In this document: positions 1 to 64,000 of the stretch, piece by piece
Layout: every line of letters starts with the position of its first letter
How positions within the stretch are numbered: position 1 is the first letter of the stretch
IMG/VR virus record: IMGVR_UViG_3300033146_002768
Location: 1-64,000 of that record
DNA: 64,000 nt
Strand: one strand, 5' to 3'
Made by a program: the position numbers and the translations under genes
The notes under the pieces: model-generated
Told to the model about the DNA's origin: nothing
Database searches by the model: none
What the model saw: only the letters and a program-made list of their open reading frames with translations

Positions 1-408
1 TTTGATGGAGACTGCTGCCTTTTATCTATTATATATAAAAAAGAAGAACAAAATATAAAATGTCATATAAGTAAATTATTAGATAATGAAGAATTTGAAT
101 TTATATCTAAACAAGAAAAAAATAATGGAATTATTGTAACTAAATATAAACCAAAAAATAATATATGTATAGAATCTATAGATCCTAAAACTGGTAATAT
201 TGATAACAAAAAAATATCACAATACAGTAGACATGAAAATATAGAAATGTATAAAATAAAAGATAAGAAAAAACGTTTTGAAACATTTTGGTCTTCTTAT
301 GATCATTCATTAATTATATATGATTCTAATAAAGAACAAATAAGGAAAATGAGTCCCAAAGAAGTATTAGAAAATCCAGATGGTAAATTTTTAATTAGGA
401 AAAAATAA
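1..408 (+). CDS. rpoC: RNA polymerase beta' (set 1) N-terminal part, 5'-truncated, ending in the N-half of a split intein
   Basis: Frame +1 is open from base 1 to TAA 406-408 and reads FDGD|CCLLSII...SIDPKTGNIDNKKISQYSRH...WSSYDHSLIIYD...FLIRKK*. FDGD is the end of the catalytic NADFDGD motif. Not in the ORF track. Confidence 0.85.
   Translation, partial: FDGDCCLLSIIYKKEEQNIKCHISKLLDNEEFEFISKQEKNNGIIVTKYKPKNNICIESIDPKTGNIDNKKISQYSRHENIEMYKIKDKKKRFETFWSSYDHSLIIYDSNKEQIRKMSPKEVLENPDGKFLIRKK
13..405 (+). mobile_element. Split intein N-fragment (IntN, 131 aa)
   Basis: Starts with Cys directly after FDGD and contains a block-B-like SYDHSLII (xxDH) motif; ends at a stop codon with no C-terminal splice motif. 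Confidence 0.8.
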
Positions 409-1500
409 ATGAAAAAGTTTGATGTGGAAATTGAAAAAATAAAAAAAGATATTTTATCTGGATTAGAATTTAAAAATATAGTAAAATCTTTTGTTAGAAC
501 TAATAATTTAAACATAGAATTGAAAAAGAGAACAACTTTTTTAGACAACATTTTTTCAAATATTAGAAATATTGATAGATTATGGTTATACATTAATAAT
601 ATTATTAATTATTCACAATTTCCAATATGTGAATATTGTAAAAAAAATAAAGTTAGAATGGAAGTTAATTTTAAAAAAGATATCGGTTTTTCAAAAACTT
701 GTAGTAAAGATTGTGGTATTAAATTAGGTTTATTGAATACAAAATCTCCAGAAGCTATTAAAAAAGCAGAAAAAACTAAAAAGAAAGTTTTAATGGATAA
801 ATATGGCGTTGATCATGTTTCTAAAATATCTGAAGTAAAAATAAAAAAACATAACACAGCTTTAAAAAATTATGGTAGTTTAAAAGCTGCTTATTATGAT
901 ACAGCCAAAAAAACAATTAATGATAAATATAATGTAGATCATGTTTCATTAATTCCTGGAATTAATGAAAAAAAACAAAAAACATCAATAAAACGATATG
1001 GTACTAAATATCCATGGCAATCAGTTAAAGGAAAAGAAAAACAAAAGAACGGGGTTTTAGTAAAATATAACGTTACTAATATTTCAAAATTAGATGAAAT
1101 AAAAGAAAAGAAAAAAGAAACTTATATAAAGCATTATGGAGTTGATAATTACACTAAAACTATAGAATTTATAGAATCAATTAGCGGAGAAAATAATCCT
1201 AATTGGAAAGGTGGTATTTCAAAAAATGAATATTGTGAAATATTTACATTACAAGAGTTTAAAACATTAATTATGGAAAGAGATTTTTGCAAATGTTTGA
1301 ATCCTAGTTGTAATGGGAAATGTAAGAATGATTTAGTTATACATCATATTGATTATAATAAAATGAATTGCAATCTTTTTAATTTAATAACAATTTGTAG
1401 AAGTTGTAATACTATCGCTAATTATGATAGAGAATGGCATAAATCTTGGTATAGTGCTATAATGTTAAAAAGATATAATAAGTGGGGTTTAAATGATTAG
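409..1500 (+). CDS. Free-standing HNH homing endonuclease between the split-intein halves
   Basis: KYG/KYN-type repeats, GENNPNWKGG, and a C-terminal CLNPSC...IHHIDYNK..C...NLITICRSCN HNH motif. Confidence 0.8.
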   Translation: MKKFDVEIEKIKKDILSGLEFKNIVKSFVRTNNLNIELKKRTTFLDNIFSNIRNIDRLWLYINNIINYSQFPICEYCKKNKVRMEVNFKKDIGFSKTCSKDCGIKLGLLNTKSPEAIKKAEKTKKKVLMDKYGVDHVSKISEVKIKKHNTALKNYGSLKAAYYDTAKKTINDKYNVDHVSLIPGINEKKQKTSIKRYGTKYPWQSVKGKEKQKNGVLVKYNVTNISKLDEIKEKKKETYIKHYGVDNYTKTIEFIESISGENNPNWKGGISKNEYCEIFTLQEFKTLIMERDFCKCLNPSCNGKCKNDLVIHHIDYNKMNCNLFNLITICRSCNTIANYDREWHKSWYSAIMLKRYNKWGLND

Positions 1501-1657
1501 TAAAAAAGAACTAATAAAAAATAATATAGAACTAATACCAATTTCTGATTTAAATATTGAATTAGATCCTAATGAAACTATAGCTTATGATTTAACTGTA
1601 GATGATTATTTTACATTTTGTAGTCATGATGGAATTTTTGTACAAGATACTAACTAG
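1493..1657 (+). mobile_element. Split intein C-fragment (IntC, 52 aa, ends ...GIFVQD) followed by +1 Thr of the beta' C-extein
   Basis: ATG 1493 overlaps the HNH stop. Translates MISKKELIKNNIELIPISDLNIELDPNETIAYDLTVDDYFTFCSHDGIFVQD|TN*, with block F (YDLTV) and block G (GIFVQD/T). Not in the ORF track. Confidence 0.8.
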
Positions 1658-2807
1658 CGGCACTTCTTCTGGAGAATTTATTTTTGGTTTATCAAAAGAA
1701 ATGTGGGCTGGTTTATATACAATTTCAAAAGATAAAAAACCTAAAGGGTCTCCAATAGCTGTTTCAAATGAAGATTTATTAACCGCAAAAGATCCTTATA
1801 TAGCTGTTAAATATAGAGGTAATAAAACTACTATGGGGAAAGCTTTAATAAATAGTTGTTTTCCTAAAGATTTAGGTTTTATGGAAGCTCAAGCAACAAA
1901 GAAAACTATTGGAGCAAGAATAGAGCTATCTTATAATAAACATGGTGATGATGTAGTTAAAGCAGTTGTTGATAAATTAAAAGATGTAGGATTTAAATGG
2001 GCTACTATTATGGCTCCTTCTATGAATCTAGATGATTTTGCATTACCTGCATCAGTTATAAAAATTAAAGAAAAATTAAAAACTGCTAATCCAGAAGAAG
2101 CTCAAGATTTGATAGAGCAAGCACAGGTAATATTAGAAAAACATCTAGATAACACTGGGTTTGGAGATTTAGCAAATTCGGGATCAACTAAAGGTTGGGG
2201 TCAGCCAATGCAAATATTAGTTGCAAAGGGTGTTATCGCTGATCCTGATGGTAATGTTTTAGACCCTATATCAGGGTCATTTGCAGATGGTTTATCTAAT
2301 AGAGAATACTTTGACGCATCTCAAGGGGCAAGAAAAGGTATTATTGATAGGGTTATCAATACGGCTGATACTGGTTATATGGCACGTAAATTAGCATATC
2401 TTTTAAACACAGTTGAAGTTGAACGACTTATTAAAGATTGTAGAACTAAAAGAACTGTTGCTATTAAATTAGATGATATTTTAATCAAAAGATTTAAAGG
2501 TAGATATGTAATAAAAAATGGAAAATTAATGTTATTTGATGATGCTAAATTTAAAGTTGGAGATATAGCAAATTTCAGAACTCCTATTTATTGTGAATCA
2601 GAAAAAATATGTCATACTTGTTATGGTAAGTTATTAGAAAGACATCAAACACCTTATGTTGGAATATTAGCAGCACAAATTATTGGGGAACGTGGGACTC
2701 AGTTGATTATGAAAACTTTTCACACGGGTGGTGCCGTATCGCTGATAAAGCGTGATATGCTTGGGGATATCATCAATAATGATCCAATGTCAGGGTTAGA
2801 AAAATAG
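1650..2807 (+). CDS. rpoC: RNA polymerase beta' (set 1) middle part (bridge helix, Zn site, trigger loop); out of frame with IntC
   Basis: GARKGIID..NTADTGYMARKL, CHTCYG, GERGTQLIMKTFHTGG. The track start (1602) overlaps IntC in another frame; homology to the set-2 beta' begins near 1650 (LTSG..GLY). Confidence 0.9.
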   Translation, partial: LTSGTSSGEFIFGLSKEMWAGLYTISKDKKPKGSPIAVSNEDLLTAKDPYIAVKYRGNKTTMGKALINSCFPKDLGFMEAQATKKTIGARIELSYNKHGDDVVKAVVDKLKDVGFKWATIMAPSMNLDDFALPASVIKIKEKLKTANPEEAQDLIEQAQVILEKHLDNTGFGDLANSGSTKGWGQPMQILVAKGVIADPDGNVLDPISGSFADGLSNREYFDASQGARKGIIDRVINTADTGYMARKLAYLLNTVEVERLIKDCRTKRTVAIKLDDILIKRFKGRYVIKNGKLMLFDDAKFKVGDIANFRTPIYCESEKICHTCYGKLLERHQTPYVGILAAQIIGERGTQLIMKTFHTGGAVSLIKRDMLGDIINNDPMSGLEK

Positions 2808-2890
2808 TTTGAGTTACAAACTATATGAAACAGGGGGTTAATAACTTAATTATTTAGAATATATTATAAATCAATATAAGGAGATATAAT

Positions 2891-3174
2891 ATGAAATTAG
2901 TTGAATTGTTAGAAAAAAATTAATTGTTTCTAAAGGTAAAAAGTATTTATGTGGTAGTTGTAATAAATTATTTACTAAAATTGGTATCACAAATCATTAT
3001 TTTTATGCCCATACAGAATCTGGAAGACTTAAAAAAGAAGAAATGAGTCAGAAAGCTAAAATTAAAAATAATACACCAGAAATGAAAAAGAAAATTTCAC
3101 AAGAAACATTAAAAGCATATAATGAAGGAACAGCAAGAGAGAATCATTTAAAAATAGTGCAGTCAAAAAAATAA
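2891..3174 (+). pseudogene. Homing-endonuclease-like remnant with C2H2 zinc finger, frameshifted in an A7 run
   Basis: RBS AAGGAG then ATG 2891 MKLVELLEKN*. The -1 frame continues LIVSKGKKYLCGSCNKLFTKIGITNHYFYAH...PEMKKKIS to TAA 3172-3174. Confidence 0.55.
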
Positions 3175-3186
3175 AGAGGTAATATT

Positions 3187-3462
3187 ATGAATAAACAAAT
3201 AATTTCAATATACATTCAAGAAAATTTTAAAGATAAGCTTCCTACAATTAAAAAAATAAAAACAGAACAACGAAGAATTTATGGAGCTATATATAAATAT
3301 ACAGACTTTTTACCAAAATCAACTTCATTTGCTGAGAGAAGTTATTTATTATCACAAGGTCTTGATAGAAGACCAAAGTGTATGAAATGTGATAAATTAT
3401 TAAAGTTTAAAAGTTATAAAACTGGATATGGTAAAGTATGTTCAAAATCTTGTAAAGGATAA
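3187..3462 (+). CDS. Truncated homing-endonuclease N-terminal Zn-binding domain
   Basis: ERSYLL...PKCMKC...GYGKVCSKSC resembles the N-terminus of the 409 HNH (DRLWL...PICEYC...GFSKTCSKDC). Confidence 0.5.
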   Translation: MNKQIISIYIQENFKDKLPTIKKIKTEQRRIYGAIYKYTDFLPKSTSFAERSYLLSQGLDRRPKCMKCDKLLKFKSYKTGYGKVCSKSCKG

Positions 3463-3466
3463 CTCT

Positions 3467-3760
3467 ATGAAAACCTTAGCTGAAGAATATGTTTTTAAAA
3501 TATTAAAGGAAGCAGTAAAAGTAGGTCAAATAACAAAGACTGGTTTAGTAGCTTCTGCTGTTGGTGGTGGTCTTGTAGGATTAGCTTCTTATTATCTTTA
3601 TAAAAAATATAAACAAGCTCAAGTCAGAGCACAACTGGAAAAAGATCCTTCTAAAAGAAATGAATTAAATGTTAAAGCTAATGATTTAAAACAAAAAGCG
3701 AATAAAACAAAAATGGATGAACAAAAGAAAAAACAATTACAACAACGAATGAAACAATAG
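3467..3760 (+). CDS. Hypothetical protein with one glycine-rich hydrophobic helix and a basic coiled-coil tail
   Basis: AAGGA RBS before ATG 3467; GLVASAVGGGLVGLASYYLY segment. Confidence 0.6.
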   Translation: MKTLAEEYVFKILKEAVKVGQITKTGLVASAVGGGLVGLASYYLYKKYKQAQVRAQLEKDPSKRNELNVKANDLKQKANKTKMDEQKKKQLQQRMKQ

Positions 3761-3770
3761 GCAAGTTAAT

Positions 3771-4484
3771 ATGAAAATTAATAATGTTTTAAAACAAATA
3801 GATCAACAGTTAATATCAATTAAACCGATGACAATAACAATTGATCTTTCAAATTATGATAAGACTAGTTTGAAAGAAACTGAAACTAAGATTTGGGTAA
3901 AATCATTATTAGCATCCGCTGAATATGATAATATTGTTTTTGATATAACATTAGATTATGCTCTTGAATTATTTGTATATGATAGAGAAGATATCGGAAA
4001 AGAATATATTAAATTAAAATATGAAGCTAATGCTCCAGTTTTAGAAGTATCTACAGAAGCTGGTGAATCTGCTGTACAAATTGCTTATGTCGAAAGATTG
4101 ATTGGCGGTAGAGAAATACTAAAAGATGCTGCTCATTTATATAGAAAATTATTTGCTGTATATGGTAAATTATCTAATATGGATTCAGTACATTTAGAAA
4201 TTATGTGTTCACAAGTTTTGAGAGATAAAAAGAATATGCAGATTCCTGCTCGATTAGGAAAGAAGTGGGATCCTATATTAGTTAATTTAAAGAAAGTTAT
4301 TTTTTCAGAAGGGTTTGTTAATGGATTAGCTTTTGAAAATATTAATGATGCTATAAAAACAGGTCTAATAACAGAAGAAAAAGGTGAAGCAAGTATTATA
4401 GAGAAAGTAATGACTGGCAGTTTAGTTGATGAAAAACGAGGAAAAAATTCAAGATTAGGTGATAGAGGTTATAAAAATAGATAG
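3771..4484 (+). CDS. rpoC: RNA polymerase beta' (set 1) C-terminal part
   Basis: VHLEIMCSQVLRD and FVNGLAFEN...TG align with HVHFECVVSQLM and LMGLAFSN...G at the end of the set-2 beta'. Confidence 0.8.
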   Translation: MKINNVLKQIDQQLISIKPMTITIDLSNYDKTSLKETETKIWVKSLLASAEYDNIVFDITLDYALELFVYDREDIGKEYIKLKYEANAPVLEVSTEAGESAVQIAYVERLIGGREILKDAAHLYRKLFAVYGKLSNMDSVHLEIMCSQVLRDKKNMQIPARLGKKWDPILVNLKKVIFSEGFVNGLAFENINDAIKTGLITEEKGEASIIEKVMTGSLVDEKRGKNSRLGDRGYKNR

Positions 4485-4492
4485 GATAAATT

Positions 4493-5353
4493 ATGAGTAA
4501 ATATAAAGGAGATATATTATGTAGTTATGGTTGTGGTCATAAAGCTAAATATTTTTTTACATCAACAAAAAAATATTGTTGCTCATCTCATTTTTCTCAA
4601 TGTCCTATTAGAAGAAAACAATCTAAAAACTATATGACTGGTTTAAGAGTTGGTAATAAAAATCCTAGATATGGTGTAAAAATGAGCAATGAATTAAAAG
4701 AAAAAATACGAAAAGGAAATAAAGAAAATAATTATAATCCAAGTATTAAAACTCGAGAAAAAATGGCTATATCAAGTAAATTATCTATTAAGAATATTAA
4801 TATTAAATATAAATTATTTAGTAAAATAGAGAATTTAAGATATAAACCAGCTCATAAAAAAGAAAAAATAATTCAAGTTAGATGTAAATCTAATAATTGT
4901 AATAAATGGTTTACTCCATCTTATATACAATTATATGAAAGAATAAGAAATATTGAAATCAATGAATTAGATAATTCATATTTTTATTGTTCTGAAAAAT
5001 GTAAAGAAGAGTGTCCTTTATATGGAAAGAGAGTTGAAACTTTAATCAAAGAAGATAAAATAAATGTTGGGCATATAGAGGAATCTTGGTATACTTCTCA
5101 AGAATATCAAACATGGAGAGATCAAGTTTTTAAATTAGATAATAGTAAGTGTGTTTGGTGTAATAAAGAAGCTACGATAGCTCATCATATTTTACCTCAA
5201 AAGATTTATCCAAATCTTAGTTTAGATCCTGAGAATGGATTATCATGTTGTCAAAAATGTCATTATAAATATGGACATCGTGATTCTTTATGTAATACTA
5301 ATCATTTAAGTAAATTAATTTGTGATCGTACTTATAGAATTAAAAATAGATAA
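4493..5353 (+). CDS. HNH endonuclease (CxYGCG N-terminus, NUMOD3-like motifs)
   Basis: CSYGCG, KYCCS, GNKNPRYG, CVWC...AHHILP...NGLSCCQKCH; paralog of 13276. Confidence 0.8.
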   Translation: MSKYKGDILCSYGCGHKAKYFFTSTKKYCCSSHFSQCPIRRKQSKNYMTGLRVGNKNPRYGVKMSNELKEKIRKGNKENNYNPSIKTREKMAISSKLSIKNINIKYKLFSKIENLRYKPAHKKEKIIQVRCKSNNCNKWFTPSYIQLYERIRNIEINELDNSYFYCSEKCKEECPLYGKRVETLIKEDKINVGHIEESWYTSQEYQTWRDQVFKLDNSKCVWCNKEATIAHHILPQKIYPNLSLDPENGLSCCQKCHYKYGHRDSLCNTNHLSKLICDRTYRIKNR

Positions 5354-5367
5354 TAGGAGAAATTTGA

Positions 5368-6738
5368 ATGCTTGACGTGACATATATTTATACAAGCTAT
5401 ACGAATATTACAGATTTAAAAAAAGATAGATTAGATGCTTGGCCATCTACACCAAGAGTAATGACAAATATTTTAAATAATCAAAAAGATTTACGAGTAA
5501 CATATAGTACAATACCTTTACTTATATCATTAGCTTATATTGAATATTGTAAAAATGAACTAAATCCTAATTGGACTAAATTTCATTATGAGTTTTGTAA
5601 AGAGATAGTTAAAACTATTAAAACTGAATACGTATTATTAACTTTAGGTAATCCTTGGGAAATAATATTTTTAGGGATTTTAATAGATGCGGGCAAAAAA
5701 GTAGTTGTTGGCGGACCGTATGTAAAATCATATGATTTAGAAATTTTAAGAGAGATGTTTAAAGTAAATGGTTGTAAGAATCTTGATAATGTTATAATAG
5801 TTCGACCTTTTATTAATAAAGATGTTAATATTTATAATATTATTCAACTTTGGAAAGATATTGATATGGACATAGTATATGATTGCTCTGATATATATCT
5901 AACTGAATCTGATTTTTATTTATCATTTAAACCAACATTTAAAAATCATAAAATTCTTTTTAAACGATTTAGTATAATATCTCAAACAACATGTGGGTGG
6001 GGTAAATGCTCATTTTGTAAATATTCAGTTAAAACACATTCTAAAAAATTTATAAATTCTAAAAATTTTGAAGAAGTTATGAGAAATACTTTTAATTTAA
6101 TGAAACAAGTTGGTGCTACTAAACTTAATATAATGGATCCAGAGTTTTATTTTACTAAAACTAATTGTAAAATATTGAATGAGTTTAGAAAAAAAGGATA
6201 TAAAGTAATCTTTTTTGTTAGTGTAAGACAATTACTTAATGATGATTTCTTTGATAATATATTTATAAAATATTCAGATGTTATACAATCAATATTAATT
6301 GGGTTTGAATGTATTGAAGATTTTAGTTTAAAGTTATTAAATAAAGGTGTAAATGAAAACGATACATTTAAAATAATACAAAAGATTTGTAATTATAAAT
6401 CAGATGTAGGAATATTAGCTCTTTTTATGTCCAATCTTGCTACTAATAATAAAGATGCTGTAACTAAGAATTACAAAAATATTAAGAAATTTAAAGATAT
6501 GTGTAATCAAAATGATATTAAATATAATTTTTCTTTTTCTGAATTTAATGCAAATCCTTTATCTGAGTATACTACAAATAATCCTTATTTAAGATTAAAA
6601 TATCATCCATTATATGTATTGAATGATTATGATCGAGTTGATGAAAACGGAAACATATTTTCAAAACATGATTCAAAAATTATTGATAGTGAATTATATA
6701 ATGAAATAATAGAATTTTTTAGATGGGGTAATATATAA
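5368..6738 (+). CDS. Radical SAM protein with a degenerate B12-binding-like N-domain
   Basis: VVVGGP; CGWGKCSFC Fe-S motif; IGFE...LKLLNKG. Confidence 0.7.
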   Translation: MLDVTYIYTSYTNITDLKKDRLDAWPSTPRVMTNILNNQKDLRVTYSTIPLLISLAYIEYCKNELNPNWTKFHYEFCKEIVKTIKTEYVLLTLGNPWEIIFLGILIDAGKKVVVGGPYVKSYDLEILREMFKVNGCKNLDNVIIVRPFINKDVNIYNIIQLWKDIDMDIVYDCSDIYLTESDFYLSFKPTFKNHKILFKRFSIISQTTCGWGKCSFCKYSVKTHSKKFINSKNFEEVMRNTFNLMKQVGATKLNIMDPEFYFTKTNCKILNEFRKKGYKVIFFVSVRQLLNDDFFDNIFIKYSDVIQSILIGFECIEDFSLKLLNKGVNENDTFKIIQKICNYKSDVGILALFMSNLATNNKDAVTKNYKNIKKFKDMCNQNDIKYNFSFSEFNANPLSEYTTNNPYLRLKYHPLYVLNDYDRVDENGNIFSKHDSKIIDSELYNEIIEFFRWGNI

Positions 6739-8070
6739 ATGTTAGATATTACATATGTATATACTGCATTTTCAAGATATTTACCAAATAAATCTAGTAG
6801 ATCTTATCCTCTTACAACAAGAGTTATGACTAAGATTTTAAATAATCAAAAAAAATTAAATGTTATATATAGTGATATACCTTTATTAGCAATATTAACA
6901 TATTTAAAATATAAATCTACTTATGAAATATTTTATAAAAATTTTAGAAAAGATGCAATAAAAACTATAAATACTAAACATGTTTTATTGACATTAGGAA
7001 CATCTTATGATTTATTATTTGGAGTTGATTTATTAAATTCTGGTTTTAAAGTTATAGTTGGTGGTTCTCTTACAAAAATATATAATATTAAAGAATTAAG
7101 AAAAATATTTAAAACAAATGGTTGTAATAATTTAGATAATTTAATTATTGTTAGACCTTATATAAATAAAGATGTTGATTTATATGAAATAATAATAAAC
7201 AATAAAGATATAGGAATGGAATATAAATATGATATTTCTGATATTTATAATTCTGATGAAGATTTCTATCTAAATTATATTCCTTATTTAAAAAAATATA
7301 ATTATGATTTTACAATAGTATCATCCTTTTTTAATTCAATTTGTACATGGAGTAATTGTAATTTTTGTACTTATAAACAAAAAGATTGTCAAGTTAATTT
7401 TATGAATATGAATAATGTTTATAAAATTGCAGAATCTACAAAAAAAATAATGAATAAATATGATACAAATTGTAATTGTATTTTAGATCCAGATTTTCAG
7501 TTTAATGAAATAAGTGAAACATATTTAAAATTAATGTCTGATGATGGTTATAAAGTTGGAATTATGACTAGTATTAGATCATTAAAAGATAATACATATT
7601 TTGATAGAATATTTAATAATGAAAAAGATTTTTTTGCTATATATATTGGGATTGAAACTTTAGATAATTTTGCTTTAGGATTATTAAATAAAGGTTCAGA
7701 TGTAAATGATTCTATTAAAATTTTTGATAAAATAATCAAAAGAAAAAATAAAAATATTTTAGTTCATTGTTTATTAATGTTAAATTTAGCATCAAAAAAT
7801 AAAGAACATATTATTGAAGGATATAATAAATTAGCTGAAATTAGACTTAAATTTCTAAGAGCTGGGATACAGTTAGAAATATTACCTATTGATTTAGAAT
7901 TATATCCTGAAATTGAATATTCAAATAATAAATTTTTTAAATTATTAACACCTCCTGATAAAATACCTTGTTTATATGAAAGATATGATATAAATGGTAA
8001 AAAAATATTATTTGATAAACAAATAGTAGATAAAAAAATATTTAAATTTGTTAATTATTATAGAAAGTAA
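6739..8070 (+). CDS. Radical SAM protein, tandem paralog of 5368
   Basis: VIVGGS; CTWSNCNFC; IGIE...LGLLNKG; shares MLDxTYxYT and NGCxNLDNxIIVRPxINKDV with 5368. Confidence 0.7.
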   Translation: MLDITYVYTAFSRYLPNKSSRSYPLTTRVMTKILNNQKKLNVIYSDIPLLAILTYLKYKSTYEIFYKNFRKDAIKTINTKHVLLTLGTSYDLLFGVDLLNSGFKVIVGGSLTKIYNIKELRKIFKTNGCNNLDNLIIVRPYINKDVDLYEIIINNKDIGMEYKYDISDIYNSDEDFYLNYIPYLKKYNYDFTIVSSFFNSICTWSNCNFCTYKQKDCQVNFMNMNNVYKIAESTKKIMNKYDTNCNCILDPDFQFNEISETYLKLMSDDGYKVGIMTSIRSLKDNTYFDRIFNNEKDFFAIYIGIETLDNFALGLLNKGSDVNDSIKIFDKIIKRKNKNILVHCLLMLNLASKNKEHIIEGYNKLAEIRLKFLRAGIQLEILPIDLELYPEIEYSNNKFFKLLTPPDKIPCLYERYDINGKKILFDKQIVDKKIFKFVNYYRK

Positions 8071-8083
8071 AAGGAATAATATC

Positions 8084-8773
8084 ATGACTACTTTAGAAAT
8101 GCAATATGATTTAAATAATATTATGAATGAATCTAATTATGATGAATTGTTAGAAATTTATAATTCCATAACTAATAATTCTATTTTAACAGAAGGAATT
8201 GCTTCTATTCCTATGAATAAGGCAAAACAAATGTTGAAGAAAATTTCTTCATTTAAAAATCCAAAACAAATGGAATCATTTATTAAATCTAATAAAAAAT
8301 TTGTTAAATCAGAAAAAGATTTAAACGTTAATGTAAAAAAATTAGCTAAGAAATTAAATTATACAGACGCTGAAGTTCAAGCTTCAAGAGTTAGTATTAT
8401 GAAATCTTTAGCTTTAATTTCTCAATTTGCAGGATTAGCTTCATTATTAGGGATTCCTTTAATTATTATTATTATGTTAATTGCAGCAGCTAAAGGTAAA
8501 TCACTATCAGAAGTAACAGATCAAATTTTAGACGATATTAAAGTATCAATTAGAAAAGATGTTAAAGGTCCATACGAAACAAGTATTCAAAATATTATAT
8601 GGGGATTGATTATTTATATAGGTAGTTTGATTGTTATGTTATTAGGTGGAGCTTTAGCTGTTGATGCTATAGTGGCAATAGGAGCTATTGGATTTCTTGT
8701 TGGTTTAATTTTGTTAATTATTTCTGTTATTTCATTTATGTGGACTTTTGTTACAACTCCACTTCGTGACTAA
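8084..8773 (+). CDS. Membrane protein, unknown function
   Basis: About three hydrophobic segments; AAGGA RBS before ATG 8084. Confidence 0.6.
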   Translation: MTTLEMQYDLNNIMNESNYDELLEIYNSITNNSILTEGIASIPMNKAKQMLKKISSFKNPKQMESFIKSNKKFVKSEKDLNVNVKKLAKKLNYTDAEVQASRVSIMKSLALISQFAGLASLLGIPLIIIIMLIAAAKGKSLSEVTDQILDDIKVSIRKDVKGPYETSIQNIIWGLIIYIGSLIVMLLGGALAVDAIVAIGAIGFLVGLILLIISVISFMWTFVTTPLRD

Positions 8774-8786
8774 AAAGAGGTAAAAA

Positions 8787-9140
8787 ATGTATAATTATAA
8801 AGCAATAATTACAAGAGTTGTTGATGGTGATACTTATGATGCTGAAATAGATTTAGGGTTTAATATAAAAGTTAAACAAAGACTAAGATTAAAAGATGTT
8901 GATACTCCTGAAACATGGAGACCTAAAACTGAATCAGAGAGAGCACATGGAATGAAAGCATCTCAATATGTAATGGAATTAATTGAAGGTCAACAAGTAA
9001 CATTAACTTCAGTTAAATCAGCAGTATATTCAAGATATGAAGCATACATTGAAATTAAAGGATATGATTTAGGAACATTAATTACAGAACATGGATTTAC
9101 TAAATTAGATAAATACGAGGATATAAATGATTCAATTTAA
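8787..9140 (+). CDS. Thermonuclease (SNase-like) family nuclease
   Basis: RVVDGDT, RL..VDTPE motifs. Confidence 0.85.
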   Translation: MYNYKAIITRVVDGDTYDAEIDLGFNIKVKQRLRLKDVDTPETWRPKTESERAHGMKASQYVMELIEGQQVTLTSVKSAVYSRYEAYIEIKGYDLGTLITEHGFTKLDKYEDINDSI

Positions 9141-12100
9141 AGCGTTAAAACCGTATGCACATGTTGTTAATGGAGTACGATTTCCTCAAAGTATGAAGAC
9201 TCCATTTATAATAGTTTACTTTAGTGAAAATTCATCGCTGATGGATGATTATTCAAAGTTGAATATGGTTCGTGTTGATGCTAAAAAAGTTATTATTCCT
9301 AAAACTAAAATTCCATTTAGCTTTATTACTCCAGAAACTAAAAAAGCATATAAAGCTCATGGATTAGTTGCTTCTAGTTCGACACAAGCAATACCTCAAG
9401 GACAGAATTTAATATATGATCTTAGTTTATTCTTACAAACTCTTGAGGATGCGTATAAAAGTAAAAACTATAGAGCAAGAAGTGGATTTATATTAAAAAA
9501 TTTAATAAGTAAGATATTTAATTCATTCCCAAGTAACTATCAAAAAGTATTTATGTATTCAGTTGATGCTACTAAAGAGGTTAATAAATATATAGATAGA
9601 AAGATATTCCCTTTTATATTAGAAATGAAAAAGAATAATATTTATTATGATCATTTTGTAATGAATACTATTAGCGGATCTTCATCAAGATATAGATTAC
9701 TAATGAAAGACAGATCACTTAATTTCAATAAAGCTAATCTATATTTAAAAAATATTAAAATAATTGATACAGATGAAGAAGTTGATAATAAAGTGGAGGT
9801 AGCATCTAATACAGTTGTTAAGAAAATATCAGATGAAATTAGATCTTCTAATAAAAAAGTATTCAAACAATCCATTCAGAAATTTCTTGAAAAGAATCCT
9901 AAAGCGTTGGAAAAAACACATAATGGAGAAATTTCTGATAATGAGGCTAAAGATATTGCTATAGCATCTGTTCTATATAGATCAACTGGTGATATGAATA
10001 AAGCTAAAATAACAGCTAAAAATATTCCTGGTATCAAAAAATCTATTGGGTTAAAAGTTATTGATAAAAGGTTCGCTGATGAATTACTTCAACCTCAAAA
10101 AACAGAATTAACATCTGAAAAGTTAGTTGTTCAAATGCATAATGTTGCTAAAGCTGTAGGTAATAAATCTCCAGAGCATATTTTTGAAAAAAGAAAAATT
10201 GATTTTGAGACTAATTTAAAGAAAGATATTGTTAATTCATTTAAAGTATTAGAAACTAAAGGTGTTCCTTTAAAGTTTAAAAGTGTTAAAGTTATTAAAA
10301 AAGCAGTTAGACATGGTGATTTATCTCCATCAGATATTAGTACTATTCATGTAACTTTAGTTGATAAATTTAATAGAACACATACTGTATTAATTGATGT
10401 ACCAAATGTATCGGATGATGGAACATTTAAAATTAATGGTAAAAAGAAATGTCTTATTAATCAATTAGTACTATGTCCTATAACATTTCCTAAAAAATTA
10501 GATAGTAAATTTGAAAGTTCTTATTCAACATTCCATATTTGGAGTAAGAGAACTAAGAGGGAACAATATTTAGAAGCTTATATTGGATCGTATAAAGTCC
10601 CATTATTAGTATTGTTATCTTTCTCATTTGGGTTTAAAGAGACGTTAAAATTATATGATATTAGGTATAAGTTAACCGATATAAAACCTGATAAAGAGGT
10701 CAAATGGACTGTTAAAGTTGATGATAACAACTGGTTATTATTTGATAATATAAACAATAAATTAAAAGAAGAGATAATTCAATCTCTTATTCATACCGAT
10801 TTATATTCATATAAAGATAAAATAAAAAACGGTGAATTATTTAGCCATGAATATTTTAATAACTTAATTATTAAAATGTCAGGTCGTATTAATTCAACAT
10901 TCTTAATTCAATCAAACCTTGAAAACATTGTTGATCCTGTTGCTAAGCAAGTATTAATTAATAAACAACTACCAAGTGATTTATATTTAATTATGCAATA
11001 TATGTCAACTAAGGTTGTTGAAGGATATACTCAAAAGAGAAATGATATATCTAATCAAAGAATAAGAAACTCTGAGGTTATAGTTCATTTAGCTCAAAAA
11101 CAAATTCTAGCAGCTCATACTGAGTATAAAGAGCAAGTGTTATCTGGTAATAAAAAAGCTATTTTTGATATTTCTCAAACTAAAGTATTAAGTGATTTTA
11201 TTAACTCTGAAATTGTTGCTGATATGGAGTATGCAAATCCTATTGAGGAAATGGCTACCAAAACAAGAGTATCACCAGTAGGTAAAGCAGTAGGTGGGAT
11301 TCCTGATAAACAAGCTATCCAAAATGAGGGTAGAAATGTACATGATTCTATGTTTGGAAATATTGATACCCTTGATACACCAGAAGGTGAAAATGTTGGT
11401 ATTGTACAGCAGTTAACAGTTGATGCTTTTATAACATCAGCAAGGGGTATCATTCAAACTAAAGATAAAAAAGAAGGCGAAAACTCTGGTTTGTTATCTA
11501 CAACAGCTGCTCAAATTCCATTTGTTGAAAATAATGATGGTAACAGAGTTATGTTTGGGTGTAGTCAAATGAGACAGGCAGTCCCTTTAAGAAATCCAGA
11601 GACTCCAATGATTCAATCAGGGTATGAATCTATATTAACAAGCGTTTTATCAAGTGATTTTATTAAAAAAGCACCATGTAATGGAAAAGTAACAAGAGTT
11701 ACAAAAGATGAAATATCTATTAAATGCACCAGTGGCGGTAATAAAGTAATCCCAATCATTCCAGTTCATCTAAGATCAGGTTCTGGTAAAGATACATTGA
11801 GTGTTTTTAAACCAACAGTTAAACCTGGTAGTGTTGTAAAAACTAAACAAATTATAGCAGAAGGGTCTTGTATAACTGGTGGTTCTATTGCAACAGGAAG
11901 AAGTATGTGTGTTGCTTTAATGCCTTATAAAGGATTTAACTTTGAAGATGGTATTGTTATATCTGAAAGAATAGTTCGTGAAGGTGTTTTAAATTCATTA
12001 CATGGTATTGTTGAAGAAATTGAAATAGGTAAAGATGATAGAGTTGTATTTATAAATGAACTTGGTAAAGAAACTATTAAAGGTGAACCGCTTATAAGAA

Positions 12101-13227
12101 AAAGTATCGGTGAAATTGAGCAGCTAATTGGGTTTGAAGAAGAGGAAGAAGGAATTGAAGTTGTTTCTGGACATATGATTAAAAAATCTCCTGGTGGTAA
12201 AATTGTTGATATAGAAGTATTTAATAATTTAAAAGAAGGTAAATTTCCTGAACTTGATGCTTTATCTAAAAAGACTAGAAAAAGATATGGATTACTTCCT
12301 AAAGAAAAGTTTTCACAAAAAGGAGAAGTAATTAAAGGCATATTAATAAAATTCAAACTTGAACAAGAACTTCCTGTTGGTATTGGGGATAAATTAACTA
12401 ATAGACATGGAGCGAAAGGTATTGTTTCCTTAATTGAAAAAGATGAATTAATGCCAAGAACTTCAACTGGAGATCAAGTAGATATTATTTTAAACCCAAT
12501 TGGAGTAGTTGGACGTATGAATGTTGGTCAGTTATATGAATTATATACTGGACTAATCGCTAAAGAACTTGGTAGACAAATAATAAAACTTAATAATAAA
12601 GTTAAGATCGGTACATTATTAAATAAAGTTTTACCTCTTTTAGATATGACAAAAAATAAAGAGTTTAGTAAAACTTTTATTGCTAAATTTAGAGCTATGT
12701 CTGATTCTAAATTTAAATTATTTGTTAAACAAGTTAAAGATTCTGATTCATATACTATTATTATACCACCATTTAAAGCGCCTGCATATAAAGAGATATT
12801 AGCTGCATTGAAGGTTCTTGGTTTAAAAGGTGGATATAATTTAATGTTGCCAGAGTTTAATACAAGAACAAAGAGTAAAGTTCCATTAGGTTATATGTAT
12901 ATATTAAAATTAGAACATATAGCGAAAGACAAGTTGCACGCTCGTTCTACTGGTCCGGTTACTAGTAAAACTTTTCAGCCAACAGCTGGGAAAAAAAGAG
13001 AGGGTGGACAGAGAATGGGAGAACTTGATACTTACTCATTTATAAGCTATAATTGTCCAAACTTACTAGCAGAATTTTTTGGTCCTTTGTCTGATGATCA
13101 TATTACAAAAAATGAAATTTTATCAGATATTATACAAACAGGAGCCGCTAAATATCGTACTCCAAAAGCATCTCCAGTAAGAGATTTACTTAATAGTTAT
13201 TTTATAAGCTTAATGATATGGCGTTAG
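9127..13227 (+). CDS. rpoB: RNA polymerase beta subunit (set 1) with a long N-terminal extension
   Basis: DTPEGENVG, QMRQAVPL, GFNFEDG, GDKLTNRHGAKG, RMNVGQ, KLEH, GGQRMGELD. Confidence 0.95.
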   Translation: MIQFKALKPYAHVVNGVRFPQSMKTPFIIVYFSENSSLMDDYSKLNMVRVDAKKVIIPKTKIPFSFITPETKKAYKAHGLVASSSTQAIPQGQNLIYDLSLFLQTLEDAYKSKNYRARSGFILKNLISKIFNSFPSNYQKVFMYSVDATKEVNKYIDRKIFPFILEMKKNNIYYDHFVMNTISGSSSRYRLLMKDRSLNFNKANLYLKNIKIIDTDEEVDNKVEVASNTVVKKISDEIRSSNKKVFKQSIQKFLEKNPKALEKTHNGEISDNEAKDIAIASVLYRSTGDMNKAKITAKNIPGIKKSIGLKVIDKRFADELLQPQKTELTSEKLVVQMHNVAKAVGNKSPEHIFEKRKIDFETNLKKDIVNSFKVLETKGVPLKFKSVKVIKKAVRHGDLSPSDISTIHVTLVDKFNRTHTVLIDVPNVSDDGTFKINGKKKCLINQLVLCPITFPKKLDSKFESSYSTFHIWSKRTKREQYLEAYIGSYKVPLLVLLSFSFGFKETLKLYDIRYKLTDIKPDKEVKWTVKVDDNNWLLFDNINNKLKEEIIQSLIHTDLYSYKDKIKNGELFSHEYFNNLIIKMSGRINSTFLIQSNLENIVDPVAKQVLINKQLPSDLYLIMQYMSTKVVEGYTQKRNDISNQRIRNSEVIVHLAQKQILAAHTEYKEQVLSGNKKAIFDISQTKVLSDFINSEIVADMEYANPIEEMATKTRVSPVGKAVGGIPDKQAIQNEGRNVHDSMFGNIDTLDTPEGENVGIVQQLTVDAFITSARGIIQTKDKKEGENSGLLSTTAAQIPFVENNDGNRVMFGCSQMRQAVPLRNPETPMIQSGYESILTSVLSSDFIKKAPCNGKVTRVTKDEISIKCTSGGNKVIPIIPVHLRSGSGKDTLSVFKPTVKPGSVVKTKQIIAEGSCITGGSIATGRSMCVALMPYKGFNFEDGIVISERIVREGVLNSLHGIVEEIEIGKDDRVVFINELGKETIKGEPLIRKSIGEIEQLIGFEEEEEGIEVVSGHMIKKSPGGKIVDIEVFNNLKEGKFPELDALSKKTRKRYGLLPKEKFSQKGEVIKGILIKFKLEQELPVGIGDKLTNRHGAKGIVSLIEKDELMPRTSTGDQVDIILNPIGVVGRMNVGQLYELYTGLIAKELGRQIIKLNNKVKIGTLLNKVLPLLDMTKNKEFSKTFIAKFRAMSDSKFKLFVKQVKDSDSYTIIIPPFKAPAYKEILAALKVLGLKGGYNLMLPEFNTRTKSKVPLGYMYILKLEHIAKDKLHARSTGPVTSKTFQPTAGKKREGGQRMGELDTYSFISYNCPNLLAEFFGPLSDDHITKNEILSDIIQTGAAKYRTPKASPVRDLLNSYFISLMIWR

Positions 13228-13275
13228 TAAGAATATTTTTATAATCTAAGTAACAAATTATAAAAGGATATTATT

Positions 13276-14370
13276 ATGGAAATATGTGAATATGGTTGTG
13301 GTAAGGAAGCAATATATCAATTTAAAAATAAAAAATGGTGTTGTTCAAAAAATGTATCTAAATGTTCTGGTACAATTAATAAACTAAAAAATAGAAAAGT
13401 TTCTGATGAAACTCGAAAAAAACAATCAGCTTCATTAAAAGGTAAACTTCCATGGAACAAAGGAAAAGAATTATCTGAATCACATAAACTTAAAATAGGT
13501 TTAGGTAATAAAGGCAAAACTGTTTCTAAAGAAAGTAAAAAGAAAATGTCAGAATCAATGAAAGGTAAACAAAATAGATTAGGATTTGAATTATCTCAAG
13601 CAACTAAAAATAAAATATCTAATTCAAATAAAGGTAAAATTCCATGGAATTTAGGAAAAAGTCATTCATATGAAACTAGAAAAAAGATAGGATCTAAAAG
13701 TAAAAATAGATTTTGTTCTGATGATACTAGAGAAAAAATGAGATTATCAAAACTTGGTGAAAAAAATCATATGTTTGGAAGGAAACTTTCTAATGATCAA
13801 AAGTTAAAATTATTAGAATCTAATCAATATTCTATTAGAGATATTGAAAAAAAGTTTCCATTATTTTCTAAAATAGAAGAAATGAGATATAATCCAAATA
13901 ATCTTTTAGAGAATGAAATACAAGTACATTGTAAAAACCACAAATGCCAAAATTCAAAAGAACAAGGTGGTTGGTTTACTCCAATGAGATGGCAAATAAC
14001 ACATAGAATTCATAATATTGAAAAGGGTTTAGTTAATGATGGTTTATATTTCTATTGTTCTAACGAATGTAAATATGAATGTCCATTATATCATTCAAAA
14101 ATAAATACAAAAAATAATAAACCATATACACAAGAAGAATATCAAACTTTTAGACAACAAGTATTAAAACGAGAAGATGAAATTTGTGAGTATTGTGGAG
14201 AAAAAGCTACTCATGTTCATCATTCACGTCCTCAGAAATTAGAACCAGGTTTTGTTTTAGATCCTGATTTTGGAATAGCATGTTGTCAAAAGTGTCACTA
14301 TAAATATGGTCATAAAACTGGAACAGAATGTTCTACAGGAAATTTAGCAAATATTGTATGCTCTACTTAA
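13276..14370 (+). CDS. HNH endonuclease with NUMOD3 repeats
   Basis: CEYGCG, repeated PWNKGK/ETRKK motifs, CEYC...HVHH...CCQKCH. Confidence 0.8.
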   Translation: MEICEYGCGKEAIYQFKNKKWCCSKNVSKCSGTINKLKNRKVSDETRKKQSASLKGKLPWNKGKELSESHKLKIGLGNKGKTVSKESKKKMSESMKGKQNRLGFELSQATKNKISNSNKGKIPWNLGKSHSYETRKKIGSKSKNRFCSDDTREKMRLSKLGEKNHMFGRKLSNDQKLKLLESNQYSIRDIEKKFPLFSKIEEMRYNPNNLLENEIQVHCKNHKCQNSKEQGGWFTPMRWQITHRIHNIEKGLVNDGLYFYCSNECKYECPLYHSKINTKNNKPYTQEEYQTFRQQVLKREDEICEYCGEKATHVHHSRPQKLEPGFVLDPDFGIACCQKCHYKYGHKTGTECSTGNLANIVCST

Positions 14371-14415
14371 TAAAGCAGAGCTTAATTAATAATATATATA
14401 GAATGGAGAAGAACA

Positions 14416-14757
14416 ATGGAAAAGAAAGATGGCGGGAATATAAGTCACTGGCAATTACATCATTTGAAGTTTCCTGAAGAAGATAGAGTAGCATTTGAGT
14501 CTTATAATTCAGAAGTTGATTTTGATAATATAATGATGGTTACTGGAACAGTTGTTAATGAACCAACAGAGAGATGGAACCCTGGCGACCATTTTAGATC
14601 ATCTATGATAATTGAGGTTGATAGAAAAAATAATACTATTGAAACTTTAAATACTATTTATCATTTTGATCCTAAAACAGAAGGTCAAGATACAATTTTT
14701 GATATTGAAACAGGTAATAAAGATATGGGCAATAAAGTTCTTGGTATATTTTATTAA
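14416..14757 (+). CDS. Hypothetical protein
   Basis: ORF with GGAG RBS. Confidence 0.6.
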   Translation: MEKKDGGNISHWQLHHLKFPEEDRVAFESYNSEVDFDNIMMVTGTVVNEPTERWNPGDHFRSSMIIEVDRKNNTIETLNTIYHFDPKTEGQDTIFDIETGNKDMGNKVLGIFY

Positions 14758-14765
14758 GGAGTATT

Positions 14766-15353
14766 ATGGATAATCTTCAAGTATTAGCAGGATCATCATT
14801 ACCTTTACCAGAAGATGATGATCCCAACCAAAATAATTTAAATTATGAAGCTTCTATTGAATATGATGGAATGGAAGTTGTTTCTGCTATTGGTACGTCA
14901 GAATTTAAAGAAATTTATATGTTATTTATAAATGGATTAAAACAAATGGCAATTGTCGACCAAAGAAGATTATGTTTAGATATTTTAGAAAAAGTTAAAG
15001 AAGTTTATGAATATGAATTTCTTCCTCACCCAGAATTAGAACATCAACTAAATATGAATAATGTATATGATTTGATAAAATTTCTCAATTATGATTATAC
15101 TGATTTCTTTGGAGATGTTTGGATGTATCAAAGAGGTATTAATTTAAAGACCATAAATGTAGAAAGTTATTGCAAACGTAATTCTGATTTAATAATAACA
15201 GAAGTTGAAGACCAGTTAAATTCACGAGATTTATCTGAGATGGTTTCTTTATTCCTTAGAACATATAATAAAGACAATCTTATAGAGTGGTTTATTGAAG
15301 CTACTGAAAAACAGAAAATGTTAATTTATTTAAGAATAATGGAGGAAAGCTAA
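14766..15353 (+). CDS. Hypothetical protein
   Basis: ORF with AAGGAG RBS. Confidence 0.65.
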   Translation: MDNLQVLAGSSLPLPEDDDPNQNNLNYEASIEYDGMEVVSAIGTSEFKEIYMLFINGLKQMAIVDQRRLCLDILEKVKEVYEYEFLPHPELEHQLNMNNVYDLIKFLNYDYTDFFGDVWMYQRGINLKTINVESYCKRNSDLIITEVEDQLNSRDLSEMVSLFLRTYNKDNLIEWFIEATEKQKMLIYLRIMEES

Positions 15354-15613
15354 TGGCAGAAGAAAAATATACTCTCACGGTTAAGAGAGGAAATATAGAA
15401 TTTACAATTGATAGAAAAGATGTTTTGGCGACAGATGAGACACCAGATGGAATAACTTTTAAATTTCAAGGCGGAGTTATTATGTCGATTGAAGATCTTC
15501 ATATGCCTCAGGATGTCAAACAAAGAGTTGCAATGGCTGATACTGGATTTAAGAAAGGAAATTTGTTATTTAATTTAAATGATTATAGGAACCCAGTATC
15601 ATTAACTCAGTAG
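15353..15613 (+). CDS. Hypothetical protein
   Basis: Coupled ORF (TAATG) with GGAGG RBS. Confidence 0.65.
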   Translation: MAEEKYTLTVKRGNIEFTIDRKDVLATDETPDGITFKFQGGVIMSIEDLHMPQDVKQRVAMADTGFKKGNLLFNLNDYRNPVSLTQ

Positions 15614-15851
15614 GAAAAATAATTTTAAAACTCAAGAACTATATATATTAATATACATAATACAACACAAGTATTTGTATTATAATTCACTTAAAAACTC
15701 ACTTAATAACACAAAATTTAACACACAAGGAAACTCCATATTTGACATATTCTAATATTTAGAAAATGATGATATGCTTTTTCCTGTGTCGGAAAGGAGG
15801 AAGTTCGTATTTTCATAATTTATAAACATTCATTTTATTAAGGATGGAAAG

Positions 15852-16040
15852 GTGTCACTTGGTATGTCGAATAATAATACATTAAAGAAAAGTGTAACCA
15901 AAATTAAAAATAAAGTTATTAACTGGTTACATGTTGCTAATTTGAAGCAACTTTTAGAGATAAGTAAGTTTATTGGAATTCGCATTAGTTCTGAAGATTT
16001 AAAAAAGTTGAACGATAAAATTGATAAGGACCAGGGTTAG
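15852..16040 (+). CDS. Possible small basic protein
   Basis: Short ORF inside an otherwise non-coding region; start uncertain. Confidence 0.35.
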   Translation: MSLGMSNNNTLKKSVTKIKNKVINWLHVANLKQLLEISKFIGIRISSEDLKKLNDKIDKDQG

Positions 16041-16070
16041 ATCACCTGAATCTCTATTAATTCACATGCC

Positions 16071-16176
16071 AAATAAAAGTTATAATATGATTGTATCATC
16101 TATTATAATTTTATTTCTAACAACGTTATAATTAGTTTATCAAGCATTTGTCCTTGATCTTCTATTTATAATTACG
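16071..16176 (+). other. Two adjacent imperfect stem-loops
   Basis: AAATAAAA(G)TTATAAT/ATTATAATTTTATTT (16071-16116); a second weaker hairpin centred on ATCAAG/CTTGAT (about 16124-16176). Confidence 0.5.
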
Positions 16177-16202
16177 ACGAATAAATCTTTTGTAATCAAC
16201 TA

Positions 16203-16310
16203 GCATGACTAGTTCGGTGCCTTAAGTTTATTTCATATGATTTGTCTAATACATTAGTTTGTATTGGGTATTTTATATGAAATAAACTTAAGGCACTGGA
16301 TTGGTCATGT
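16203..16310 (+). ncRNA. Long RNA hairpin (candidate structured RNA or regulatory element)
   Basis: Perfect 22-bp inverted repeat 16217-16238/16275-16296. The flanking stem extensions pair through G-U wobbles on the + strand. Confidence 0.55.
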
Positions 16311-16369
16311 ATGTTAATAAGACACTAAAACTTTTTGTCGTTTTTTGTCGCTTGAAAAAAGGATATATT

Positions 16370-16939
16370 ATGAAATTAATTACAACAGAAAAATTTATAG
16401 AAAAATTAGAATGTGATATTTATCCAATCACACTTGTCAAATTTCTATTAAATAAAAGAAAGATATTAGATTATTTTTCAAAAGCAGCGAAAGATGACTT
16501 TTATTTAAAAGGACTAAAATATAAAGTCGATCATACTGATTGTCCTGTATGTTTACAAAAGAAAGATATGTTATGCAGACAACACACATCTATTCAAAGA
16601 GTTTTAAATACAGATACAGTTGCTTTTGATATGGATACTAAAGTTTTCTTTTATAAAAATGAGATTTTCAAAATGGTAGGAAATAGATTAGTTATTATAT
16701 ATTGTCCTCACCCAAAGTTGATTGATGGAGTTATAACTGATAAAAAAGTTAGAAAAATAATTCCTATCACTATTGAAGATCCTGAATTGATTGAATTGCC
16801 AGAGTATACAACTATAGTAAAATTTGTAGCGTCTCAGTTAGAAGATCAACATATGAAATGTTGGTTTAATAATGAATTTTATTTAGCAACTATGCCTGGC
16901 GAAAAAATAATAAACTTTTGTTTAATACCAAATAACTAA
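16370..16939 (+). CDS. Hypothetical protein with a CxxC...CxxH possible Zn site
   Basis: AAGGA RBS before ATG 16370; CPVC...LCRQH. Confidence 0.6.
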   Translation: MKLITTEKFIEKLECDIYPITLVKFLLNKRKILDYFSKAAKDDFYLKGLKYKVDHTDCPVCLQKKDMLCRQHTSIQRVLNTDTVAFDMDTKVFFYKNEIFKMVGNRLVIIYCPHPKLIDGVITDKKVRKIIPITIEDPELIELPEYTTIVKFVASQLEDQHMKCWFNNEFYLATMPGEKIINFCLIPNN

Positions 16940-16958
16940 AATAATAGGAGAACACGTT

Positions 16959-17915
16959 ATGGGACAAGATTTTAATGAGTATGCAGATTTAGGTCAAACA
17001 GGTTACAAGAGTACTGAACCCGTAAAACCCGAAGATGAATTTTTCCATTCACTATATATTTCTGGAGTTTCAAGACAGAATCATATTAATGTAACGGAAG
17101 AAGCTGGCAAAATGCAGATTAGAGGAATTCAATATAATCTAACAGATGTTAATATGATTATAACTCATGTTAAAAAGATTCTTTGTAAAAATGAAACTGG
17201 TGCTGACCAAAAACAAAAAGTTGGTTGTTTCAGTTTTAAGAAAGAACCTCAACCACCTTGGGTTGGTTGGAATAACAGAGTATGTGGTACTAACTCTGCT
17301 GAAAGAGCTGCAAATTCTTTTTGTAAAGACTGTAGAGAACAGATAATTGTGGCTGGTATTTTTGTTGATGATGCAGGAAATCCAATTCTTCATGCAGAAA
17401 CCAAATCACCATTGTTTATATTTTTAAGAGGTAGAGGAATGAAATATAATAATGTTTCACAATTCCTTGCTGATTGTTATAAAGAAGAAGTTGTAAACCC
17501 AATCTTCTTACCTGCAACTCCAGAAAGTACTGAGTTCGAAAAGATTGCTGTAAATAATAAAAGAGCTGTTACAAAAATTGGTATGGGGAAAGCTAAATCT
17601 AACTATGGTGATAAAGATGTATTTACATTCACCAAAGGAACTATATTAGATAATCAATCAATTTTCAATATCCTTGAAATTTCTAAGAAGTCTTTAGCTA
17701 AATTCAATGAGAAATTTGATTGGAGTAAACCTACTACAGAACCTGCTGGAACAACTGGATATGCTGATGCTGGTGGTCCTCTTGGTCAACCTGTAGATCA
17801 ATCAAATGTTATTCCAGAAGCAAAAGTTGAAGAAGGAGCGGCACCTAAAGAAACTGCAGCACCTCAACAACAAACTGCTCAACCTACATTTAATTTTGAA
17901 GATATTAAATTTTAA
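16959..17915 (+). CDS. Probable single-stranded DNA-binding protein
   Basis: Globular domain with Cys cluster, then a P/A/Q-rich flexible tail ending in acidic-aromatic FNFEDIKF, typical of phage SSBs. Confidence 0.5.
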   Translation: MGQDFNEYADLGQTGYKSTEPVKPEDEFFHSLYISGVSRQNHINVTEEAGKMQIRGIQYNLTDVNMIITHVKKILCKNETGADQKQKVGCFSFKKEPQPPWVGWNNRVCGTNSAERAANSFCKDCREQIIVAGIFVDDAGNPILHAETKSPLFIFLRGRGMKYNNVSQFLADCYKEEVVNPIFLPATPESTEFEKIAVNNKRAVTKIGMGKAKSNYGDKDVFTFTKGTILDNQSIFNILEISKKSLAKFNEKFDWSKPTTEPAGTTGYADAGGPLGQPVDQSNVIPEAKVEEGAAPKETAAPQQQTAQPTFNFEDIKF

Positions 17916-17923
17916 TCGAAAAA

Positions 17924-17964
17924 TAATATGATCTTTCTCTAATAGAATGAGGGAGATCATATTA
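17924..17964 (+). terminator. Stem-loop after the SSB-like gene
   Basis: TAATATGATCTTTCTC / GAGGGAGATCATATTA with G-U pairs. Confidence 0.55.
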
Positions 17965-18006
17965 ATCCAATGAAGGTTTTATTAATTAAAATCGGAGGAT
18001 GCTACT

Positions 18007-18363
18007 ATGAAAGATCCATGTGAAGATTGTTTAGTTAAAATTGTTTGTATTAGAATGTGTCCAAAAGTTATTAAATTCTATAAAGATCGAGTTAGGTTAA
18101 GACCTAAACATGAAGTTGAATTGGCTACTGGTTATCATTGGGAAGATGATTATACTGATAAAGATGGCAAAGTTCATATTTCAGGTACAATGAATAGAAT
18201 AGAAATAACTAAAAAAGAAGAAGAAGTTGATGAAAAAGAGAAAAGATTATTCGACTTAGAATCAGCAAGAATTAAGAAAAAATCAAAAAAGAAAGAATCA
18301 ACTGGATTCATAAAAATAACACCCAGGTTTATTGCAGCATTTTCACAATGGTTAAAAACATGA
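18007..18363 (+). CDS. Small Cys-motif protein (PCxxCLVxxxCxxxC family)
   Basis: DPCEDCLVKIVCIRMC. Confidence 0.6.
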   Translation: MKDPCEDCLVKIVCIRMCPKVIKFYKDRVRLRPKHEVELATGYHWEDDYTDKDGKVHISGTMNRIEITKKEEEVDEKEKRLFDLESARIKKKSKKKESTGFIKITPRFIAAFSQWLKT

Positions 18364-18569
18364 AGAATCCATGTGAAGAATGTTTAGTAAGAGTTAGGTG
18401 TTGTAAAATGTGTGAAAAAGTTAAACCGATTTGGGGTAAAAGATTAAATAATTATCCCAACGCTTTATCTGCTTTAGCTAAATTGTCAAAAGAATTAAGA
18501 GTTAAGAAAACCATATACTGGTGGTTTGAGAAATTAATTGAAGAGTCAAAAGAAAGGAAAATGTTATGA
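18360..18569 (+). CDS. Small Cys-motif protein (PCxxCLVxxxCxxxC family)
   Basis: NPCEECLVRVRCCKMC; ATGA overlap with the previous gene. Confidence 0.6.
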   Translation: MKNPCEECLVRVRCCKMCEKVKPIWGKRLNNYPNALSALAKLSKELRVKKTIYWWFEKLIEESKERKML

Positions 18570-19792
18570 GTACAACCGAAGAACAAAAATACTTTGAACG
18601 CTTGAATATTCCGGTTTTATCAATTGAAGGAATAAAGAATTTAATTAGAGATGATATAGTGGATACTTTAGCGGCTTGGAAAAGAGGACGTGATGTTGAT
18701 AAACAGTGTTTCCATATTATTGGACCTGCTGGAGTTGGTAAGACAGCCATTTGTGACCAGTTAAGAGCAGAGTTATCAGAAATAACTCAGAAACCATTTG
18801 AAATGATTATGTTGAAATCACCAGTATTATCAAGAGATGATATAATGATTCCATTTCCAGTTGTAGGTAATGGTAATAGAACATTTGAAATGTTATATTC
18901 AGACTTTGTTCCTCAAGGTGAAGATACTTTTGGATTATTTGTTATTGATGAATGTTCACGTGGAGATCATTCTCTACAACAAATGTTTTGGCAAGTACAA
19001 AATGAATACAAAATTCATTTAAAGGATTTTCCAAAAGGTTGGTTTGTTATAACAACTGATAACCCAGATGATTCTGAATATCAAATGGACACAATGGAAG
19101 ATGCTGCAGGGCTTAGAAGACAACTTCATCTTTATACAGAAGTTAGTACAAGAGATTTCCTTGCATTTGCTGATGAAGCAGAATTTCATCCATTAATCAT
19201 TGAATTTATATCAACGAATCCTGAGTATATTTATGATTTTCAAGCTCAGAAAATTGGATCAGTATTTGCAAATCCTGCAAGTTATGAAAAACTTTCAGAA
19301 CATCTTTGGAAAATTGATAAAGATGAGAAACAAAACTTTTCAACAAATGATATGAATAGAATAGAGGCATTAGCATCTGGTCTATTGAATGTAAATAAAG
19401 CAAGATTGTTTATTGAATTTGCAATGGAAGGTAAAGATATTAATCCAAAAGATATATTCTTCAATTATCCAAAAGTTAGGAAAAATATTAAAGAACTTAT
19501 CACTAAGAAAGATAATGCAGGTATTTCAAAAGTAGTTGGTAGTTTTATTAATTATATGACTGCTTCGATGCCTGAATATAAAAAAGATGGAAAAGAAGTA
19601 GGGTATGCAGGTGAATTTCTGACTTCGGTCCCAATTGATGCAGCAGCATTATTTGTTACAACAATTGACGGTTTGGATAGAGAATCTAAGCGATTTCTCT
19701 ACATGACTGATTTACACATTGAGCTTATGAAACAGGGAGCATATAAAAACGGATTCTATGATGATATAATTAAACTTAGTGAGCGAGAATAA
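18566..19792 (+). CDS. MoxR-like AAA+ ATPase
   Basis: Walker A GPAGVGKT, Walker B FVIDE, TTDNP, LRR; adjacent to a vWA gene. Confidence 0.8.
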   Translation: MSTTEEQKYFERLNIPVLSIEGIKNLIRDDIVDTLAAWKRGRDVDKQCFHIIGPAGVGKTAICDQLRAELSEITQKPFEMIMLKSPVLSRDDIMIPFPVVGNGNRTFEMLYSDFVPQGEDTFGLFVIDECSRGDHSLQQMFWQVQNEYKIHLKDFPKGWFVITTDNPDDSEYQMDTMEDAAGLRRQLHLYTEVSTRDFLAFADEAEFHPLIIEFISTNPEYIYDFQAQKIGSVFANPASYEKLSEHLWKIDKDEKQNFSTNDMNRIEALASGLLNVNKARLFIEFAMEGKDINPKDIFFNYPKVRKNIKELITKKDNAGISKVVGSFINYMTASMPEYKKDGKEVGYAGEFLTSVPIDAAALFVTTIDGLDRESKRFLYMTDLHIELMKQGAYKNGFYDDIIKLSERE

Positions 19793-19803
19793 AAGGTGAA
19801 GGT

Positions 19804-21240
19804 TTGAAAATAACTCCAGAAGAAAGATTGAAAGAATTAATTGCTCAAATGACAATCAAACCTGGAAATGAAAACATCTCTTATAATTATTTTGGTTATG
19901 TATTTAATAGAATTAGAAGAGTTCGTGATGACTCATTAAAATCTATAATGGGGGTATCACCACGAAAAGATGGGACTTTAGCATTGTTGTATAATACAAA
20001 TTATTTTGATGGAACTACTGATCAAGTAATGCGAAAAGTAATAGAACATGAAGGTATGCATGTGTTGAATAAACACATTCCAAGATTATTAAGACTTTTA
20101 GCAAACGAAGTTGATGAAAGAAAAAAATATGCTAAATCAAGAATCTTTAATACCGCTGCTGATTGTGCTGTTAATCCCGCTATTAATATGCCAAAGACGA
20201 TTATCATAGCTGATAAACCATGGAATGGTTGTTTTCCAGAATTGTATGAATGTGATGGTAAAGTGTTGGAAGATAATAAACCAACTGAATATTATTATTA
20301 TAAACTTTTAAAACAAGCAAAGAAGAACGCTAAAGAACAACAGAAAAAGTGTGATAAATGTGACGGTAAAGGAAGTAATTCTGATTGTCCATTTAGCGGA
20401 AAAGATGATGATGGTGAAGGCGAATGTAAGATGCCATCATCTGGTGATGGATTACCTATTGATGGTGCAGGCGAAATGTATGATATTGTTGGAGATCACT
20501 CTACATGGGGTGATGTAGCTGGTGAAGTTGCTGATTTAAATTCTCTATCAAGAAAGATTGATAGTCAGATTCAAGAGATTATAAGAGATTCAGTTAAAAA
20601 CTTTAGTCATAGACGAGGGTTTTTACCTTCTCATATTAACTCTTTGATTGATGCAGCCTTACAACCGCCTAAGGTTCCATATTATCAAATTATTAGCAAG
20701 TTGATTAAAGGATCAAGATATAGTAAATTCAAAAGATCTTTGTCCAGAATCAATAGAAAAAGAACATATGCTTTTGCAATAGGTGATGATGGTATACCAG
20801 CTATATCACCATTTCCTGGTAAGACGAGAGACTTTACTTTTAAAATTGTATTATTAATTGATACATCAGGTAGTATGAGTATTGATGATATTAGAGAAGC
20901 TCTTTCAGGTTGTAAGAACATAATTGAGAAAGATAGACATTGTGAAGTTACTGTTCTTGAAAATGATGCTCAACTTCAAAAAGAATATAAAGTTAAAAGA
21001 ATTAGCGATATTCAATTTAACATCGCTGGTCGAGGCGGCACAATGTTACAAGAAGGTCTTGAAAGAGCAAGACAAATTAATCCAGACGTAGTATTAGCAT
21101 TTACTGATGGTTATTGCGAAAATGTAAATGATTATTCAAAAAAAGAATTACCTAAAAAAATTATATGGGTAGTTCAAAAAGGAGGAACTATAGATACTAT
21201 TAATCAAACAGGTTATATTGTGAGGGTTGATAATGGATAA
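19804..21240 (+). CDS. Metallopeptidase-like (HExxH) plus vWA domain protein (DUF2201-type)
   Basis: HEGMH, N.AAD.AVN, MIDAS DTSGS, GRGGT, FTDG. Confidence 0.85.
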   Translation: MKITPEERLKELIAQMTIKPGNENISYNYFGYVFNRIRRVRDDSLKSIMGVSPRKDGTLALLYNTNYFDGTTDQVMRKVIEHEGMHVLNKHIPRLLRLLANEVDERKKYAKSRIFNTAADCAVNPAINMPKTIIIADKPWNGCFPELYECDGKVLEDNKPTEYYYYKLLKQAKKNAKEQQKKCDKCDGKGSNSDCPFSGKDDDGEGECKMPSSGDGLPIDGAGEMYDIVGDHSTWGDVAGEVADLNSLSRKIDSQIQEIIRDSVKNFSHRRGFLPSHINSLIDAALQPPKVPYYQIISKLIKGSRYSKFKRSLSRINRKRTYAFAIGDDGIPAISPFPGKTRDFTFKIVLLIDTSGSMSIDDIREALSGCKNIIEKDRHCEVTVLENDAQLQKEYKVKRISDIQFNIAGRGGTMLQEGLERARQINPDVVLAFTDGYCENVNDYSKKELPKKIIWVVQKGGTIDTINQTGYIVRVDNG

Positions 21241-22060
21241 ATGTAAAATATGTGATTTAGAATTTAAATCAAGAAGAGCTTTAGCTATACATGTAACTAA
21301 ATCACATAAAAATATCAAATGGAAATTATATAAAAGAAAGTATGAAAATTCTTGTATAAATAATCCATTTGTATGTGAATTATGTAACTCATGTTATTCT
21401 ACCCCAAGAGGTTTAATAAATCATTTAAAAAGAACTGAAAAATTATGTCTTAGTGATTATTCTATTTTATATCCAGAAATACAGGAAAAAATAAATTCTT
21501 ATTATAAAGTATTTCTAAAAAATAGATATATTATAGATAATGAAACTGATTGTTGGAATTGGAATGGAACTATAGATAGAGATGGATATGGTTCTTATTA
21601 TAATAAACGAGCACATAGACTTTTTTATGAAATGTATATTGGAGATATTTCAGATGGTCTTTTGATTTGTCATAAATGTGATAATCCAAAATGTGTTAAT
21701 CCAAAACATCTCTATATGGGAACTAATCAAGATAATATGAACGATATGGTTAATCGAGGACGTTCTTTAAAAGGTGAATTAAATCCAGCTAAAAGAAAAG
21801 ATGTAAAAGTAAAAATAAGTAAAAATAATTCAATGTTAAAACAAGAACATAGAAACAAACTAAGTAAAAAATTTAAAGGTAGAAAAAAACCTAAATATAA
21901 TTACTTTATTGTTTCTCCAGATAATAAAAAATATCAAACAAATAATTTATTTAAATTTTGTAATGATATGAATTTGAATTATCGTTCTATGTTAGAATTA
22001 TCATCAAATCAAAGGAATACTTATAATAATTGGAATATTGTGAGGGTCGATAATGGCTGA
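21215..22060 (+). repeat. 26-bp direct repeat (21215-21240 and 22035-22060) flanking the HNH gene
   Basis: ATATTGTGAGGGTTGATAATGGATAA vs ATATTGTGAGGGTCGATAATGGCTGA, 23/26 identical; both ORFs end IVRVDNG*. Confidence 0.85.
21233..22060 (+). CDS. HNH endonuclease with two C2H2-like zinc fingers
   Basis: CKIC..H..H, CELC..H; CWNW.G...GYG...AHR...CHKCDNPKCVNPKHL.GT..DN. Confidence 0.9.
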   Translation: MDKCKICDLEFKSRRALAIHVTKSHKNIKWKLYKRKYENSCINNPFVCELCNSCYSTPRGLINHLKRTEKLCLSDYSILYPEIQEKINSYYKVFLKNRYIIDNETDCWNWNGTIDRDGYGSYYNKRAHRLFYEMYIGDISDGLLICHKCDNPKCVNPKHLYMGTNQDNMNDMVNRGRSLKGELNPAKRKDVKVKISKNNSMLKQEHRNKLSKKFKGRKKPKYNYFIVSPDNKKYQTNNLFKFCNDMNLNYRSMLELSSNQRNTYNNWNIVRVDNG

Positions 22061-22274
22061 ATTTTATGATGAATTGTTTGATGTATTGCCTATCAACGAT
22101 ATGGATGTTGATATAATCTATCCAGACGGTAGTAAGAGTGAGATGTATGTTCAAAAACTACCTACTATTGGTGAGATGTTTTGTGGTCATATTGTTGATA
22201 AAGTAATCATAAATAAAAAATATAAAGAGAATGAATGTGAAGCAAGAATTGAACTTATAAGAAAAAAGGATTAG
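22053..22274 (+). CDS. Hypothetical protein
   Basis: ORF starting inside the second repeat copy. Confidence 0.55.
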   Translation: MAEFYDELFDVLPINDMDVDIIYPDGSKSEMYVQKLPTIGEMFCGHIVDKVIINKKYKENECEARIELIRKKD

Positions 22275-22278
22275 AAAA

Positions 22279-22587
22279 ATGAAACAAGTTAATTATTATC
22301 TTAGAGAAGATGGTCAGCCAAAAACAGCTGTAGCAATTCTGCAAAACGAACTTGGTGACACAGCAAGAGGTGTAGCTATCTGCAGTCCAAGAGATCAATT
22401 TATTAAAATCGAAGGTAGAACTCTATCTATAGATAGATGTGCTAAGGCATATAGAATGGAAAAATCTTTCGGTCCGATAAGACGTGAAGGAATGATTGTT
22501 GATGAAAAGTTTAAATTTAAATGTGAATTTATGCCTGAACTAACTGAATTTGAGAAAGGATTACTTGAAGACCCTGAGTCTGTATAA
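22279..22587 (+). CDS. Hypothetical phage protein
   Basis: RGVAICSPRDQF..EGR motif; AAGGA RBS. Confidence 0.6.
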   Translation: MKQVNYYLREDGQPKTAVAILQNELGDTARGVAICSPRDQFIKIEGRTLSIDRCAKAYRMEKSFGPIRREGMIVDEKFKFKCEFMPELTEFEKGLLEDPESV

Positions 22588-22597
22588 TTATTAATAA

Positions 22598-22627
22598 TGT
22601 GAGGGTTATTATAGATTAACCCTCACA
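22598..22627 (+). terminator. Intergenic stem-loop
   Basis: TGTGAGGGTTA / TAACCCTCACA, perfect 11-bp stem. Confidence 0.55.
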
Positions 22628-22646
22628 CAACTTTAAAGGAACATTT

Positions 22647-24461
22647 ATGACTAAATCGTATACTGCTGACGATATCAGAAAATTAGAACCGATGGAGCAG
22701 ATACAAATTTCCCCTGGTATGTGGATTGGTCCTACTGACGACCCACATCATTTAATAGAGGAAGCTCTGGACAATGCTCTTGATGAAGCACAGGGAGGGT
22801 ATGTTAGTATTATTGCAATTACTATTAATACTAAAACTAATGTTTGTTCTGTAATTGATAATGGTAGAGGAATCCCAATATCAAAAGATGTTCCCGTAAC
22901 TATTTCAACAAAATTGTTTTCAGGAGCTAAGTTTCAAGATAATAAATCAGCTTATGAAATAGCAAGTGGATTGCATGGAGTAGGGTTAGTATGTGCAAAT
23001 GCTTTAAGTGATTTTTATACAATTGAAATTTATAGAAATAACAGACATGCAATATTTAACTTTGAAAAAGGTAAATTAAAAAAGAAGTCAATTAAAAAAT
23101 TTGAAGGTAAAACTCCTTTCTCAACAAAAATTGAATTTAAACCTTCAAAAAAAATATTTGAATCAATAATGCCTGATTTGAATAGAATTAGAAAAAGATT
23201 ACAAATAGCTTCTGCAGAAATGTCTAAAGTAACATTTGTAATGATAGTCGACAATGAAAAAGAAATATTTAAAATGACTATCAATGATTATTTTGAACAG
23301 AGATGTTTGCAAGGTAATAATAAATTAGCAAAACCTGTTTTCTTTAAATCATTTATCAAACCAGAATCATTTAATGTAATGCTCACTTATACAAAGAGTG
23401 GGACAATAACTCCACGAGTATTATCATCAGTAAATCTATTGCCAGTTGACAATGGAGGAACTCATGTAAATTATCTTTATGAAATTGTTAAAGATTATTT
23501 TATGTCTAAAGGTAAGAAAATGGGGTATACATTCTTACCTCAAGATTGTTTAGTAGGTTTAAAAGCTTATATTATGTTAAGTTTAAAAGAACCTAAATTT
23601 GCTGGTCAAACCAAAGATAGACTAACCAACAATAAAAATTATCTTGAAAGATTCGCAATTCAAATTAAAACTCAACTAGAAGCTCACTTCAATAAAAACC
23701 ATAAAAACGATAAAGAAACAGAAGGTGAATTAGAAAGAATACTTTCACATTTTCAAATTTATCGTGCCAAACTCGATTCTAAGAAATTTAAAACTCCAAA
23801 TTCAGGAAAAAGAGTATCTACAAAATTTACAAAACTAAGAGATTGTTCAAGTGCTCTTGGGGAATTGTTTGTTGCTGAGGGTGAATCTGCTGCTGGCGGT
23901 CTTGTAACTTGTAGAGATCCAAGAAAGCATGCTATTCTTCCATTAAAGGGTAAGATTCCAAGTGCTGCAACAACTAAAGATATTTTGAAGAATAAAGAAA
24001 TAAGTGAATTGATAGGTTCATTGGGAACAGGAGTTGGTCCTCATTTTGATATTAGTACTTTAAAATATAGTAAAATTATATGCGCAACCGATGCCGATGA
24101 TGATGGCTTGCATATATTTGCTTTACTTACTTTAGCTTTAGCAGTATTAGTACCTGATATTATTAAAAACGGTCATTACTATTATGCAGAAACTCCTTTA
24201 TATGCAATCAATGAAAAGAAAAACTTTATACCATTGTGGACAAATGAAGAGATTACAAAAGCAAAGGAAAGTGGTAGAAGTCTTTTAAGAGTGAAAGGGT
24301 TAGGGGAAATGAATCCAGATCAATTGAAAACTGTATTAATTACTGAAAAAACGAGAAGATTGATACCAGTTACTTATACAAGTGATATGGATAAAATGGT
24401 CAAGTTATTTACTGACCCAATTGAAAAGCGTAAGTTGTTAGAGGGAACATGGATGATATAA
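22647..24461 (+). CDS. Type IIA DNA topoisomerase, GyrB/ParE-like subunit
   Basis: E.LDNA.DE, DNGRGIP, GLHGVG, EGESA, PLKGK, DADDDG, KGLGEM. Confidence 0.95.
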   Translation: MTKSYTADDIRKLEPMEQIQISPGMWIGPTDDPHHLIEEALDNALDEAQGGYVSIIAITINTKTNVCSVIDNGRGIPISKDVPVTISTKLFSGAKFQDNKSAYEIASGLHGVGLVCANALSDFYTIEIYRNNRHAIFNFEKGKLKKKSIKKFEGKTPFSTKIEFKPSKKIFESIMPDLNRIRKRLQIASAEMSKVTFVMIVDNEKEIFKMTINDYFEQRCLQGNNKLAKPVFFKSFIKPESFNVMLTYTKSGTITPRVLSSVNLLPVDNGGTHVNYLYEIVKDYFMSKGKKMGYTFLPQDCLVGLKAYIMLSLKEPKFAGQTKDRLTNNKNYLERFAIQIKTQLEAHFNKNHKNDKETEGELERILSHFQIYRAKLDSKKFKTPNSGKRVSTKFTKLRDCSSALGELFVAEGESAAGGLVTCRDPRKHAILPLKGKIPSAATTKDILKNKEISELIGSLGTGVGPHFDISTLKYSKIICATDADDDGLHIFALLTLALAVLVPDIIKNGHYYYAETPLYAINEKKNFIPLWTNEEITKAKESGRSLLRVKGLGEMNPDQLKTVLITEKTRRLIPVTYTSDMDKMVKLFTDPIEKRKLLEGTWMI

Positions 24462-24967
24462 ATGTACCATTACAAGACTGGATAAGTGCTAATATACCAG
24501 AAGAAAAAATGTATTGGAAACAATCTTGGTCTGATCAAGTATGTTTTGTTCGAGATCAAATTCCAAAGTTTTTATGCTCTGGTAATTCATATGAAGAATA
24601 TAATACAGTGAGAGAAAATATAACTGTTATTGAAACTCATATGTCAAAAAGTATATATTTACCAGTTTATTGTATTAAAGCTCAGGGTGATATTTTTATC
24701 ATGAGAGCAAATTTTCATGATTGGAAATTGTCAGTTGAAACTCATAATCTTCATGACATTGATTTTGCAAAATTAGGAATTTGTGAAACAAAGGATCAAA
24801 TTCACTCAGTGTATTGCGAAGGATTTAAAGAGGAGTGGGTATATAAACCTTACGATGAAGATAAATTTAAGTATACTGTCGAGATAAGAGATAAATTTAA
24901 TTTAAAATTATTCTTTTGGTTAATTCAACAAAAGGACATAAAGGAGAATGTTCAACTGGTAAATTAA
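24449..24967 (+). CDS. Hypothetical protein between the topoisomerase subunits
   Basis: ORF overlapping the GyrB-like stop codon. Confidence 0.65.
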   Translation: MDDINVPLQDWISANIPEEKMYWKQSWSDQVCFVRDQIPKFLCSGNSYEEYNTVRENITVIETHMSKSIYLPVYCIKAQGDIFIMRANFHDWKLSVETHNLHDIDFAKLGICETKDQIHSVYCEGFKEEWVYKPYDEDKFKYTVEIRDKFNLKLFFWLIQQKDIKENVQLVN

Positions 24968-25023
24968 GTACATTAGTATGTGAACGTATAGTTAGAATAA
25001 AAAGAAAGGAGGATTATGGATAA
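24931..25023 (+). pseudogene. C-terminal fossil of a 4493/13276-family HNH endonuclease
   Basis: Reads KGHKGECSTGKLSTLVCERIVRIKRKEDYG*; compare YGHKTGTECSTGNLANIVC (13276) and LSKLICDRTYRIK (4493). Confidence 0.7.
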
Positions 25024-26341
25024 ATTAGTTCCTAAAGCTTATAAAAAATATGGTTTATATGTTAATAATTTTAGATCGTTCCCACTTTGTGACGATGGAT
25101 TGAAACCTGTTGAGCGCAGAATATTATTAACAACATATTTAATAGCTCGTGATAAATTTGTTAAATCAGCCAGAATCGAAGGAACAACAATGGCACGTTT
25201 CCATCCCCATTCCGGGGCGTATGGTACTATAGTTCAAATGGTAAAACAGGGATTTATTGCTGGTCAAGGTAATTGGGGAAATAATCTTGGAGTTGATCCT
25301 TCTCCAGCTGCTGCAAGTAGGTATACAGAAGCCAAATTATCAAAAGAAACACATGATATGGCATTTCAATTAATTAAATATGTACCATGGTCAGAGAGTG
25401 AACTGGATGATGAACCTGAATATCTTCCAACTAAATATCCATTTTGTTTAATGGGGAATGAGTTTACTCAAGGTATTGGATTTGGTTTTAGAACTTTCAT
25501 TCCATGTTATTCAATTAGTGATCTTAAAGCAAGATTGTTATGGTTATTAGGTGGGAAGAAAGGAACCGAACCAGTAATTGCTCCAATAACTGATTGTAAA
25601 ATAACTGCATCAAAAGCTGAATTACAACAACTTTTAACAACAGGAAAAGCAAAAATTCCTATAGTTGGAGTTGCAAGTGTTAGTGCTGTCCAGTGTAAGG
25701 TCATTATTAAATCATGGCCTCCTGGTAAAAAGTTTGAAGCAGCTATTCTTAATAAGAAACCTATTAGGAAACAATTAGAAAATCTAGATGTTGGATTTCT
25801 TGATTCTTCAAATGGTAAAAATGGTACTGCAATTATATTTAGTGTTACCAAACAAAGAAATAGACAAAAAATCTTTACTGACTTAGTTAATAATGTGAAG
25901 GAAGCATTGAAAGGATCTATTTCATTTGAAACAATAATTGTTGATAGACAAAGAAATGTTCAAGTTACTTCTATAGATGATATGTTGGTTAATACATATA
26001 ATATGTTTACCCAAGCAAATCAAAAAATGTTGACTTCAGAGATAGCTAAAACTGGAGATGCTATACTTGAGATGGAATGTCTTGAAAAATTAAAAGATCC
26101 TTTAGTTAAAGTAATGGGACAGAAAGGAGCAACTTTAACTAAAAAAGAATTACCAAATATTATTAAAACTTTAGCAGTAATGAGTAAGCTTGATGAAGTT
26201 ATAGTTAAGGATTTGCTTGCAAAATATAGAATCCAAAGATTATTAACTTTTCATACGGATACTCAAGAATTAAACGATAGACAAACTGAACTTCAAAACT
26301 ATTTGGCTGAATTAGACAGTTATGTTTTAGCTCAGTATTAA
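25016..26341 (+). CDS. Type IIA DNA topoisomerase, GyrA/ParC-like subunit without the C-terminal pinwheel
   Basis: DGLKPVERR, HPH, GQGNWG, AASRYT (catalytic Tyr). Confidence 0.93.
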   Translation: MDKLVPKAYKKYGLYVNNFRSFPLCDDGLKPVERRILLTTYLIARDKFVKSARIEGTTMARFHPHSGAYGTIVQMVKQGFIAGQGNWGNNLGVDPSPAAASRYTEAKLSKETHDMAFQLIKYVPWSESELDDEPEYLPTKYPFCLMGNEFTQGIGFGFRTFIPCYSISDLKARLLWLLGGKKGTEPVIAPITDCKITASKAELQQLLTTGKAKIPIVGVASVSAVQCKVIIKSWPPGKKFEAAILNKKPIRKQLENLDVGFLDSSNGKNGTAIIFSVTKQRNRQKIFTDLVNNVKEALKGSISFETIIVDRQRNVQVTSIDDMLVNTYNMFTQANQKMLTSEIAKTGDAILEMECLEKLKDPLVKVMGQKGATLTKKELPNIIKTLAVMSKLDEVIVKDLLAKYRIQRLLTFHTDTQELNDRQTELQNYLAELDSYVLAQY

Positions 26342-26351
26342 AGGTGAATTT

Positions 26352-26534
26352 ATGGGACTTATTAAAAGGACTGCTAATGATGTTCAGAAATATAGAGAAA
26401 ATAAACCAGTTAAAATTGAAGATGTTACTCCTGGTTGTGTTGATGGTAAAAGAATAATAATTGTCAATGGTGAAACTTATTATGCTGGAACTGTCAATAC
26501 ATGGGGAGATGTTGAAACAATTAAATGTAAATAA
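26352..26534 (+). CDS. Small protein homologous to the C-terminal domain of the downstream pilin-like protein
   Basis: GCVDGKRIIIVNGETYYAGTVNTWGD...C vs SCQDGQKIIELDGVIYHLGTIKNTWGD...C. Confidence 0.6.
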   Translation: MGLIKRTANDVQKYRENKPVKIEDVTPGCVDGKRIIIVNGETYYAGTVNTWGDVETIKCK

Positions 26535-26544
26535 GGAGGATGTT

Positions 26545-26856
26545 ATGAATCAAAAAGGATTTACTATAATAGAATTATTGATAGTTATTCTTATAATCGG
26601 AATATTTACTTCAGTAGCAATTCCAAGCTTCTTTGAATGGGCAAAGGAAGAAAAAATAGCTCAGCAAGCTGGTAATCTTATTAAAGAGTTTAAAGAGGAA
26701 TCTGAACCAAAGGTTATAACTAACAATGTTGTAATTGATAAATTAGGAGTTAGTTGTCAAGATGGTCAAAAGATAATTGAACTTGACGGAGTTATATATC
26801 ATCTTGGTACTATCAAAAATACATGGGGCGATTTAGCTCCAGTAGAATGTCAATAA
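26545..26856 (+). CDS. Type IV pilin-like protein (prepilin N-methylation motif)
   Basis: AGGAGG RBS; MNQKG|FTIIELLIVILIIGIFTSVAIP with Glu at +5; two C-terminal Cys. Confidence 0.85.
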   Translation: MNQKGFTIIELLIVILIIGIFTSVAIPSFFEWAKEEKIAQQAGNLIKEFKEESEPKVITNNVVIDKLGVSCQDGQKIIELDGVIYHLGTIKNTWGDLAPVECQ

Positions 26857-26866
26857 GGAGAAATAT

Positions 26867-27292
26867 ATGTATAGAGTTGAAAGAAGATTTACTGTCCCAT
26901 TTGGACATAGATTAAGTAAACATACTGGACGTTGTAAGAATTTTCATGGACATAATATGGTTATTTTAGTTGGACTTAAAACTAAAAAACTTGATAAAAA
27001 TGATATGGTAATGGATTTTAGTGAATTAAACTCTATGGTAAATGAAACTTTAGATTTTTGGGATCATACTTTATTTATTCATGATGATGACAGAGAGTTT
27101 GTTAAACCTTTAGAACAATTTGGACAAAGAGTTCTTATATTTTCACATGATCCAACAGCAGAAAGATTATGCGAAGTATTATATGATTGTGTTATACATG
27201 GATTAATAGATAGAAAATTAACTGATGTTGAAATTGACTATGTTACTATTTATGAAAATGAAAATTCCAAAGCAACCTTCAGTGAGGAGTAA
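26867..27292 (+). CDS. queD: 6-carboxy-5,6,7,8-tetrahydropterin synthase
   Basis: GHRL...C..HGHN, MVMDF, DH, PTAE, YENE. Confidence 0.9.
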   Translation: MYRVERRFTVPFGHRLSKHTGRCKNFHGHNMVILVGLKTKKLDKNDMVMDFSELNSMVNETLDFWDHTLFIHDDDREFVKPLEQFGQRVLIFSHDPTAERLCEVLYDCVIHGLIDRKLTDVEIDYVTIYENENSKATFSEE

Positions 27293-27297
27293 ATAGT

Positions 27298-28719
27298 ATG
27301 ATTGAATTGATAAGGCGTAGTGGAATAATAATTCCGAGAGAGTATGAAAACGAATCGTGGTATCACATGGTACGTGCCCACCTGTTTAGACGACAGGTAG
27401 ATTATAATTCTCCAACCTATACTACGACGATGTACTATTCAGAATCTGCGAAGTCCTTGACAATTCCTCGATACTTCCCTATACATGACTATGTTGATTG
27501 TAAAATTATTGACATAAGTCATGTTGGGGAAGATATTGTAATTGAGCATAATATCACGCCACGTAATGATGTCCAAATATTAGCTATGGATTATATGCGG
27601 GATAATAACAATGGTATGATAAAATTGGGTCCTGGTATGGGGAAAACAGTTATCAGTATTCATATGATAGCAACGAGAAAAAAGAAAACATTCATTGTAG
27701 TTCATAGAGATAGTCTTGATAAACAATGGAGAAATAGATTATTAGAACATAGTAGTCTATCAGAAAATGATATTGCTTTATTAAATTCTAAAAAGTTTGA
27801 AGAGCAATTTGCAGAATCACCAGTTATAATATCAACATCTCAAACCGTATGTTCTATATTAAAACGATACCCAATGGAATATTTAAAAGCATTACATTTC
27901 TCTAATATTGGGATAGGAATTTTTGATGAATTACATACCACTGTAGGTGCTCCAACATTTTCAAAATGTTCATTACATTTACCAGCTCAATCAATTTGGG
28001 GATTAAGCGCAACTCCATATAGAAGTGATGGTAATACAGATATCATTAAATATCATTTAGGAGATATGTTAGAAAGTGATAGTGATGAAGATACAATGCT
28101 AGCAGATGTAACATTTATATTAGTAGATTTTGATATTGATACTCCAAGAAGATTCACATATTTGAATTGGGAAGGTAACTTTCAACGATCTAGATATTTA
28201 AATATCATGAAAAATTCAAAAGTGTTTATGGATTTAGTTAAAGCATTATTGATGAAGTTAGCTCATGATGATAGACATTTATTATTTATTTCAGAGAGAG
28301 TTGATAAAATGATAAATATTTTATATAAATGGATGCCTTGGGATGATAAATCAAAATTTATTGCTGGATCAGGTTTAGAAGAGCTAGAAAAGAAAATTTC
28401 ATTCTCAACGCCAGGAAAAATTAGAGATGGAATAGATGTGCCTTGGAAAGATGCTTTATTAATTACATCACCAGTTAAAAATATAGAACAGTTAGCTGGA
28501 AGAATAACTCGTATATATCCTGGGCATGATAAATATACTCCTATAATATTAGATATGGTTGACATAGGGTCTAATAATATTAAAAAATCATTTTGGGATA
28601 GACGTGATTATTATATAAGTAAAGGGTGGAATATTAAGTATATATTTATTAATCAATTTACATATGAAAAATTTAACATTCGAGAAGAAGATGCTTTAAA
28701 AATCGTACAAGGAGAATAA
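27298..28719 (+). CDS. Superfamily 2 helicase (UvsW/XPB-like)
   Basis: GPGMGKT, DELH, SAT, GID, Q..GRI.R. Confidence 0.88.
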   Translation: MIELIRRSGIIIPREYENESWYHMVRAHLFRRQVDYNSPTYTTTMYYSESAKSLTIPRYFPIHDYVDCKIIDISHVGEDIVIEHNITPRNDVQILAMDYMRDNNNGMIKLGPGMGKTVISIHMIATRKKKTFIVVHRDSLDKQWRNRLLEHSSLSENDIALLNSKKFEEQFAESPVIISTSQTVCSILKRYPMEYLKALHFSNIGIGIFDELHTTVGAPTFSKCSLHLPAQSIWGLSATPYRSDGNTDIIKYHLGDMLESDSDEDTMLADVTFILVDFDIDTPRRFTYLNWEGNFQRSRYLNIMKNSKVFMDLVKALLMKLAHDDRHLLFISERVDKMINILYKWMPWDDKSKFIAGSGLEELEKKISFSTPGKIRDGIDVPWKDALLITSPVKNIEQLAGRITRIYPGHDKYTPIILDMVDIGSNNIKKSFWDRRDYYISKGWNIKYIFINQFTYEKFNIREEDALKIVQGE

Positions 28720-28721
28720 AA

Positions 28722-29006
28722 ATGAACAGAAGACAATTTGTTACAAAAACAAAAAATGTTGTAGTTAATAACAGAACATTACCATTCTTCAGCATGCTAA
28801 CATTAATTTTAATTACTTTAAAACTAACCGGCACTATAACTATTGGATGGGGTTGGATAGTTGCTTGCTTCTTTGCTCCATTGATAATTCTTTTGAGTTT
28901 TCTTGGAATAATATTTGGAGGGTTTTTAATATTTATAATTGGCGGAGGAATATGTATAGCTATTATGCATGCATATGAACAAATAAAGAAGAAAGCTTGG
29001 AGATGA
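28722..29006 (+). CDS. Small membrane protein
   Basis: LITLKLTG.I..GWGW and two hydrophobic helices. Confidence 0.65.
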   Translation: MNRRQFVTKTKNVVVNNRTLPFFSMLTLILITLKLTGTITIGWGWIVACFFAPLIILLSFLGIIFGGFLIFIIGGGICIAIMHAYEQIKKKAWR

Positions 29007-29179
29007 CAACTTTAAGTCCATATTCTATTGGAGAAATTCCAAACTTTGATCCATGTGATAAGTGTTTAATTAGGGTTGCATGCACACAAGTATGTAAACC
29101 TAAATTAAGATTTGATAAAAATCAACCAAAATCAGAGAAAATTGTGATACGGGCAAGAAGAAGGAGAAAGAAGAAATGA
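29003..29179 (+). CDS. Small Cys-motif protein (PCxxCLIxxxCxxxC family)
   Basis: DPCDKCLIRVACTQVC. Confidence 0.55.
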   Translation: MTTLSPYSIGEIPNFDPCDKCLIRVACTQVCKPKLRFDKNQPKSEKIVIRARRRRKKK

Positions 29180-30168
29180 AAATAATCTTTACAGCAGATT
29201 TACATTTCAGTTTATATTCTCAAGATACTATTATAGAAGGTATACCAAGGAGATTATATTATTTAATAAAAATTCTTACTGATATATGTCAATATGCCAT
29301 TAAAAATAAAATATTCAATATAGGAATTGCTGGAGATACTTTGCATAATAAAAGTATTATTCATGCAGTTGCTTTTGGAATGTTATTAGATTTAATTAGA
29401 AGATTCCCTGAGATTACTTTTTATATAATTGATGGTAATCATGATGTTTCAAGTAAGTCTGGTGATGGAGTATCTGCTTTAAAGGGATTTGATAATGAAC
29501 CAAATGTTATAATGATTCATACCGAAACTCAAATTCAAAATATAGCATTTATTCCATGGAATCCTAAAACAATGAAACAAGAAATTAAAAATTCTAAAGC
29601 AGATTATTTAGTTTCTCATTTTGGTTTGAATGAAGCAATGTTAAATTCTGGTATATCAATTGTATCAGATATAGGGTTAAGAGATCTAAAACATTTTAAA
29701 AGATGTTTTATTGGACATTATCATACTCCTCAAGAGGTTGGCAATGTTATCATTCCAGGATCAATCATTCAACTTGATTGGGGTGAGAAAGGTGAAAATA
29801 AAAGATTTGTAATATTTGATTCCGATACAAATGAAGTTGAGTTTGTTGAAATTGAAGGATATCAAAAACATATAGAAGTTGAAATTAATGAAAATAATCT
29901 TTCTGAAGTTTTAAAAGCAGCAAAGAAATATAGAAAGGAAGGTCATTTTGTAAAACTATTGAAGGTTGAAAATGTTGATACTTCTGAGATTGAAAAAGAT
30001 TTTCATATAGTTGATAAAACCGTTAAAGATATAACTAATCGTGGGATTGATAGTTCAATGTCACTTGAAGACAAGTTAGAAGCTTATTTAAAAATTAAAA
30101 ATATTCCATTAAATAAGCATGGTGAATATATTTTAGAAGCAAAAAAAATAATTGATGCAATAGCATAA
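29176..30168 (+). CDS. Mre11/SbcD-like metallophosphoesterase nuclease
   Basis: DLH, AGD, GNHD, SH, GHYH. Confidence 0.9.
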   Translation: MKIIFTADLHFSLYSQDTIIEGIPRRLYYLIKILTDICQYAIKNKIFNIGIAGDTLHNKSIIHAVAFGMLLDLIRRFPEITFYIIDGNHDVSSKSGDGVSALKGFDNEPNVIMIHTETQIQNIAFIPWNPKTMKQEIKNSKADYLVSHFGLNEAMLNSGISIVSDIGLRDLKHFKRCFIGHYHTPQEVGNVIIPGSIIQLDWGEKGENKRFVIFDSDTNEVEFVEIEGYQKHIEVEINENNLSEVLKAAKKYRKEGHFVKLLKVENVDTSEIEKDFHIVDKTVKDITNRGIDSSMSLEDKLEAYLKIKNIPLNKHGEYILEAKKIIDAIA

Positions 30169-30177
30169 GGAGATGAT

Positions 30178-30477
30178 ATGGCTGAAGTAAGTTTAGGTGG
30201 GAAACCAAAGAATGAAGAACCAGCAAAAGAGAAAATGATTTATTTGAATATCCCAACTGCAGTATTGATGATTATTGAACTAGGTGATTCAAAAAATATT
30301 AAAAAGTTTGCTGATCCAATAGTTAAAACTATTAAAGATTCAATGACTAATAAAGAGTTAAGAAAACTCTTATGTCAAATGTTTGGAGTTAAAACAGCAA
30401 AGAAATTTAAAAAATTCAAACTCCAGGAATTTAATGTTTTAACTAATATATTTGGAGATGTTTGGGGTCTAAGATGA
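30178..30477 (+). CDS. Hypothetical protein
   Basis: ORF with AAGGAG RBS. Confidence 0.6.
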   Translation: MAEVSLGGKPKNEEPAKEKMIYLNIPTAVLMIIELGDSKNIKKFADPIVKTIKDSMTNKELRKLLCQMFGVKTAKKFKKFKLQEFNVLTNIFGDVWGLR

Positions 30478-32660
30478 AAATTGTAGAATTTTTAGAACAA
30501 GGACTTGAGAATTTTTGTAACCATCAAGAACCTGTTATTATAAATTTTTCTAAAGGTTCCATTACAATGATTACTGGTCCAAACGGTATAGGAAAAACAT
30601 CCATCTTTCAAGCAATTCCTTTTACATTATATGGACAATGTGAAAAGGGTAGAGGTGATGATGTTTTAAATAATAAAGCAGGTAAGAATTGTCATACTTG
30701 GACAATATTTACTATTGATGATGTTAGATATAGAGTTGATAGATATGTTAAATATACAAGGTTAGGCAATTTAGTAACTATAACTCGAGGTACAGATACT
30801 AAACCTTATTTAAAAGGACATAAAGAAGTCTTACCTGAGATTGAAAAACTATTGATGCCTTACAAATTATTTATCAATACTCTACTATTCTCTCAAAAAG
30901 TTAAAACATTCTTTACAGATCTTGCAGATTCAGAACAAAAAGAAATCTTTAGAAAGATATTAACTTTAGATGATTTTGTTTTATATATGCAACAATGTGG
31001 TTTTGAATTAAAAGAAATTGAAAAGATTATTCAAGATATAAATCAAAACATTGGGATTAATAAAGGTCTTTTAGAATCAGCACAAACTCGATTAAAAGAA
31101 AGTCTTGAATATGAAAAGATTTTTAATAAAAATCGAGAAGAGAGAATGTATAGTGCACAAACACAAGTTGGTATACATGAAGAAAGAATACTTCTTCATC
31201 TTAGTAAACAAAAAGATTTGCCAAAAGATACCTCAGCAGAACAACAAACCGTTTCAAATAAAATAAGTGTATTAAGGAATAATTTAGATAACTTAGATGA
31301 ATTATATTCAGACAAAACTGAAAAATTATATAATCTAAGTAAGTTAAAGATATCTGAATTAGAGAATCAAAGTCTTGAATTAGCTACTGTATCAACCTCT
31401 GAATTAAATGAAAAAATAACTTTAGTGAAAGAGGAATATGATATCAGAATTAAGAAAAATGATGAACAACTCAACTTAGTTAAAGATAAAAAAAGAATGT
31501 TAGAGATTGAATCAACAAAACTTAATTCTCAAATAGATTTTCTTGAAACTGAAATAGTTAATCTTGATATAGGGGATATTAAAATTTGCCCTACTTGTTT
31601 AAGAACTGTTGATGATTCATGTATTAAACATCTTGAAAATTTAGTGCAAGATAAAGTTGATGAATCTGGATCTTTAAGAACAAGTGTCATAGAGATATCA
31701 AAAGAGTTTCAAGATTTAACAATCAAAGAAACTTCTTGGAATGAGATTAATAAAAAAGATTATAACAAACGCAATGAAATAATCAAAACACTCCAAGAAG
31801 AAAATCAAAGAACAACTGCTCAATTTAGTGAGAGAAAGAACATTGCTATAAATAAAGTTAATGAAATGGTTAAAGTTAATTCTCGAGTAATTGCCAAAGA
31901 AAGAAATCAAGAAAGTGAAGATATGCTATTAGAATCTTCAAGTTTAGATTTTGATTTAAAACAGTTAGTTGAAACTCAAAATGAAATTGATAAATATAAC
32001 AAAAATTTAACTGAATTACAATCACTTCTTGATGGACATAAAACTGAATTACAACAAGCAGAAGAACTTATTTATGATATATCTTCAATTGAAAGTTGTA
32101 AAGAAGAAATCAAGGTAGCTAAAAATGTTATTAAGAAAGCTTTAAAAGAAAGAACTGAACATGATTTAAGGATGGAAATTATAAAGTTCTGGAAAGTTGG
32201 GTTTTCTTCTGCAGGTATTCAGAGTATGTTGATTGATGAAGCAATACCTTTTATGAATAAAAGAATATCTTATTACATGGGACTTATCTCTGGCGGAAGA
32301 TATACAGTTACTTTTGATACATTGAAAGCAACTAAAAATCAAAAAGAGTTTAGAGATAAAATATCTGTATCTGTATTTGATAATATTACACATTCAGATA
32401 AGAGAGTTAAATTCTCTGGTGGGCAAACAAGGTTGGTTGATATTGGGACTATCTTAACATTATCAGACTTAATGGCTAATGTTCAAGATGTAAGTTTTAA
32501 TATAATATTATTTGATGAAATCTTTGATTCTCTCGATGGAGAAAACATAAGATATGCATCAAATTTATTAAGATTAACTGCTAAAGAAAAGTGGGTAGGG
32601 ATAATATCACATACTAAAATTGATGATATTGAAGCGGATGAAGTCTTAGAATTTAGATAG
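30474..32660 (+). CDS. Rad50/SbcC-like SMC ATPase
   Basis: GPNGIGKT, coiled coil, CPTC zinc hook, FSGGQ, FDE.FDSLD, ISH. Confidence 0.92.
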   Translation: MKIVEFLEQGLENFCNHQEPVIINFSKGSITMITGPNGIGKTSIFQAIPFTLYGQCEKGRGDDVLNNKAGKNCHTWTIFTIDDVRYRVDRYVKYTRLGNLVTITRGTDTKPYLKGHKEVLPEIEKLLMPYKLFINTLLFSQKVKTFFTDLADSEQKEIFRKILTLDDFVLYMQQCGFELKEIEKIIQDINQNIGINKGLLESAQTRLKESLEYEKIFNKNREERMYSAQTQVGIHEERILLHLSKQKDLPKDTSAEQQTVSNKISVLRNNLDNLDELYSDKTEKLYNLSKLKISELENQSLELATVSTSELNEKITLVKEEYDIRIKKNDEQLNLVKDKKRMLEIESTKLNSQIDFLETEIVNLDIGDIKICPTCLRTVDDSCIKHLENLVQDKVDESGSLRTSVIEISKEFQDLTIKETSWNEINKKDYNKRNEIIKTLQEENQRTTAQFSERKNIAINKVNEMVKVNSRVIAKERNQESEDMLLESSSLDFDLKQLVETQNEIDKYNKNLTELQSLLDGHKTELQQAEELIYDISSIESCKEEIKVAKNVIKKALKERTEHDLRMEIIKFWKVGFSSAGIQSMLIDEAIPFMNKRISYYMGLISGGRYTVTFDTLKATKNQKEFRDKISVSVFDNITHSDKRVKFSGGQTRLVDIGTILTLSDLMANVQDVSFNIILFDEIFDSLDGENIRYASNLLRLTAKEKWVGIISHTKIDDIEADEVLEFR

Positions 32661-32671
32661 AAAGGAAATAA

Positions 32672-33025
32672 ATGACTAAAGTAGAAATATTGAAAAAACA
32701 TTATCCATCTATATATTTTCTTCTTGAAAATGCAGAATATAATTCAAATCAAGATATAACAAAATATTTTGGTAAAACTATTATTGTTATTTATGGAGGA
32801 CATGGCGGATATGGATGGAATAAAAGGAAATTAATTGGAGAATCTGAATCTGAGCCTGATTCAGATTATTATATTCTTTCTAGATTTGAAGATGAAAAAG
32901 TATATCAATCTCTTATACATAAAGAAGATTGGTTTTGTAGAATAATTCTTCCCGAAAATTTTGATAAAATGGATGAATATTTTTCAAATTCATCAGTACC
33001 TGTATCACCAATAAGAATAGATTAA
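32672..33025 (+). CDS. Hypothetical protein
   Basis: ORF with AAGGA RBS. Confidence 0.55.
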   Translation: MTKVEILKKHYPSIYFLLENAEYNSNQDITKYFGKTIIVIYGGHGGYGWNKRKLIGESESEPDSDYYILSRFEDEKVYQSLIHKEDWFCRIILPENFDKMDEYFSNSSVPVSPIRID

Positions 33026-33125
33026 TAAAAGAAAGGAGAATAAAATGGGATGGTATGGAGATTCTAATAAATGTAGAGAAGAAGTTGAATGTAAAAGAAT
33101 ATTAACTGTGAATAAGGAATAAAAA

Positions 33126-33566
33126 ATGAAAAAGATTATAGCATTAACAATAATATTAGTATTTTGTTTAACATCAATTAGTTTTGCCGGCGGCGGAAGA
33201 AAAATAGCTGAAATCACCCTTAAAGGATTAATGTTTAAAGATAAAATTAATGTTTTGGTTTTCCAAGATCCTGACATGCCCTTTATTTCAATTTATCTAA
33301 CTCATATTAAAGCAGGTGGATTTGCATTAGCTGATCCATCTAACAATAGTATTGCTACTAGATTAACTGGACAGTTAGGAAAAATTGTAACTAAATCAAA
33401 TCCAGCAGTAATAAATCTAAAGAAATCAATAGGTTGGAAAACATTAAAGATTGCAAGATTTTATGATGAACCAAATAATACAATGATTTATGTAACTTAT
33501 TCAACAAAAATTATTGAAGGTTCATTAAAACATTCAATGTCTGTTGTACCTTTGGGGGTCGAGTAA
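33126..33566 (+). CDS. creA: CreA-family exported protein
   Basis: Signal peptide; F.DPD, DPS..SIA.R.TG, WKTLKI.R.YD....+Y..YS.K+.EGS...S.S.VP. Confidence 0.7.
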   Translation: MKKIIALTIILVFCLTSISFAGGGRKIAEITLKGLMFKDKINVLVFQDPDMPFISIYLTHIKAGGFALADPSNNSIATRLTGQLGKIVTKSNPAVINLKKSIGWKTLKIARFYDEPNNTMIYVTYSTKIIEGSLKHSMSVVPLGVE

Positions 33567-33889
33567 TGTCTTTAAATAAACATTGGAATATCAGAACTTC
33601 TTCTGTTGATTGTCAAGCAAGAGATGTTGGATGTTGTAGTGATCATAGAAGAATGAAGGATGCTAAATTTGGCATTCCTCATATAAAATGTAGTCAAGAA
33701 AATTGTCCTACAAAAATTCCTATTGATAAGATGTTAGAATTTTTTAAAGAGCTTGTTTATGATAGATTTTTAAAAGAAGGCAATTGGTCAGAATTAGATA
33801 ATCCTCATTTTATAAATTCTGAAGCAGAAGAACTTTTAACTAAATTTATTGATAAATGTCAGGAGGGTCAGGCAAAATGGGTTATTTAG
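33566..33889 (+). CDS. Hypothetical Cys-containing protein
   Basis: Coupled ORF. Confidence 0.55.
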   Translation: MSLNKHWNIRTSSVDCQARDVGCCSDHRRMKDAKFGIPHIKCSQENCPTKIPIDKMLEFFKELVYDRFLKEGNWSELDNPHFINSEAEELLTKFIDKCQEGQAKWVI

Positions 33890-34140
33890 TTACTACACAA
33901 AACCCTTGTCCAAATTGTAATAATTTAAGTGCATTAAAAAGAGTTTCTGAAAATGGAAATACTTTATTAGTATGTCAAGAATGTGGATTGAAATTGTTTG
34001 CTGAAAAAAGAACAATTGTATTAGATTCATATATTGATAAAAGTATTATTGGAAAACCTTTTAATATATTCGGTAAAGAGTTATTTGACCCAACAAATGA
34101 TACCGAAGTAATAGCAAAGGAGAGTATTCTTTATGGATAA
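33877..34140 (+). CDS. Zinc-ribbon protein
   Basis: CPNC...CQECG; GGAGG RBS before ATG 33877. Confidence 0.6.
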   Translation: MGYLVTTQNPCPNCNNLSALKRVSENGNTLLVCQECGLKLFAEKRTIVLDSYIDKSIIGKPFNIFGKELFDPTNDTEVIAKESILYG

Positions 34141-34300
34141 AGTACCGTGTGATACATGTGGGGGATTAGTTGAATTATCTGGCAAATCAACCTCAGTTAA
34201 TATGTGTAATGTATGTTATTCTAGCATTGTGTCTTATGAATTACAATGTGAAAAAGAAGAGAATGAATTTACAGAACGTATAGAAGAGGGGACTGGATGA
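34133..34300 (+). CDS. Small zinc-ribbon protein (not in track)
   Basis: MDKVPCDTCGG...MCNVC, 55 aa; AAGGAG RBS; stop overlaps the next ATG. Confidence 0.55.
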   Translation: MDKVPCDTCGGLVELSGKSTSVNMCNVCYSSIVSYELQCEKEENEFTERIEEGTG

Positions 34301-34826
34301 AAAATATAATTATAAGTTTAATTGTAATATTTATTATGGTTAGTAATGTACAAGCAGCAGATTGTCTTTCTATAGGTGCTGGAAAAAGTGCTGGTATAAA
34401 AAAGACAGAAGATCATAAGAAAAATTTAAGTAAAGCTCATATGGGTAAAAAATTATCAGATGAACATAAAAAGAGTATAGGCGAATCATGTAAAGGTATA
34501 CTTGTTGGATCAAAGAACCCAATGTTTGGTAAGACTCATTCTCCAGAAGCTATTGAAAAAATGAGAGAAGCAAATCTTGGAGAAAATAATTATGGTTGGA
34601 AAGGTGGTAAAGGTACATATTTACATCAAAAAGCATGGGAAAAATTTGGTGTAGAATATTGTGAACATTGTGTGGTATAACCTTATTAGAATATAAACAA
34701 AATAATAAATGTAGACTTGAAATGCATTGCACATCTAATCCTAAAGATTATACTATATTGGAAAAATCTAACTGGATGTGTTTATGTAAAAAATGCCATA
34801 AAAAGGAGGAAAAAATTGAAAAATAA
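34297..34826 (+). pseudogene. NUMOD3/HNH-like endonuclease with an N-terminal signal peptide, frameshifted near 34670
   Basis: NUMOD3 repeats (GSKNPMFGKTHS). Removing 2 nt from TGTGTGG restores CEHCGITL...LEMHC...NWMCLCKKCH to TAA 34824-34826. Confidence 0.6.
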
Positions 34827-35865
34827 AATACAGATAATTTCATGGCTGCTGACCAGGCGCTGTAACTTATCTTGTGATTATTGTGCAATTGTAAAAGATT
34901 ATAAAAATAAACCTCAAAGTTATCCAGACATGAAACATTATTTTGAAAAGGAGATGAACTCAGAGTATGTAATTAAAACTTTAAGAAGAATTAAAAATCA
35001 TAATCCTGATGCTTTCCATATTTTTTATGGAGGTGAACCCTTACTCAGGAAAGACTTAGCGGATATTATTAACTTTTGTAATATTGCTAAAATTCATTAT
35101 ACAATCATTACAAATAATTCTGATGATATTCAAAAATTAATCGAAGAACTATTAGAAAATGTTGAGTATATTGAAGGTATAACATCATCAGTTGATCCTT
35201 TAATTATGGATAAAACTGCTGATAAGTCGAGTGATAGATATAAAAAATGTGTTGCTGGGCTTGAAAGGTTGCAAGGGTTTAAAGGTAAGATAAAAGATAT
35301 TGTTGCAGAGATAACAGTTGATAATAGCAACTTTCAATATTTATATGATTTAGTTAAAATGCTCACTGATATGGGGATTAACAGTGATATAACTACAGTT
35401 GATATTGCAAAGAATAATTATTATGATTTTTCAAATATTAGAAGTAATAAGAACGCTGACTTAGTTCCGAAGTTGCCAAGCACTATGGCAATGTTTCAAA
35501 AGATTATTAATGATAAATTAAATGTTCATATGGCTGAGACATTATTACCTCAGATATATGATATTCTACCAGCAGAATTAGATTGTGAATTAGAAAAAAA
35601 TATTCATAATATGACTATTGATGCTGATGGAAGCATGCGCATGTGTTTGAGAATTCGTGGAGTATTAACTCCTAACATGAAAGCATATGATTGCATTATG
35701 GATAATGGAGAATTGCACCCAATATTCAAAGAATTAATTAGTATTGACAAAAGAAATTATTGTTTGGGGTGCAATTGGAGTTGTCCAATTATGAGCCGTT
35801 TATTATTAAAAGGAGAAGATAATGTTGAATCTTTAGTCCATTATGAAACAAGAAATAAAAAATAA
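34816..35865 (+). CDS. Radical SAM protein
   Basis: AGGAGG RBS before TTG 34816; CNLSCDYC, GGEP, C-terminal Cys cluster (CLGCNWSC). Confidence 0.88.
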   Translation: MKNKIQIISWLLTRRCNLSCDYCAIVKDYKNKPQSYPDMKHYFEKEMNSEYVIKTLRRIKNHNPDAFHIFYGGEPLLRKDLADIINFCNIAKIHYTIITNNSDDIQKLIEELLENVEYIEGITSSVDPLIMDKTADKSSDRYKKCVAGLERLQGFKGKIKDIVAEITVDNSNFQYLYDLVKMLTDMGINSDITTVDIAKNNYYDFSNIRSNKNADLVPKLPSTMAMFQKIINDKLNVHMAETLLPQIYDILPAELDCELEKNIHNMTIDADGSMRMCLRIRGVLTPNMKAYDCIMDNGELHPIFKELISIDKRNYCLGCNWSCPIMSRLLLKGEDNVESLVHYETRNKK

Positions 35866-36826
35866 ATATTATGTTTATGTTTACTTAAATCCATTTAAAC
35901 CTGGTTCATATGAATATTCTAATTATAAATTTTCATATGAACCATTTTATATTGGGAAAGGGTGTGGGAAAAGATTATATGATCATTTAAAAATTGATAA
36001 ATGCAATATTATAAAAAATGAAATAATAGAAGAATTATTAGAATACAATAATCCTCCTATTATTATAAAATTTAAAAAATATTTAGATGAAGCAGAAGCA
36101 TATTCTATAGAAAAAGATATGATTAATATTATAGGTAGAATTATTAATTCAACTGGTCCATTGTCTAATATTCAACCAGGAGGTAATGGGTTTAAAGGTT
36201 GGTTCATAACTGAAAATTGGTTAAAAAGAAATCGTGAAGGAATAAAAAAACGATGGTTAAAAAAAGAAAATCATATTAATCTTAGTAAATCTTTAAAAAA
36301 AGCTTTTCGTTGTAAAAAAGTTAGAAAAAAAATGAGTGAATTAATGAAACTTGAATGGAAAGATCCTATTAAAAGAGAAAAAAGAATAAAATCCCAAAAT
36401 ACTGAATATGTAAAAAATAAAAAAAGTATAGCTTCCATTAAAAAAAATAGTTTAACTTGGATATTAATTAGTCCTAAAGGTAAAAGATATAAAACAAATA
36501 GATTAAAAATATTTTGTAAAAAATTTAATCTATCAGTTGAACCTTTACAAAGAGTAGCTATGGCTAAACAATTACATCATAAAAAATGGATTTGTTTTAA
36601 ATATGGAAAAGAATATGAAACAATATGGCTATTAACTTTATTAAGATTAAAAAAAATATTAACTGAAATAAACAGAAGGAGAAAATTAGCAATTACTTCC
36701 ACAGGTAGAATTAAAACTATCGAAGAAAAGAATAAAATAGGTTCTTCAACTAAACAAAGATATATTAAATTAAAGAAGGAGACTTCAAATGAAGGAAGAT
36801 CTAAAAAAAGTATGTCAGAATTGTAA
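35843..36826 (+). CDS. GIY-YIG-type homing endonuclease
   Basis: YYVY...PFYIGKG...R...H; E..A..IE...I...G...GPLSN...GG. Confidence 0.8.
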   Translation: MKQEIKNKYYVYVYLNPFKPGSYEYSNYKFSYEPFYIGKGCGKRLYDHLKIDKCNIIKNEIIEELLEYNNPPIIIKFKKYLDEAEAYSIEKDMINIIGRIINSTGPLSNIQPGGNGFKGWFITENWLKRNREGIKKRWLKKENHINLSKSLKKAFRCKKVRKKMSELMKLEWKDPIKREKRIKSQNTEYVKNKKSIASIKKNSLTWILISPKGKRYKTNRLKIFCKKFNLSVEPLQRVAMAKQLHHKKWICFKYGKEYETIWLLTLLRLKKILTEINRRRKLAITSTGRIKTIEEKNKIGSSTKQRYIKLKKETSNEGRSKKSMSEL

Positions 36827-36914
36827 AAGACACAAAAACAATCCCTCAAAATGTAATCTTAAAAATGAATTTGTAGGTAGAAAAAACACCTGCAATGATT
36901 TTAAATCAAAGTAA
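36789..36914 (+). CDS. Small four-Cys protein (not in track)
   Basis: AAGGAG RBS; MKEDLKKVCQNC...C...TCNDF, 41 aa. Confidence 0.5.
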   Translation: MKEDLKKVCQNCKRHKNNPSKCNLKNEFVGRKNTCNDFKSK

Positions 36915-36923
36915 GGAGACATT

Positions 36924-37232
36924 ATGGCAGAAGACAATGTATTATCAAGCGCCATTGACTTTTATCAAAAGATAAAAGCAGAGGATGAGGTTAGGATAAA
37001 ATTTAGAAAGTTAAGTGGTGAAGAAAGAATTATGAGATGCACCTTAGATTTTTCTAAAGTTCCAAATAATAAAAAACCTAAGGATGTAAATATAGGTAAA
37101 ATTCTAAAACTTGTCCAGGATCATAAGATGGTTCATGTATTTGATCTTGATATAGGTGATTGGAGAACTGTACCATTTGATAGAAGTGAATGGTTAGAAA
37201 CCGATACAGCAAGATTTAGAATAAAGAAATAA
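36924..37232 (+). CDS. WYL_2/SH3-like phage protein
   Basis: F.K.SGE.R.M.CTL ... V.VFDLD...WR. Confidence 0.7.
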   Translation: MAEDNVLSSAIDFYQKIKAEDEVRIKFRKLSGEERIMRCTLDFSKVPNNKKPKDVNIGKILKLVQDHKMVHVFDLDIGDWRTVPFDRSEWLETDTARFRIKK

Positions 37233-37242
37233 AGGAGATCTA

Positions 37243-37602
37243 ATGTCAATTTTAAAAGATCTATTAAAGGAAGTTAAATCATTAAAATTAGATGAACAAC
37301 TTAGAGTTATTTGTGATGAAATTTTTAAAGAAGAGGTTCCTGATCCTGATGAATATGAAGGACCACAGGGAGCAAATATCTTTTTGTCAATTCCAGTTGT
37401 TATACCTCAAAATAAAAAACATGCACATTTTATTTGTTTAGAGAGGGAAGCTGCTGGAGCTTATATTGTTTCTTATTGGAGTAATTTAATTACTACAGAA
37501 GCACCTCCAAAAAGACATAAGGCATGGGACATAAAAAATGATGATCCACAAAAAATTTTAAAGGAGTTTGTCGAAAGACTACAATTTTTGAAAGGAGAAT
37601 AA
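37243..37602 (+). CDS. Hypothetical protein
   Basis: ORF with AAGGAG RBS. Confidence 0.6.
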   Translation: MSILKDLLKEVKSLKLDEQLRVICDEIFKEEVPDPDEYEGPQGANIFLSIPVVIPQNKKHAHFICLEREAAGAYIVSYWSNLITTEAPPKRHKAWDIKNDDPQKILKEFVERLQFLKGE

Positions 37603-37606
37603 AACT

Positions 37607-40183
37607 GTGAATACAGATGAAGTTATTATAGGTCCTGATTATACAAGTATTATTGCTGGGAATGATGATGTACAAGGATTCCATAGAGACTTGAAAATCG
37701 GAGAAAAAACTGAAGTTCCATTTAATCCTTTATGTAGAAGAAGGACTATTAGAACAAGTGATTTTTATGCTAATTTGAAAAATAAAATTTCACCAACAAC
37801 TGAGGTTTTACCTGACGGATGTAAGTTTTTTGATATTAGCACAACTGGTAGTAAAATGTTTGTTATTGAGCAACCGCCAAACATTAGAACCATTAGGGTT
37901 GATATTGGGATAGAGCAGTTAATTGAAAAATTAAGATTAACTGGTAAATTAAAAGAATATGGATATGAGAATTATAAAAAAGATTTTAAAAGACATAAAG
38001 ACGGATATTATAATTTTCAACTTGCATTTCCATTTGTTGTTTTAATTATTGTATTAAATTCAAGAAATGAAATGTGCGAAATTCAACCATTCTTTAGAAC
38101 TACACCAGTTACAAGTGTATTAGATCATTTATATATAGCACCATTGTATAATGTTCCTACTGAACAAACGATGTGTATGGGGAGTGGTATTAGATCTTAC
38201 AATAGTATTTCCGAAACGATTGATAACATTGTTGAACATTTCTGGATAAATGTCTATAACCAAGATTATACAAACAACTTGACTAAATATGGAAAAACTG
38301 AAGAATACCGAGTTCATGATTATTTAACTTGGGCATACTTTACAAAACAAGATCCGATGTTTGTATTTGATGTCGACTGGATTCCATATCATTTAAAAAT
38401 AGTTGATATTTTAAACAATATTAATACGAAGAGAGGTAGAACAAATTCATCTCATGATTCATATAATAGTATTTTTGGATCGGCATTTGAAGCTACATCG
38501 ACAAGAAATAATACCAAAGCAATAGTTCATAATACAACATATTCAATGGCAATAAAACAGGGAGTCACAATAACTGTTGGTGATGAAATTTCATACAAAG
38601 ATGAAAAGATGTATTTATATTCAATTTTAGCTGATAAAAATGGTTCATATGCAGGAGTTGAACTTGAAAATGAAAAGGGTGAAATTGAACATATAGAGTT
38701 TAAAACTTTTGAGAAAAACTACAAAAATGCAATTAAAATTGTAAAACTCGATAAAGTTATTATAAACGGTAAGACGCTTAGCGAAGGGGATATTATTTCT
38801 TTTGATGTTCTTGGAAACACAGTTTATAAAACAGTTCAATCAATCAGACAAGCTAAAGATGGTAGATTGGAAGCACTGATGAATAATGATCACTATCTAA
38901 TTGATAATTTAAAATTTGATATATTCGATTCATCAGCAATAAAAATAAATGGCTTACCTATTGATAAGAAAGGCACGTATCATATGCTTGCTATTCAAGA
39001 CAGTAGCTGTCCTCTTTATCAAGTTTATGATTGTAAATTTCATTCACTTAGTGTTGGAAGTGGTAGTAGTATATCAATTAAATTTGAAGCAACAAATGGT
39101 AATATGTATTACTTGAATCATAAAAATCATTTAGCTGGAACATCTGAATATGAGTTTATCAATAATGATTTAATTGAAATTCCTCCAGTTTTAATGTGGT
39201 TTGATAAATTAATGACTAATAGAAAGGTAACTGAGTATAACGAACATTTTAAAATTATAAAGGGTCGTGGTATAAGTGTTGGTATTGGAATGAGAGTTAG
39301 AAGTTATTTTAATGGTGGTCAAGAGATATTAAAAACAATATTAATAGAAGACAATACTAGGTTACATATTCCAACTATTGGAACAGATATTGACTTTAGA
39401 GTTGGTGATCCAATTGTTTATGCTGGATGGAAAAATCCAGAAGATATGTTATTGATTTCTTCTATTACAAGATTTGAATATGATGAAAATCGGAATATGT
39501 TTTATGTTTATAGTATGACTTTGAATAAAAAGAAAGAGTTTAAAATTCCTTTTATTAATTTTGGAAATAATAGAGTTAATGTTGGAATTATTAGGAAAGT
39601 TACATCAAAATTTGGTACCTGGTCATCTGGTGATAAAATTATTGCTGAAACGCCTGGAGTAACTAACTTTCCTAAAAAGGATGTTAATACTATTATTGCT
39701 TTTATTGATGATGGTAATGTTAAATATCCATTAGCACTTTGTTCTAACTTATGTACTTTATGGATGAATGATGATACCATGAGCAAGTTTAAAGTACTTA
39801 AGTTTAAATCAGCACCATGGAAAAAAGTTGAGAGTAATTTATTTAATATAGAAAAAATTAAATATCAACATGGTGATATGTTTAGATCTACTCAATATAA
39901 TTTCTCATCTATTTATGTTGCTACAAAACGAAATGGATCAAGTTATGGAATGGATCTATCATATTGTAGTAATTATGGAACTATCGACAATGGAGGAGAA
40001 GCTAATAAAAGCTATCTAGATCGTTCTTTTATAAGATATGGAATTTTAACACCTCGATATGCAACTACATCTTCTCAAGCTTCCAAGATTTCACAAGGAT
40101 TCCCGAATATGTTAGGTGGATATTATTTTAACAAGTATGCAGGAACTTACTTTAGAAGTGATCAATTTAAGGAGGATTTTTAA
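37607..40183 (+). CDS. Prokaryotic E2 family D-like protein (PRTRC protein B-like) with a ~600-aa C-terminal extension
   Basis: FPF, HLYIAPLYNV...MCMG (Cys190), FW...YN; sits in a JAB/ThiF/Ubl context. Confidence 0.7.
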   Translation: MNTDEVIIGPDYTSIIAGNDDVQGFHRDLKIGEKTEVPFNPLCRRRTIRTSDFYANLKNKISPTTEVLPDGCKFFDISTTGSKMFVIEQPPNIRTIRVDIGIEQLIEKLRLTGKLKEYGYENYKKDFKRHKDGYYNFQLAFPFVVLIIVLNSRNEMCEIQPFFRTTPVTSVLDHLYIAPLYNVPTEQTMCMGSGIRSYNSISETIDNIVEHFWINVYNQDYTNNLTKYGKTEEYRVHDYLTWAYFTKQDPMFVFDVDWIPYHLKIVDILNNINTKRGRTNSSHDSYNSIFGSAFEATSTRNNTKAIVHNTTYSMAIKQGVTITVGDEISYKDEKMYLYSILADKNGSYAGVELENEKGEIEHIEFKTFEKNYKNAIKIVKLDKVIINGKTLSEGDIISFDVLGNTVYKTVQSIRQAKDGRLEALMNNDHYLIDNLKFDIFDSSAIKINGLPIDKKGTYHMLAIQDSSCPLYQVYDCKFHSLSVGSGSSISIKFEATNGNMYYLNHKNHLAGTSEYEFINNDLIEIPPVLMWFDKLMTNRKVTEYNEHFKIIKGRGISVGIGMRVRSYFNGGQEILKTILIEDNTRLHIPTIGTDIDFRVGDPIVYAGWKNPEDMLLISSITRFEYDENRNMFYVYSMTLNKKKEFKIPFINFGNNRVNVGIIRKVTSKFGTWSSGDKIIAETPGVTNFPKKDVNTIIAFIDDGNVKYPLALCSNLCTLWMNDDTMSKFKVLKFKSAPWKKVESNLFNIEKIKYQHGDMFRSTQYNFSSIYVATKRNGSSYGMDLSYCSNYGTIDNGGEANKSYLDRSFIRYGILTPRYATTSSQASKISQGFPNMLGGYYFNKYAGTYFRSDQFKEDF

Positions 40184-40184
40184 T

Positions 40185-41309
40185 ATGTTTCCAATTTGGA
40201 TGAATGATGGAGAAACAGAAATGCCGACAGACGATATATTTTATATCGTAGCGAAAGATGGAATTTATTTGAAGAAGAGTATGGGACATTTTGATACTGT
40301 ATCAAAAGTAGATGAAATCTCAATGCTCGGAGAATGTGAATCGTTTGCATTACTCCATGTATCAAAAATTACAACGAGACAATTTGCTCAGATCCTTACT
40401 TTATTTAGGGAGGTTTATAAAAAATATAAAGCAGAATGTAATGTAATTTTACATTATAACATCAAAAGAAAAAGATATAGAATTGAAGTACCTCGACAGG
40501 ACGTATCAGGAGCAAGTGTTGATTATGCAAATGGTGAAGAATCTTATAAAAATTATATAAGAATCGGAACTATTCATAGTCATGCTAATATGACAGCATT
40601 TCATTCAGGAACAGATCAGAGTGACGAAGAAGGTTGGGATGGATTACATATCACTCTTGGAAAGATGGATGAAGATTATTTTGAAATATCTTGTTCTGTT
40701 ATGTCAAGTGGTGAAAGATTCATGGTTAATCCAGAAGATTACATTGAAGGAGTTGAGCTTATTGAATATGAAGTTCAGCGAAGTTATAAAGTTTATTCGT
40801 GGGAGAAAGGAAAGCAAATTGAGAAACCCCTTGAAAGAAAACTGGGTTATATCACTAATGCCCCTGAGAAAGATTTATGTCATCCAAAGAAATGGATGGA
40901 CAATGTTGATAAACATATACCAAAAGCGGTATCTCGTTATGGTGGTTACAATTATGGACAGTATGGAATGTATGGACATAATTATGTACCTGGTATGTAT
41001 TCCAGTAGAAGATCAATAGAAAATTTCTATGATTATACAAATCCAAAAGGAGATGGTTTAACGGTTGGTCAAAATGCATTATTTTCTGATTTGGAAATCG
41101 GAGACGATGAATGGAATGCTTGTATTCAATGTCCTTATAAAGAACATAAAGTTGGTGCATTAATTGAATCATATTTGAAACAGGCAACAGAAGATGAATT
41201 AGCAGAAATGGGGTTATTTTATCTTGAACTTGCTGATGAAACAGACAATTCTTTTGATGTTAATGAAAATGGTATAGACATAAACAAAGGCACTCAAGCT
41301 AAAAAATAG
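40185..41309 (+). CDS. JAB/MPN metallopeptidase (PRTRC protein A-like deubiquitinase)
   Basis: AGGAGG RBS; N-terminal YIVAKDGIYL; upstream Glu (AEC); HSH...AFHSGTD..DE JAMM motif. Confidence 0.88.
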   Translation: MFPIWMNDGETEMPTDDIFYIVAKDGIYLKKSMGHFDTVSKVDEISMLGECESFALLHVSKITTRQFAQILTLFREVYKKYKAECNVILHYNIKRKRYRIEVPRQDVSGASVDYANGEESYKNYIRIGTIHSHANMTAFHSGTDQSDEEGWDGLHITLGKMDEDYFEISCSVMSSGERFMVNPEDYIEGVELIEYEVQRSYKVYSWEKGKQIEKPLERKLGYITNAPEKDLCHPKKWMDNVDKHIPKAVSRYGGYNYGQYGMYGHNYVPGMYSSRRSIENFYDYTNPKGDGLTVGQNALFSDLEIGDDEWNACIQCPYKEHKVGALIESYLKQATEDELAEMGLFYLELADETDNSFDVNENGIDINKGTQAKK

Positions 41310-41321
41310 GAGATTTAGAAT

Positions 41322-42002
41322 ATGAACATTGTAGTTATAGGATTGGGTGGAGTTGGATCTATACTTTGTGACAATTTAGCCAGATATTTAAATTACTCAG
41401 ATGACTTAAAAGCAACTGTTAATTTAATTGATGGTGATCACTTTGAAGCAAAGAATAGTATTAGACAAACATTTATTAGATTGGGTGACAAAGCTGCAGT
41501 CAAAAAGGCTGAATTAAGTCATAGATTTGATAACGTTAATTTTCTGGATTTCAATGAGTTTATCAATGAAGATAATGTAAGTGCATTGATTCCTGAAGAT
41601 TCAATTGTTTTTATATGTGTTGACAATCATATATCAAGAAAAGTTATTTCTGATCATTGTTCAACACTTCAAAATATTACTGTCGTATCTGGTGGAAATG
41701 AATATACAGATGGTAATGTGCAACTACATAAACGAGAAGGAGGTAAGAATGTCACTGCGTCATTAACGGAGTATCATCCAGAGATTGAGTACCCCGAGGA
41801 TCAATCTCCAGAAGATATGAGTTGTGAAGAGTTATCACACTCTGAGCCACAGCTATTGTTCACGAATTTAACCGTTGCAACAATAATGTGTTGGGTGTTC
41901 TATGCAATTCATAAAGGTGAAGATGTAACAAAATGTGGCGAAATTTATTTTGACATAACGTCAATGGCTACATTAGCGAAAAAGAGAAATTCTAGAATTT
42001 AA
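41322..42002 (+). CDS. ThiF/E1-like ubiquitin-activating enzyme
   Basis: GLGGVG, DGD...N..RQ, K, CVDN..SR, catalytic-type SCEE (Cys168), Q...N. Confidence 0.9.
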   Translation: MNIVVIGLGGVGSILCDNLARYLNYSDDLKATVNLIDGDHFEAKNSIRQTFIRLGDKAAVKKAELSHRFDNVNFLDFNEFINEDNVSALIPEDSIVFICVDNHISRKVISDHCSTLQNITVVSGGNEYTDGNVQLHKREGGKNVTASLTEYHPEIEYPEDQSPEDMSCEELSHSEPQLLFTNLTVATIMCWVFYAIHKGEDVTKCGEIYFDITSMATLAKKRNSRI

Positions 42003-42033
42003 CTTAAGAAAAAATTATTTAGGAGAATTAAAC

Positions 42034-42993
42034 ATGACTACCGAAACTATTGAAACTTTGAATACTAAAACAGTTGCACAGCTTAAAGACATCCTTAGAG
42101 CAAGAAAAATCGTTGGGATGTTCAAGAAACCCAAAGCAGTTATTATTAAAGCAATCGTTGATGCTGCTACTTCTGCATCAGTTGCATCTGCAAAACCTGC
42201 TATTAAATCTAAAGCTGCAGTACCTACAAAGATTACTGCTGCAAAATTTAATATGTCAAGTGTTATGACAAAACCCAATGCAAAACCTGGCGACAAAACT
42301 ACAACTACCATTCAGGTATCTTGTGGTGCTAACTCTGCAGATTTCCCTGTTACTGGAAAACCTGTTGGTGCTGTTCAGGAATTTCTTAAAGAAGTTCTTA
42401 ATATCGACAGACTCGCTGAGGGTCAGGTTGCTGGTAAACCTGTTGGTTCTGATTATATCTTGAAAGAAGGCGATGTACTTGAGTTCATCAAACCTGCTGG
42501 TCGTAAGGGTGCTGATGAAACTGCCACATCTCTTGATAAACTAACTGTTGTTGGACTTAAAGATATTCTAAGAGCCCGTAAAATTGTTGGATATTTTAAA
42601 GCTGGTAAAGCTGGAATCATTGCTGCTATCCTTGCTGATACTGCTGCAAAAGCTGATTTCCCTTCTACTGCACCTGCTGCTGTTAAAGCTAAAAATGCTG
42701 TACCTACAAAGATTACTGCAGCAAAATTTAACATGACAAGTGTTATGACAAAACCTAATGCAAAGGTTGGTGATAAAACCACAACTACCATTCAGGTATC
42801 TTGTGGTGCTAACTCTTCTGACTTCCCTGTTGTTGGTAAACCTGTTGGGGCAGTTCAGGAATTCCTTAAAGAAGTCTTGAATATTGATAGACTTGCTGAG
42901 GGTCAGGTTGCTGGTAAACCTGTAGGTTCTGATTATGTACTTGCAGAAGGTGATGTACTTGAGTTTATTAAACCTGCTGGTCGTAAAGGCTAG
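42034..42993 (+). CDS. Tandem (Rho_N-like domain, linker, ubiquitin-like domain) x2, each ending KPAGRKG
   Basis: Units at 42034-42510 and 42511-42990. L..KTV.QLK.I.R...I.G..K..K..II is a Rho_N/HeH pattern; the beta-grasp-like part ends EGDVLEFIKPAGRKG. Confidence 0.8.
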   Translation: MTTETIETLNTKTVAQLKDILRARKIVGMFKKPKAVIIKAIVDAATSASVASAKPAIKSKAAVPTKITAAKFNMSSVMTKPNAKPGDKTTTTIQVSCGANSADFPVTGKPVGAVQEFLKEVLNIDRLAEGQVAGKPVGSDYILKEGDVLEFIKPAGRKGADETATSLDKLTVVGLKDILRARKIVGYFKAGKAGIIAAILADTAAKADFPSTAPAAVKAKNAVPTKITAAKFNMTSVMTKPNAKVGDKTTTTIQVSCGANSSDFPVVGKPVGAVQEFLKEVLNIDRLAEGQVAGKPVGSDYVLAEGDVLEFIKPAGRKG

Positions 42994-43009
42994 TATTTAA
43001 AGTTGAATA

Positions 43010-43043
43010 AATTAAGGGGTGGGTTAATTCTCACCCCTTAATT
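43010..43043 (+). terminator. Stem-loop after the Ubl gene
   Basis: AATTAAGGGGTGGG-TTAATT-CTCACCCCTTAATT. Confidence 0.6.
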
Positions 43044-43055
43044 AAAAGGAGAATC

Positions 43056-43538
43056 ATGACTGATATAACTTTAATTGAAGAAACAGAAAAGTATTATCTT
43101 GGTGAAATTGATAATAAAGTAGTAAAGTTATTTAAAATTAATACAAAAGATATGGAGACTAAACGCCAAGAAGAATTGAATATACTTGCTGGATTTTTAG
43201 ATGATGAAAACATAATCAATTTATTAATTCAATGTGATCAAATTATAACTATGCCTCCAACAGTTGATGTTTATATGGAAGTATGCAATGTATTAATTAC
43301 AAGACTTAAAAATATTGAAGAAGAAATTTTAAATAAAGGAAATGCGAGAAACATTTGTTTTCAATATATAAAACAACTTGATCCTTCTTACTATGGAAAA
43401 GCTCAAACTTTTATGAAGAATATAAAATTCTTATATTCAGATTTAATTCAAATAATGAAGTTAATGGAACATAGAGGTTTAACTGATTATAAATTAAAAG
43501 ATACAGAACTTCTAAGTTTTGATAAAATTAAGTCTTGA
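43056..43538 (+). CDS. Hypothetical helical protein
   Basis: ORF with AAGGAG RBS. Confidence 0.6.
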   Translation: MTDITLIEETEKYYLGEIDNKVVKLFKINTKDMETKRQEELNILAGFLDDENIINLLIQCDQIITMPPTVDVYMEVCNVLITRLKNIEEEILNKGNARNICFQYIKQLDPSYYGKAQTFMKNIKFLYSDLIQIMKLMEHRGLTDYKLKDTELLSFDKIKS

Positions 43539-43587
43539 TTTATGAAATTGTATCATATATAATATGAAACAAATTGGAGTGAATGAA

Positions 43588-44463
43588 ATGTATAAACGAA
43601 TAGCAGTTATTGGAGTGGGGTCATTGGGAGGTTTCTTTGCTGAAAGCATTTCTAAGATTAAAGATTTACAAACATTAATATTAATAGATCCAGATTTCGT
43701 TGAGGAAAAGAATCTGAATAAATCTATTTATCGAAAAAGAGATATAGGAGTTTATAAAGTTTATGCTTTAAGATCAATTATTCGAGAAAAAAATGAGAAT
43801 TTGATTATCGAATCATCTCCTATTGAATATATTGAAAGAAAGATACAAATGCCTGAGGTTGATCTTGTTGTTGATTGCAGAGATGAAATTGTTAGTAGAT
43901 GTGGCGAAATAGATATTAGATTATATATTGCATATAGAACTCTAATTCTTGATTGTAAAAAGATTCATAAAGTTGAGAAATCGTTAGCGGGAAAATATAT
44001 TCATAATTTGAATATGTTTGAAATTTCATCAGTAGCAAATGCAGTTGCTCAATTAATATATTCAGGTAGAATAAAAGAATTTATTAATAAAGAAATTATT
44101 TATCAAATACCAGTAGATACATCTTTAAAAGATGCTAATGAATGTCTTGATGATTTTAATAATTGTCCTGATATAGTAGTAGATCATTATGCAGGGTCAG
44201 AAATTATTAGAAACCTTCATATAACTCTTCCAAAAATAGTTGAACTTAATAAAACAAAAGCGTTATCAATTATTGTTGGAGAAGCTGAATGTTTAAGTGT
44301 TGATGTTTTAACTGTTAAAAGAAATGAGATTTCTAAATATGGAGAAGCAGTTAAATACTTAACAGATTTAACTCAAAGTTTAGTGCCTCATAAAGAGTAT
44401 TACACAGTTAAAGTAAATAAGAAAGGATACATTGAGCTCTTACCTGAAACAGGAGCAGCATAA
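43588..44463 (+). CDS. Second, divergent ThiF/E1-like protein
   Basis: IAVIGVGSLGG, IDPDFVEEKNLNK, DIG.YKV, DLVVDCRD; the C-terminal half is unrecognised. Confidence 0.75.
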   Translation: MYKRIAVIGVGSLGGFFAESISKIKDLQTLILIDPDFVEEKNLNKSIYRKRDIGVYKVYALRSIIREKNENLIIESSPIEYIERKIQMPEVDLVVDCRDEIVSRCGEIDIRLYIAYRTLILDCKKIHKVEKSLAGKYIHNLNMFEISSVANAVAQLIYSGRIKEFINKEIIYQIPVDTSLKDANECLDDFNNCPDIVVDHYAGSEIIRNLHITLPKIVELNKTKALSIIVGEAECLSVDVLTVKRNEISKYGEAVKYLTDLTQSLVPHKEYYTVKVNKKGYIELLPETGAA

Positions 44464-44471
44464 GGAGGGCA

Positions 44472-44954
44472 ATGATAGAAGGAAAAGAGTATTTTAGATC
44501 TATTGATGTAATTAAACCAAGAATGGCTATATTTAAATATAAACATTATGATATCAAAAAATTACATCCAAACTATATTATTCGTGAATGGTATATTATA
44601 GTGAATAATAAAATAGATAAGATAATTGAAAATGTTATACTTGCTGATTGTTGGCATCCAAATGCTTGGAGTGAAGGTCCTGAAAATTATGGTATTAATA
44701 AACCTCCACAATTTTCTAGATATTGTTTGCCTAATGATGTGATTGGAGCAAAATTAGTAAGCAATGAATTGATGGAAAAGTATAGATGGAATAAAGAGAA
44801 AAGACCTTCATATGTAACTTATTCAAAAAGAATTATTGAGGAACATTTTTTAAAAATTTGGTCAATGGATGACCCACATCATTATCCATCAACAAAACAT
44901 ATAAATACTGAACCATCATTACCAAAGGAGATTGTGTATGAGCGATATATTTAG
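44472..44954 (+). CDS. Hypothetical protein, possibly E2/UBC-like
   Basis: WHPNA...YCLP...WSMDDP; HPN-to-Cys spacing is longer than canonical. Confidence 0.4.
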   Translation: MIEGKEYFRSIDVIKPRMAIFKYKHYDIKKLHPNYIIREWYIIVNNKIDKIIENVILADCWHPNAWSEGPENYGINKPPQFSRYCLPNDVIGAKLVSNELMEKYRWNKEKRPSYVTYSKRIIEEHFLKIWSMDDPHHYPSTKHINTEPSLPKEIVYERYI

Positions 44955-45288
44955 TGAAGAAATGGAGAAGGCGATAATTGATTTATTCAATAAAAGATTT
45001 AAACAATTAAAGATAGCCGAAATATTTGATACTCACGAAGATGTTTTAAAGGGTATTGAAAAAACTATTAAAAATGTAAAATCTGATGTTGAAGAAAATC
45101 ATGATGAAATTAGAGATTTACAAGATGAAATAGAGAATTATGTTAAACAAACCGACTTGGAAGAATTAGTTGGAAGATCGATGTTAAAATTAGTTCCAAG
45201 TTTTAATTTAAGAATAGCAAAGGAGGTAAAGTTTCATTTAGTGGCAATTGCCGGACTTATGCAAGAAACTTTTAAAGAAAAGGATTAA
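44938..45288 (+). CDS. Coiled-coil hypothetical protein
   Basis: AAGGAG RBS; heptad-rich. Confidence 0.6.
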   Translation: MSDIFSEEMEKAIIDLFNKRFKQLKIAEIFDTHEDVLKGIEKTIKNVKSDVEENHDEIRDLQDEIENYVKQTDLEELVGRSMLKLVPSFNLRIAKEVKFHLVAIAGLMQETFKEKD

Positions 45289-45290
45289 TA

Positions 45291-48011
45291 ATGCCAACAT
45301 TATTAAATTTTGAAGAATTTTGTGAAGATTTGAAAGAGATAACTACAACCAAGTATCTTAATAAAAAACAATTTCATCCAGAAGGATTGTTTTCAGAACA
45401 GATATTTGGTCCATCTAAAAACTATACATGCCAGTGTGGAACATATTGGGGAATTTCTGGATCAGGTGGTACTTGTGCAACATGTGAAGTTGATGTTGTA
45501 AATAGCAATGTTAGACGTAAAAGATTTGCTAAGATAATTCTACCAGTTCCAGTTGTTAATCCATTATTCTATGATCTTGTTTGTGATCTTGGCGGACGTC
45601 AGGTCAAAGCTGCTTTAGATCAACTCATGAAAGATGAGAATAGTATAATGATTTTTGATGAAGAAGAGCAAGAATGGCTTGTAGAAAAACAAGATCCAGA
45701 GAATATTGATAGAAATGCTTTAGTTGGAACAAATGCAATTCAAGTTTTGATTGAAGATTTGACTGATGCAGTATTAGCAGCAGGTGATACAACTTGGGAA
45801 GTTATTAAAGATAATATTGATCAATTGATTATAAGTCATGTTGTTGTTCTTCCTCCTGATTTAAGACCAGCTTCTAAAAAGGTTAGTCGAAAAGGTCAGG
45901 TATCATCTGATAAAATCAATAGATTTTATACTCAGATATTAACAAAGAAAGAAGCATTTGCTGAAACTAATTGTGATGTTAGAGTTGATAGAAATTTATA
46001 TTATAATTACTATCGACAATTACAAAAAGATGTTAATGAACTTTATGCATTTATACTTGAGAAAATGTCAAAAAAAGAAGGATTGATTCGTGGTAATATT
46101 CTTGGTAAGCGAATTGATTTCTCTGGTAGAGCAGTAATTGTTCCTGATCCAACTTTAAATATGGATCAATGTTCATTACCATACTTGATGTTTCTTGAAT
46201 TATTTAAGTTGAAAATTGCAAAGAAAATTATTGATCTTGGTAGATTTAAAAAGATTAATAATGCAATTGATTTTATTGATGATTGTATTGAGATTAATAA
46301 TCCTGTATTATTTAATACTTGTGAAGAGATTGCTGTAGATGAAGTATGTATTTTAAATCGTCAACCTTCTTTGCATAGATTAAGTTTATTGGGATACAGA
46401 ACCAAAGTTTCTTTAGATAAAGTTATTAAGATTCACCCTCTTTCATGTCCTCCATTTAATGCGGATTTTGATGGTGATCAAATGGCTGTATATATTCCAA
46501 TCAGTGAAGAAAGTAAACAAGAAGTATTAGATAGATTACTAGTTATTAGAAATCTAACTAACCCTTCAAATGGTAGTTTGTCAACCACACCAAGTCAAGA
46601 TGTTATACTTGGACTATATGCTGTGTCTCATGAAGTATTTGAAGATTTACAGTATGATGTTGAATGTAAAGGTAAAACGATTAAAGCTGATAGAGCTTTA
46701 TTGAATGATTGTTTTCCAGAAGATTATCCAGTTATTGATGAACATGTTGGCGGAAAAAGAATTAAAGAAATTTTAAGTGATATAAATTTCAGATATTCAA
46801 ATGAAATAACAGCAGATGTGTTGGATAAGATTAAGTTCCTTGGTTTTAAATACTCCACATTATTTGGAGCAACACTTTCATTAGATGAAATGTTCATAGA
46901 AGGTTGTTATGAAAAACGTGATTCATTATATGCGGGTGAAACAATAATGGAACAGTTAGAGATGGTATCTAATGATGAAACAACTCAATATCTTAGAGAT
47001 AATTTTAATTATGCTTATATGGTAGAGTCTGGTGCCAGAGGTAGTTGGGATCAGGTAAGACAGATAGTATTAACTCGAGGTTTCATCTCAAATTTTAGAG
47101 GTGAAATTATTGAAAGACCGATTAAACATAGTTTCATAAATGGTCTTACTCCTCAAGAGTTCTTTGATTCAACTAATGGTAGCCGTAAAGGATTACTTGA
47201 TGTTGCATTGAATACTGGTACATCTGGATATCTATCAAGAAAGTTAATCTTTACCTGCGCTAATCTTCAAATTGATAGAACATTTGATGATTGCGGAACA
47301 ACTGATCTTCTTCAAGTATTTGTTGATAATGAGAAGAAAGCTAAAATGTTAATCGGTAAACATTTTATGGAAAGTGGTAATCTTATTAAAATGACTGAGT
47401 ATAACTATCTTGGTTATGTTGGTAAGACAATTGAAATTAGAAGTCCTATATTTTGTAAAAATGATAAGGTTTGTAAAACTTGTTATGGTGAATTACATGA
47501 AGTAATTGATACTGATTTTATTGGGGTAATTGCAGCTCAGAGTCTTGGGGAATGTAATACTCAGTTGGTATTGAGAACTTTTCATACATCAGGTGTTGCA
47601 GTTGTTGGTAAGAATAATGAAGATGGTTCTAATGATATGAAACAACAGGATATTGTTGCTGATTTATCTACAGTATCAAAACTTCTTCATAAATTTCCAA
47701 AAGATACAACTCCAGCAGCTTTGGTTGCCAAATTATATACTTGTTATAACAGTAGTAGAACTATTCATCATGTTCATTTTGAATGTGTTGTGTCTCAGTT
47801 GATGTGGTTTGGTACTTCTAAATGGAGATTAGTTGACAATAGAGAGAATGTTGTACCTAAGTACCTTTCTGTTCAAACTGTCCCATCAAATGAAAGTTGG
47901 CTAATGGGATTAGCATTCTCTAATCCAAAGAAGCATATAATCAAGGGTATTTTAGAATCTGGTTTATATCATGGAGTTATGGATAAAATACTCTGTGGAG
48001 AAGAAGTTTAA
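45291..48011 (+). CDS. rpoC: RNA polymerase beta' subunit (set 2), intact
   Basis: GLFSEQIFG, CQCG..CATC, PP.LRP, GKRIDFSGR, NRQPSLH, NADFDGDQM, TSGYLSRKL, RTFH. Confidence 0.97.
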   Translation: MPTLLNFEEFCEDLKEITTTKYLNKKQFHPEGLFSEQIFGPSKNYTCQCGTYWGISGSGGTCATCEVDVVNSNVRRKRFAKIILPVPVVNPLFYDLVCDLGGRQVKAALDQLMKDENSIMIFDEEEQEWLVEKQDPENIDRNALVGTNAIQVLIEDLTDAVLAAGDTTWEVIKDNIDQLIISHVVVLPPDLRPASKKVSRKGQVSSDKINRFYTQILTKKEAFAETNCDVRVDRNLYYNYYRQLQKDVNELYAFILEKMSKKEGLIRGNILGKRIDFSGRAVIVPDPTLNMDQCSLPYLMFLELFKLKIAKKIIDLGRFKKINNAIDFIDDCIEINNPVLFNTCEEIAVDEVCILNRQPSLHRLSLLGYRTKVSLDKVIKIHPLSCPPFNADFDGDQMAVYIPISEESKQEVLDRLLVIRNLTNPSNGSLSTTPSQDVILGLYAVSHEVFEDLQYDVECKGKTIKADRALLNDCFPEDYPVIDEHVGGKRIKEILSDINFRYSNEITADVLDKIKFLGFKYSTLFGATLSLDEMFIEGCYEKRDSLYAGETIMEQLEMVSNDETTQYLRDNFNYAYMVESGARGSWDQVRQIVLTRGFISNFRGEIIERPIKHSFINGLTPQEFFDSTNGSRKGLLDVALNTGTSGYLSRKLIFTCANLQIDRTFDDCGTTDLLQVFVDNEKKAKMLIGKHFMESGNLIKMTEYNYLGYVGKTIEIRSPIFCKNDKVCKTCYGELHEVIDTDFIGVIAAQSLGECNTQLVLRTFHTSGVAVVGKNNEDGSNDMKQQDIVADLSTVSKLLHKFPKDTTPAALVAKLYTCYNSSRTIHHVHFECVVSQLMWFGTSKWRLVDNRENVVPKYLSVQTVPSNESWLMGLAFSNPKKHIIKGILESGLYHGVMDKILCGEEV

Positions 48012-48035
48012 ACGTAAATAATAGGAGAAAGAATT

Positions 48036-51000
48036 TTGACTATAGAAAATCCGATATATAAAGTTGGCGATGAAAGAAATCATATCTTTAGTATTCGACA
48101 GCAAGAGTATGCAGCTCTTTTGGAGAATGTACGACAGATACTGATCCCAGCAGAAGAATTAGGATTTGATCTAGTAGAATATAGATTGAAAGAGCCTAGA
48201 TTTTCAAACGGTGAAATTTGTAAAACAATTAAAAAGAACCTTATTATAAGGTTTCAGAAAGGTACCTCAAAGATTGATTTATCAATGCAAGTTCCTACAT
48301 TGATAAATGATAACTATATTGTTATTAACGGAAGACAGAAAATACCATTATTTCAGTTGTTCGATATTCCTATTGTTACAAGAGGGAAGAGTATTAAGAT
48401 AAGAACAAATGTTGCAACATTAATGATATTTCCACAAAAAGAAGCGCCATATATCTATATCAGCATTTTGGGTAGAAAAGTTCCTTTACACCTTATAATG
48501 TTTGGTTATTATGGAATTGAAGAAATGAATGAACGTTTTGGTCTATCTGATATGGCTGATGCGCCAATGGTTGATAATTTGGATCCAAAAGATCCAAGGT
48601 TACTTTATACAAAATTAATCTATGATTTAAAAATGTTTTATGATGATTCAAGAGGAATAACTCAAGATGATATCATAAAAGAGATTGGGAGAAATTATTC
48701 TCAATACAATGCTAAATCTAAAGGTGAAGATATAATTTATGCTATAGATTTAATTTTGAAAGTAGATCCTATTTCAGCCGAGTTCTTTGAAACTGGAAAT
48801 CTCCTTGATGAAATTGTTAAAACATTAGATGATGGTTATCTTGATGATACTCTTTTGACGAATAAAAGAATTAGATGTTTTGAATATGTTGTATTAGCAA
48901 AAATATCCAAAGCAGTATTTGATATGTGTATGTCAAATAGAACAGCAAGACAACCTAAATTCAATGTTAACTCAACTATGATATTATCTGAGTGTAATGT
49001 ATCTGACATTGTCCAATTTGATTTTGCTATAAATCCAATTGATGAATTAACTAAGTTAAGCAGGACTAGTTTAGTTGGTCCTGGAGGTTTTAATCGACAG
49101 AATGTCCCAGAACATTTAAGGGATATTATGCCAAGTATGTTTGGTAGGTTGTGTCCTGTAGATACTCCTGATAGAGATAATTGTGGTGTTCTACAAAATT
49201 TGATTCCAAATGTTCCTCTTGATGATAATGGTAGATTTAATGAATATTATCTTGAGAAACAACCTATATCAATTCCAGTATCTTTAGTACCATTTCTGGA
49301 ACATGATGACCAGACAAGATTACAAATGGCATCTTCACAAATGAGACAAGCAATTATGTTACAAAACTTTGACCAACCAATGATTAAATCTGGTTGTGAA
49401 AGTTTATATACTAAATATACTCAGTTTGTTAAGATTGCAAAGAAATCCGGAAAAGTTATACATCTGGATAGTAATTACATTATCGCTTTATACGATGATA
49501 AAACAATTGATATATTTGATGTTACATATAGAAAAATCTATATATCAAATTTAGATGTATTTAATGTATATGTTAAACATGGTGACAAATTTAATGCTGG
49601 AGATATTTTAGCAGAAAGTAATTTTTGTAAAGATGGTAGCATTAATATTGGAAAAAATCTTCTAACTGCAGTTATGGTTTATTATGGCTACAATTATGAG
49701 GATGGAATTATCATATCAGAGAGACTTCAGAAAGAAGGGGTTTTCACATCTGTTCATTTTGAGGATATGTCGTTTGATATTCCAATGAGTAAAGTTCTTC
49801 TAACTTTAGATGATAAAGGAAGTTATATGCCGATTCCTAAAGTTGGAGATAGAATTGCTAAAGGACAACCTTATGCAATTATGAAAGAATTTCCAAATCA
49901 ACAAATGGACTTCTTTGATATATTTAAAGAAGAACAGAAGAAACTATCCAAACAAAATGTTATTATTACTGAGGTTAATTTATATGTGAATCAATGGTGC
50001 ACAGATATACCTCAGTACAATGATTGGGTTGAAAAAATCATTAAGGAACAACAAGATGAAGAGTTAAAAATTAAGATTATAATTGAAGAAAATCTTGAAA
50101 AAGATAAGGTCAAGAATTTCATCAAACAAAATAATCTTGACTTGTTTGATAACGTAGGAAAATTTAAAATGAAGGGTGAAGAAATCCCTGGTATTAGAGT
50201 TGAAATGTTTGGAATCTTTTTTAGACCTATTCAGATTGGGGATAAAATAGGCAACAGACATGGTAATAAAGGTGTAATTTCAAATATTATACCTCATGAG
50301 AAAATGCCAATGTTACCCGATGGAAGACATGCTGACATAATTGTAAATCCTTTAGGTACTATTTCAAGGATGAATGTTGGGCAATTGTTTGAATATCATA
50401 TGGGGATGTCTTTATATGATCTTAAAGTTCATATGAAAAAGATTATTAAAAAAGAAGATGAATCAGTTAAAGCTCATAGCTTATCTGAAAATCAAATTCA
50501 ATTACTTGTTAAAGAATATGTTATTGGTTATATAAATATTATTGATAACTCAGATGATAAATGGTATCTTGAACAATTTGAGGAACAATTGCCAGATGTA
50601 ATTGATGAAAAATGGATAGAAGAATTGTCTATTATTCAACCTCCATTTGAGTCAGTAAATATGATTAAAATAAGAGAAGCATTGTCTTATACAGGTACTC
50701 AATTTAAGTATGATATTTTTGATCCTCAATCTGATAAAATGATTCAACAACAAATAGCTTGTGGTTATGGTTATTTCTTTAAGATGGTTCATATTTCCGA
50801 AACACGATTAGCTGCAAGAGGTATTGGGTCATATGCAAGAAAGACTCTGCAACCATTAGCTGGTCGTAAGAATAAAGGTGGTCAAAGATGTGGTGAAATG
50901 GAAACTGCTGCATTAATTGGACATGGAGCTGTTGTTAATTTAAGAGAATTTTTAACAACTAAATCTGATTGTATTGATCTTAAAAATAGATATATTAGAG

Positions 51001-51122
51001 ATCAATTAGATTCTAATTTGGGTAAGGTTGATGATGAAGCTGAAGAAGATTCTATTGTTCCAGAATCAGTTAAACTATTACATGCAAATTTAATTGCATT
51101 AGGATTAAAAAGAGAGGATTAA
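48036..51122 (+). CDS. rpoB: RNA polymerase beta subunit (set 2)
   Basis: CPVDTPD, QMRQA, GYNYEDG, GDKIGNRHGNKG, SRMNVGQ, GGQRCGEME. Confidence 0.96.
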   Translation: MTIENPIYKVGDERNHIFSIRQQEYAALLENVRQILIPAEELGFDLVEYRLKEPRFSNGEICKTIKKNLIIRFQKGTSKIDLSMQVPTLINDNYIVINGRQKIPLFQLFDIPIVTRGKSIKIRTNVATLMIFPQKEAPYIYISILGRKVPLHLIMFGYYGIEEMNERFGLSDMADAPMVDNLDPKDPRLLYTKLIYDLKMFYDDSRGITQDDIIKEIGRNYSQYNAKSKGEDIIYAIDLILKVDPISAEFFETGNLLDEIVKTLDDGYLDDTLLTNKRIRCFEYVVLAKISKAVFDMCMSNRTARQPKFNVNSTMILSECNVSDIVQFDFAINPIDELTKLSRTSLVGPGGFNRQNVPEHLRDIMPSMFGRLCPVDTPDRDNCGVLQNLIPNVPLDDNGRFNEYYLEKQPISIPVSLVPFLEHDDQTRLQMASSQMRQAIMLQNFDQPMIKSGCESLYTKYTQFVKIAKKSGKVIHLDSNYIIALYDDKTIDIFDVTYRKIYISNLDVFNVYVKHGDKFNAGDILAESNFCKDGSINIGKNLLTAVMVYYGYNYEDGIIISERLQKEGVFTSVHFEDMSFDIPMSKVLLTLDDKGSYMPIPKVGDRIAKGQPYAIMKEFPNQQMDFFDIFKEEQKKLSKQNVIITEVNLYVNQWCTDIPQYNDWVEKIIKEQQDEELKIKIIIEENLEKDKVKNFIKQNNLDLFDNVGKFKMKGEEIPGIRVEMFGIFFRPIQIGDKIGNRHGNKGVISNIIPHEKMPMLPDGRHADIIVNPLGTISRMNVGQLFEYHMGMSLYDLKVHMKKIIKKEDESVKAHSLSENQIQLLVKEYVIGYINIIDNSDDKWYLEQFEEQLPDVIDEKWIEELSIIQPPFESVNMIKIREALSYTGTQFKYDIFDPQSDKMIQQQIACGYGYFFKMVHISETRLAARGIGSYARKTLQPLAGRKNKGGQRCGEMETAALIGHGAVVNLREFLTTKSDCIDLKNRYIRDQLDSNLGKVDDEAEEDSIVPESVKLLHANLIALGLKRED

Positions 51123-51584
51123 ATGAAACGGCTAGCCTTAATGATAGGTATAGCTGGTTGTGGAAAAAGCACTTTTGTTAATGATAAGTTGACAAAAAAA
51201 TACCAAGTGTTATGTCTTGATGATATGAGACTAGCACTTGGTAGTGCTTATGATCCAAAAACAGAACCAGTTGTATATATGGTAGTTGATGTTCAAGCAA
51301 GAGCATTAATGGAAAGAGGTCTTCCAATAGTTGTTGACTCAACATGTTGTCAAATAAATATTGTGAAGAAATGGAAAAAATTGGCTGAGGAGTATGGATA
51401 TGATTTAGTTGGAGTTCATATCAATACTAAATTTGATATTTGTAGTAAACGACGAGTTGATCAAATTCCTTCTTATGTTTTAATAAGAATGTATAATGAT
51501 CTTACTGAATTATTAGAAGTTAAAGATGAATTATTTGATAAATTCATAACTATCAATGATAAAGGAAATAAAATCAATGGCTGA
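51123..51584 (+). CDS. P-loop kinase (AAA_33/polynucleotide kinase-like)
   Basis: GIAGCGKS, DD.R, VVDST, R...IP..V+.RM. Confidence 0.8.
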   Translation: MKRLALMIGIAGCGKSTFVNDKLTKKYQVLCLDDMRLALGSAYDPKTEPVVYMVVDVQARALMERGLPIVVDSTCCQINIVKKWKKLAEEYGYDLVGVHINTKFDICSKRRVDQIPSYVLIRMYNDLTELLEVKDELFDKFITINDKGNKING

Positions 51585-51822
51585 ATTATCAACTGATGAA
51601 AAAAATAAAATACATCAGAAAGAAATTTTAGAATTTTTAAAATATCTTATTGAAAATCCTGATCATGAGATTAGGATTTCTGATATGTATGGTGAAGGTG
51701 AAGCTTTAATTAAAAAGGATGATATACTTCCATGGTTTAAAATATGGAATGATCCTGATAGTGAAAGCATTTTCTTTGATTTTGATGATATTCTTAAAGC
51801 TTTAGGTTTAAGAGAGGATTAA
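51577..51822 (+). CDS. Hypothetical protein
   Basis: ORF ends ALGLRED*, like RpoB set 2 (ALGLKRED*). Confidence 0.55.
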   Translation: MAELSTDEKNKIHQKEILEFLKYLIENPDHEIRISDMYGEGEALIKKDDILPWFKIWNDPDSESIFFDFDDILKALGLRED

Positions 51823-51823
51823 T

Positions 51824-52669
51824 ATGAGTAATGATTTACCAGATATACAAGGAACACAACCAGCTATTCAAATCCCTATAAGAGAGGTTGGGGTTGGTAA
51901 TGTTCAAGTTCCATTTATTATGGAACCTATGTATGGAGATAAAGCAATCTCAATGGTTGCTAATGTTTCTATGAGAACTAATTTAGAAGCTGATGTTAAG
52001 GGAATTTCAATGTCAAGATTGATTAGAACATTGAAAAAATATTTAGATCTTCCTTTAAAAAAGGTTTTGATAAAACGAATTCTTGTGGACTTAATGAAAA
52101 ATGTTGGATCAACAGAAAGTTATATGAGATTTGATTTTCTTTATCCAATAATTAGAAAGTCAGTGTTGTCGGATAATGAATTTCCAATATTTCATCAATG
52201 TAGATTTGAAGGACAAATGAGAGGAGATAACTTTAAATTCTTTCAGGGAGCAAATGTTCAATATGCTTCTTATTGTCCTTGTAGTGCTGAATTGTCAGGG
52301 CATCTTGAACAGAATGGACTCAAGGGATTTCCTCATGCCCAAAGATCATTTGCTAATATAATGATTGAAGGTGAGAAAGACTCTTATATCTGGCTTGAGG
52401 ACATTATAGAGTCCGTTGAGAGAGCAATAAAAACAATTCCATATCCTATTATCAAACGGGTAGATGAACAAGAGATCGCTCGTATTGCGGCAGAAAATCC
52501 TATATTTGTTGAAGATGCAATTAGACAAATAAGTGTTGAATTAGATAATATGCCAGTTTATGATTGGATTGTTAAATGTTCTCATGAAGAAAGTATTCAT
52601 ACATCAGAAGCTATTGCTGTTAACTGGAAAGGTTTGACTGGCGGATTTGATTATAAATTCTTTCTATAA
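51824..52669 (+). CDS. folE2: GTP cyclohydrolase FolE2/MptA family
   Basis: LPDIQ, KGISMSR, CPCS, HAQRS, KRVDE, NPIFVED, EESIH...A. Confidence 0.92.
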   Translation: MSNDLPDIQGTQPAIQIPIREVGVGNVQVPFIMEPMYGDKAISMVANVSMRTNLEADVKGISMSRLIRTLKKYLDLPLKKVLIKRILVDLMKNVGSTESYMRFDFLYPIIRKSVLSDNEFPIFHQCRFEGQMRGDNFKFFQGANVQYASYCPCSAELSGHLEQNGLKGFPHAQRSFANIMIEGEKDSYIWLEDIIESVERAIKTIPYPIIKRVDEQEIARIAAENPIFVEDAIRQISVELDNMPVYDWIVKCSHEESIHTSEAIAVNWKGLTGGFDYKFFL

Positions 52670-52671
52670 GA

Positions 52672-52914
52672 GTGTCAGGAGAAACACTCAGAATTAAAGT
52701 TGGCGATATTGTTAAACTTCAAACTCATGATTTTAGAAAAGAAGTTCAAGGTCAATTTGGTGTAACATTAGAAAGATATAAAATTATAAAAGAAAAGGTA
52801 AATGGTACCTTTACAGATTATAATGCAGTAGTTTTAATAACAACTGGTAAATTAAAAGGGCAATTGTATCATGTTGGTCCTTATAGATTATCAGGGTTAA
52901 GTCATCATATATAA
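52672..52914 (+). CDS. Small KOW/SH3-like hypothetical protein
   Basis: IKVGDIV motif. Confidence 0.5.
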   Translation: MSGETLRIKVGDIVKLQTHDFRKEVQGQFGVTLERYKIIKEKVNGTFTDYNAVVLITTGKLKGQLYHVGPYRLSGLSHHI

Positions 52915-52927
52915 AGGAGAATTAAAA

Positions 52928-54079
52928 ATGGCAAAAGAAAGAAAACATGTAGCGGCAACATTAAAAACTATCCTCGATAACCCGACTATGCAATTCATTA
53001 TGGACAGAACACTTCCATTAGATGATGTTGTTGATTTGGTTCAGAAATACTGGACAGTTGATATGTATACCAGAAAACCTGGTCCTGCTTTAGTAAATGG
53101 CATATTTGAAGGAACTGATTTGGATTTAGCAGTATTTCTTACAGGTCTTGCAGATAGAGGCGCAGTATTGAATCTTCCAAGATATAAAGCAATGAGACCA
53201 TCAACAATTCGAGAAGGTGAAAGACTTTCATCTAAAGAAAATCGACATGGAAAGATTCTTGGATTAGTCTCAAACAAGGAAGTTTTCAGTTTCTCTCTTA
53301 GGATTCAAGATATGAATGTAATGACATCTGAATCTGTTGGTGAACCAAGAACATTTTCTGTAACGACTCCAGATGGAAACTGGTACGATGGTTGGGATAG
53401 AATTGAGTGGGATCCTTCTGCAGATGAAAATAAGTTTCTAACTGAGAATGACATTTGGACAGGAAACAAGGTAATTTTCAAACATTTCGTTCATCCAAAC
53501 AGATGGATCAGTATGTATGGACAACATTACTTTATGACCAAAGCTTTAATCGAAAGATTAACTGAGCAAGCTGCTGATAACTTCAAACAAATGAAGAAGA
53601 TGCAAGCTGATGGCATTGAGTATCCTGTTGAGGGAGAAAAAGGTGCACGAAAAGTATGGCCAAAGTCAACCAAAGAAGAAGGCAAATCAGTTAAATTTGA
53701 AACTCTTGAAGTTGAAATTGATTTTCCAATGTCTAATAAATATCCTCAGCTTGATAGTACTCAAGGAAATCTTGTATATCTGACTAATCAAAGAAAGTTC
53801 TGGAATAGCACAGTAATTCCAAATCTTAGATTTCAGACAAGAATCACTGAATACGCTTTCTATGACAATGGAATTAAAAATGCCGGTGGAGAAAAGATGC
53901 CAGCATGGTTATCAGGAGGAACTGTTTGGGAAAGAGATTTCAAACTTCCAAGAAAACAAATTAAATGGGACAGACTAAAACTTGTACAACCTGGAGTTGG
54001 TGAATTCTCAGTTGCAATCCGAAAAAGAATAAAAACAAAAGCTGAGATGATGGCAAAAAGTTTTGTAGGAGGACTTTAA
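52928..54079 (+). CDS. Hypothetical protein
   Basis: Long ORF with AAGGAG RBS. Confidence 0.75.
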   Translation: MAKERKHVAATLKTILDNPTMQFIMDRTLPLDDVVDLVQKYWTVDMYTRKPGPALVNGIFEGTDLDLAVFLTGLADRGAVLNLPRYKAMRPSTIREGERLSSKENRHGKILGLVSNKEVFSFSLRIQDMNVMTSESVGEPRTFSVTTPDGNWYDGWDRIEWDPSADENKFLTENDIWTGNKVIFKHFVHPNRWISMYGQHYFMTKALIERLTEQAADNFKQMKKMQADGIEYPVEGEKGARKVWPKSTKEEGKSVKFETLEVEIDFPMSNKYPQLDSTQGNLVYLTNQRKFWNSTVIPNLRFQTRITEYAFYDNGIKNAGGEKMPAWLSGGTVWERDFKLPRKQIKWDRLKLVQPGVGEFSVAIRKRIKTKAEMMAKSFVGGL

Positions 54080-54086
54080 TTCTAAT

Positions 54087-54242
54087 ATGAAAACCTTTAC
54101 TATTATGTTTTCTGATTTGAATGATGAAGCAAAGACTCAATTTCTTCAATTTGAAGGGGTTGAGTCTGTTTCTGAATTAAATACTGACTTGATTCCATTA
54201 GCAACAGTAACTCGAGAGGAGGAAATTAATGAAAGTGTTTGA
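54087..54242 (+). CDS. Small acidic protein (not in track)
   Basis: MKTFTIMFSDLNDEAKTQFLQFEG..., 51 aa. Confidence 0.55.
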   Translation: MKTFTIMFSDLNDEAKTQFLQFEGVESVSELNTDLIPLATVTREEEINESV

Positions 54243-54402
54243 AATACATTATGGTGATCTGTGTAGTGATGCAATGACAGCATTTATGGAATTTCATAAT
54301 ACTGAGTGTGCATCTGATCTTCCACTTGGACCAATAGTACATCTTGAAAAGGAGGAAGGAGAGGATGACAACGAGCAGAGAAACAATCCTGGAACTTTAT
54401 AA
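54229..54402 (+). CDS. Small acidic protein, paralog of 54087 (not in track)
   Basis: GAGGAGG RBS; MKVFEIHYGDLCSDAMTAFMEF..., 57 aa. Confidence 0.55.
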   Translation: MKVFEIHYGDLCSDAMTAFMEFHNTECASDLPLGPIVHLEKEEGEDDNEQRNNPGTL

Positions 54403-54766
54403 AAAAGAACGAACATATGAAGAACAGATTTTTGGAAATTATAAAAATGTTGAACATATGAACGTAGCCAGTTTGATTCTCATTATTGAAGAGTATTTAG
54501 ATAAAGCTAAAAAGGCTTATGTTGGCGATAAAGACAAATGGCAACATGAATTACCTGACTGGTTAATAGGTACTGATGAAAATGATGATGGACTCGAAGT
54601 AAGAAAAGTTCCAGTGAAAACTTATGAAGAATTAATTAAAGTTTTTGCATTATCTGGAGCAACTTTAGAAGCATTCGCAACCATTGATCCTGTACATTGG
54701 AGAGAAAATGGTATTAAAGAAAAATGGAATATGAACATAGAAGGAGTTAATCTTGGAAGAAAATAA
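54365..54766 (+). CDS. Hypothetical protein, possibly an all-alpha MazG-like fold
   Basis: ER.Y....FG; EELIKV.AL.GA.LE. Confidence 0.5.
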   Translation: MTTSRETILELYKKERTYEEQIFGNYKNVEHMNVASLILIIEEYLDKAKKAYVGDKDKWQHELPDWLIGTDENDDGLEVRKVPVKTYEELIKVFALSGATLEAFATIDPVHWRENGIKEKWNMNIEGVNLGRK

Positions 54767-55100
54767 AGAAAATGGAATTGTAATTGCTGAGCAGGATGAT
54801 AAAGTTGATCATTTAAAACCGATTAAAGATACAGTTGAATCTGTGGGTATTGAGATGCCTGATATGGTGGCTGTGGGCGATTTAACTGTTGATAAATCTG
54901 ATACTATGGTTATAAAAAACAGAGAAGAGATAGCCATGGTTGATGATATAGATAATAAACCAAAAGAAGTAACTAAAAAAGACATTCCTTTACCTGAAAT
55001 CGGAGAAAAGTTTATGTTAAAAGGTCATGAGTATAAAGTTATTTATATTAACTCAGGACAACATAGATTTTCTTGCGAACCTTGTAAAGGAGTATATTAA
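54753..55100 (+). CDS. Hypothetical protein
   Basis: AAGGAG RBS before TTG. Confidence 0.55.
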   Translation: MEENKENGIVIAEQDDKVDHLKPIKDTVESVGIEMPDMVAVGDLTVDKSDTMVIKNREEIAMVDDIDNKPKEVTKKDIPLPEIGEKFMLKGHEYKVIYINSGQHRFSCEPCKGVY

Positions 55101-55117
55101 AAGGAGGCAAGATTTTT

Positions 55118-55882
55118 ATGAATGACAATCTAGCTCAATTAATTCAAAATGAGCAAGTAGGACAACCAGTTCCTGCGACTGATTTTGAATCTCATGAAAA
55201 TGAACAACCTGTTGAACCTGATTCTCAAATTGAACAATCTTTGGTAGTTGAGTCAACATCTATTGAAGAAATTGGGGTTGTAATGTTATCTGAATGGTTT
55301 GAAGACAATAATGCAAATCTTGAAAGAGTTAATAGACTTAAGATTCAAGTTGTTGGTGTTGAACCTATGGAACGGTTAGTGTGTTCTGTATTAGACCCAA
55401 AGGGAGAAATTGATGATCATGGTCATCCTGTTAGACATCTTGAATTAATTAAGGATGCTAATGTATTTCCTGTTCTTGATCTTCCTGGTTGTGATATGGA
55501 TGTATATGGCAATGGTTTTCAAATTATGTATGATCTTCCAGACAATATAGTTCTTAAATGTTATGGAATCAAAACTGGACTGATTATTATATTTTGTTTA
55601 GCTGTTAATAATCAATTGATTCCATATGATAGAATTAAGTTGAAGAAAAAAGATCTGAATATAGCAGTATCTCAACCTAATAGAGAATATATCATTGCGA
55701 ATATTAATTCTGAATTAGATCTTGAAGGATTACAAATTCAATATAAACAAGTTCAAAAAGAACTGGATCAAATAAGTAATAAGCAATCAGCTATAGATTG
55801 GCTGCTTGGTAAACAATCTTTAGTTAGAGATATAAATCATCTACTTCAAATAGATGATATCTTGATATGGCTTATTAGTTAA
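55118..55882 (+). CDS. Hypothetical protein
   Basis: AGGAGG RBS. Confidence 0.7.
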   Translation: MNDNLAQLIQNEQVGQPVPATDFESHENEQPVEPDSQIEQSLVVESTSIEEIGVVMLSEWFEDNNANLERVNRLKIQVVGVEPMERLVCSVLDPKGEIDDHGHPVRHLELIKDANVFPVLDLPGCDMDVYGNGFQIMYDLPDNIVLKCYGIKTGLIIIFCLAVNNQLIPYDRIKLKKKDLNIAVSQPNREYIIANINSELDLEGLQIQYKQVQKELDQISNKQSAIDWLLGKQSLVRDINHLLQIDDILIWLIS

Positions 55883-55886
55883 TCTA

Positions 55887-55922
55887 AAAATGGCTGAGGT
55901 ATTAATTTATCTCAGCCATTTT
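55887..55922 (+). terminator. Intergenic stem-loop
   Basis: AAAATGGCTGAGGTA-TTAATT-TATCTCAGCCATTTT. Confidence 0.6.
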
Positions 55923-55931
55923 GGAGGAATA

Positions 55932-56186
55932 ATGACAAATATTAATGTTAGTTGTAAACATTGTGACGGAACTGGTATAACTAAGAACCCACAAAAAATG
56001 TTTGATGAAAAAGGAGCATTTAGATTAACTACTCAATTATGTCTTAAATGTCATGGAGAGGGTGAACTTGATTGGGTTGAAAATGTAGTAGGTAAAAAGA
56101 GTCGTAGTGATTTATTCTTAAAAGCAATGGAACATCCAACAACTCATATAAAGGAAAAAATTTATGGAGGAACTAAAGAAACATGA
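55932..56186 (+). CDS. DnaJ-type zinc-finger small protein (LDWxENVVGK family)
   Basis: CKHCDGTG...CLKCHGEGELDWVENVVGK. Confidence 0.65.
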   Translation: MTNINVSCKHCDGTGITKNPQKMFDEKGAFRLTTQLCLKCHGEGELDWVENVVGKKSRSDLFLKAMEHPTTHIKEKIYGGTKET

Positions 56187-56424
56187 AGTTATATGTGAAA
56201 AATGTAAAGGTAGAGGTAAAATATCAACTCCAATAAATCCAAATCATTTATATGGATATAACTATTCAATAGATGAGGAATGTACTAAATGTTGTGGAGA
56301 CGGAAAACTTGATTGGATTGAAAATGTTGTTGGAAAAAGAAAAATAAATAAATTTCATATGAATACGATGTATGGTTCATTTATTAAAAAGAATCATAGT
56401 TTAATAACTGTGACATCAGCATGA
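56164..56424 (+). CDS. DnaJ-type zinc-finger small protein (LDWxENVVGK family)
   Basis: CEKCKGRG...CTKCCGDGKLDWIENVVGK. Confidence 0.65.
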   Translation: MEELKKHEVICEKCKGRGKISTPINPNHLYGYNYSIDEECTKCCGDGKLDWIENVVGKRKINKFHMNTMYGSFIKKNHSLITVTSA

Positions 56425-56686
56425 AGAAAGGTATTGTCAAGTGTAGTCGGTGTAAGGGCACAGGAAAAATTAAAAAAAAGATAAATACACCATGGTCAAT
56501 TTTAAGCATATTAAATTTCAAATGGATGCTGAATGTCCTAAATGTTATGGAGAGGGTGAACTTGATTGGGTTGAAAATGTAGTAGGTAAAAGAAAATCAA
56601 TTAGGAGAATATATTTTGCTGGTGGTTCAACTATAAAATTTCCAGCAAATGTTATATTAAAATTGTCTGGAGGAAAGAAAAAATAA
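56421..56686 (+). CDS. Third LDWxENVVGK zinc-finger paralog, interrupted by a -1 frameshift at an A8 run
   Basis: ATG 56421 gives CSRCKGTG; CPKCYGEGELDWVENVVGK is in the -1 frame after AAA AAA AAG (56472-56480). Confidence 0.6.
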
Positions 56687-57411
56687 TGGACATCAACAAA
56701 ACATGTAAACTATTTTTAAAAGATGTATATCTTTATGATATATCAGCTTGTCATTACACGATTTTAGATCAACTTGGGTTTGATTTGTCATTGATTGACA
56801 AGGATGATAAACTTAAAAGAAATACTCAAATAGGTTTGTTGATGCGTGAAAATCCAAGACTAACAACAGTTTTAAGAACTACAACTATTTCAATCATTAA
56901 TGAATATATCAAACGTAATAATATTAAACCAGAAGAGCTTATATTAAATGCTTATGATGGTATTATTACAACAAGAAGATTAACAGAGACAACTGATGCT
57001 TATATTCCGATAGATATGCAGAAGTATTATGAGTATATGTTAATTGGGTTTGATAGACAAAAGTATTTAGCAAAGACTTATGACAAGGTTGATATTAAAG
57101 GAGTTTCACATAGATATTCTGAGATGGATACAATGTTTAAAAAACTTTTAAATCTAAATTTTGCTAATAAAAAATCAATATTTGTTGGTTTACAAAACAT
57201 TAAAGATGAAATAATGACAAGTGATAAAGTTAGATTATATTGTATTCCTATCGGGAATAATAAATATAGTGTATTCTTTAAAGGCTATGGTGAAACTCAA
57301 ATTTCAAGAACTATGATAAAGGTTTTAGATGCTAATGATATTGATAGAGAAAAATATTTTGAATTGTATCTTAGAACTTTTTGTGAATCAATTGTATTGG
57401 AGCATGCATAA
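56686..57411 (+). CDS. Small divergent family-B-like DNA polymerase catalytic (palm) domain
   Basis: Motif-A-like YDISACHY, motif-C-like AYDGII, and IKGV. Confidence 0.55.
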   Translation: MDINKTCKLFLKDVYLYDISACHYTILDQLGFDLSLIDKDDKLKRNTQIGLLMRENPRLTTVLRTTTISIINEYIKRNNIKPEELILNAYDGIITTRRLTETTDAYIPIDMQKYYEYMLIGFDRQKYLAKTYDKVDIKGVSHRYSEMDTMFKKLLNLNFANKKSIFVGLQNIKDEIMTSDKVRLYCIPIGNNKYSVFFKGYGETQISRTMIKVLDANDIDREKYFELYLRTFCESIVLEHA

Positions 57412-57725
57412 TGGCGATTACTATAGGAAAATTAAAATGTTTCTTCTGTGATAAAAAGGGTGGATTTTTTCATTCAGTTCATAAATATGGAGAATATGGT
57501 GTAGTAGGTGGCAGATATCATTATCATCCAGAATGTCTTTTAAGAATCCAAGAAAATCCAACAGGATTTACTCACATGGATGCTGACAAGGCAATTCATA
57601 TTCAAGAATTGAAAGTAAAAAATATAAAAGATAATGAAGATATTAACAACAAATATAATAATAAAATTAAGTCTTTGAAACGAGGACATTTTGAATCAAT
57701 GTTACCAGGAAATGGAGGAAAATAA
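57411..57725 (+). CDS. Zn-binding hypothetical protein
   Basis: CFFC...YHPEC. Confidence 0.6.
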   Translation: MAITIGKLKCFFCDKKGGFFHSVHKYGEYGVVGGRYHYHPECLLRIQENPTGFTHMDADKAIHIQELKVKNIKDNEDINNKYNNKIKSLKRGHFESMLPGNGGK

Positions 57726-57727
57726 AA

Positions 57728-57948
57728 ATGAGTTGTTGTGAAAAACAAGAAATAATAAGAGTTATGGGCAAGTGTAGTGATATGTGTCATGTAATGTATC
57801 CTGATGGAACTGAATCAGAAGGTATGGGGGTTCCAAGAGATATTAATATTGGCAGCGGGGATTATTTAGATTTTGATTACTGCAGAAACTGTGGGGTACT
57901 ATTGTAGGAGAATTTCCAGTAGAGATTCCAGGGAGTATTGAAGAATGA
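57728..57948 (+). CDS. Small Cys-rich protein (not in track), probable frameshift at a G4 run
   Basis: MSCCEK...GKCSDMC...GDY..F.YCRNCG. In-frame stop at 57905-57907; the shifted frame continues TIVGEFP... to a TGA overlapping the next ATG. Confidence 0.5.
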
Positions 57949-58166
57949 AACATACAATAGAAAGAATTAATCCTGATCTTTATATATTAGATGATTCTAT
58001 TCATATAAAATGGGTTGAACAATTTGGAAATGATAATGGTTGGTGTATATTTAATGAAGAATCTTCTTATCAAAAAACATTTAGAACATTTGAAAATGCT
58101 TTATTACAAGCAATGGATAAAACACCAAGAAAACCAGAAGTATTAACACCACCAGTGGGGGAATAG
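57945..58166 (+). CDS. Hypothetical protein
   Basis: Coupled ORF. Confidence 0.55.
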   Translation: MKHTIERINPDLYILDDSIHIKWVEQFGNDNGWCIFNEESSYQKTFRTFENALLQAMDKTPRKPEVLTPPVGE

Positions 58167-58167
58167 A

Positions 58168-59301
58168 ATGGCGAATTTAGAAAAGTTAAAAACATTAATA
58201 CCATTACAAGATTTAGAGCAATCAGCTCAACAGCAAATTTATGATGCTTTAGAATTAGATTTCTTAAAGACATTAGCAATTATGCCTGATTGTCATACAG
58301 GATATACTTTACCTATCGGTGGAGTAGCATTGCTTGATAATGTTATATCTCCTGAATATGTCGGATATGACATTGGATGTGGTATGTGTTGTATTACAAC
58401 TGAAAAGAAAGTTAAGAAACTTAAACCAAGACGACTACATGAAATATTTGATTCAATATATGAGTTGATTCCTGTTGGTGTAGGTGTACCAAGAAAGACT
58501 CCATATGACGATATTGAACATTTTATATCTGCATCTGGTAATAAAGACTTGAATAAAAAAGTTAATCAAAGACAATACATTCAAGTTGGAACCCTTGGAG
58601 CAGGTAATCATTTTATTGAATTAGGTGCTAATCAAGAAGGTTTCCTTACAGTTACTATACATTCAGGATCAAGAAACCCAGGTCATTCGATTGCTGGACA
58701 TTATATGCAATTATCTAAAAATGAAGATAAAGATTTACCAAATGGTTTTCTTCATTTTGATAGTGACTTAGGTCAAGCATATGCTCAAGATTTAAGTTGG
58801 GCATTACAATTTGCTCTTGATAATAGAAAATTAATGATGACTGAAGTTTTAGAAATTCTTAATTTTCAACCTTTTGAAATTCGTAATTATATTAGATCAT
58901 CTAATACTTTTATAAATGAAAATCATAACAATGCAACTATAAGAAAAGATGGTATTCTTCATAGAAAAGGCGCAACTCCTGCTGAGAAAGATGTTCTTGG
59001 AGTTATTCCTGGTACTATGAAATCTGGGGTTTATATTACTAAAGGTCTTGGTAATGAAGAATTTTTATCATCAGCATCTCATGGAGCTGGTCGAAAGATG
59101 AGTAGAAACCAAGCAAAGAAAACCTTTGTTTTAGATCAACATAAGTCGTGGATGAAAGGAATCATTGCTAAAGTTGAAAAGTCTACTTTAGACGAATGTC
59201 ATGGAGCATATAAAGATGTTACTAAGGTAATAAAAGCTCAGGAGGGAATTGTAATTGAAGTAGTTGACTATATTAAACCATTAATTAATATAAAGGGATA
59301 A
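58168..59301 (+). CDS. rtcB: RtcB RNA ligase
   Basis: MPDCH.G, VGYDIGCG, GTLGAGNHF.E, HSGSR, HN, HRKGA, PG.M, HGAGR, IKG. Confidence 0.95.
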   Translation: MANLEKLKTLIPLQDLEQSAQQQIYDALELDFLKTLAIMPDCHTGYTLPIGGVALLDNVISPEYVGYDIGCGMCCITTEKKVKKLKPRRLHEIFDSIYELIPVGVGVPRKTPYDDIEHFISASGNKDLNKKVNQRQYIQVGTLGAGNHFIELGANQEGFLTVTIHSGSRNPGHSIAGHYMQLSKNEDKDLPNGFLHFDSDLGQAYAQDLSWALQFALDNRKLMMTEVLEILNFQPFEIRNYIRSSNTFINENHNNATIRKDGILHRKGATPAEKDVLGVIPGTMKSGVYITKGLGNEEFLSSASHGAGRKMSRNQAKKTFVLDQHKSWMKGIIAKVEKSTLDECHGAYKDVTKVIKAQEGIVIEVVDYIKPLINIKG

Positions 59302-59304
59302 ATC

Positions 59305-59625
59305 ATGGAATTATATTACGAAAACATTAAAGACAAAAATTTTGTTGAGAAACTTGATGGCAAAGTGGTTATGGATTTTATCACAGTTAATACTGGATCT
59401 GTAAAAGATTGGACTATTTTTATGAATTGGGCATCTCATTTTCATAAATTAAAATCTCCATTTGTTATTACCGAGGATATTAGAACAAGATCTAATAAAC
59501 TAGATGATATATACAGAACTTTGTGGGTAGAAGAGAAAGCTCCACCGATGCTTAATGGAGCTAAAGAAAGAATTGAAATAGTGTTTGATATTTCAAAAAA
59601 TAATATAGGGGAATTAAAAAAATGA
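59305..59625 (+). CDS. Hypothetical protein
   Basis: ORF. Confidence 0.55.
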   Translation: MELYYENIKDKNFVEKLDGKVVMDFITVNTGSVKDWTIFMNWASHFHKLKSPFVITEDIRTRSNKLDDIYRTLWVEEKAPPMLNGAKERIEIVFDISKNNIGELKK

Positions 59626-60356
59626 TTAAAGATATGTTTCATATGATCATAGTGTTTCTTTTAACTATATCATTTATGACAATAATTGGTTGTGTCGATA
59701 CTTATGATGAAACAGATGAAATAGCAAATCAAAGATTTGAAAAGTTCACATCTCAGGAAAAGACTATTTATAAAGCAGTTCAAGATGTATGGGGGCAAAG
59801 ACCATTAAAATATGTTAGAGAAGCAGCAGGTAGAAGAGAAACAAGACCTGCTGAAAACATTTTACCATTTAAAGATATTGCTAATGTTATTAAATCTAAT
59901 AATTCAGCATCATTAAAATTAGATGCTGGATGGCAAGCAAGTACCAAGAATAAATATATTAAAGCTCGCTGGGATAGAGTTGATGAAAAATGGTATAGAG
60001 AATTAATGTTGACAATGGGGGTAACTGAAATTGTTAAACAAGATTTGATACCAGAATCTGTAGAAGAAGTTATATCTGATACACCCGAAGTTGAAAAAGA
60101 ATATATTCCTGCAGTTGTTGAAGAATATAATGATAATCAAGATGAAACAATTAAAATTAATTTAGAGGGAATTATTCCAGAATCTAAATATGATGATCTT
60201 TATTATGAAATACGACATTGTGATGAAGCAGTATTTACATATAAACAAATAATTGATGATCGTATATTAACTTGGGATGATTATGAATTATTAATTAGAA
60301 TTTCAATTAAATGTAAAGCAGTTAATATTTTAAATAAAATGGAGACCAGCAAATGA
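59622..60356 (+). CDS. Putative lipoprotein
   Basis: Hydrophobic N-terminus ending in a lipobox-like IIGC. Confidence 0.55.
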   Translation: MIKDMFHMIIVFLLTISFMTIIGCVDTYDETDEIANQRFEKFTSQEKTIYKAVQDVWGQRPLKYVREAAGRRETRPAENILPFKDIANVIKSNNSASLKLDAGWQASTKNKYIKARWDRVDEKWYRELMLTMGVTEIVKQDLIPESVEEVISDTPEVEKEYIPAVVEEYNDNQDETIKINLEGIIPESKYDDLYYEIRHCDEAVFTYKQIIDDRILTWDDYELLIRISIKCKAVNILNKMETSK

Positions 60357-61396
60357 TAAAAATTATTAAAACATCTGACAGCCACACTATTCGTTTTCGC
60401 CCTGAACATGTTAAATTTGTTGAAACAGATGAATATGCAATCATATTCAATCCTAAAACTGGTGAAGAAATTTTAACTGGTATCAATGGTCATCCCGATC
60501 CATTTGTATTACAATACCCAAGTATGCTTGATATCGGTATCATGGGGCATTGTGACAACGCTTGTACCTTTTGTTACCAAGGGGATAAACATGAACCAAA
60601 TATGTCCTTAGATGGATTTAAACTCATTATAGATCAATCTAAAGACTTTGTTAATCAAGTTGCTCTTGGTGGTAGAGGTGATCCAAATCAACATGAATAT
60701 TTTGAAGAAATATTAGAATATTGTCAAGCAAATAAGATAGTGCCCAACTATACTACTAGTGGAATTAATCTTACTGATGAACAAGTTTCTATATCAAAAG
60801 TTTATTGTGGAGCAGTAGCAGTTAGTATGTACAGCAATGCTTATACATGGTCTGCATTAAAAAGATTGATGGATAAAAATATTAAGACAAATATTCATTA
60901 CGTTGTTACTAATGATAGCATAGAAGATGCATGTCAGTTGATTCAAGGTAATGATATGTTTGATAGTAAAGTTGATCTTGATAAATTGAATGCAATTGTA
61001 TTTCTTTTATTTAAACCTGCTGGTAGAGGTAAAGATTTAGACTGGTCACCAACAACTGACCAGATAAAAGTATTTGCTGAATTAATTAAGAAACCTGATT
61101 GTAATTTTAAAATCGGAATGGATAGCTGTTTAGTAAATAAAGTTGCTCAAGTTAGAGAGTTAACTAAAATGGAAGAAATGTATGCAGACACTTGCGAAGG
61201 AGCAAGAATGTCGTGTTATATAACTCCTGATGAAAGATTAGTTCCATGTTCGTTTGGCAATCATGATACATATGGACTTGATATTTCAAAGGGTAATCTT
61301 AAAGAAATGTGGGATAATGGCAAACCTTTCAAGGATTTTAGAGAAGTATTAAATAATAAGAAAGCATGTTGCCCGTTCACAGTTATAGGATTTTAA
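60353..61396 (+). CDS. Radical SAM protein with a SPASM/twitch-like C-terminus
   Basis: CDNACTFC, GGRGDP, TTSG, CEGAR..CYITPD..LVPCSF, CCP. Confidence 0.9.
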   Translation: MIKIIKTSDSHTIRFRPEHVKFVETDEYAIIFNPKTGEEILTGINGHPDPFVLQYPSMLDIGIMGHCDNACTFCYQGDKHEPNMSLDGFKLIIDQSKDFVNQVALGGRGDPNQHEYFEEILEYCQANKIVPNYTTSGINLTDEQVSISKVYCGAVAVSMYSNAYTWSALKRLMDKNIKTNIHYVVTNDSIEDACQLIQGNDMFDSKVDLDKLNAIVFLLFKPAGRGKDLDWSPTTDQIKVFAELIKKPDCNFKIGMDSCLVNKVAQVRELTKMEEMYADTCEGARMSCYITPDERLVPCSFGNHDTYGLDISKGNLKEMWDNGKPFKDFREVLNNKKACCPFTVIGF

Positions 61397-61397
61397 T

Positions 61398-61595
61398 ATG
61401 ACTAATGATAATGAAACATGTCCTAAATGTGGTTCTAAAGATATAAGTTATGAATATGTTTCTTGTATGTGTTGTAGAACATATGAAGGTAATGGTACCA
61501 CTTGTTGGACAGTTCCAAAATGTAACAAATGTGGAAAAACAGGAACATACGGAAGTTCTCAAGGAGGATTTTGGGAAAAACCAAAAGGATGGTAA
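61398..61595 (+). CDS. Small zinc-ribbon protein
   Basis: CPKCGS...CMCC...CNKCG. Confidence 0.6.
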   Translation: MTNDNETCPKCGSKDISYEYVSCMCCRTYEGNGTTCWTVPKCNKCGKTGTYGSSQGGFWEKPKGW

Positions 61596-61596
61596 T

Positions 61597-62028
61597 ATGA
61601 AACTTAAACAAGATTTTATTACAAATAGTTCATCGTCAAATTATCTTGTTTTTATTCCTGAGAATTTTAATTTTTCAAAATTCAAACGTTTAATTGAAAA
61701 ATATGATATAACATATGCTCTTGAAAATAAAGAATGGTTTGATGAAGAAATAGAAACCAAGGAAGATTTTTTAAATGAGTTTGATGATAAATTTGGTGAA
61801 TTAATAAAAGAAGGAGAGATCTGGCAACATAGTATAGCATATGAATCAATAGCAATAGTCTTAGATAAACTTGATTTAGTTATTGGAACATATGAAGGGT
61901 CAGGATCTAATGATGGAGGATCAATGATTAATATCAACCAAGAAAGCATTAGAAAAAAAATGAAAACTGTAATCTCTGGAGGTTGGGGATTAAAATATGG
62001 AGGGTGGGGTCATGAAACTAAAATCTGA
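61597..62028 (+). CDS. TNSSS-motif protein 1
   Basis: Begins MKLKQDFITNSSSSNY at ATG 61597 (the track start 61450 overlaps the previous gene). Confidence 0.75.
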   Translation: MKLKQDFITNSSSSNYLVFIPENFNFSKFKRLIEKYDITYALENKEWFDEEIETKEDFLNEFDDKFGELIKEGEIWQHSIAYESIAIVLDKLDLVIGTYEGSGSNDGGSMININQESIRKKMKTVISGGWGLKYGGWGHETKI

Positions 62029-62365
62029 TTTTATTACTAATAGTTCATCAGCATCTTTTATTATGTCATTTAAAACTAAAGACAATATAAATCATGACGA
62101 GTTTAGAACTTTGTTTAATAAATATTTGGAAAGTTATAAAAGACAACATCCAAATAAATTAAGATTTTGGGATGCATCCATAATTTCAAAAGGTACTGAT
62201 GACAAAGGTGATCTGATTTATACAGTAGAAGATGGAACTACCATGTATAATGATATGCATGATATACCTGAATACATGAGACTATTAATGATTGAATCTT
62301 ATGTTAATGAATATGATTGGGGATTTCAAGTTGTTGGGTTTAAAGTAGAAGATGAACACTATTAA
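62012..62365 (+). CDS. TNSSS-motif protein 2
   Basis: MKLKSDFITNSSSASF. Confidence 0.75.
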   Translation: MKLKSDFITNSSSASFIMSFKTKDNINHDEFRTLFNKYLESYKRQHPNKLRFWDASIISKGTDDKGDLIYTVEDGTTMYNDMHDIPEYMRLLMIESYVNEYDWGFQVVGFKVEDEHY

Positions 62366-62377
62366 AGGAAAATTAAT

Positions 62378-62761
62378 ATGAAACAAAAAACAGATTTTGT
62401 AACTAATTCAAGCTCATGCTCTTTTATCTTTGTTGGTTGGATTTTCAATAAAGAAGAAGGAAAAGTTAAAGAGTTAATGGAAATGTTTGGTTCTAAATAT
62501 GATCCAGAATTTAGTGATTCTGAAAATATTTATGAAGTTTATGAAATTGATAATAATAACGGTCCTGATATTGTAATTGGAGATTATGATAATGGACTTA
62601 ATGAAGATAAAATATACGTAGGTAATCATAACAGAGTCAGTGAAGATGATACTATGGAATTATCAATTCAAGATATTATTGATTCTAATAAAGAAGTCAA
62701 AGATAAAGAAGGGTTTGATCCCAAAGATATTAAAATAGTCTCGAGGATTATGATGTGTTGA
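62378..62761 (+). CDS. TNSSS-motif protein 3
   Basis: MKQKTDFVTNSSSCSF. Confidence 0.75.
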   Translation: MKQKTDFVTNSSSCSFIFVGWIFNKEEGKVKELMEMFGSKYDPEFSDSENIYEVYEIDNNNGPDIVIGDYDNGLNEDKIYVGNHNRVSEDDTMELSIQDIIDSNKEVKDKEGFDPKDIKIVSRIMMC

Positions 62762-62762
62762 T

Positions 62763-63308
62763 ATGAAAATTAAACAAGACTTTGTTACAAATAGCTCAAG
62801 TACTTCTTTTACCTTTGTATTTAAAGGTACTACGAGAAATGATCTATTTGAACAACTTTATAAAAATAAAGAAGAATTTAATCTGGAGTATGATACCTGG
62901 GATGATAGATTATTTAAAATGGAAGTTTGGGATATAATATCAACTATATTAGGTTTTATTAAAAAAGATAAATATGACAGATATTATAAACCAGATATTT
63001 ATCCAGTTGCATCATTAGTAGAATATATTGAAAAAGAAATTCAAGATATGAAAAAGTATATTCAGGATACAGATGATGGCAATAAGTCTATGATTAGTTA
63101 TTATGATTCTGATATAAATAAAAGAGAAAAAGATCTCAAAGAAATAAATAGATTAATTGATACAGGTGAAATATTTTCAACATTTGAATTATCGTTTGGT
63201 AATGATGGTGTTGTTAGTGGTGATTTAGGAACTGTTATGGAGATGGAATGTGTTTGGGATGATTATGAGAATAAGGAATTTTTTATAGTCCGTGATAGTC
63301 AACATTAA
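62763..63308 (+). CDS. TNSSS-motif protein 4
   Basis: MKIKQDFVTNSSSTSF. Confidence 0.75.
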   Translation: MKIKQDFVTNSSSTSFTFVFKGTTRNDLFEQLYKNKEEFNLEYDTWDDRLFKMEVWDIISTILGFIKKDKYDRYYKPDIYPVASLVEYIEKEIQDMKKYIQDTDDGNKSMISYYDSDINKREKDLKEINRLIDTGEIFSTFELSFGNDGVVSGDLGTVMEMECVWDDYENKEFFIVRDSQH

Positions 63309-63343
63309 AAGAAATTATTTTCATATAAAGGAACATATTAAAA

Positions 63344-63721
63344 ATGAAAGACTTTAAATATTATACATTGTTTGGAGTTCGTCTTAGAAGAGGTGACAAC
63401 ATGATTCCTAAATATGATAGGGATTTTCTATTAAGATGGACTTCACATGAAAGAACTAATGCCGATAGAGCTAAAGCTATGGTTGATAATAAGATGTTTA
63501 AAACAACTGATGGTCAAGCTATTGCTGCTGTTGGTATTGGAAATGAAGCTCATTCTATTCATGGTATAAAATTGAGAGTAATTTATAATCCAGAAATATC
63601 TAGTCATCTATATGAAACAGATTTTGTTTTGACAGATGAATGGTTAGATTTATTAATTGACTCGGCTAACTATTCCGATCATGGTAAAAAAATGTTAGCT
63701 GAGTCTAAAATCCGTTTATAG
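63344..63721 (+). CDS. Hypothetical protein
   Basis: ORF with AAGGA RBS. Confidence 0.55.
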   Translation: MKDFKYYTLFGVRLRRGDNMIPKYDRDFLLRWTSHERTNADRAKAMVDNKMFKTTDGQAIAAVGIGNEAHSIHGIKLRVIYNPEISSHLYETDFVLTDEWLDLLIDSANYSDHGKKMLAESKIRL

Positions 63722-63730
63722 GAGAATGAT

Positions 63731-64000
63731 ATGAAACAGAAGCAAGATTTTATTACAAATTCAAGTAGTTGTAGTTTTGTTGCTTGGGGAATTTCAATGA
63801 ATGCTGAAGCTCTAAAAGAAACATGCGGGAAGAGATTATTTGAATTAAAACAAAGAAAAGATGACTTAGAAAAAGCTAAAAAAGCAACTGAGAGTGGAGC
63901 TTTTATGGTAATTAAAAGTGATTTAAAAGAAGACCCAAAAGAATTAGAAGAATTTCTTGAAGATGTTGACTTTGTTTGGGAAATTGAAAGTTTAATTCCA
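63731..64000 (+). CDS. TNSSS-motif protein 5, 3'-truncated by the window end (not in track)
   Basis: GGAG RBS; MKQKQDFITNSSSCSFVAWG..., open to the end of the window. Confidence 0.75.
   Translation, partial: MKQKQDFITNSSSCSFVAWGISMNAEALKETCGKRLFELKQRKDDLEKAKKATESGAFMVIKSDLKEDPKELEEFLEDVDFVWEIESLIP

Follow-up and report, generated by a model that had tools for sequence, protein, structure and literature searches.

Two diverged beta/beta' RNA polymerases in an uncultured jumbo phage, one related to virion and one to non-virion enzymes, and a putative split intein in a beta' gene

Two polymerase gene sets on one phage contig

We have analysed here a pair of RNA polymerases (RNAPs) encoded by an uncultured marine-sediment jumbo phage that belongs to a myovirus-type clade. 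The window, the whole stretch of 64,000 nucleotides under study, comprises positions 1-64,000 of the 207-kb IMG/VR phage contig IMGVR_UViG_3300033146_002768, a fragment judged 66% complete by CheckV, whose phage identity is evident from genes for terminase, sheath, baseplate, head and portal. The clade is known so far from metagenome contigs only, namely that of the window, seven related loci, and one Logan contig from a marine-sediment run (X1), and no RNA runs containing the window stretch were found. The features of the locus are collected in Table 1. An earlier reading of the window, made from the sequence alone, had proposed that it encodes two distinct beta/beta' RNAPs, and this is confirmed both by Pfam domains and by alignments of the two sets, which are 28-29% identical to each other; judged by these matches, both sets are members of the Rpb1/Rpb2 superfamily. 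The two sets are also found together in all five related contigs searched.

Table 1. Features of the two polymerase gene sets and of the elements associated with set 1 (positions in the window)
Feature	Position	Strand	Characteristics
End of set 1 beta' N-extein	1-12	+	Last 4 codons, F-D-G-D, of catalytic NADFDGD
Split-intein N-half (IntN)	13-408	+	131 aa plus stop; residue 1 Cys; block-B-like SYDHSLII
Free-standing HNH homing endonuclease between intein halves	409-1500	+	Pfam DUF7487 1.9e-20, HNH_3
Split-intein C-half (IntC) ORF	1493-1657	+	MISKKEL...AYDLTVDDYFTFCSHDGIFVQD-TN-stop; C-extein fusion lost
Set 1 beta' middle piece	1602-2807	+	Pfam Rpb1_5 1e-21, Rpb1_3
Junction of 65-nt deletion	1649-1653	+	ACTA microhomology; frame shifted
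Trigger-loop spacer	2808-3770	+	Small ORFs 3187-3462 (Zn-ribbon-like) and 3428-3760 (transmembrane, Lys-rich)
Set 1 beta' C-terminal piece	3771-4484	+	237 aa, own ATG
HNH endonuclease gene between set 1 beta' and beta	4493-5353	+	Weak Pfam HNH match
Set 1 beta	9127-13227	+	1366 aa, intact; Pfam Rpb2_6 9e-51, Rpb2_3
NUMOD3-containing homing endonuclease	13276-14370	+	Pfam NUMOD3 1.2e-30; directly downstream of set 1 beta
Set 2 beta'	45291-48011	+	906 aa, intact; Pfam Rpb1 domains 1-5
Set 2 beta	48036-51122	+	1028 aa, intact; Pfam Rpb2_3, Rpb2_6, Rpb2_7

The set 2 genes are intact and adjacent, as had been read from the sequence. Set 2 beta' carries the catalytic motif NADFDGD, which is invariant in the beta' alignment (A1), together with a Cys-rich N-terminal segment, and its orthologues in five of five relatives are 57-84% identical to it; neighbouring genes include those for ThiF, radical-SAM and GTP-cyclohydrolase proteins. 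Set 1 beta is likewise the single uninterrupted frame that had been claimed, and aligns with set 2 beta at 29% identity across some 1000 residues (dN/dS 0.139). It has an additional N-terminal extension of approximately 340 residues, with 335 residues preceding the first beta homology as against 413-536 in the virion beta subunits of S6, phiR1-37, AR9, and phiKZ, and an HMM derived from six sequences of set 1 detected no similarity in sequence between this extension and those of the virion beta subunits. In one relative (L036) set 1 lies directly downstream of baseplate-hub, PAAR and amidase genes.

No match to the bacterial alpha, omega/Rpb6, or Sigma70_r2 domains was found anywhere in the 207-kb contig, in agreement with the earlier statement that no homologues of these subunits were recognisable. 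A search of ORFs 44938, 14766, and 52928 for sigma-like folds had been named as a check, and PHROGs assigned none of 20 ORFs neighbouring either set, these three included, to an RNAP-related family. The non-virion RNAPs have a fifth, promoter-specificity subunit, phiKZ gp68 or AR9 gp226; the PHROGs scans of ORFs around both sets gave no RNAP-related family. Upstream of either set no late-promoter-like motif was detected, for set 1 in relatives as well, and no tRNAs were found.

Homing endonucleases have a hot spot in the set 1 operon. The HNH gene situated between beta' and beta is a paralogue, 38% identical, of the NUMOD3-containing gene that follows beta, and the latter has a weak match to a group I intron endonuclease family. 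In L010 and L008 the beta' gene directly adjoins that of beta, and the intergenic HNH gene is missing.

Interruptions of the set 1 beta' gene

Set 1 beta' had been described as lying in three pieces at 1-4484. The two downstream pieces are indeed beta', but the first is not, since beyond the FDGD codons it is a putative intein N-half with no similarity to beta'. Its translation begins FDGD followed by CCLLS, where relatives have NADFDGD followed by TMAIYHPLT. Because the contig begins at the FDGD codons, the N-terminal 370 or so residues of the protein (comprising the clamp and the greater part of the catalytic barrel) are off the contig, no second Rpb1_2 match is present elsewhere in it, and set 1 beta' is represented there by FDGD and Rpb1 domains 3 and 5 only; L010 and L013 have the full domain set. 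Homology within the middle piece starts at position 1650, corresponding to residue 396 of the relatives' protein, and extends through Rpb1 domains 3 to 5 as far as the trigger loop (TFHTGGA), with the frame terminating in DPMSGLEK-stop. This piece is 28% identical to residues 423-769 of set 2 beta' and 86% identical to its counterpart in L009 (dN/dS 0.107).

The segment separating FDGD from the middle piece has the organization of a split intein that flanks a free-standing HNH endonuclease gene. As judged from its reading frames, L013 is an intact example of such a fractured gene, in which the N-extein fused to IntN is followed by the HNH gene and then by IntC fused to the C-extein, the flanks being in frame with the exteins; the window has IntN, HNH, and IntC, with IntC unfused. 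Window and L013 are 59% identical in IntN and 51% identical in the ORF at the HNH position, and the window IntC aligns with the L013 IntC ending in GYDLTVEDNYTFASSDGVFVQD followed by TMAIFHP. Among the splicing motifs, the intein of the window has Cys and that of L013 has Ser at residue 1, SYDH occurs, L013 carries Thr at +1, and the last intein residue is Asp rather than Asn. The TIGR01443 intein_Cterm model scores 13.6 bits with the window and 15.7 bits with L013 (cut-off 15.6), and TIGR01445 matches IntN weakly at 12.6 bits, under its cut-off of 24.5. Pfam detected no intein domain in the halves, a PDB sequence search with IntN returned nothing relevant, and IntN modelled alone with AlphaFold had a pLDDT of 46, a value too low to support a fold search. 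Complex prediction for the L013 halves gave an ipSAE of 0.78 versus 0.00 for the best control, a mark that 51 of 78 solved complexes but only 2 of 108 mismatched pairs attained, and the runs had contact agreement of at least 86%, 240-252 contacts, and a partner pLDDT of at least 78; on this modelling the two halves are predicted to associate.

We propose that in some lineages beta' is fractured directly after NADFDGD by this element, and that the translated halves of beta' would come together through the intein parts and be ligated by protein trans-splicing. To our knowledge this would be the first split intein reported in a catalytic subunit of a multisubunit RNAP. The element also appears to have moved recently, as it is nearly identical in X1 (4 differences in 716 nt, 99.4%) within an extein that is only 85% identical. 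No other public contig was found with the same intein end, and relatives of the HNH gene are at most 46% identical and do not lie at this site.

In the window's sub-clade beta' is also split at the trigger loop, giving two polypeptides that are probably translated separately and presumably assemble non-covalently. In four of four split genomes the upstream piece ends in a stop and the downstream piece has a conserved ATG at the homologous residue. The C-terminal piece aligns with set 2 beta' residues 808-903 and with residues 793-1004 of L010, has a dN/dS of 0.131, and matches weakly the 248-residue AR9 g125, annotated as a 'virion protein'. Both small ORFs of the spacer are kept in L009, at 61% (Zn-ribbon-like) and 38% (transmembrane, Lys-rich); the former has marginal similarity to an endonuclease N-terminus (E 0.004), and a small ORF of the latter type occupies the same spacer position in all three other split relatives (L006, L008, and L009). 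In L010 and L011, set 1 beta' is an unsplit 1004-residue protein whose gene abuts that of a 1363-residue beta. The description of the subunits as largely unsplit is appropriate for the clade, in which beta is single and some relatives have a single set 1 beta'. The three pieces described for the window do not represent a simple gene split.

Lineages of the two enzymes and alternative explanations

Reciprocal best matches of set 1 are AR9 g145 and g189 and phiKZ gp180 and gp178, each of which carries a virion- or head-protein annotation, and those of set 2 are the non-virion subunits AR9 g270 and g105 and phiKZ gp55. AR9 g145 and phiKZ gp180 match set 1 only, and AR9 g105 and phiKZ gp55 match set 2 only. 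Phylogeny against phiKZ-like and other RNAPs, which the sequence-only reading had named as a check, groups set 1 with the virion RNAPs (vRNAPs) and set 2 with the non-virion RNAPs (nvRNAPs). The beta' N tree joins set 1 to vRNAP (87/85), with set 2 unresolved in beta' alone; the beta N tree, where AR9 g105 is the nvRNAP beta N piece, joins set 2 to nvRNAP (96) and set 1 to vRNAP (95); and the concatenated tree gives SH-aLRT values, from a quick search, of 97 and 99 respectively. The trees and the reciprocal matches thus support the earlier designation of set 1 as virion-type and set 2 as non-virion-type, as lineages. We think it probable that the locus as a whole represents the two-RNAP design of phiKZ/AR9-type phages with subunits that are mostly unsplit, and with set 1 beta' cut by selfish DNA. 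Set 1 would then correspond to the virion RNAP, being synthesized late, packaged, and injected so that early genes can be transcribed, and set 2 to the non-virion RNAP, synthesized early and transcribing the middle and late genes.

There are several other plausible, or formally plausible, explanations to consider. The two sets could have arisen within the clade by duplication of a single unsplit phage RNAP of the type found in the mReC group (multi-subunit-RNAP-encoding Caudovirales), rather than being orthologues of the phiKZ/AR9 enzymes, in which case the virion and non-virion labels would not transfer. The beta' N tree alone leaves a set 1 plus set 2 clade unrejected (p-AU 0.26), the distance between the sets is about the same as that separating them from other phage RNAPs, and long branches lead to phiKZ/AR9. 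However, the pairing of set 1 with vRNAP and of set 2 with nvRNAP is recovered from each of two separate genes, the reciprocal-match pattern is specific to each set, and forcing a single clade on the concatenated data costs 25.7 lnL, although the p-AU of 0.038 is marginal; we also note that long-branch attraction would draw the virion and non-virion branches together, not apart. We consider within-clade duplication unlikely. That the contig is a chimera of two phages with one RNAP each, which the sequence-only reading had itself named as a refutation, is scarcely conceivable: this is a metagenome assembly that breaks at the intein, but the window is uniform in GC content and skew, and the contig is not chimeric because five of five relatives, each assembled independently from other samples, carry both sets, spaced 35-40 kb apart. 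It is also very improbable that the set 1 beta' interruptions are self-splicing group I introns with endonuclease genes, such that the mature mRNA encodes one beta'. Homing endonucleases are abundant in the window, and the AR9 vRNAP and nvRNAP genes are annotated as joins of two to six exons with HNH or Hef endonucleases inside. Against this, the HNH flanks are protein-coding, intein-like, and continuous with the exteins in L013, and the stop and conserved ATG at the trigger loop recur in every split genome. Group I introns were rejected in that no Rfam covariance model matched, either at the gathering threshold across the whole window or at E values up to 10 in positions 1-4600 and in the L006 spacer.

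A different consideration is whether set 1 functions in this particular genome. Comparison of DNA and protein with L009 and L013 identifies a 65-nt deletion that takes out the codons for (T)MAIYHPLTNEAQEEARTRMMK, such that about 21 conserved codons present between FDGD and LTSGTSS in relatives are missing from the window. Taken at face value, this would uncouple IntC and remove 21 conserved residues, and since the deletion shifts the frame, the window's copy of set 1 beta' is probably either damaged or mis-assembled. The copy may thus be defective, and with an essential-looking segment missing, set 1 may not work in this genome. There is close to an even chance that set 1 here is a recently inactivated relic, the deletion being real, with IntC orphaned and beta' lacking part of its active-site fold, and the phage either defective or able to do without a functional set 1. 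Both deletion and frameshift stand in the contig sequence itself, the independently assembled X1 has the same element with a longer junction (86 letters versus 21, a net 65 nt), and a microhomology of 4 nt would seem too short for an assembler's k-mer overlap to misjoin the sides. On the other hand, assemblies visibly break at the mobile element, with the contig and X1 record 1 both ending within 19 nt of the intein start, and the remaining set 1 frames are all open and, judged by dN/dS values of 0.11-0.14 across the pieces, under strong purifying selection. Any inactivation must, given these open frames and dN/dS values, be very recent.

Returning to the reading of two RNAP lineages with mostly unsplit subunits, reviews describe both the origin of vRNAP and nvRNAP (duplication versus two acquisitions) and the reason for the subunit splits as unknown (PMC7598289, PMC13282480). 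A sister clade with unsplit, adjacent beta' and beta genes for both enzymes makes these questions testable through phylogeny and split sites. It is possible, at slightly less than even odds in our estimation, that the virion and the non-virion RNAPs of phiKZ/AR9-type phages both have their unsplit sister lineage in this clade. In that case the virion/non-virion duplication is older than the divergence of these groups, and the 'common' beta' split of phiKZ/AR9 appeared on two occasions following the duplication and was not inherited from a cyanobacterium-like donor. The clade would then exhibit fragmentation in progress, with an unsplit beta', a beta' fractured by intein and HNH gene, and a stable two-gene split at the trigger loop, and would be a living model for how selfish endonucleases break jumbo-phage polymerases into pieces. 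The fractured, unsplit, and trigger-loop-split relatives document successive states of fragmentation by mobile elements. Virion-type and non-virion-type RNAPs of two polypeptides would also be far simpler targets for expression and structure determination than the phiKZ/AR9 enzymes with their four and five pieces, and the new split-intein pair, if active, is a possible protein-ligation tool.

Relationship to known systems

The polymerases resemble the mReC enzymes of Weinheimer and Aylward (2020, PMC7481178) in being full-length beta and beta' proteins of metagenomic tailed phages that fall outside cellular RNAPs. The mReC set comprises 97 contigs, some of them jumbo-sized (PMC7481178); a search of its text found neither phiKZ nor the presence of two RNAP copies in a genome mentioned, and according to a 2020 review Weinheimer and Aylward did not include jumbo-phage RNAPs in their trees (PMC7598289).

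The interruption after FDGD has a close parallel in the fractured genes described in 2009 (PMC2677866), also from an environmental phage setting, where the break likewise falls at a catalytic motif in the gene of a conserved enzyme. That set consists of eight DNA synthesis and repair enzymes, and RNA polymerase is not mentioned in the text (PMC2677866). Here the host gene is RNAP beta' and the endonuclease is of the HNH/DUF7487 type, not GIY-YIG or Vsr-like, and HNH endonucleases were predicted by the authors to be capable of such a role (PMC2677866); the intein here also ends in Asp, and the window junction is damaged. The trigger-loop split is more similar to the nrdA gene of Aeromonas phage Aeh1, which is split by an HNH gene (described in PMC2677866), in that two collinear ORFs meet at a homologous residue with small genes between them and no intein remnants. 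It differs in that a small membrane-type protein and a Zn-ribbon ORF are inserted, with no intact endonuclease.

A further close comparison is with the phiKZ-like (Chimalliviridae) and AR9/PBS1-like phages, which similarly encode two RNAPs per genome composed of beta and beta' only, with no alpha, omega, or sigma. A search of the 66%-complete contig for chimallin (phiKZ gp54), which diverges fast, detected no homologue, the best E value with tblastn and phmmer being 0.17. The jumbo-phage vRNAPs have beta and beta' in at least five polypeptides with a common beta' split after the double-psi beta-barrel (DPBB; PMC7598289), whereas beta here is a single gene in both sets, beta' is a single gene in set 2 and in some set 1 relatives, and the beta' and beta genes lie side by side instead of being scattered. 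There is no canonical split behind the DPBB, and the window is instead broken directly after FDGD and at the trigger loop. The RNAP genes of AR9 are, like these, targeted by homing endonucleases, but the interruption here is a putative split intein and not group I introns. Set 1 beta shares with the virion beta subunits a long N-terminal extension, and the window's sub-clade shares with AR9, in g125, a separate small C-terminal beta' piece, to which the small virion protein gp244 of Salmonella phage SPN3US also corresponds (PMC7598289). The virion RNAPs of AR9 and phiKZ have a separate small C-terminal beta' protein almost exactly at the position where this sub-clade is split in its trigger loop.

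Two polymerase gene sets on a jumbo phage contig

The stretch is bases 1-64,000 of a 207,111-bp phage contig, a single IMG/VR virus record (JGI sample 3300033146, Ga0366841_1000030; linear, 66% complete by CheckV) and carries two diverged beta'/beta RNA polymerase gene pairs, set 1 and set 2. The GC content of the window is ~29% and all of its large ORFs are on the + strand. Elsewhere on the contig are genes for a terminase large subunit, baseplate wedge, tail sheath, major head and portal proteins, which mark it as coming from a tailed, contractile-tail jumbo phage. Among public runs, part of the stretch occurs solely in one, from a marine-sediment metagenome, and no phage record in INPHARED exceeds ~30% protein identity to either polymerase. 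The contig also has giant ORFs of 2579 and 2377 aa at 100973-115878 (-) and 154376-161512 (-), adjoining a 1300-aa virion-structural-like ORF, and two Nol-like carbamoyltransferase genes.

Set 2 has the content that the sequence-only reading gave it, an intact beta' adjoining an intact beta, and the reported lack of alpha, omega and sigma holds as well, with no Sigma70 region 2, bacterial alpha or omega domain on the whole contig, and no accessory specificity subunit in PHROGs scans of the ORFs around both sets. The two beta subunits are 29% identical over ~1000 residues, set 1 adding ~340 aa N-terminally. There is no second Rpb1 domain-2 match anywhere on the contig, and the ~370 residues of the catalytic N-terminus of set 1 beta' therefore lie off this fragment.

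Features of the polymerase sets and of the element at the first break, in the window and in the related IMG/VR locus L013
Feature	Coordinates	Strand	Content
Set 1 beta' middle piece	1602-2807	+	28% identical to set 2 beta' residues 423-769
Set 1 beta' C piece	3771-4484	+	aligns to set 2 beta' residues 808-903
Set 1 beta	9127-13227	+	1366 aa, intact
Set 2 beta'	45291-48011	+	906 aa, Rpb1 domains 1-5
Set 2 beta	48036-51122	+	1028 aa, Rpb2 domains 3, 6, 7; adjoins set 2 beta'
HNH endonuclease ORF	409-1500	+	DUF7487 and HNH_3 domains
IntC ORF	1493-1657	+	downstream of HNH gene; MISKKEL...AYDLTVDDYFTFCSHDGIFVQD-TN-stop
L013 beta' N-extein and IntN	4894-6411		NADFDGD, then S-CLCSIIY...SYDHSLIV..., stop
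L013 HNH gene	6398-7468		51% identical to window HNH
L013 IntC and C-extein	7469-9529		MLTKQ...GYDLTVEDNYTFASSDGVFVQD straight into TMAIFHPIT..., to beta' end

A chimeric contig, which would have undone the two-polymerase claim, is ruled out: in all five related records searched, set 2 beta' is also present and intact (903-909 aa, 57-84% identical), 35-40 kb from set 1, so that the layout is a conserved trait of the clade. Against the related locus L009, dN/dS is 0.107 (beta' middle piece), 0.131 (beta' C piece) and 0.139 (set 1 beta), which indicates that set 1 has been under purifying selection and that any inactivation is very recent.

Two breaks in the set 1 beta' gene

Seven IMG/VR loci were found by searching with the set 1 beta' middle piece. 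In L010 and L011 set 1 beta' is a single 1004-aa ORF directly abutting a 1363-aa beta, in keeping with the earlier description of the subunits as largely unsplit; in L006 to L009 it is a 780-aa ORF plus a 238-249-aa ORF, with the break at the trigger loop, ~20 residues past TFHTGGA, and spacers of 264 to 683 bp. The match to the window middle piece begins at nt 1650, which is residue 396 of the 780-aa protein. Among the three pieces that had been assigned to set 1 beta' in this contig, the middle and C pieces stand, but the one at 1-408 does not: it starts with F-D-G-D, the end of the catalytic NADFDGD, continues as C-CLLSIIY...SYDHSLII... until the stop codon at 408, bears no resemblance to beta' beyond FDGD, and reads instead as an intein half.

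The first break is, as judged from sequence and predicted structure, a split intein. The translation of 1-408 recovered L013 (59% identical), where the same arrangement is intact, with the N-half (IntN) following the upstream beta' part (N-extein), an HNH gene, and the C-half (IntC) leading into the downstream part (C-extein); this is the layout of the 'fractured gene' of Dassa et al. 2009 (PMC2677866). The element has a Cys or Ser nucleophile at residue 1 and a block B that resembles TxxH, and is followed by Thr at +1; the C-terminal block model TIGR01443 (NCBIfam) scores 15.7 bits in L013 and 13.6 in the window against a cut-off of 15.6. The intein ends in Asp instead of Asn, which is a rare though known variant; the IntN match to TIGR01445 is below cut-off and neither half has an intein match in Pfam. 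The L013 halves are predicted to bind each other with a score of 0.78 (best control 0.00), a value also reached by 51 of 78 solved complexes and by 2 of 108 mismatched pairs; the runs agree in at least 86% of contacts, with partner pLDDT of at least 78. In intein-bearing genomes the two beta' halves would be joined by trans-splicing. The distribution of the element is sporadic, since L006, L008, L009 and L010 lack it and read NADFDGDTMA... uninterrupted.

The downstream junction is damaged in this contig. In the relatives (T)MAIYHPLTNEAQEEARTRMMK lies between FDGD, or the intein end, and LTSGTSS; the window lacks these codons and reads ...GTACAAGATACTA followed directly by ACTAGCGGC..., which fits a 65-nt deletion between two ACTA tetramers in the assembled sequence. 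The C-extein frame is shifted, IntC now ends TN-stop, and the next ORF, which uses an internal ATG (1602), opens with 16 codons of unrelated sequence. Logan contigs of X1, a marine-sediment run, aligned to window 1-5000, give an independent view: a 1147-nt contig matches 937-1652 with 4 differences and later 1674-2017 with 51 differences, and has 86 letters at the junction against the 21 of the window, a net gain of 65 nt. Relative to this junction of expected full length the window is the odd one out, and the deletion, if real, is probably disabling for the set 1 beta' of this contig. In X1 the HNH/IntC element is 99.4% identical within an extein just 85% identical, a pattern that fits recent lateral movement (homing). 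A second X1 contig spans 1-962 and extends just 19 nt beyond base 1 on the upstream side. The intein insertion site is thus where both assemblies break, which is what one would expect of several strains with a common element but different flanks.

The trigger-loop break is in our reading a genuine case of 'genes in pieces', a split into two genes whose products would assemble without being joined. The N piece ends ...DPMSGLEK-stop and the C piece starts MKINNVLKQ..., both ends abut at homologous residues of the unsplit L010 protein (...DPIADLD-MSTLKKY...), there are no intein remnants, and no intron model matches in the spacer. A small transmembrane/Lys-rich ORF is in the spacer of four of four split genomes, and the window and L009 also have a Zn-ribbon ORF there that resembles the endonuclease N-terminus only marginally (E 0.004). 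A split at nearly this position is indicated for AR9, whose virion beta' C piece g264 ends ~18 residues past the FH of its own trigger loop and whose g125 (248 aa, annotated 'virion protein') has a weak match to the 237-aa piece (E 0.0045; profile 16.8 bits). According to a review, the C-terminal-most beta' region of phiKZ-type virion polymerases is likewise a separate small protein, a homologue of gp244 of Salmonella phage SPN3US (PMC7598289). Parsimony gives no choice between an ancestral and a convergent split, because splits are present in the outgroup and in one of the two sub-clades and absent from the other.

Homing-type endonuclease genes (HNH, NUMOD3 and a weak GIY-YIG match) are unusually dense in the window, at 409-1500, 4493-5353, 13276-14370, 21227-22060 and 35843-36826; those at 4493-5353 and 13276-14370 are 38%-identical paralogues, one on each side of set 1 beta. 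A small staphylococcal-nuclease-like ORF (8787-9140; SNase, 6.6e-7) overlaps the set 1 beta start, and L006 (12913-13272) and L009 (13277-13633) have an ORF of 118-119 aa, equal in size and position, that may be its counterpart; L010 and L008 have none, their beta' abutting beta. The contig L012 (IMGVR_UViG_GVMAG-S-1006661-62_000001) is filed as a giant-virus MAG and has a short match of 52% identity over 31 residues of the set 1 beta' trigger-loop region, and phages of this kind may perhaps sit in certain 'giant virus' bins.

Kinship to virion and non-virion polymerases

Both sets served as queries against phiKZ, AR9 and three other phages, and matches were read with the record annotation. 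The set 1 beta' N-terminus matches AR9 g145, virion beta' N (3e-31), and phiKZ gp180, a head protein (4.5e-17), with no match to phiKZ gp55 at E<=0.01; that of set 2 matches the non-virion AR9 g270 and phiKZ gp55, with none to AR9 g145 or phiKZ gp180 at that threshold. The set 1 beta N half matches the virion AR9 g189 and phiKZ gp178 and has no match at E<=0.01 to the non-virion AR9 g105, which the set 2 beta N half does match, along with part of AR9 g189 (3e-14) and phiKZ gp178 (1.9e-7).

Phylogeny against phage and cellular polymerases, proposed earlier as a check, used virion (v) and non-virion (nv) pieces of phiKZ, AR9, Staphylococcus phage S6, Yersinia phage phiR1-37 and Vibrio phage vB_pir03 from profile searches; the nv beta of four phages is missing, as the pieces were not detected. 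In the beta N-half and concatenated trees, rows carry the beta' label also for the corresponding beta piece, pairing phiKZ gp180 with gp178, AR9 g145 exon 1 with g189, AR9 g270 with g105, and rpoC with rpoB. In the beta' N-half tree set 1 joins the v polymerases (87/85) and the placement of set 2 is unresolved; in the beta N-half tree set 2 joins the AR9 nv polymerase (96) and set 1 the v polymerases (95), with a long YerA41 branch inside the latter group. The concatenated tree (995 columns, quick search; E. coli and S. aureus as outgroup) joins set 1 with the v (97) and set 2 with the nv (99) polymerases, and forcing the two sets into one clade costs 25.7 lnL (p-AU 0.038; p 0.26 with beta' alone). 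These matches and groupings show the kinship of set 1 to the virion-type and of set 2 to the non-virion-type lineage, in line with the earlier virion/non-virion assignment. A long N-terminal extension is a further trait common to set 1 beta and the virion beta subunits: ahead of the first beta homology there are 335 aa in set 1, 413-536 aa in virion subunits and ~0-70 aa in set 2 and the AR9 nv subunit. No sequence similarity is detectable between the set 1 and virion beta extensions. In the related L036, genes for a baseplate hub (weak match), PAAR (faint match) and an amidase precede set 1; set 2 is surrounded by ThiF-like, radical-SAM, AAA_33 and GTP-cyclohydrolase genes. Set 1 would most likely be made late, packaged in the virion and injected to start early transcription, and set 2 would be made next and transcribe later genes.

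Set 2 beta' has a Cys-rich, Zn-ribbon-like segment (CQCGTY...C..C) at residues ~45-70 (window ~45420-45500; columns ~43-70 of the beta' alignment A1) that is missing from the set 1 beta' of relatives, from phiKZ/AR9-type virion N pieces and from some non-virion N pieces. The regions 5368-8070, 34717-35865, 41322-42002, 43564-44463 and 51824-52669 include three radical-SAM-like and two ThiF-like ORFs and GCHY-1 (type 2 GTP cyclohydrolase I); from domain names, our guess is a pathway that modifies nucleotides or DNA bases, perhaps one of 7-deazaguanine type.

A ~15-nt motif, (A/G)GAACATAT(T/A)ATAAAT, is ~12-fold enriched in upstream intergenic sequence, chiefly where the contig carries its structural genes (~89-195 kb, e.g. 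97041(-), 124010(-), 135382(-), 175394(-), 175596(-) and 192935(+)); its sole site in the window is 63331(+), and none lies upstream of set 1 or set 2. Its AACA core and AT-rich stretch resemble the AR9 late promoter of the non-virion polymerase (AACA-N6-T-A/G, PMC5449584), and it also contains a T4-late-like TATAAATA. Sequences close to TTAGAACATATAATAAAGAC, differing by one or two and carrying the GAACATA core of this motif, lie inside a ~195-aa ORF downstream of set 1 beta (window 15259, L006 18168, L008 16775, L009 20054, L010 16409) and might represent either an internal promoter or simply conservation of the coding sequence.

Comparison with known systems

If the tree is right, the post-DPBB split common to phiKZ/AR9 v and nv beta' arose twice, after the duplication, a point relevant to the idea of a cyanobacterial origin discussed in PMC7598289. 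The intein is inserted ~50 residues upstream of this canonical split and does not directly explain it.

The two-polymerase design is already known in phiKZ/AR9-type phages, as are introns and endonucleases in AR9-type polymerase genes (bioRxiv 10.1101/2020.12.14.422802), and DNA-metabolism enzymes with GIY-YIG or Vsr-like endonucleases provide established cases of fractured genes (PMC2677866). The mReC study had likewise described phage beta/beta' genes that are not split; a text search of it finds mention of neither two copies nor phiKZ (PMC7481178). New here are a clade in which the v-type and nv-type enzymes are both unsplit with beta' and beta adjacent, and the occurrence of unsplit, fractured and two-gene states together among close relatives.

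Follow-up and report, generated by a model that had tools for sequence, protein, structure and literature searches.

A probable fractured jumbo-phage RNA polymerase β′ gene with a Gln-Asp-terminated split intein, and an aberrant 3′ junction in one assembled copy

Genes interrupted by a split intein together with a free-standing homing-endonuclease gene were described as fractured genes by Dassa et al. in 2009 (PMC2677866). In these environmental, phage-like loci, as in the family presented here, the host gene lies in two ORFs on the same strand, each fused to one intein half, with the endonuclease ORF between them, a layout that was read as intermediate between contiguous and split inteins (PMC2677866). 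RNA polymerase is absent from that set of 26 loci, in which the endonucleases are GIY-YIG and Vsr-like and the inteins end in Asn (PMC2677866), whereas the present host is the RNA polymerase β′ subunit, interrupted at NADFDGD/T (a slash marks the junction between extein and intein sites), the endonuclease is of the DUF7487/HNH type and the intein ends in Gln-Asp. A similar arrangement is found in PolB of the Pseudomonas jumbo phage MIJ3, where a split intein and an HNH-family gene (orf154) lie between the halves of an essential polymerase, although the interrupted MIJ3 gene is that of DNA polymerase B, with a canonical block G, ...VHN/S (PMC6892783). No close sequence relationship could be detected between the MIJ3 PolB intein and the present one.

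Inteins with a C-terminal Asp or Gln were described by Amitai, Dassa and Pietrokovski in 2004, as cited in a review (PMC4031507). Like the present intein they do not end in Asn, and that review gives Asp or Gln cyclisation as the proposal for step 3 and names as C-terminal-Gln inteins those of Pyrococcus abyssi and Methanoculleus marisnigri PolII and of Chilo iridescent virus RNR, all in other hosts (PMC4031507). Compared with these examples, the Gln-Asp end of the present family is fixed family-wide and its members are mostly split. All three of these named examples are contiguous inteins. Since C-terminal-Asp inteins and split inteins with free-standing HNH genes, the latter in a jumbo phage, were already published (PMC4031507; PMC6892783), the unusualness claimed for this locus in a first-pass annotation of the DNA was overstated. 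The cysteine-less split intein of Aes123 PolB1 (PDB 9hth) is also phage-derived and split, with the Ser1 chemistry of most members of the present family, but it shares only ~20% sequence identity, lies in a different host gene and ends in Asn. Inteins cited in another paper (PMC1635734) include Mja rPol A′, Mja rPol A″ and Nph rPol A″, which belong to the same largest-subunit lineage of multisubunit RNA polymerases but are archaeal. A scan of one genome per species for inteins of the Cys-starting type alone, by NADFDGD followed by Cys, did not return Methanocaldococcus, so these archaeal inteins are probably not allelic to ours. None of the papers retrieved reports an intein at the β′ NADFDGD site.

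The present locus opens a 64,000-nt stretch of an IMG/VR virus record (IMGVR_UViG_3300033146_002768), referred to here as the window, and its features are listed in Table 1. The window starts where its 207,111-bp contig (G+C 29%) starts, and because this contig begins at the FDGD codons just four N-extein codons are visible. The endonuclease ORF is in the same frame as IntN (frame 1) and opens directly after its stop codon, while the IntC start codon overlaps the 3′ end of the endonuclease gene by 8 nt; ORFs that abut and overlap in this way probably form one operon. The ORF that begins with IntC has 54 codons, of which the first 52 residues end ...YDLTVDDYFTFCSHDGIFVQD and are followed by Thr. 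The first-pass annotation had placed FDGD, Cys1, both intein halves, the HNH-type ORF and the Gln-Asp/Thr boundary correctly. It overlooked that the IntC ORF ends Thr-Asn-TAG and is unfused to β′.

Table 1. Features at the 5′ end of the window
Feature	Position	Strand	Remarks
β′ N-extein, last four codons (FDGD)	1..12	+	Homologous site in L119: HNADFDGD
IntN, 131 aa (13-405), with TAA stop (406-408)	13..408	+	Cys1 nucleophile, starts CCLLSI; block B S-Y-D-H-S-L-I
Homing-endonuclease gene, free-standing, 363 aa, ATG at 409	409..1500	+	DUF7487 module and C-terminal HNH-type motif
IntC, 52 aa, ATG at 1493	1493..1648	+	Block F YDLTV; block G DGIFVQD, terminal Gln-Asp
Thr(+1)-Asn-TAG, sole in-frame sequence after IntC	1649..1657	+	Intact relatives have TMAIYHP... 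in frame
Aberrant junction, ~1652/1653	1649..1656	.	65-nt segment missing; blastn against L119
β′ C-extein remainder, LTSGTSSGEF... to stop	1650..2807	+	+1 frame relative to IntC; Pfam RNA_pol_Rpb1_3, Rpb1_5

Judged by its sequence, the host gene is that of a multisubunit RNA polymerase β′ subunit (Rpb1 lineage), cut at the Mg-binding NADFDGD loop. The ORF at 1602-2807 holds the β′ continuation, and Rpb1 domains flank the insertion, with Pfam PF00623 on the N-halves of homologues and Rpb1_3 and Rpb1_5 on window positions 1602-2804. The window C-extein is 82-88% identical in amino acids to the C-halves of uninterrupted β′ homologues of 778-781 aa. Whether the four FDGD codons belong to an NADFDGD motif was the point on which the first-pass annotation had hung its fractured β′; the independent contig L119, whose cassette is 99.6% identical to that of the window, continues upstream as HNADFDGD and reads NADFDGD/CCLLSI, and intein-less relatives read NADFDGD-T/Q/A-MAIYHP, which bears the claim out. 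For the window's own lineage, a terminal repeat of the contig's first 36 bases was not found, nor was the N-extein at the other contig end (query with the L007 N-extein; profile search, best 80 loci), and a degenerate DNA pattern for this N-extein matched the contig of L007 only.

Comparison with relatives defines both the insertion site and its several forms. Eleven uninterrupted orthologous loci read NADFDGD(Q/T/A)MA(I/V/L)(Y/F)HP; such intein-less alleles make the DFDGD-Q of the set-2 β′, to which the first-pass annotation had turned for comparison, unneeded. Among β′ homologues (1367 at E<=1e-50) the closest all keep TMAIYHPLT.EAQ.EA..RMMKLTSGTSS. The tripartite layout, with IntC in frame with the C-extein, recurs in L014, L119, L124, L125/L126 and L127, and in L014, L119, L124, L125 and L127 both halves are fused in frame with the endonuclease ORF, a DUF7487 gene at the same position, between them on the same strand. 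These intact loci carry an in-frame insertion at the conserved host site, with NADFDGD followed by Ser or Cys on one side and QD/TMA on the other. The window has the N-half fusion and the endonuclease ORF but retains only the N-side junction and Thr+1, its IntC running into Thr-Asn-stop and its C-half being frameshifted. Between NADFDGD and Thr or Ser an intein is present in about 100 cluster representatives, and this single insertion site is occupied in three forms, namely contiguous, canonically split and atypically split (IntN of ~27 residues). The contiguous allelic inteins are those of L132, P0163 and P0188, that of L132 having 461 aa with matches to PF14890 (8e-7) and Hom_end (1.7e-4). 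Searches of deposited phage genomes with blastn and tblastn gave distant β′ relatives only.

IntN matches 18 β′-linked homologues (E 1e-25 to 1e-77) and IntC matches 10 (E 1e-17 to 1e-30), so the open-frame anatomy is not a matter of chance. In amino acids, IntN is identical to P0008/L119, and IntC to L119. Across 41 family sequences residue 1 is Ser in 28, Thr in seven, Cys in five and Ala in one, while residue 2 varies freely; in alignment A2 (n=18) residue 1 is Ser, Cys or Thr throughout and D-H-S-L is invariant. Block B S-x-D-H-S-L is conserved in the family, and the window, with Cys1 and S-Y-D-H, fits the T/S-x-x-H pattern. The family alignments show no variation at the block B His or at the block F Asp. 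An intein start at the second Cys, with 'CL' as block A, was rejected on the family alignment, where the nucleophile is conserved at residue 1 and members differ at residue 2. At the other end the Gln-Asp reported by the first-pass annotation is real and conserved, with QD in 19 of 20 sequences (intein end and following residue QD/T in 16, QD/S in three and ND/T in one) and all 10 IntC homologues ending F-V/L-Q-D. The family departs from the canonical His-Asn C-terminus; its +1 residue, canonically Cys, Ser or Thr, is Thr or Ser. Exceptional inteins with a terminal Asp or Gln do splice, according to the review cited above (PMC4031507), so the Gln-Asp end is a variant feature and does not exclude the family from the inteins.

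Taken separately, the window's IntN and IntC matched no Pfam intein family at E<=1, and PDB sequence searches with IntN, IntC and an IntN profile gave weak matches only (E 0.02-0.5), the best for IntN being the Pab and Pho PolII mini-inteins of Pyrococcus. The Hint fold, which had been set beforehand as a test, was for this reason modelled on a natural fused homologue, P0019, in which most of IntN is joined to IntC and which matches PF14890 (Intein_splicing) at 1.5e-4, below the gathering score. Its residues 1-186 are equivalent to IntN ~26-131 plus IntC in one chain, and their AlphaFold2 model has a pLDDT of 89 and a pTM of 0.81. All of the top 35 Foldseek matches of this model in the PDB are intein-type (Hint) domains: besides inteins there are bacterial intein-like domains and two homing endonucleases encoded by inteins, and the Aes123 PolB1 split intein ranks first (E 1e-7, probability 1.00). 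The fused IntN-IntC homologue is thus modelled as a Hint fold, and conservation of the catalytic positions suggests that the family carries out protein splicing. It is improbable that the intein halves are instead non-splicing relics that hold the β′ halves together non-covalently, as in intein-less endonuclease-split genes. Although the terminus is Gln-Asp where His-Asn is canonical, and phage genes are on record that are split by an HNH gene yet function with no splicing (Aeh1 nrdA, cited in PMC2677866), relics would hardly confine residue 1 to the nucleophiles Ser, Thr and Cys in 40 of 41 sequences beside a freely varying residue 2, keep Thr or Ser at +1 in every intein-bearing locus when intein-less alleles also have Gln or Ala, or hold the block B His, the block F Asp and a terminal Asp (20 of 20) unchanged. 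Moreover, a domain of ~180 residues remaining in the Mg-binding loop should block catalysis, and splicing of C-terminal Asp inteins has been demonstrated, as the review states (PMC4031507).

The C-side junction of the window is a different matter. After IntC the β′ remainder restarts without 21 residues, MAIYHPLTNEAQEEARTRMMK, that every relative keeps; 65 nt (21 codons and 2 nt) present in all relatives, at 12512-12576 in L119, are absent between Gln-Asp/Thr and LTSGTSS. In blastn comparison L119 is 99.64% identical to the window over the 1652 nt of the cassette (window 1-1652), while to the right of the cassette the identity falls to 86% and the window is 65 nt shorter, the position of the break being the cassette boundary. 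The L119 locus is intact, with ...VGVHNADFDGD/CCLLSI... upstream and ...FVQD/TMAIYHPLT... in frame downstream. Intact junctions also occur in two public runs, X1, in which a Logan contig has 86 letters at the place of the window's 21, and X2, in which after 129 identical bases the contig goes on ...ACTA followed by TGGCAATTTATCATCC (T-MAIYHP); the window's junction occurs in none of the Logan contigs compared. For the 60 bases centred on it no public run was listed, although this does not establish that such runs are lacking. The missing MAIYHP... segment has no second copy in the window, and an intact allele from the window's lineage did not turn up in the search of the 1367 homologues.

With the C-half out of frame and 21 conserved residues gone, the polymerase cannot be rebuilt from the window as assembled. 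The first-pass claim that the polymerase depends on trans-splicing fails here, and its split-intein RNA polymerase holds at the level of the family, in ~100 cluster representatives, and not in the window copy. Trans-splicing in the window could only append Thr-Asn to the N-half, and on sequence grounds the 3′ junction is non-functional and this copy cannot yield a functional β′. A flank that is just 86% identical and 65 nt shorter, broken at the cassette boundary, points to an aberrant junction that arose either when the assembly joined sequences of different strains or in a defective recombinant. We lean slightly towards the assembler having joined strains that share the cassette, or having picked up a minor variant among them; a genuine illegitimate-recombination product of cassette transfer is a serious possibility at somewhat under an even chance, and anything functional is very unlikely. 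Assemblers of short reads do not usually bridge a junction unless real k-mers span it, and this speaks against an artefact of software alone. As it stands, the gene model here is broken and should serve neither as the working form nor as an expression template, for which L119 or L014 should be taken instead.

A correct and functional window sequence would have to make β′ from separate pieces, or by shifting into the +1 frame at ACT-A-ACT, ahead of the TAG, and to do so without the 21 residues, which we consider highly improbable. There are in-frame ATGs in the C-extein frame at 1602, 1626 and 1629, but no ribosome-binding site is evident before them, and there is no slippery motif. Phage β′ subunits tolerate splitting, as in phiKZ-type polymerases, yet MAIYHPLT.EAQ.EA..M is kept in all 11 orthologous loci, in all ~15 intact fractured loci and in the closest of the 1367 homologues, and identical IntC sequences elsewhere precede an intact MAIYHP segment. 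A self-splicing intron with an HNH gene and coincidental intein-like motifs has a negligible probability. In its favour, frame 3 from 1602 reads MIILH..., which bears a superficial likeness to the MAIYH found after FDGD-T in relatives, but this reading lies over conserved IntC codons and is not followed by the conserved PLT.EAQ. Rfam gives no match in window 1-4000 at E<=0.1, about 100 cluster representatives show IntN and IntC to be conserved at the protein level and joined in frame to exteins, and homologue model and Foldseek bear out the Hint fold.

The region is probably a 5′-truncated fractured β′ gene of a jumbo phage that holds a split-intein/endonuclease cassette and whose 3′ junction in the window is non-functional. 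The cassette would be a mobile unit, as its near-identity to that of L119 beside a diverged flank indirectly suggests, made up of a class-1-type intein N-half, a DUF7487/HNH homing-endonuclease gene and an intein C-half. It sits precisely where the final Asp of the catalytic NADFDGD triad meets the Thr that follows. In intact relatives the two β′ halves would be translated separately and IntN (131 aa) and IntC (52 aa) would associate into a Hint fold. Ser, Cys or Thr at position 1 would then form a (thio)ester open to attack by Thr or Ser at +1, the terminal Asp would take over the cyclisation that Asn usually performs, and the catalytic loop would be resealed as ...NADFDGD-TMAIYHP..., while the endonuclease would spread the cassette into intein-less alleles.

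With a protein-splicing element in the loop by which a multisubunit RNA polymerase binds its metal, polymerase activity in these phages should depend strictly on splicing. More speculatively, and with a low probability in our view, a phage clade may complete the catalytic loop of its polymerase through a trans-splicing split intein, mostly cysteine-less and ending in Gln-Asp, that is not a neutral parasite, slow Asp cyclisation acting as a timer or switch of phage transcription and selection for such control accounting for the Gln-Asp fixed over ~100 lineages and three split architectures. If so, an atypical and probably slow Asp cyclisation would control phage transcription post-translationally. 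The family is a sizeable one of natural inteins, many of them Ser1/Thr+1 (cysteine-less) and ending in Asp, and is a useful resource both for the study of the transition from contiguous to split inteins and for building orthogonal split-intein tools.

The product of the free-standing gene matches DUF7487 in Pfam (1.9e-20) and PHROG 3339, annotated as 'homing endonuclease' (1.6e-15). At its C-terminus an HNH-type motif, VIHHIDYNK..N..NLITICRSCN, was recognised by eye (HH..N..N..C..C), where the Pfam match to HNH_3, with 18.4 bits (E 0.0017), falls short of the cut-off of 24.8. Compared with viral contigs, the protein matched distant endonucleases only. Between the window and L119 the cassette as a whole is 99.6% identical within an 86%-identical background.

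The window covers the opening 64 kb of a metagenomic contig of 207,111 bp (JGI Ga0366841_1000030; IMGVR_UViG_3300033146_002768), base 1 of the two coinciding, and it opens inside a polymerase beta' gene interrupted at its NADFDGD loop by a cassette made up of the N-half of a split intein (IntN), a DUF7487/HNH endonuclease gene and the C-half of the intein (IntC). The first-pass annotation had located FDGD, IntN, the HNH ORF and IntC, and all of these coordinates are correct in the sequence. The first 52 residues of the IntC ORF end in AYDLTVDDYFTFCSHDGIFVQD and are followed by Thr-Asn-TAG, while beta' continues in frame 3, so that IntC is not fused to it; the earlier description, although accurate, was incomplete in having missed this continuation. 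The beta' part after the cassette (C-part) is without a credible start codon, and 21 residues, MAIYHPLTNEAQEEARTRMMK, are absent from the window beta'.

Features at and around the interrupted beta' gene, with the second polymerase gene set (set 2)
Feature	Position	Frame or strand	Remarks
FDGD	1-12	frame 1	
IntN, 131 aa	13-405		CCLLSI...SSYDHSLIIY...LIRKK; then TAA 406-408
Endonuclease gene, 363-aa ORF	409-1500	frame as IntN	begins at the codon after TAA
IntC ORF, 54 codons	1493-1657	frame 2	
beta' continuation	1650 to stop at 2807	frame 3	LTSGTSSGEFIFGLSKEMWAGLY...; Pfam RNA_pol_Rpb1_3 and Rpb1_5 matches
91-aa ORF just downstream of beta'	3187-3462	+	resembles N-terminal Cys-rich part of PHROG 3339 (7e-4); counterpart present in L007
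HNH endonuclease gene, 286 aa, just downstream of beta'	4493-5353	+	PHROGs 144, 119, 589 at ~5e-10
Set-2 beta'-like gene	45291-48011		uninterrupted; PPFNADFDGDQMAVYIPISEE at 46449-46469 (+)

As the set-2 gene is uninterrupted, the cassette is present in only one of the window's two polymerase sets. The G+C content of the cassette (1-1652) is 21.7%, against 27.0% in the next 4.3 kb (1653-6000) and 28.8% in the whole window, a difference that would fit a mobile element of separate history or just Lys/Asn-rich coding.

A scan of viral contigs with the C-part as query identified 12 related loci (54-86% identity), 11 of which encode beta' as a single uninterrupted ORF of ~780-850 aa and share ...NADFDGD(Q/T/A)MA(I/V/L)(Y/F)HP(L/I)T.EAQ.E....M...LTSG-like.... 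The closest intein-less locus (L007, 86%) reads FDGD-TMAIYHPLTNEAQEEARTRMMK-LTSGTSSNEF, and a database search with its beta' returned 1367 homologues at E<=1e-50. The segment missing from the window is kept in all 14 homologues closest to the C-part (64-88% identity).

Other loci carry the element in intact form. At L014 the N-side reads ...NADFDGD↓SCLCSI... (arrows mark intein junctions) and stops after a 132-aa IntN, the middle gene (356 aa) ends in an HNH-type motif as in the window, and the C-side ORF runs from MLTKQDLL... via ...DGVFVQD↓TMAIFHPITRESQ... directly into the C-extein, the beta' part after the cassette. Searching with the IntN region recovered 18 proteins of 504-531 aa that join the beta' N-half (PF00623) to a related IntN, and the IntC region recovered 10 in which IntC is in frame with the C-extein; each of these 10 has F(V/L)QD↓(T/S)MA at the junction. 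The three-gene layout, with the DUF7487 gene central, also occurs at L124, L125/L126 and L127; the L124 gene between the halves (L124:5548-7491) is 647 aa long (DUF7487) and is without the HNH-type C-terminus of the others, and an extra NUMOD3/HNH gene lies immediately after the beta' C-half at L125:8669-9524. The IntN of one protein, P0008, is identical to that of the window. Its contig, L119 (ENA, 14,789 bp), has a complete N-extein (...VGVHNADFDGD↓CCLLSI...), bearing out the proposal that FDGD belongs to the beta' NADFDGD motif, together with a 363-aa endonuclease gene and an IntC continuing in frame into TMAIYHPLTNEAQEEARTRMMKLTSGTSSNEF.... The IntN and IntC of L119 and the window are identical in amino acids, and their endonucleases differ by three residues.

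By blastn, window 1-1652 matches L119 10860-12511 at 99.64% (6 mismatches) and window 1651-2690 matches L119 12575-13614 at 86.3%, with no counterpart in the window for L119 12512-12576 (65 nt). The window therefore combines a cassette near-identical to that of L119 with a diverged flank, and at their joint 21 invariant codons are lost and the reading frame changes. Since the contig starts 12 nt before the cassette and the 3' joint is aberrant, both cassette edges fall at discontinuities of assembly or recombination. Splicing from this sequence could give only N-extein-Thr-Asn, and as the C-part has no credible start codon and is short of 21 conserved residues, the window copy is read as non-functional or mis-joined; the first-pass interpretation, in which splicing would restore FDGD-T and the polymerase would depend on it, holds for the element and its family and is wrong about what this copy can do. 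We lean slightly towards an assembly join or minor variant, as the missing 63 nt are the gene's most conserved part, where co-occurring strains would tangle the assembly graph, and many related phages occur in sister samples. In public run X1 a 1147-nt contig tracks the window up to 1652 (4 differences), then has 86 letters against 21 in the window (net gain 65) and goes on at 85% identity; a contig from run X2 is identical over 1524-1652 and then reads TGGCAATTTATCATCCTTTAACT, in-frame (T)MAIYHPLT. None of the public-run contigs compared supports the 1652/1653 junction, and a search of public runs for the 60 bases centred on it listed none; neither outcome is proof of absence. The rival reading, a genuine product of illegitimate recombination in cassette transfer, is a serious contender at rather below even odds, as short-read assemblers need real k-mers across joins.

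Searched singly, IntN and IntC are too divergent to give a Pfam match, and the sole PDB sequence matches of IntN are Pyrococcus PolII mini-inteins (E 0.02-0.5). The Hint fold expected by the first-pass annotation was found in a natural homologue, P0019, residues 1-200 of which match PF14890 Intein_splicing (E 1.5e-4, model positions 22-153). AlphaFold2, given an alignment (A3) of IntN and IntC pieces from the family, returned a model of P0019:1-186 (pLDDT 89.0, pTM 0.81) that shows a predicted Hint fold. Each of its first 35 Foldseek matches in the PDB is an intein-type (Hint) domain, the set comprising inteins, bacterial intein-like domains and two homing endonucleases encoded by inteins; the Aes123 PolB1 split intein, cysteine-less and in fused form, ranks first (E 1.1e-7).

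When a profile built from 18 IntN sequences was run against 1.84 billion cluster representatives, there were 103 matches at E<=1e-3 (85 at E<=1e-10), in three architectures: a canonical split, in which proteins of ~505-540 aa end in IntN; an atypical split, in which profile positions ~27-131 align with residues 3-110 of proteins 620-870 aa long; and contiguous forms such as P0163 (203-aa mini-intein) and P0188 (448 aa). The atypical split is found at L120 (L120:3909-8403; P0019, P0030), where the N-half closes with ...NADFDGD↓SVYGRIVCRINGKVQTLHISELEQLDV-stop, an IntN of 27 residues, and is followed by an unrelated ORF of 172 aa that matches nothing in Pfam or PHROG; P0019 starts with the remaining IntN homologue, fused to an IntC homologue and then ...GIFVQD↓TFAMYMPLTEEA.... 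Among 50%-identity cluster representatives this split is apparently at least as frequent as the canonical one. A scan for NADFDGD plus Cys, with one genome per species, found contiguous inteins at the same site in L132 (461 aa, ending IIHD↓TMGIHDP; PF14890 8e-7, Hom_end 1.7e-4, hhalign to the family profile E 1.7e-5) and L135. Both (L132:307-1689; L135:1-718, minus strand) are LAGLIDADG-type at NADFDGD↓T, on short contigs assigned to bacterial MAGs (Brevefilum, 'uncultured proteobacterium'); these contigs may be mis-binned phage DNA because the extein (TMGIHDPVTEEA) looks phage-like.

The catalytic positions are conserved. At visible junctions (N/G)ADFDGD is followed by S 28, T 7, C 5 and A 1 times, and the C-junction is QD↓T 16, QD↓S 3 and ND↓T 1 times; intein residue 2 varies freely, and alleles with the intein have T or S as the first residue after it (+1), with Q or A also used at this place in intein-less ones. 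This pattern at residue 1, +1 and the terminal Asp is as would be expected if the nucleophiles and terminal Asp were selected for splicing, and would not be expected of inert relics.

IntN and IntC would come together and splice in trans through the class-1 pathway, with the terminal Asp rather than Asn cyclising, for which there is precedent in known inteins that splice with a terminal Asp or Gln (PMC4031507). Splicing would probably be required for the polymerase, because a domain of ~180 residues would otherwise occupy the Mg-binding loop, and the DUF7487/HNH protein, which matches PHROG 3339 'homing endonuclease' (1.6e-15), would drive homing. The fractured genes reported from ocean metagenomes had endonucleases of GIY-YIG and Vsr-like type, and none had an RNA polymerase as host (PMC2677866), and jumbo phage MIJ3 has a PolB with a split intein and a separate HNH gene (PMC6892783). 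Archaea are known to carry inteins in the largest RNA polymerase subunit (PMC1635734), and 14 intein cases fall under COG0086 (PMC4760082). As none of the papers covered by a literature search joins 'intein' with 'NADFDGD', both the host and the insertion site, the beta' NADFDGD loop, are new, as is the natural split-intein family; the kind of element is already known.

The beta' gene of L119 also holds a second, contiguous LAGLIDADG intein (L119:13636-14787), at ...GERGTQLIMK↓CSVGL...FVQNHN↓ immediately ahead of TFHTGGA (Pfam LAGLIDADG_3 4.8e-8, Intein_splicing 3e-6, Hom_end 5.7e-6), which is absent from the homologous place in the window (~2690). Several homologues of 1071-1165 aa, among them P0023, P0035 and P0052, have intein or LAGLIDADG Pfam matches and may share this insertion.

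Follow-up and report, generated by a model that had tools for sequence, protein, structure and literature searches.

A predicted ubiquitin-like conjugation gene module in an uncultivated jumbo phage

Gene sets combining an E1, an E2 and a JAB peptidase have been studied in bacteria as anti-phage systems. Bil (BilABCD) and CBASS Cap2/Cap3 use E1, E2 and JAB chemistry on a ubiquitin-like protein (Ubl) or a protein C-terminus, and the JAB both matures and deconjugates (PMC10557695, PMC11601596, PMC10097602). The PRTRC system (ParB-related, ThiF-related cassette; NCBIfam TIGR03735-03742), with Pfam Prok-E2_D and Prok-JAB, is carried by mobile genetic elements and its function is unknown. In phages, the pairing of a Ubl with a JAB peptidase was predicted for tail-assembly proteins I (Ubl) and K (JAB + NlpC/P60) of Lambda/T1 (PMC1779556). 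JAMM-trimmed sulfur carriers, CysO/Mec+ and QbsE/QbsD, are established. The locus examined here carries genes that look like a complete ubiquitin-style protein-tagging kit (tag precursor, activating enzyme, conjugating enzyme and trimming protease) as a fixed part of the core genome of a large uncultivated phage. Such kits have so far been studied as weapons against phages and not as phage equipment. No published description of the module was found.

Gene content of the module

The sequence analyzed, hereafter called the window, comprises 64,000 nucleotides (positions 1 to 64,000) of IMG/VR record IMGVR_UViG_3300033146_002768. Seven tightly packed, co-oriented genes (A to G) occupy positions 37607-44954, with gaps of 0-63 nt between them. 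The features of the module and its surroundings are as follows.

34717..35865 (+), radical-SAM gene
36924..37232 (+), WYL_2 (Sm/SH3-like) gene
37243..37602 (+), gene for an unknown 119-aa protein
37607..40183 (+), gene A, 858 aa, E2-like N-domain (about aa 40-275, nt 37724-38431; Cys190 codon 38174-38176) followed by about 560 aa of predicted Tudor/SH3/KOW-like beta-barrels
40185..41309 (+), gene B, 374 aa, JAMM/MPN+ metallopeptidase with a conserved N-terminal domain and a variable, Cys-containing acidic tail
41322..42002 (+), gene C, 226 aa, compact, active-looking E1 (ThiF/MoeB fold) without zinc-site cysteines
42034..42993 (+), gene D, 319 aa, head-to-tail di-Ubl precursor (unit 1, 42034-42510; unit 2, 42511-42990)
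43056..43538 (+), gene E, 160 aa, variable positional gene of unknown function
43564..44463 (+), gene F, 299 aa, second E1-fold protein, probably non-catalytic
44472..44954 (+), gene G, 160 aa, small HPN...Cys protein, possible mini-E2 (unproven)
44932..45288 (+), gene H, 118 aa, small acidic, coiled-coil-like protein of unknown role
45291..48011 (+), beta-prime-like RNA polymerase gene
48036..51122 (+), beta-like RNA polymerase gene

The initial annotation had described this block as a complete E2, JAB, E1, poly-Ubl, second E1 and possible second E2 cluster next to an RNA polymerase, and the observation held up. All six ORFs it named are present on the + strand at the positions it gave, and gene E is an additional ORF that it had not named. 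The likely start of gene B is the ATG at 40185 rather than the GTG at 40116. One correction concerns the poly-Ubl, which here means exactly two units; all 50 or so close relatives have one unit. The motifs were confirmed and are more than chance, since the residues concerned are invariant or nearly so in 36-74 orthologues at 20-50% identity.

Protein A contains PLYNV followed, after eight residues, by C190-M-G. Pfam Prok-E2_D scored 1.9e-4 on the full protein and 3.4e-5 on the domain alone, and 10 of 24 diverse relatives of this domain hit Prok-E2_D and nothing else (best 5.5e-7). Asn182 and Cys190 are invariant in 52 sequences and near-invariant across phage, CPR (candidate phyla radiation) and megaphage versions. 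An AlphaFold2 (AF2) model (pLDDT 84) showed the topology helix, beta-meander, loop bearing the Asn and Cys, then helices, with the C-terminal two thirds modeled as Tudor/SH3-like barrels. These barrels hold a second conserved patch (aa 688-757: D702, C712, S713, N714, Q754, G756, D757). The top Foldseek hits were UBE2O (7un3, the best), SPT5 and the SETDB1/UHRF1 Tudor domains. A UBC fold for the N-domain was not demonstrated: profile searches of the PDB found nothing, the Foldseek top 50 for the full-length model lists no UBC-domain-only entry, and the UBE2O hit probably comes from the barrels.

Protein B carries the intact JAMM motif H-S-H-x7-S-x2-D and matched Prok-JAB at 6.9e-4 and PRTRC_A at 3.7e-7. 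Residues E84, H131, H133, S141 and D144 are invariant, and across 74 sequences including CPR versions they are at least 90% conserved. It is predicted to mature the Ubl and to remove it from targets. Protein C contains G-L-G-G-V-G, C-V-D-N and S-C168-E-E and matched Pfam ThiF at 3e-17; its best NCBIfam model was PRTRC_ThiF at 1e-12. Every ATP-binding residue is present, and GxGGxG, D37/D39, N45, R48-Q49, K57, D101-N102 and C168 are at least 90% conserved in 74 sequences. Profile hits in the PDB were AclA, MoeB, ThiF, Uba4 and UBA5. The closest solved relative by sequence is AclA (9egb), deposited "in complex with substrate", narrowly ahead of MoeB; no paper describing it was found.

Each unit of protein D comprises a Rho_N/SAP-like helix-hairpin domain, an Ala/Lys-rich linker and a ThiS/TGS-like domain ending R-K-G. 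Pfam returned TGS at 1e-7, SAP at 4e-6 and ThiS at 7e-5, and Rho_N and TGS were each hit in 5 of 11 orthologues. Support for a beta-grasp fold is limited to the last 28 or so residues of each unit, and the fold was not demonstrated. The terminal xKG is conserved, although about 30% of orthologues carry 1-8 extra residues after the Gly. The two units are 78% identical at the DNA level.

Protein F matched ThiF at 4e-12 and PADLOC E1-E2 models at 2e-12. Its AF2 model (pLDDT 92) hit Uba4, UBA5, MccB, ThiF, MoeB and Cap2 in Foldseek at about 1e-8, and the E1 fold is predicted with confidence. Across 51 sequences it keeps the Gly loop, D42, K65 and the DCRD motif, and its C-terminus is conserved as E-T-G-A-A, but it lacks the Arg (the Arg finger) of the N-x-x-R-Q motif and has no conserved loop Cys. 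It is therefore unlikely to be a second activating enzyme. Protein G has invariant P16, H62, N64 and C85. Its family was found by position and clustering, and its 44 database homologues are all unannotated. No Pfam family was found for it, and PDB profile hits to UBC enzymes reached only E 0.2-1, so that its proposed identity as a second E2 rests only on the HPN...C motif. Gene E gave no family hit, and the genes at this position fall into two or three sequence clusters. The family of gene H is often present in two copies in relatives.

Conservation and distribution

The module is not an accessory island. All 57 related viral contigs found through the neighboring rpoC gene alone carry it, with gene G present in 56 of the 57 loci. 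Upstream, the WYL_2 gene (3.8e-6), the 119-aa gene and the radical-SAM gene (Radical_SAM, 1.8e-13) are syntenic with the module in the main clade and are present in 57, 53 and 54 of the 57 loci, respectively. The radical-SAM gene is syntenic in the main clade only, and is absent next to the core in loci L011, L072 and L073, in CPR bacteria and in Bacillus phages. The RNA polymerase genes directly downstream were identified from Pfam Rpb2 domains and from tblastn matches to phage rpoC at 26-31% identity. Adjacency to rpoC/rpoB is conserved in this clade only, not in the Bacillus phages, CPR bacteria or the megaphage contig.

The four-gene core (E2, JAB, E1 and Ubl) stays together in very different contexts, namely the main clade, a 527-kb contig, CPR MAGs, a Paceibacterota (CPR) chromosome, Firmicutes jumbo phages including cultured Bacillus jumbo phages, and the jumbo prophage pBtic235, which has 4-5 Ubl units. 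In different lineages the Ubl units are arrayed 2, 4 or 5 times head to tail, which requires endoproteolytic release.

Proposed function and alternatives

The explanation favored here, with moderate confidence, is a phage-encoded Ubl conjugation system, distantly related to the PRTRC/Prok-E2_D cassettes and fixed as a core module of a large clade of jumbo phages. In this view gene D is translated as a two-unit precursor that B would cut after each R-K-G, freeing units with a C-terminal glycine. Protein C would adenylate that glycine with ATP and take it onto Cys168, and may work paired with the degenerate protein F as a heterodimer in the manner of eukaryotic E1s. The Ubl would then pass to Cys190 of A, where Asn182 sits eight residues upstream, the same spacing as the HPN Asn and the Cys of UBC enzymes. 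The Tudor/SH3-like barrels would select the target, making A an E2/E3 hybrid in the style of UBE2O, and the Ubl would be joined to a target lysine, from which B could also remove it. Because the Ubl carries a Rho_N/SAP-type nucleic-acid-binding head, the tag probably works on or near DNA or RNA, although nothing in the data points to a target. What the analysis establishes is the gene set, the conserved catalytic residues, the E1 folds, the modeled barrel architecture, and the conservation and distribution of the module; every chemical step, the pairing of C with F, the role of G and the targets are inferred.

The interpretation given in the initial annotation is supported in part. E1, JAMM, Cys-bearing E2-like and Gly-ended Ubl genes do sit together in one operon-like phage block, PRTRC/Prok-E2_D are the nearest models for three of the components, no ParB is present, and no rhodanese or desulfurase was found among the window ORFs scanned. 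Its match to PRTRC-type cassettes, its second E1, its second E2, the UBC and beta-grasp folds, its suggestion of counter-defense and the adjacency to rpoC/rpoB, conserved in this clade only, were not supported or were weaker than stated.

Four other readings were considered. It is unlikely, though possible, that the Ubl is a ThiS/MoaD-type sulfur carrier, trimmed by the JAMM peptidase, adenylated by the E1 and converted to a thiocarboxylate that donates sulfur to a phage-specific modified nucleotide or cofactor. The only significant similarities of the C-terminal part of D are to ThiS and TGS, C resembles MoeB, ThiF and Uba4, and a radical-SAM gene is syntenic in the main clade. However, an E2-like protein with an invariant Cys, which sulfur carriers do not need, accompanies the E1 in every lineage; no rhodanese, cysteine desulfurase or PP-loop sulfurtransferase was found among the window ORFs scanned; units end in K-G rather than G-G; tandem Ubl precursors are typical of conjugated tags; and the radical-SAM gene is absent next to the core outside the main clade. 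A peptide-modifying (RiPP-like) pathway, with C as an MccB/PaaA/AclA-type enzyme adenylating a peptide C-terminus and the D units as multi-core precursors cut out by the peptidase, is very unlikely. The best PDB sequence match of C is AclA (9egb-d), with MccB and PaaA also listed, the precursor is repetitive and a radical-SAM gene lies nearby, but the units are conserved domains of 58-160 aa with ThiS/TGS-like ends, not short peptides, C at only 226 aa lacks the N-terminal peptide-clamp domain of MccB, and the E2-like Cys protein has no role in such pathways.

A morphogenetic role, as proposed for lambda proteins I and K, is also doubtful. The Ubl would be a processed structural or scaffolding protein, possibly cross-linked into the particle by the E1/E2 pair. 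Universal presence in the clade is as expected of an essential function, and the poly-Ubl of Bacillus phage vB_BceM_WH1 (gp211) is annotated "virion structural protein", on a basis that is unknown, and lies near another such gene. Against this, the same four genes sit between MreC/PBP2 and housekeeping genes in a Paceibacterota chromosome, where no virion is made, and the neighbors in the window are transcription and DNA-metabolism genes, not structural genes. Nor does it seem likely that the cascade or its peptidase exists mainly to neutralize host Ubl-based immunity (Bil, CBASS Cap2/Cap3, Bub), for example by stripping host conjugates or mis-tagging host factors. Bacterial E1/E2/JAB systems act in anti-phage defense and F matches PADLOC Cap2-type E1-E2 models, but presence in 57 of 57 loci with fixed synteny is unlike accessory anti-defense genes, a chromosomal CPR version exists, A, B, D and G gave no significant PADLOC hits, and a peptidase alone would be enough to strip conjugates.

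Comparison with described systems

Bil and CBASS Cap2/Cap3 share the E1, E2 and JAB chemistry proposed here, but they are host defense islands that act against phages, whereas this is a phage core module. PADLOC gave only BilD at E 0.0095 for C and E1-only matches to Cap2 models for F, and there is no CD-NTase and no E1-E2 fusion. The lambda/T1 proteins likewise pair a phage-encoded Ubl with a JAB peptidase, but that system has no E1 or E2 and its genes sit in the tail module, while here an E1, an E2-like protein and a second E1-fold protein lie beside the RNA polymerase genes. The ThiS/MoaD-ThiF/MoeB systems with JAMM trimming share a ThiS-like C-terminal strand motif and terminal Gly, a ThiF-type E1 with a loop Cys and a JAMM peptidase. 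They differ in that here an E2-like Cys protein is always present, no sulfur-donor genes were found and the precursors are tandem.

The eukaryotic machinery is similar in architecture only. Polyubiquitin precursors, heterodimeric E1s such as SAE1/SAE2 and the E2/E3 hybrid UBE2O correspond to the head-to-tail Ubl precursor, the active plus degenerate E1-fold proteins, the Asn-x8-Cys spacing and an E2 joined to SH3/Tudor-like substrate-binding barrels. The domain order is reversed relative to UBE2O, units end in K-G and not G-G, no sequence similarity to UBC was detectable, and the C-F pairing is conjecture.

The closest system is PRTRC, which has the same four kinds of protein: an E2-like protein with a conserved Cys, a JAMM peptidase, a compact ThiF-type E1 and a small Gly-ended Ubl. 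PRTRC_A, PRTRC_B, PRTRC_ThiF and Prok-E2_D were the best-scoring models. All PRTRC and Prok-E2_D/Prok-JAB scores are below curated cut-offs, those for PRTRC far below the trusted values (47.9 vs 144.75, 29.9 vs 101.8, 11.9 vs 131.45), and there is no ParB and no match to PRTRC_C, E or F, so this module is a distant relative and not a PRTRC member. Here the E2 is fused to about 560 aa of barrels and the Ubl to a Rho_N/SAP head, a second E1-fold protein and an HPN-Cys protein are added, and the host is a lytic-type jumbo phage clade rather than a plasmid or ICE.

Gene content and arrangement of the locus

The window has about 29% G+C, and every ORF of 150 amino acids or more lies on the + strand. 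Between 37607 and 45288 eight ORFs follow one another with gaps of 0-63 nt, so that the gene cluster proposed in the initial annotation is indeed present. The genes are designated A to H:

A, 37607-40183, + strand, E2-like protein with a long C-terminal barrel region
B, 40185 (likely start) to 41309, + strand, JAMM peptidase
C, 41322-42002, + strand, ThiF-family E1
D, 42034-42993, + strand, predicted ubiquitin-like protein (Ubl) precursor
E, 43056-43538, + strand, no family match
F, 43564-44463, + strand, second ThiF-family protein
G, 44472-44954, + strand, small protein with an HPN...Cys motif, no family match
H, 44932-45288, + strand, small protein

Gene H ends 3 nt before a beta-prime-like RNA polymerase gene (45291-48011), which is followed by a beta-like gene (48036-51122). 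The window contains two separate sets of multisubunit RNA polymerase genes: a beta-prime fragment and a 1366-aa beta-like protein upstream (1602-2807, 9127-13227), and the 906-aa beta-prime-like and 1028-aa beta-like pair (45291-51122) downstream of the module. Also encoded are a split topoisomerase II, SbcC, three radical-SAM proteins (6739-8070, 34717-35865 and 60353-61396, the last with a SPASM domain), a FolE2 GTP cyclohydrolase (51824-52669) and an RtcB ligase (58168-59301); the radical-SAM, FolE2 and RtcB proteins may serve in nucleotide or RNA modification and repair. A MoxR-like AAA ATPase gene is followed by a DUF2201 metallopeptidase/VWA gene (18566-21240), a known gene pair. A GIY-YIG (LEM-3-like) homing-endonuclease gene (35843-36826) is inserted between the radical-SAM and WYL_2 genes and is absent at this position in most relatives; further homing endonucleases lie at 13276-14370 (NUMOD3) and 21227-22060 (HNH). 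The window belongs to a 207-kb IMG/VR contig, and its gene content is that of a jumbo phage. A blastn search of the cluster against 50,697 phage records found no match at the DNA level. A scan for promoters and terminators gave counts equal to those of shuffled sequence and defines no operon boundaries.

Sequence and structure analysis of the encoded proteins

Orthologues were collected from 72 viral loci and 18 metagenome-assembled genome (MAG) contigs. Protein C is a ThiF-family E1 (Pfam, E 3e-17; 62.9 bits against a threshold of 28.1). Its Gly loop, Asp37/Asp39, Asn45, Arg48-Gln49, Lys57, Asp101-Asn102 and Cys168 are at least 90% conserved in 74 sequences, although a role of Cys168 in thioester formation is inferred from this conservation alone. 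The closest solved sequence relative of C is "AclA from Tenacibaculum discolor in complex with substrate" (PDB 9egb/9egc/9egd, released 2025), for which no accessible paper was found. Protein B matches Prok-JAB (E 6.9e-4) with 19.9 bits, below the gathering threshold of 25, but its full JAMM signature (Glu ... H-x-H-x7-S-x2-D; Glu84, His131, His133, Ser141 and Asp144) is invariant among the orthologues aligned and at least 90% conserved in 74 sequences. A profile search of the PDB with the JAB returned nothing or noise. The tail of the peptidase varies from about 300 to 620 aa and in long versions, for example at 8213-9994 of the related locus L007 and 7413-8717 of the related locus L009, carries several CxxC zinc-ribbon-like pairs, while the window copy has only one N-x-C-x2-C element.

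Protein A matches Prok-E2_D (PF14460) with E 1.9e-4 and 21.7 bits over the full length and E 3.4e-5 and 24.1 bits for the domain alone, below the gathering threshold of 25 bits. Ten of 24 diverse relatives of this domain independently match Prok-E2_D at E<=0.01 (best 5.5e-7) and match no other family. Conservation of Cys190 had been named beforehand as a test of the E2 assignment, and both Asn182 and Cys190 proved invariant in 52 full-length sequences at 20-48% identity and near-invariant when candidate phyla radiation (CPR) and megaphage versions were added, with the same Asn-x8-Cys spacing in the Bacillus-phage versions. The AlphaFold2 model of A (pLDDT 84) shows residues of about 40-275 as a helix, a beta-meander, a long loop carrying Asn182 and Cys190, and then helices, which is the order of elements in UBC enzymes. 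Residues of about 310-858 are predicted to form a string of small beta-barrels, for which the best Foldseek matches are UBE2O (an E2/E3 hybrid with SH3-like domains), SPT5, and the SETDB1/UHRF1 tandem Tudor domains. The Foldseek list for the full-length model was dominated by the barrels, with no UBC-domain-only entry in the top 50, and the UBE2O match most likely reflects the barrels; PDB profile searches with the E2 domain returned nothing or noise, and a search of BFVD returned only uncharacterised phage proteins. A UBC fold of the N-domain is therefore consistent with the model but not proven. A second highly conserved patch lies within the barrel region (aa 688-757, window 39668-39877; F688, P689, K690, K691, D702, C712 at about 85%, S713, N714, Q754, G756 and D757) and may be a second active site or a binding site. 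The possibility that A is a fusion of the E2 with the 526-aa protein that sits beside it in Bacillus phages is not supported, since hhalign of the barrel region against that protein showed no relation.

Each unit of protein D has a Rho_N/SAP-like head, an Ala/Lys-rich linker and a ThiS/TGS-like end finishing K-P-A-G-R-K-G. The two-unit protein matches SAP, and matches TGS (32.4 bits) and ThiS (23.7 bits) above the Pfam thresholds, but the TGS and ThiS matches align only the last 28 or so residues of each unit; single units match TGS with E 0.003-0.005, and a PDB profile search was not significant. Sequence support for a beta-grasp is thus limited to this C-terminal stretch. In orthologues D matches Rho_N, and TGS in 5 of 11. 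All relatives end in xKG, with about 30% carrying one to eight further residues, most often a single Cys, and CPR versions show the same pattern. The window alone has two units in tandem (78% DNA identity, both intact), whereas prophage pBtic235 and Bacillus phages WH1, Edson and KLEB27-3 have four or five bare units of about 58 aa, each ending A-G-T-K-G. The poly-Ubl gene has five units in Bacillus phage vB_BceM_WH1 (gp211; locus L094, 2664-3563) and four in pBtic235 (locus L093, 1870-2619). Such precursors can only yield free Gly ends by cleavage, which fits the always-adjacent JAMM peptidase. In L007 the Ubl gene (10699-11080) appears frameshifted, with a 101-aa ORF and the ThiS-like end in another frame. 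ORFs upstream of A in the loci L008, L019, L027 and L069 were considered as extra Ubl genes, but they have only the Rho_N/SAP head with acidic tails and no Ubl end.

Protein F is a second ThiF-family member (E 4e-12). Its predicted structure (pLDDT 92) matches Uba4, UBA5, MccB, ThiF, MoeB and Cap2 at about 1e-8, so it has the E1 fold. However, the Arg of the N-x-x-R-Q motif is replaced, mostly by Asn (Lys in the window copy), and the only conserved Cys is in the DCRD motif. The window protein ends in E-T-G-A-A, part of a strongly conserved tail, [P/E]-E-T-G-[A/G/S]-A, in 51 orthologues. This tail resembles a Ubl or CD-NTase-type C-terminus and could be a substrate or an active-site plug.

Neither E nor G matches any family. 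Clustering of genes by position showed that G belongs to a conserved family, in which Pro16, His62, Asn64 and Cys85 are invariant in 36 sequences. The motif resembles the UBC active site, but UQ_con is matched by only 1 of 36 members (E 0.075), PDB matches to UBC enzymes have E 0.2-1.1 and stand alongside unrelated proteins, and hhalign against the E2 domain of A gives a probability of 7%. Enlarging the profile from 36 to 66 sequences did not bring the UBC matches to significance, and the 44 database homologues carry no annotation, so that G remains only a possible E2.

Distribution of the module

A profile of the A N-domain finds 2,199 clusters at 50% identity (1,169 below 1e-10), of which the best 150 are mostly 820-900 aa. 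In viral contigs the order radical-SAM, WYL_2, unknown, A, B, C, D, (E), F, G, (H), rpoC, rpoB is repeated in about 50 distinct contigs of up to 277 kb. To avoid circularity the clade was sampled again through rpoC alone; all 57 loci with at least 8 kb upstream carry A, B, C, D and F, and G is present in 56 of the 57. The four-gene core (E2, JAB, E1, Ubl) travels without the other genes in four settings:

A 527-kb viral contig (locus L072, 8150-13476), with two tandem standalone E2-like paralogues (363 and 406 aa), then JAB, E1 and a 108-aa Ubl, and a sigma-70 family gene immediately upstream
MAG contigs of CPR phyla
A 957-kb scaffold of a Paceibacterota MAG (locus L082, 8012-10937), with E2-like, JAB, E1 and 86-aa Ubl genes among housekeeping genes, between MreC/PBP2, an H+-pyrophosphatase and a class II tRNA synthetase, which suggests a cellular version in CPR bacteria
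Firmicutes jumbo phages and phage-plasmids, among which the KLEB27-3 peptidase had already been labelled "PRTRC_A domain-containing" by its depositor

Interpretation and comparison with known systems

The data best fit a cycle of Ubl maturation, activation, transfer and removal of the PRTRC/Prok-E2_D type, which this phage clade has elaborated and uses as a core function. The reading of the cluster as a conjugation system in the initial annotation is therefore supported in part, although the match to PRTRC-type cassettes that it drew does not extend to membership. The E1 folds of C and F, the conserved residues and the distribution of the genes rest on the analysis itself, whereas every chemical step and the view of F as a non-catalytic E1 paralogue, possibly the partner of C, are inferred. 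A sulfur-carrier role is weakened by the ever-present Cys-bearing E2-like protein, the absence of sulfur-donor genes among the window ORFs scanned and the tandem precursors, and a counter-defence role by the universality of the module and the chromosomal CPR copy. A morphogenetic role is not excluded, as the poly-Ubl of WH1 is annotated by its depositors as a virion structural protein, although the basis of that annotation is not known. Nothing in the data points to a target, and adjacency to the RNA polymerase genes is clade-specific and may only reflect shared timing of expression.

A more far-reaching hypothesis, considered unlikely on present evidence, is that a whole clade of jumbo phages depends on its own ubiquitin-like cascade for infection. 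In this view the cascade would have convergently acquired eukaryote-like features, namely a polyubiquitin-style precursor, an active/inactive E1 heterodimer (C and F) and an E2/E3 hybrid with Tudor/SH3 substrate readers, and would covalently attach a nucleic-acid-binding (Rho_N/SAP) tag to phage or host proteins on DNA or on the transcription machinery. If so, protein "ubiquitination" would be an essential viral process in prokaryotic viruses, and the related four-gene core would be a cellular tagging system in CPR bacteria.

The 2006 survey of prokaryotic Ubl systems describes related operon types and the lambda I/K pair, but not this one (PMC1779556). Two broad jumbo-phage overviews do not mention Ubl, E1 or JAB genes (PMC7824862, PMC13282480), nor does the pBtic235 study (PMC9700832). 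Literature searches on PRTRC, on Ubl, JAB or ThiF proteins of jumbo phages, on phage-encoded ubiquitin-like systems and on the PDB entries 9EGB-D found no description of this system in papers that are not behind subscription. The module gives the uncharacterised PRTRC/Prok-E2_D branch of prokaryotic Ubl systems its first genetically tractable hosts, in the form of cultured Bacillus jumbo phages and the inducible jumbo prophage pBtic235, and makes it possible to ask what a phage tags with its own ubiquitin-like protein.

Membership of PRTRC proper, Bil, CBASS and Bub was rejected because their defining features were not found. Among the NCBIfam models PRTRC_ThiF (TIGR03736) is the best for C, but the score of 47.9 bits (E 1.1e-12) is far below the cut-off of 144.75. 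Protein B scores 29.9 bits with PRTRC_A (E 3.7e-7; cut-off 101.8) and A only 11.9 bits with PRTRC_B (cut-off 131.45). No ParB and no PRTRC_C, E or F match was found for proteins A-G scanned against NCBIfam, or for the cluster proteins and their neighbours scanned against Pfam. Of the Bil components (BilABCD) in PADLOC, only BilD was matched, by C with E 0.0095, and A, B and D gave no match. F and C match only the E1 part of the PADLOC E1-E2 models (for F the Cap2-type models, E 2e-12), and there is no nucleotidyltransferase in the cluster, in contrast to the E2-E1 fusion with a CD-NTase partner of type II CBASS (Cap2/Cap3). Ubl conjugation in prokaryotes has recently been shown to work as anti-phage immunity in Bil, CBASS Cap2 and Bub, whereas here the same kind of machinery, as inferred from sequence, is found on the virus side, with eukaryote-like elaborations and as a fixed core module of a very large uncultivated jumbo-phage clade, not a sporadic accessory.
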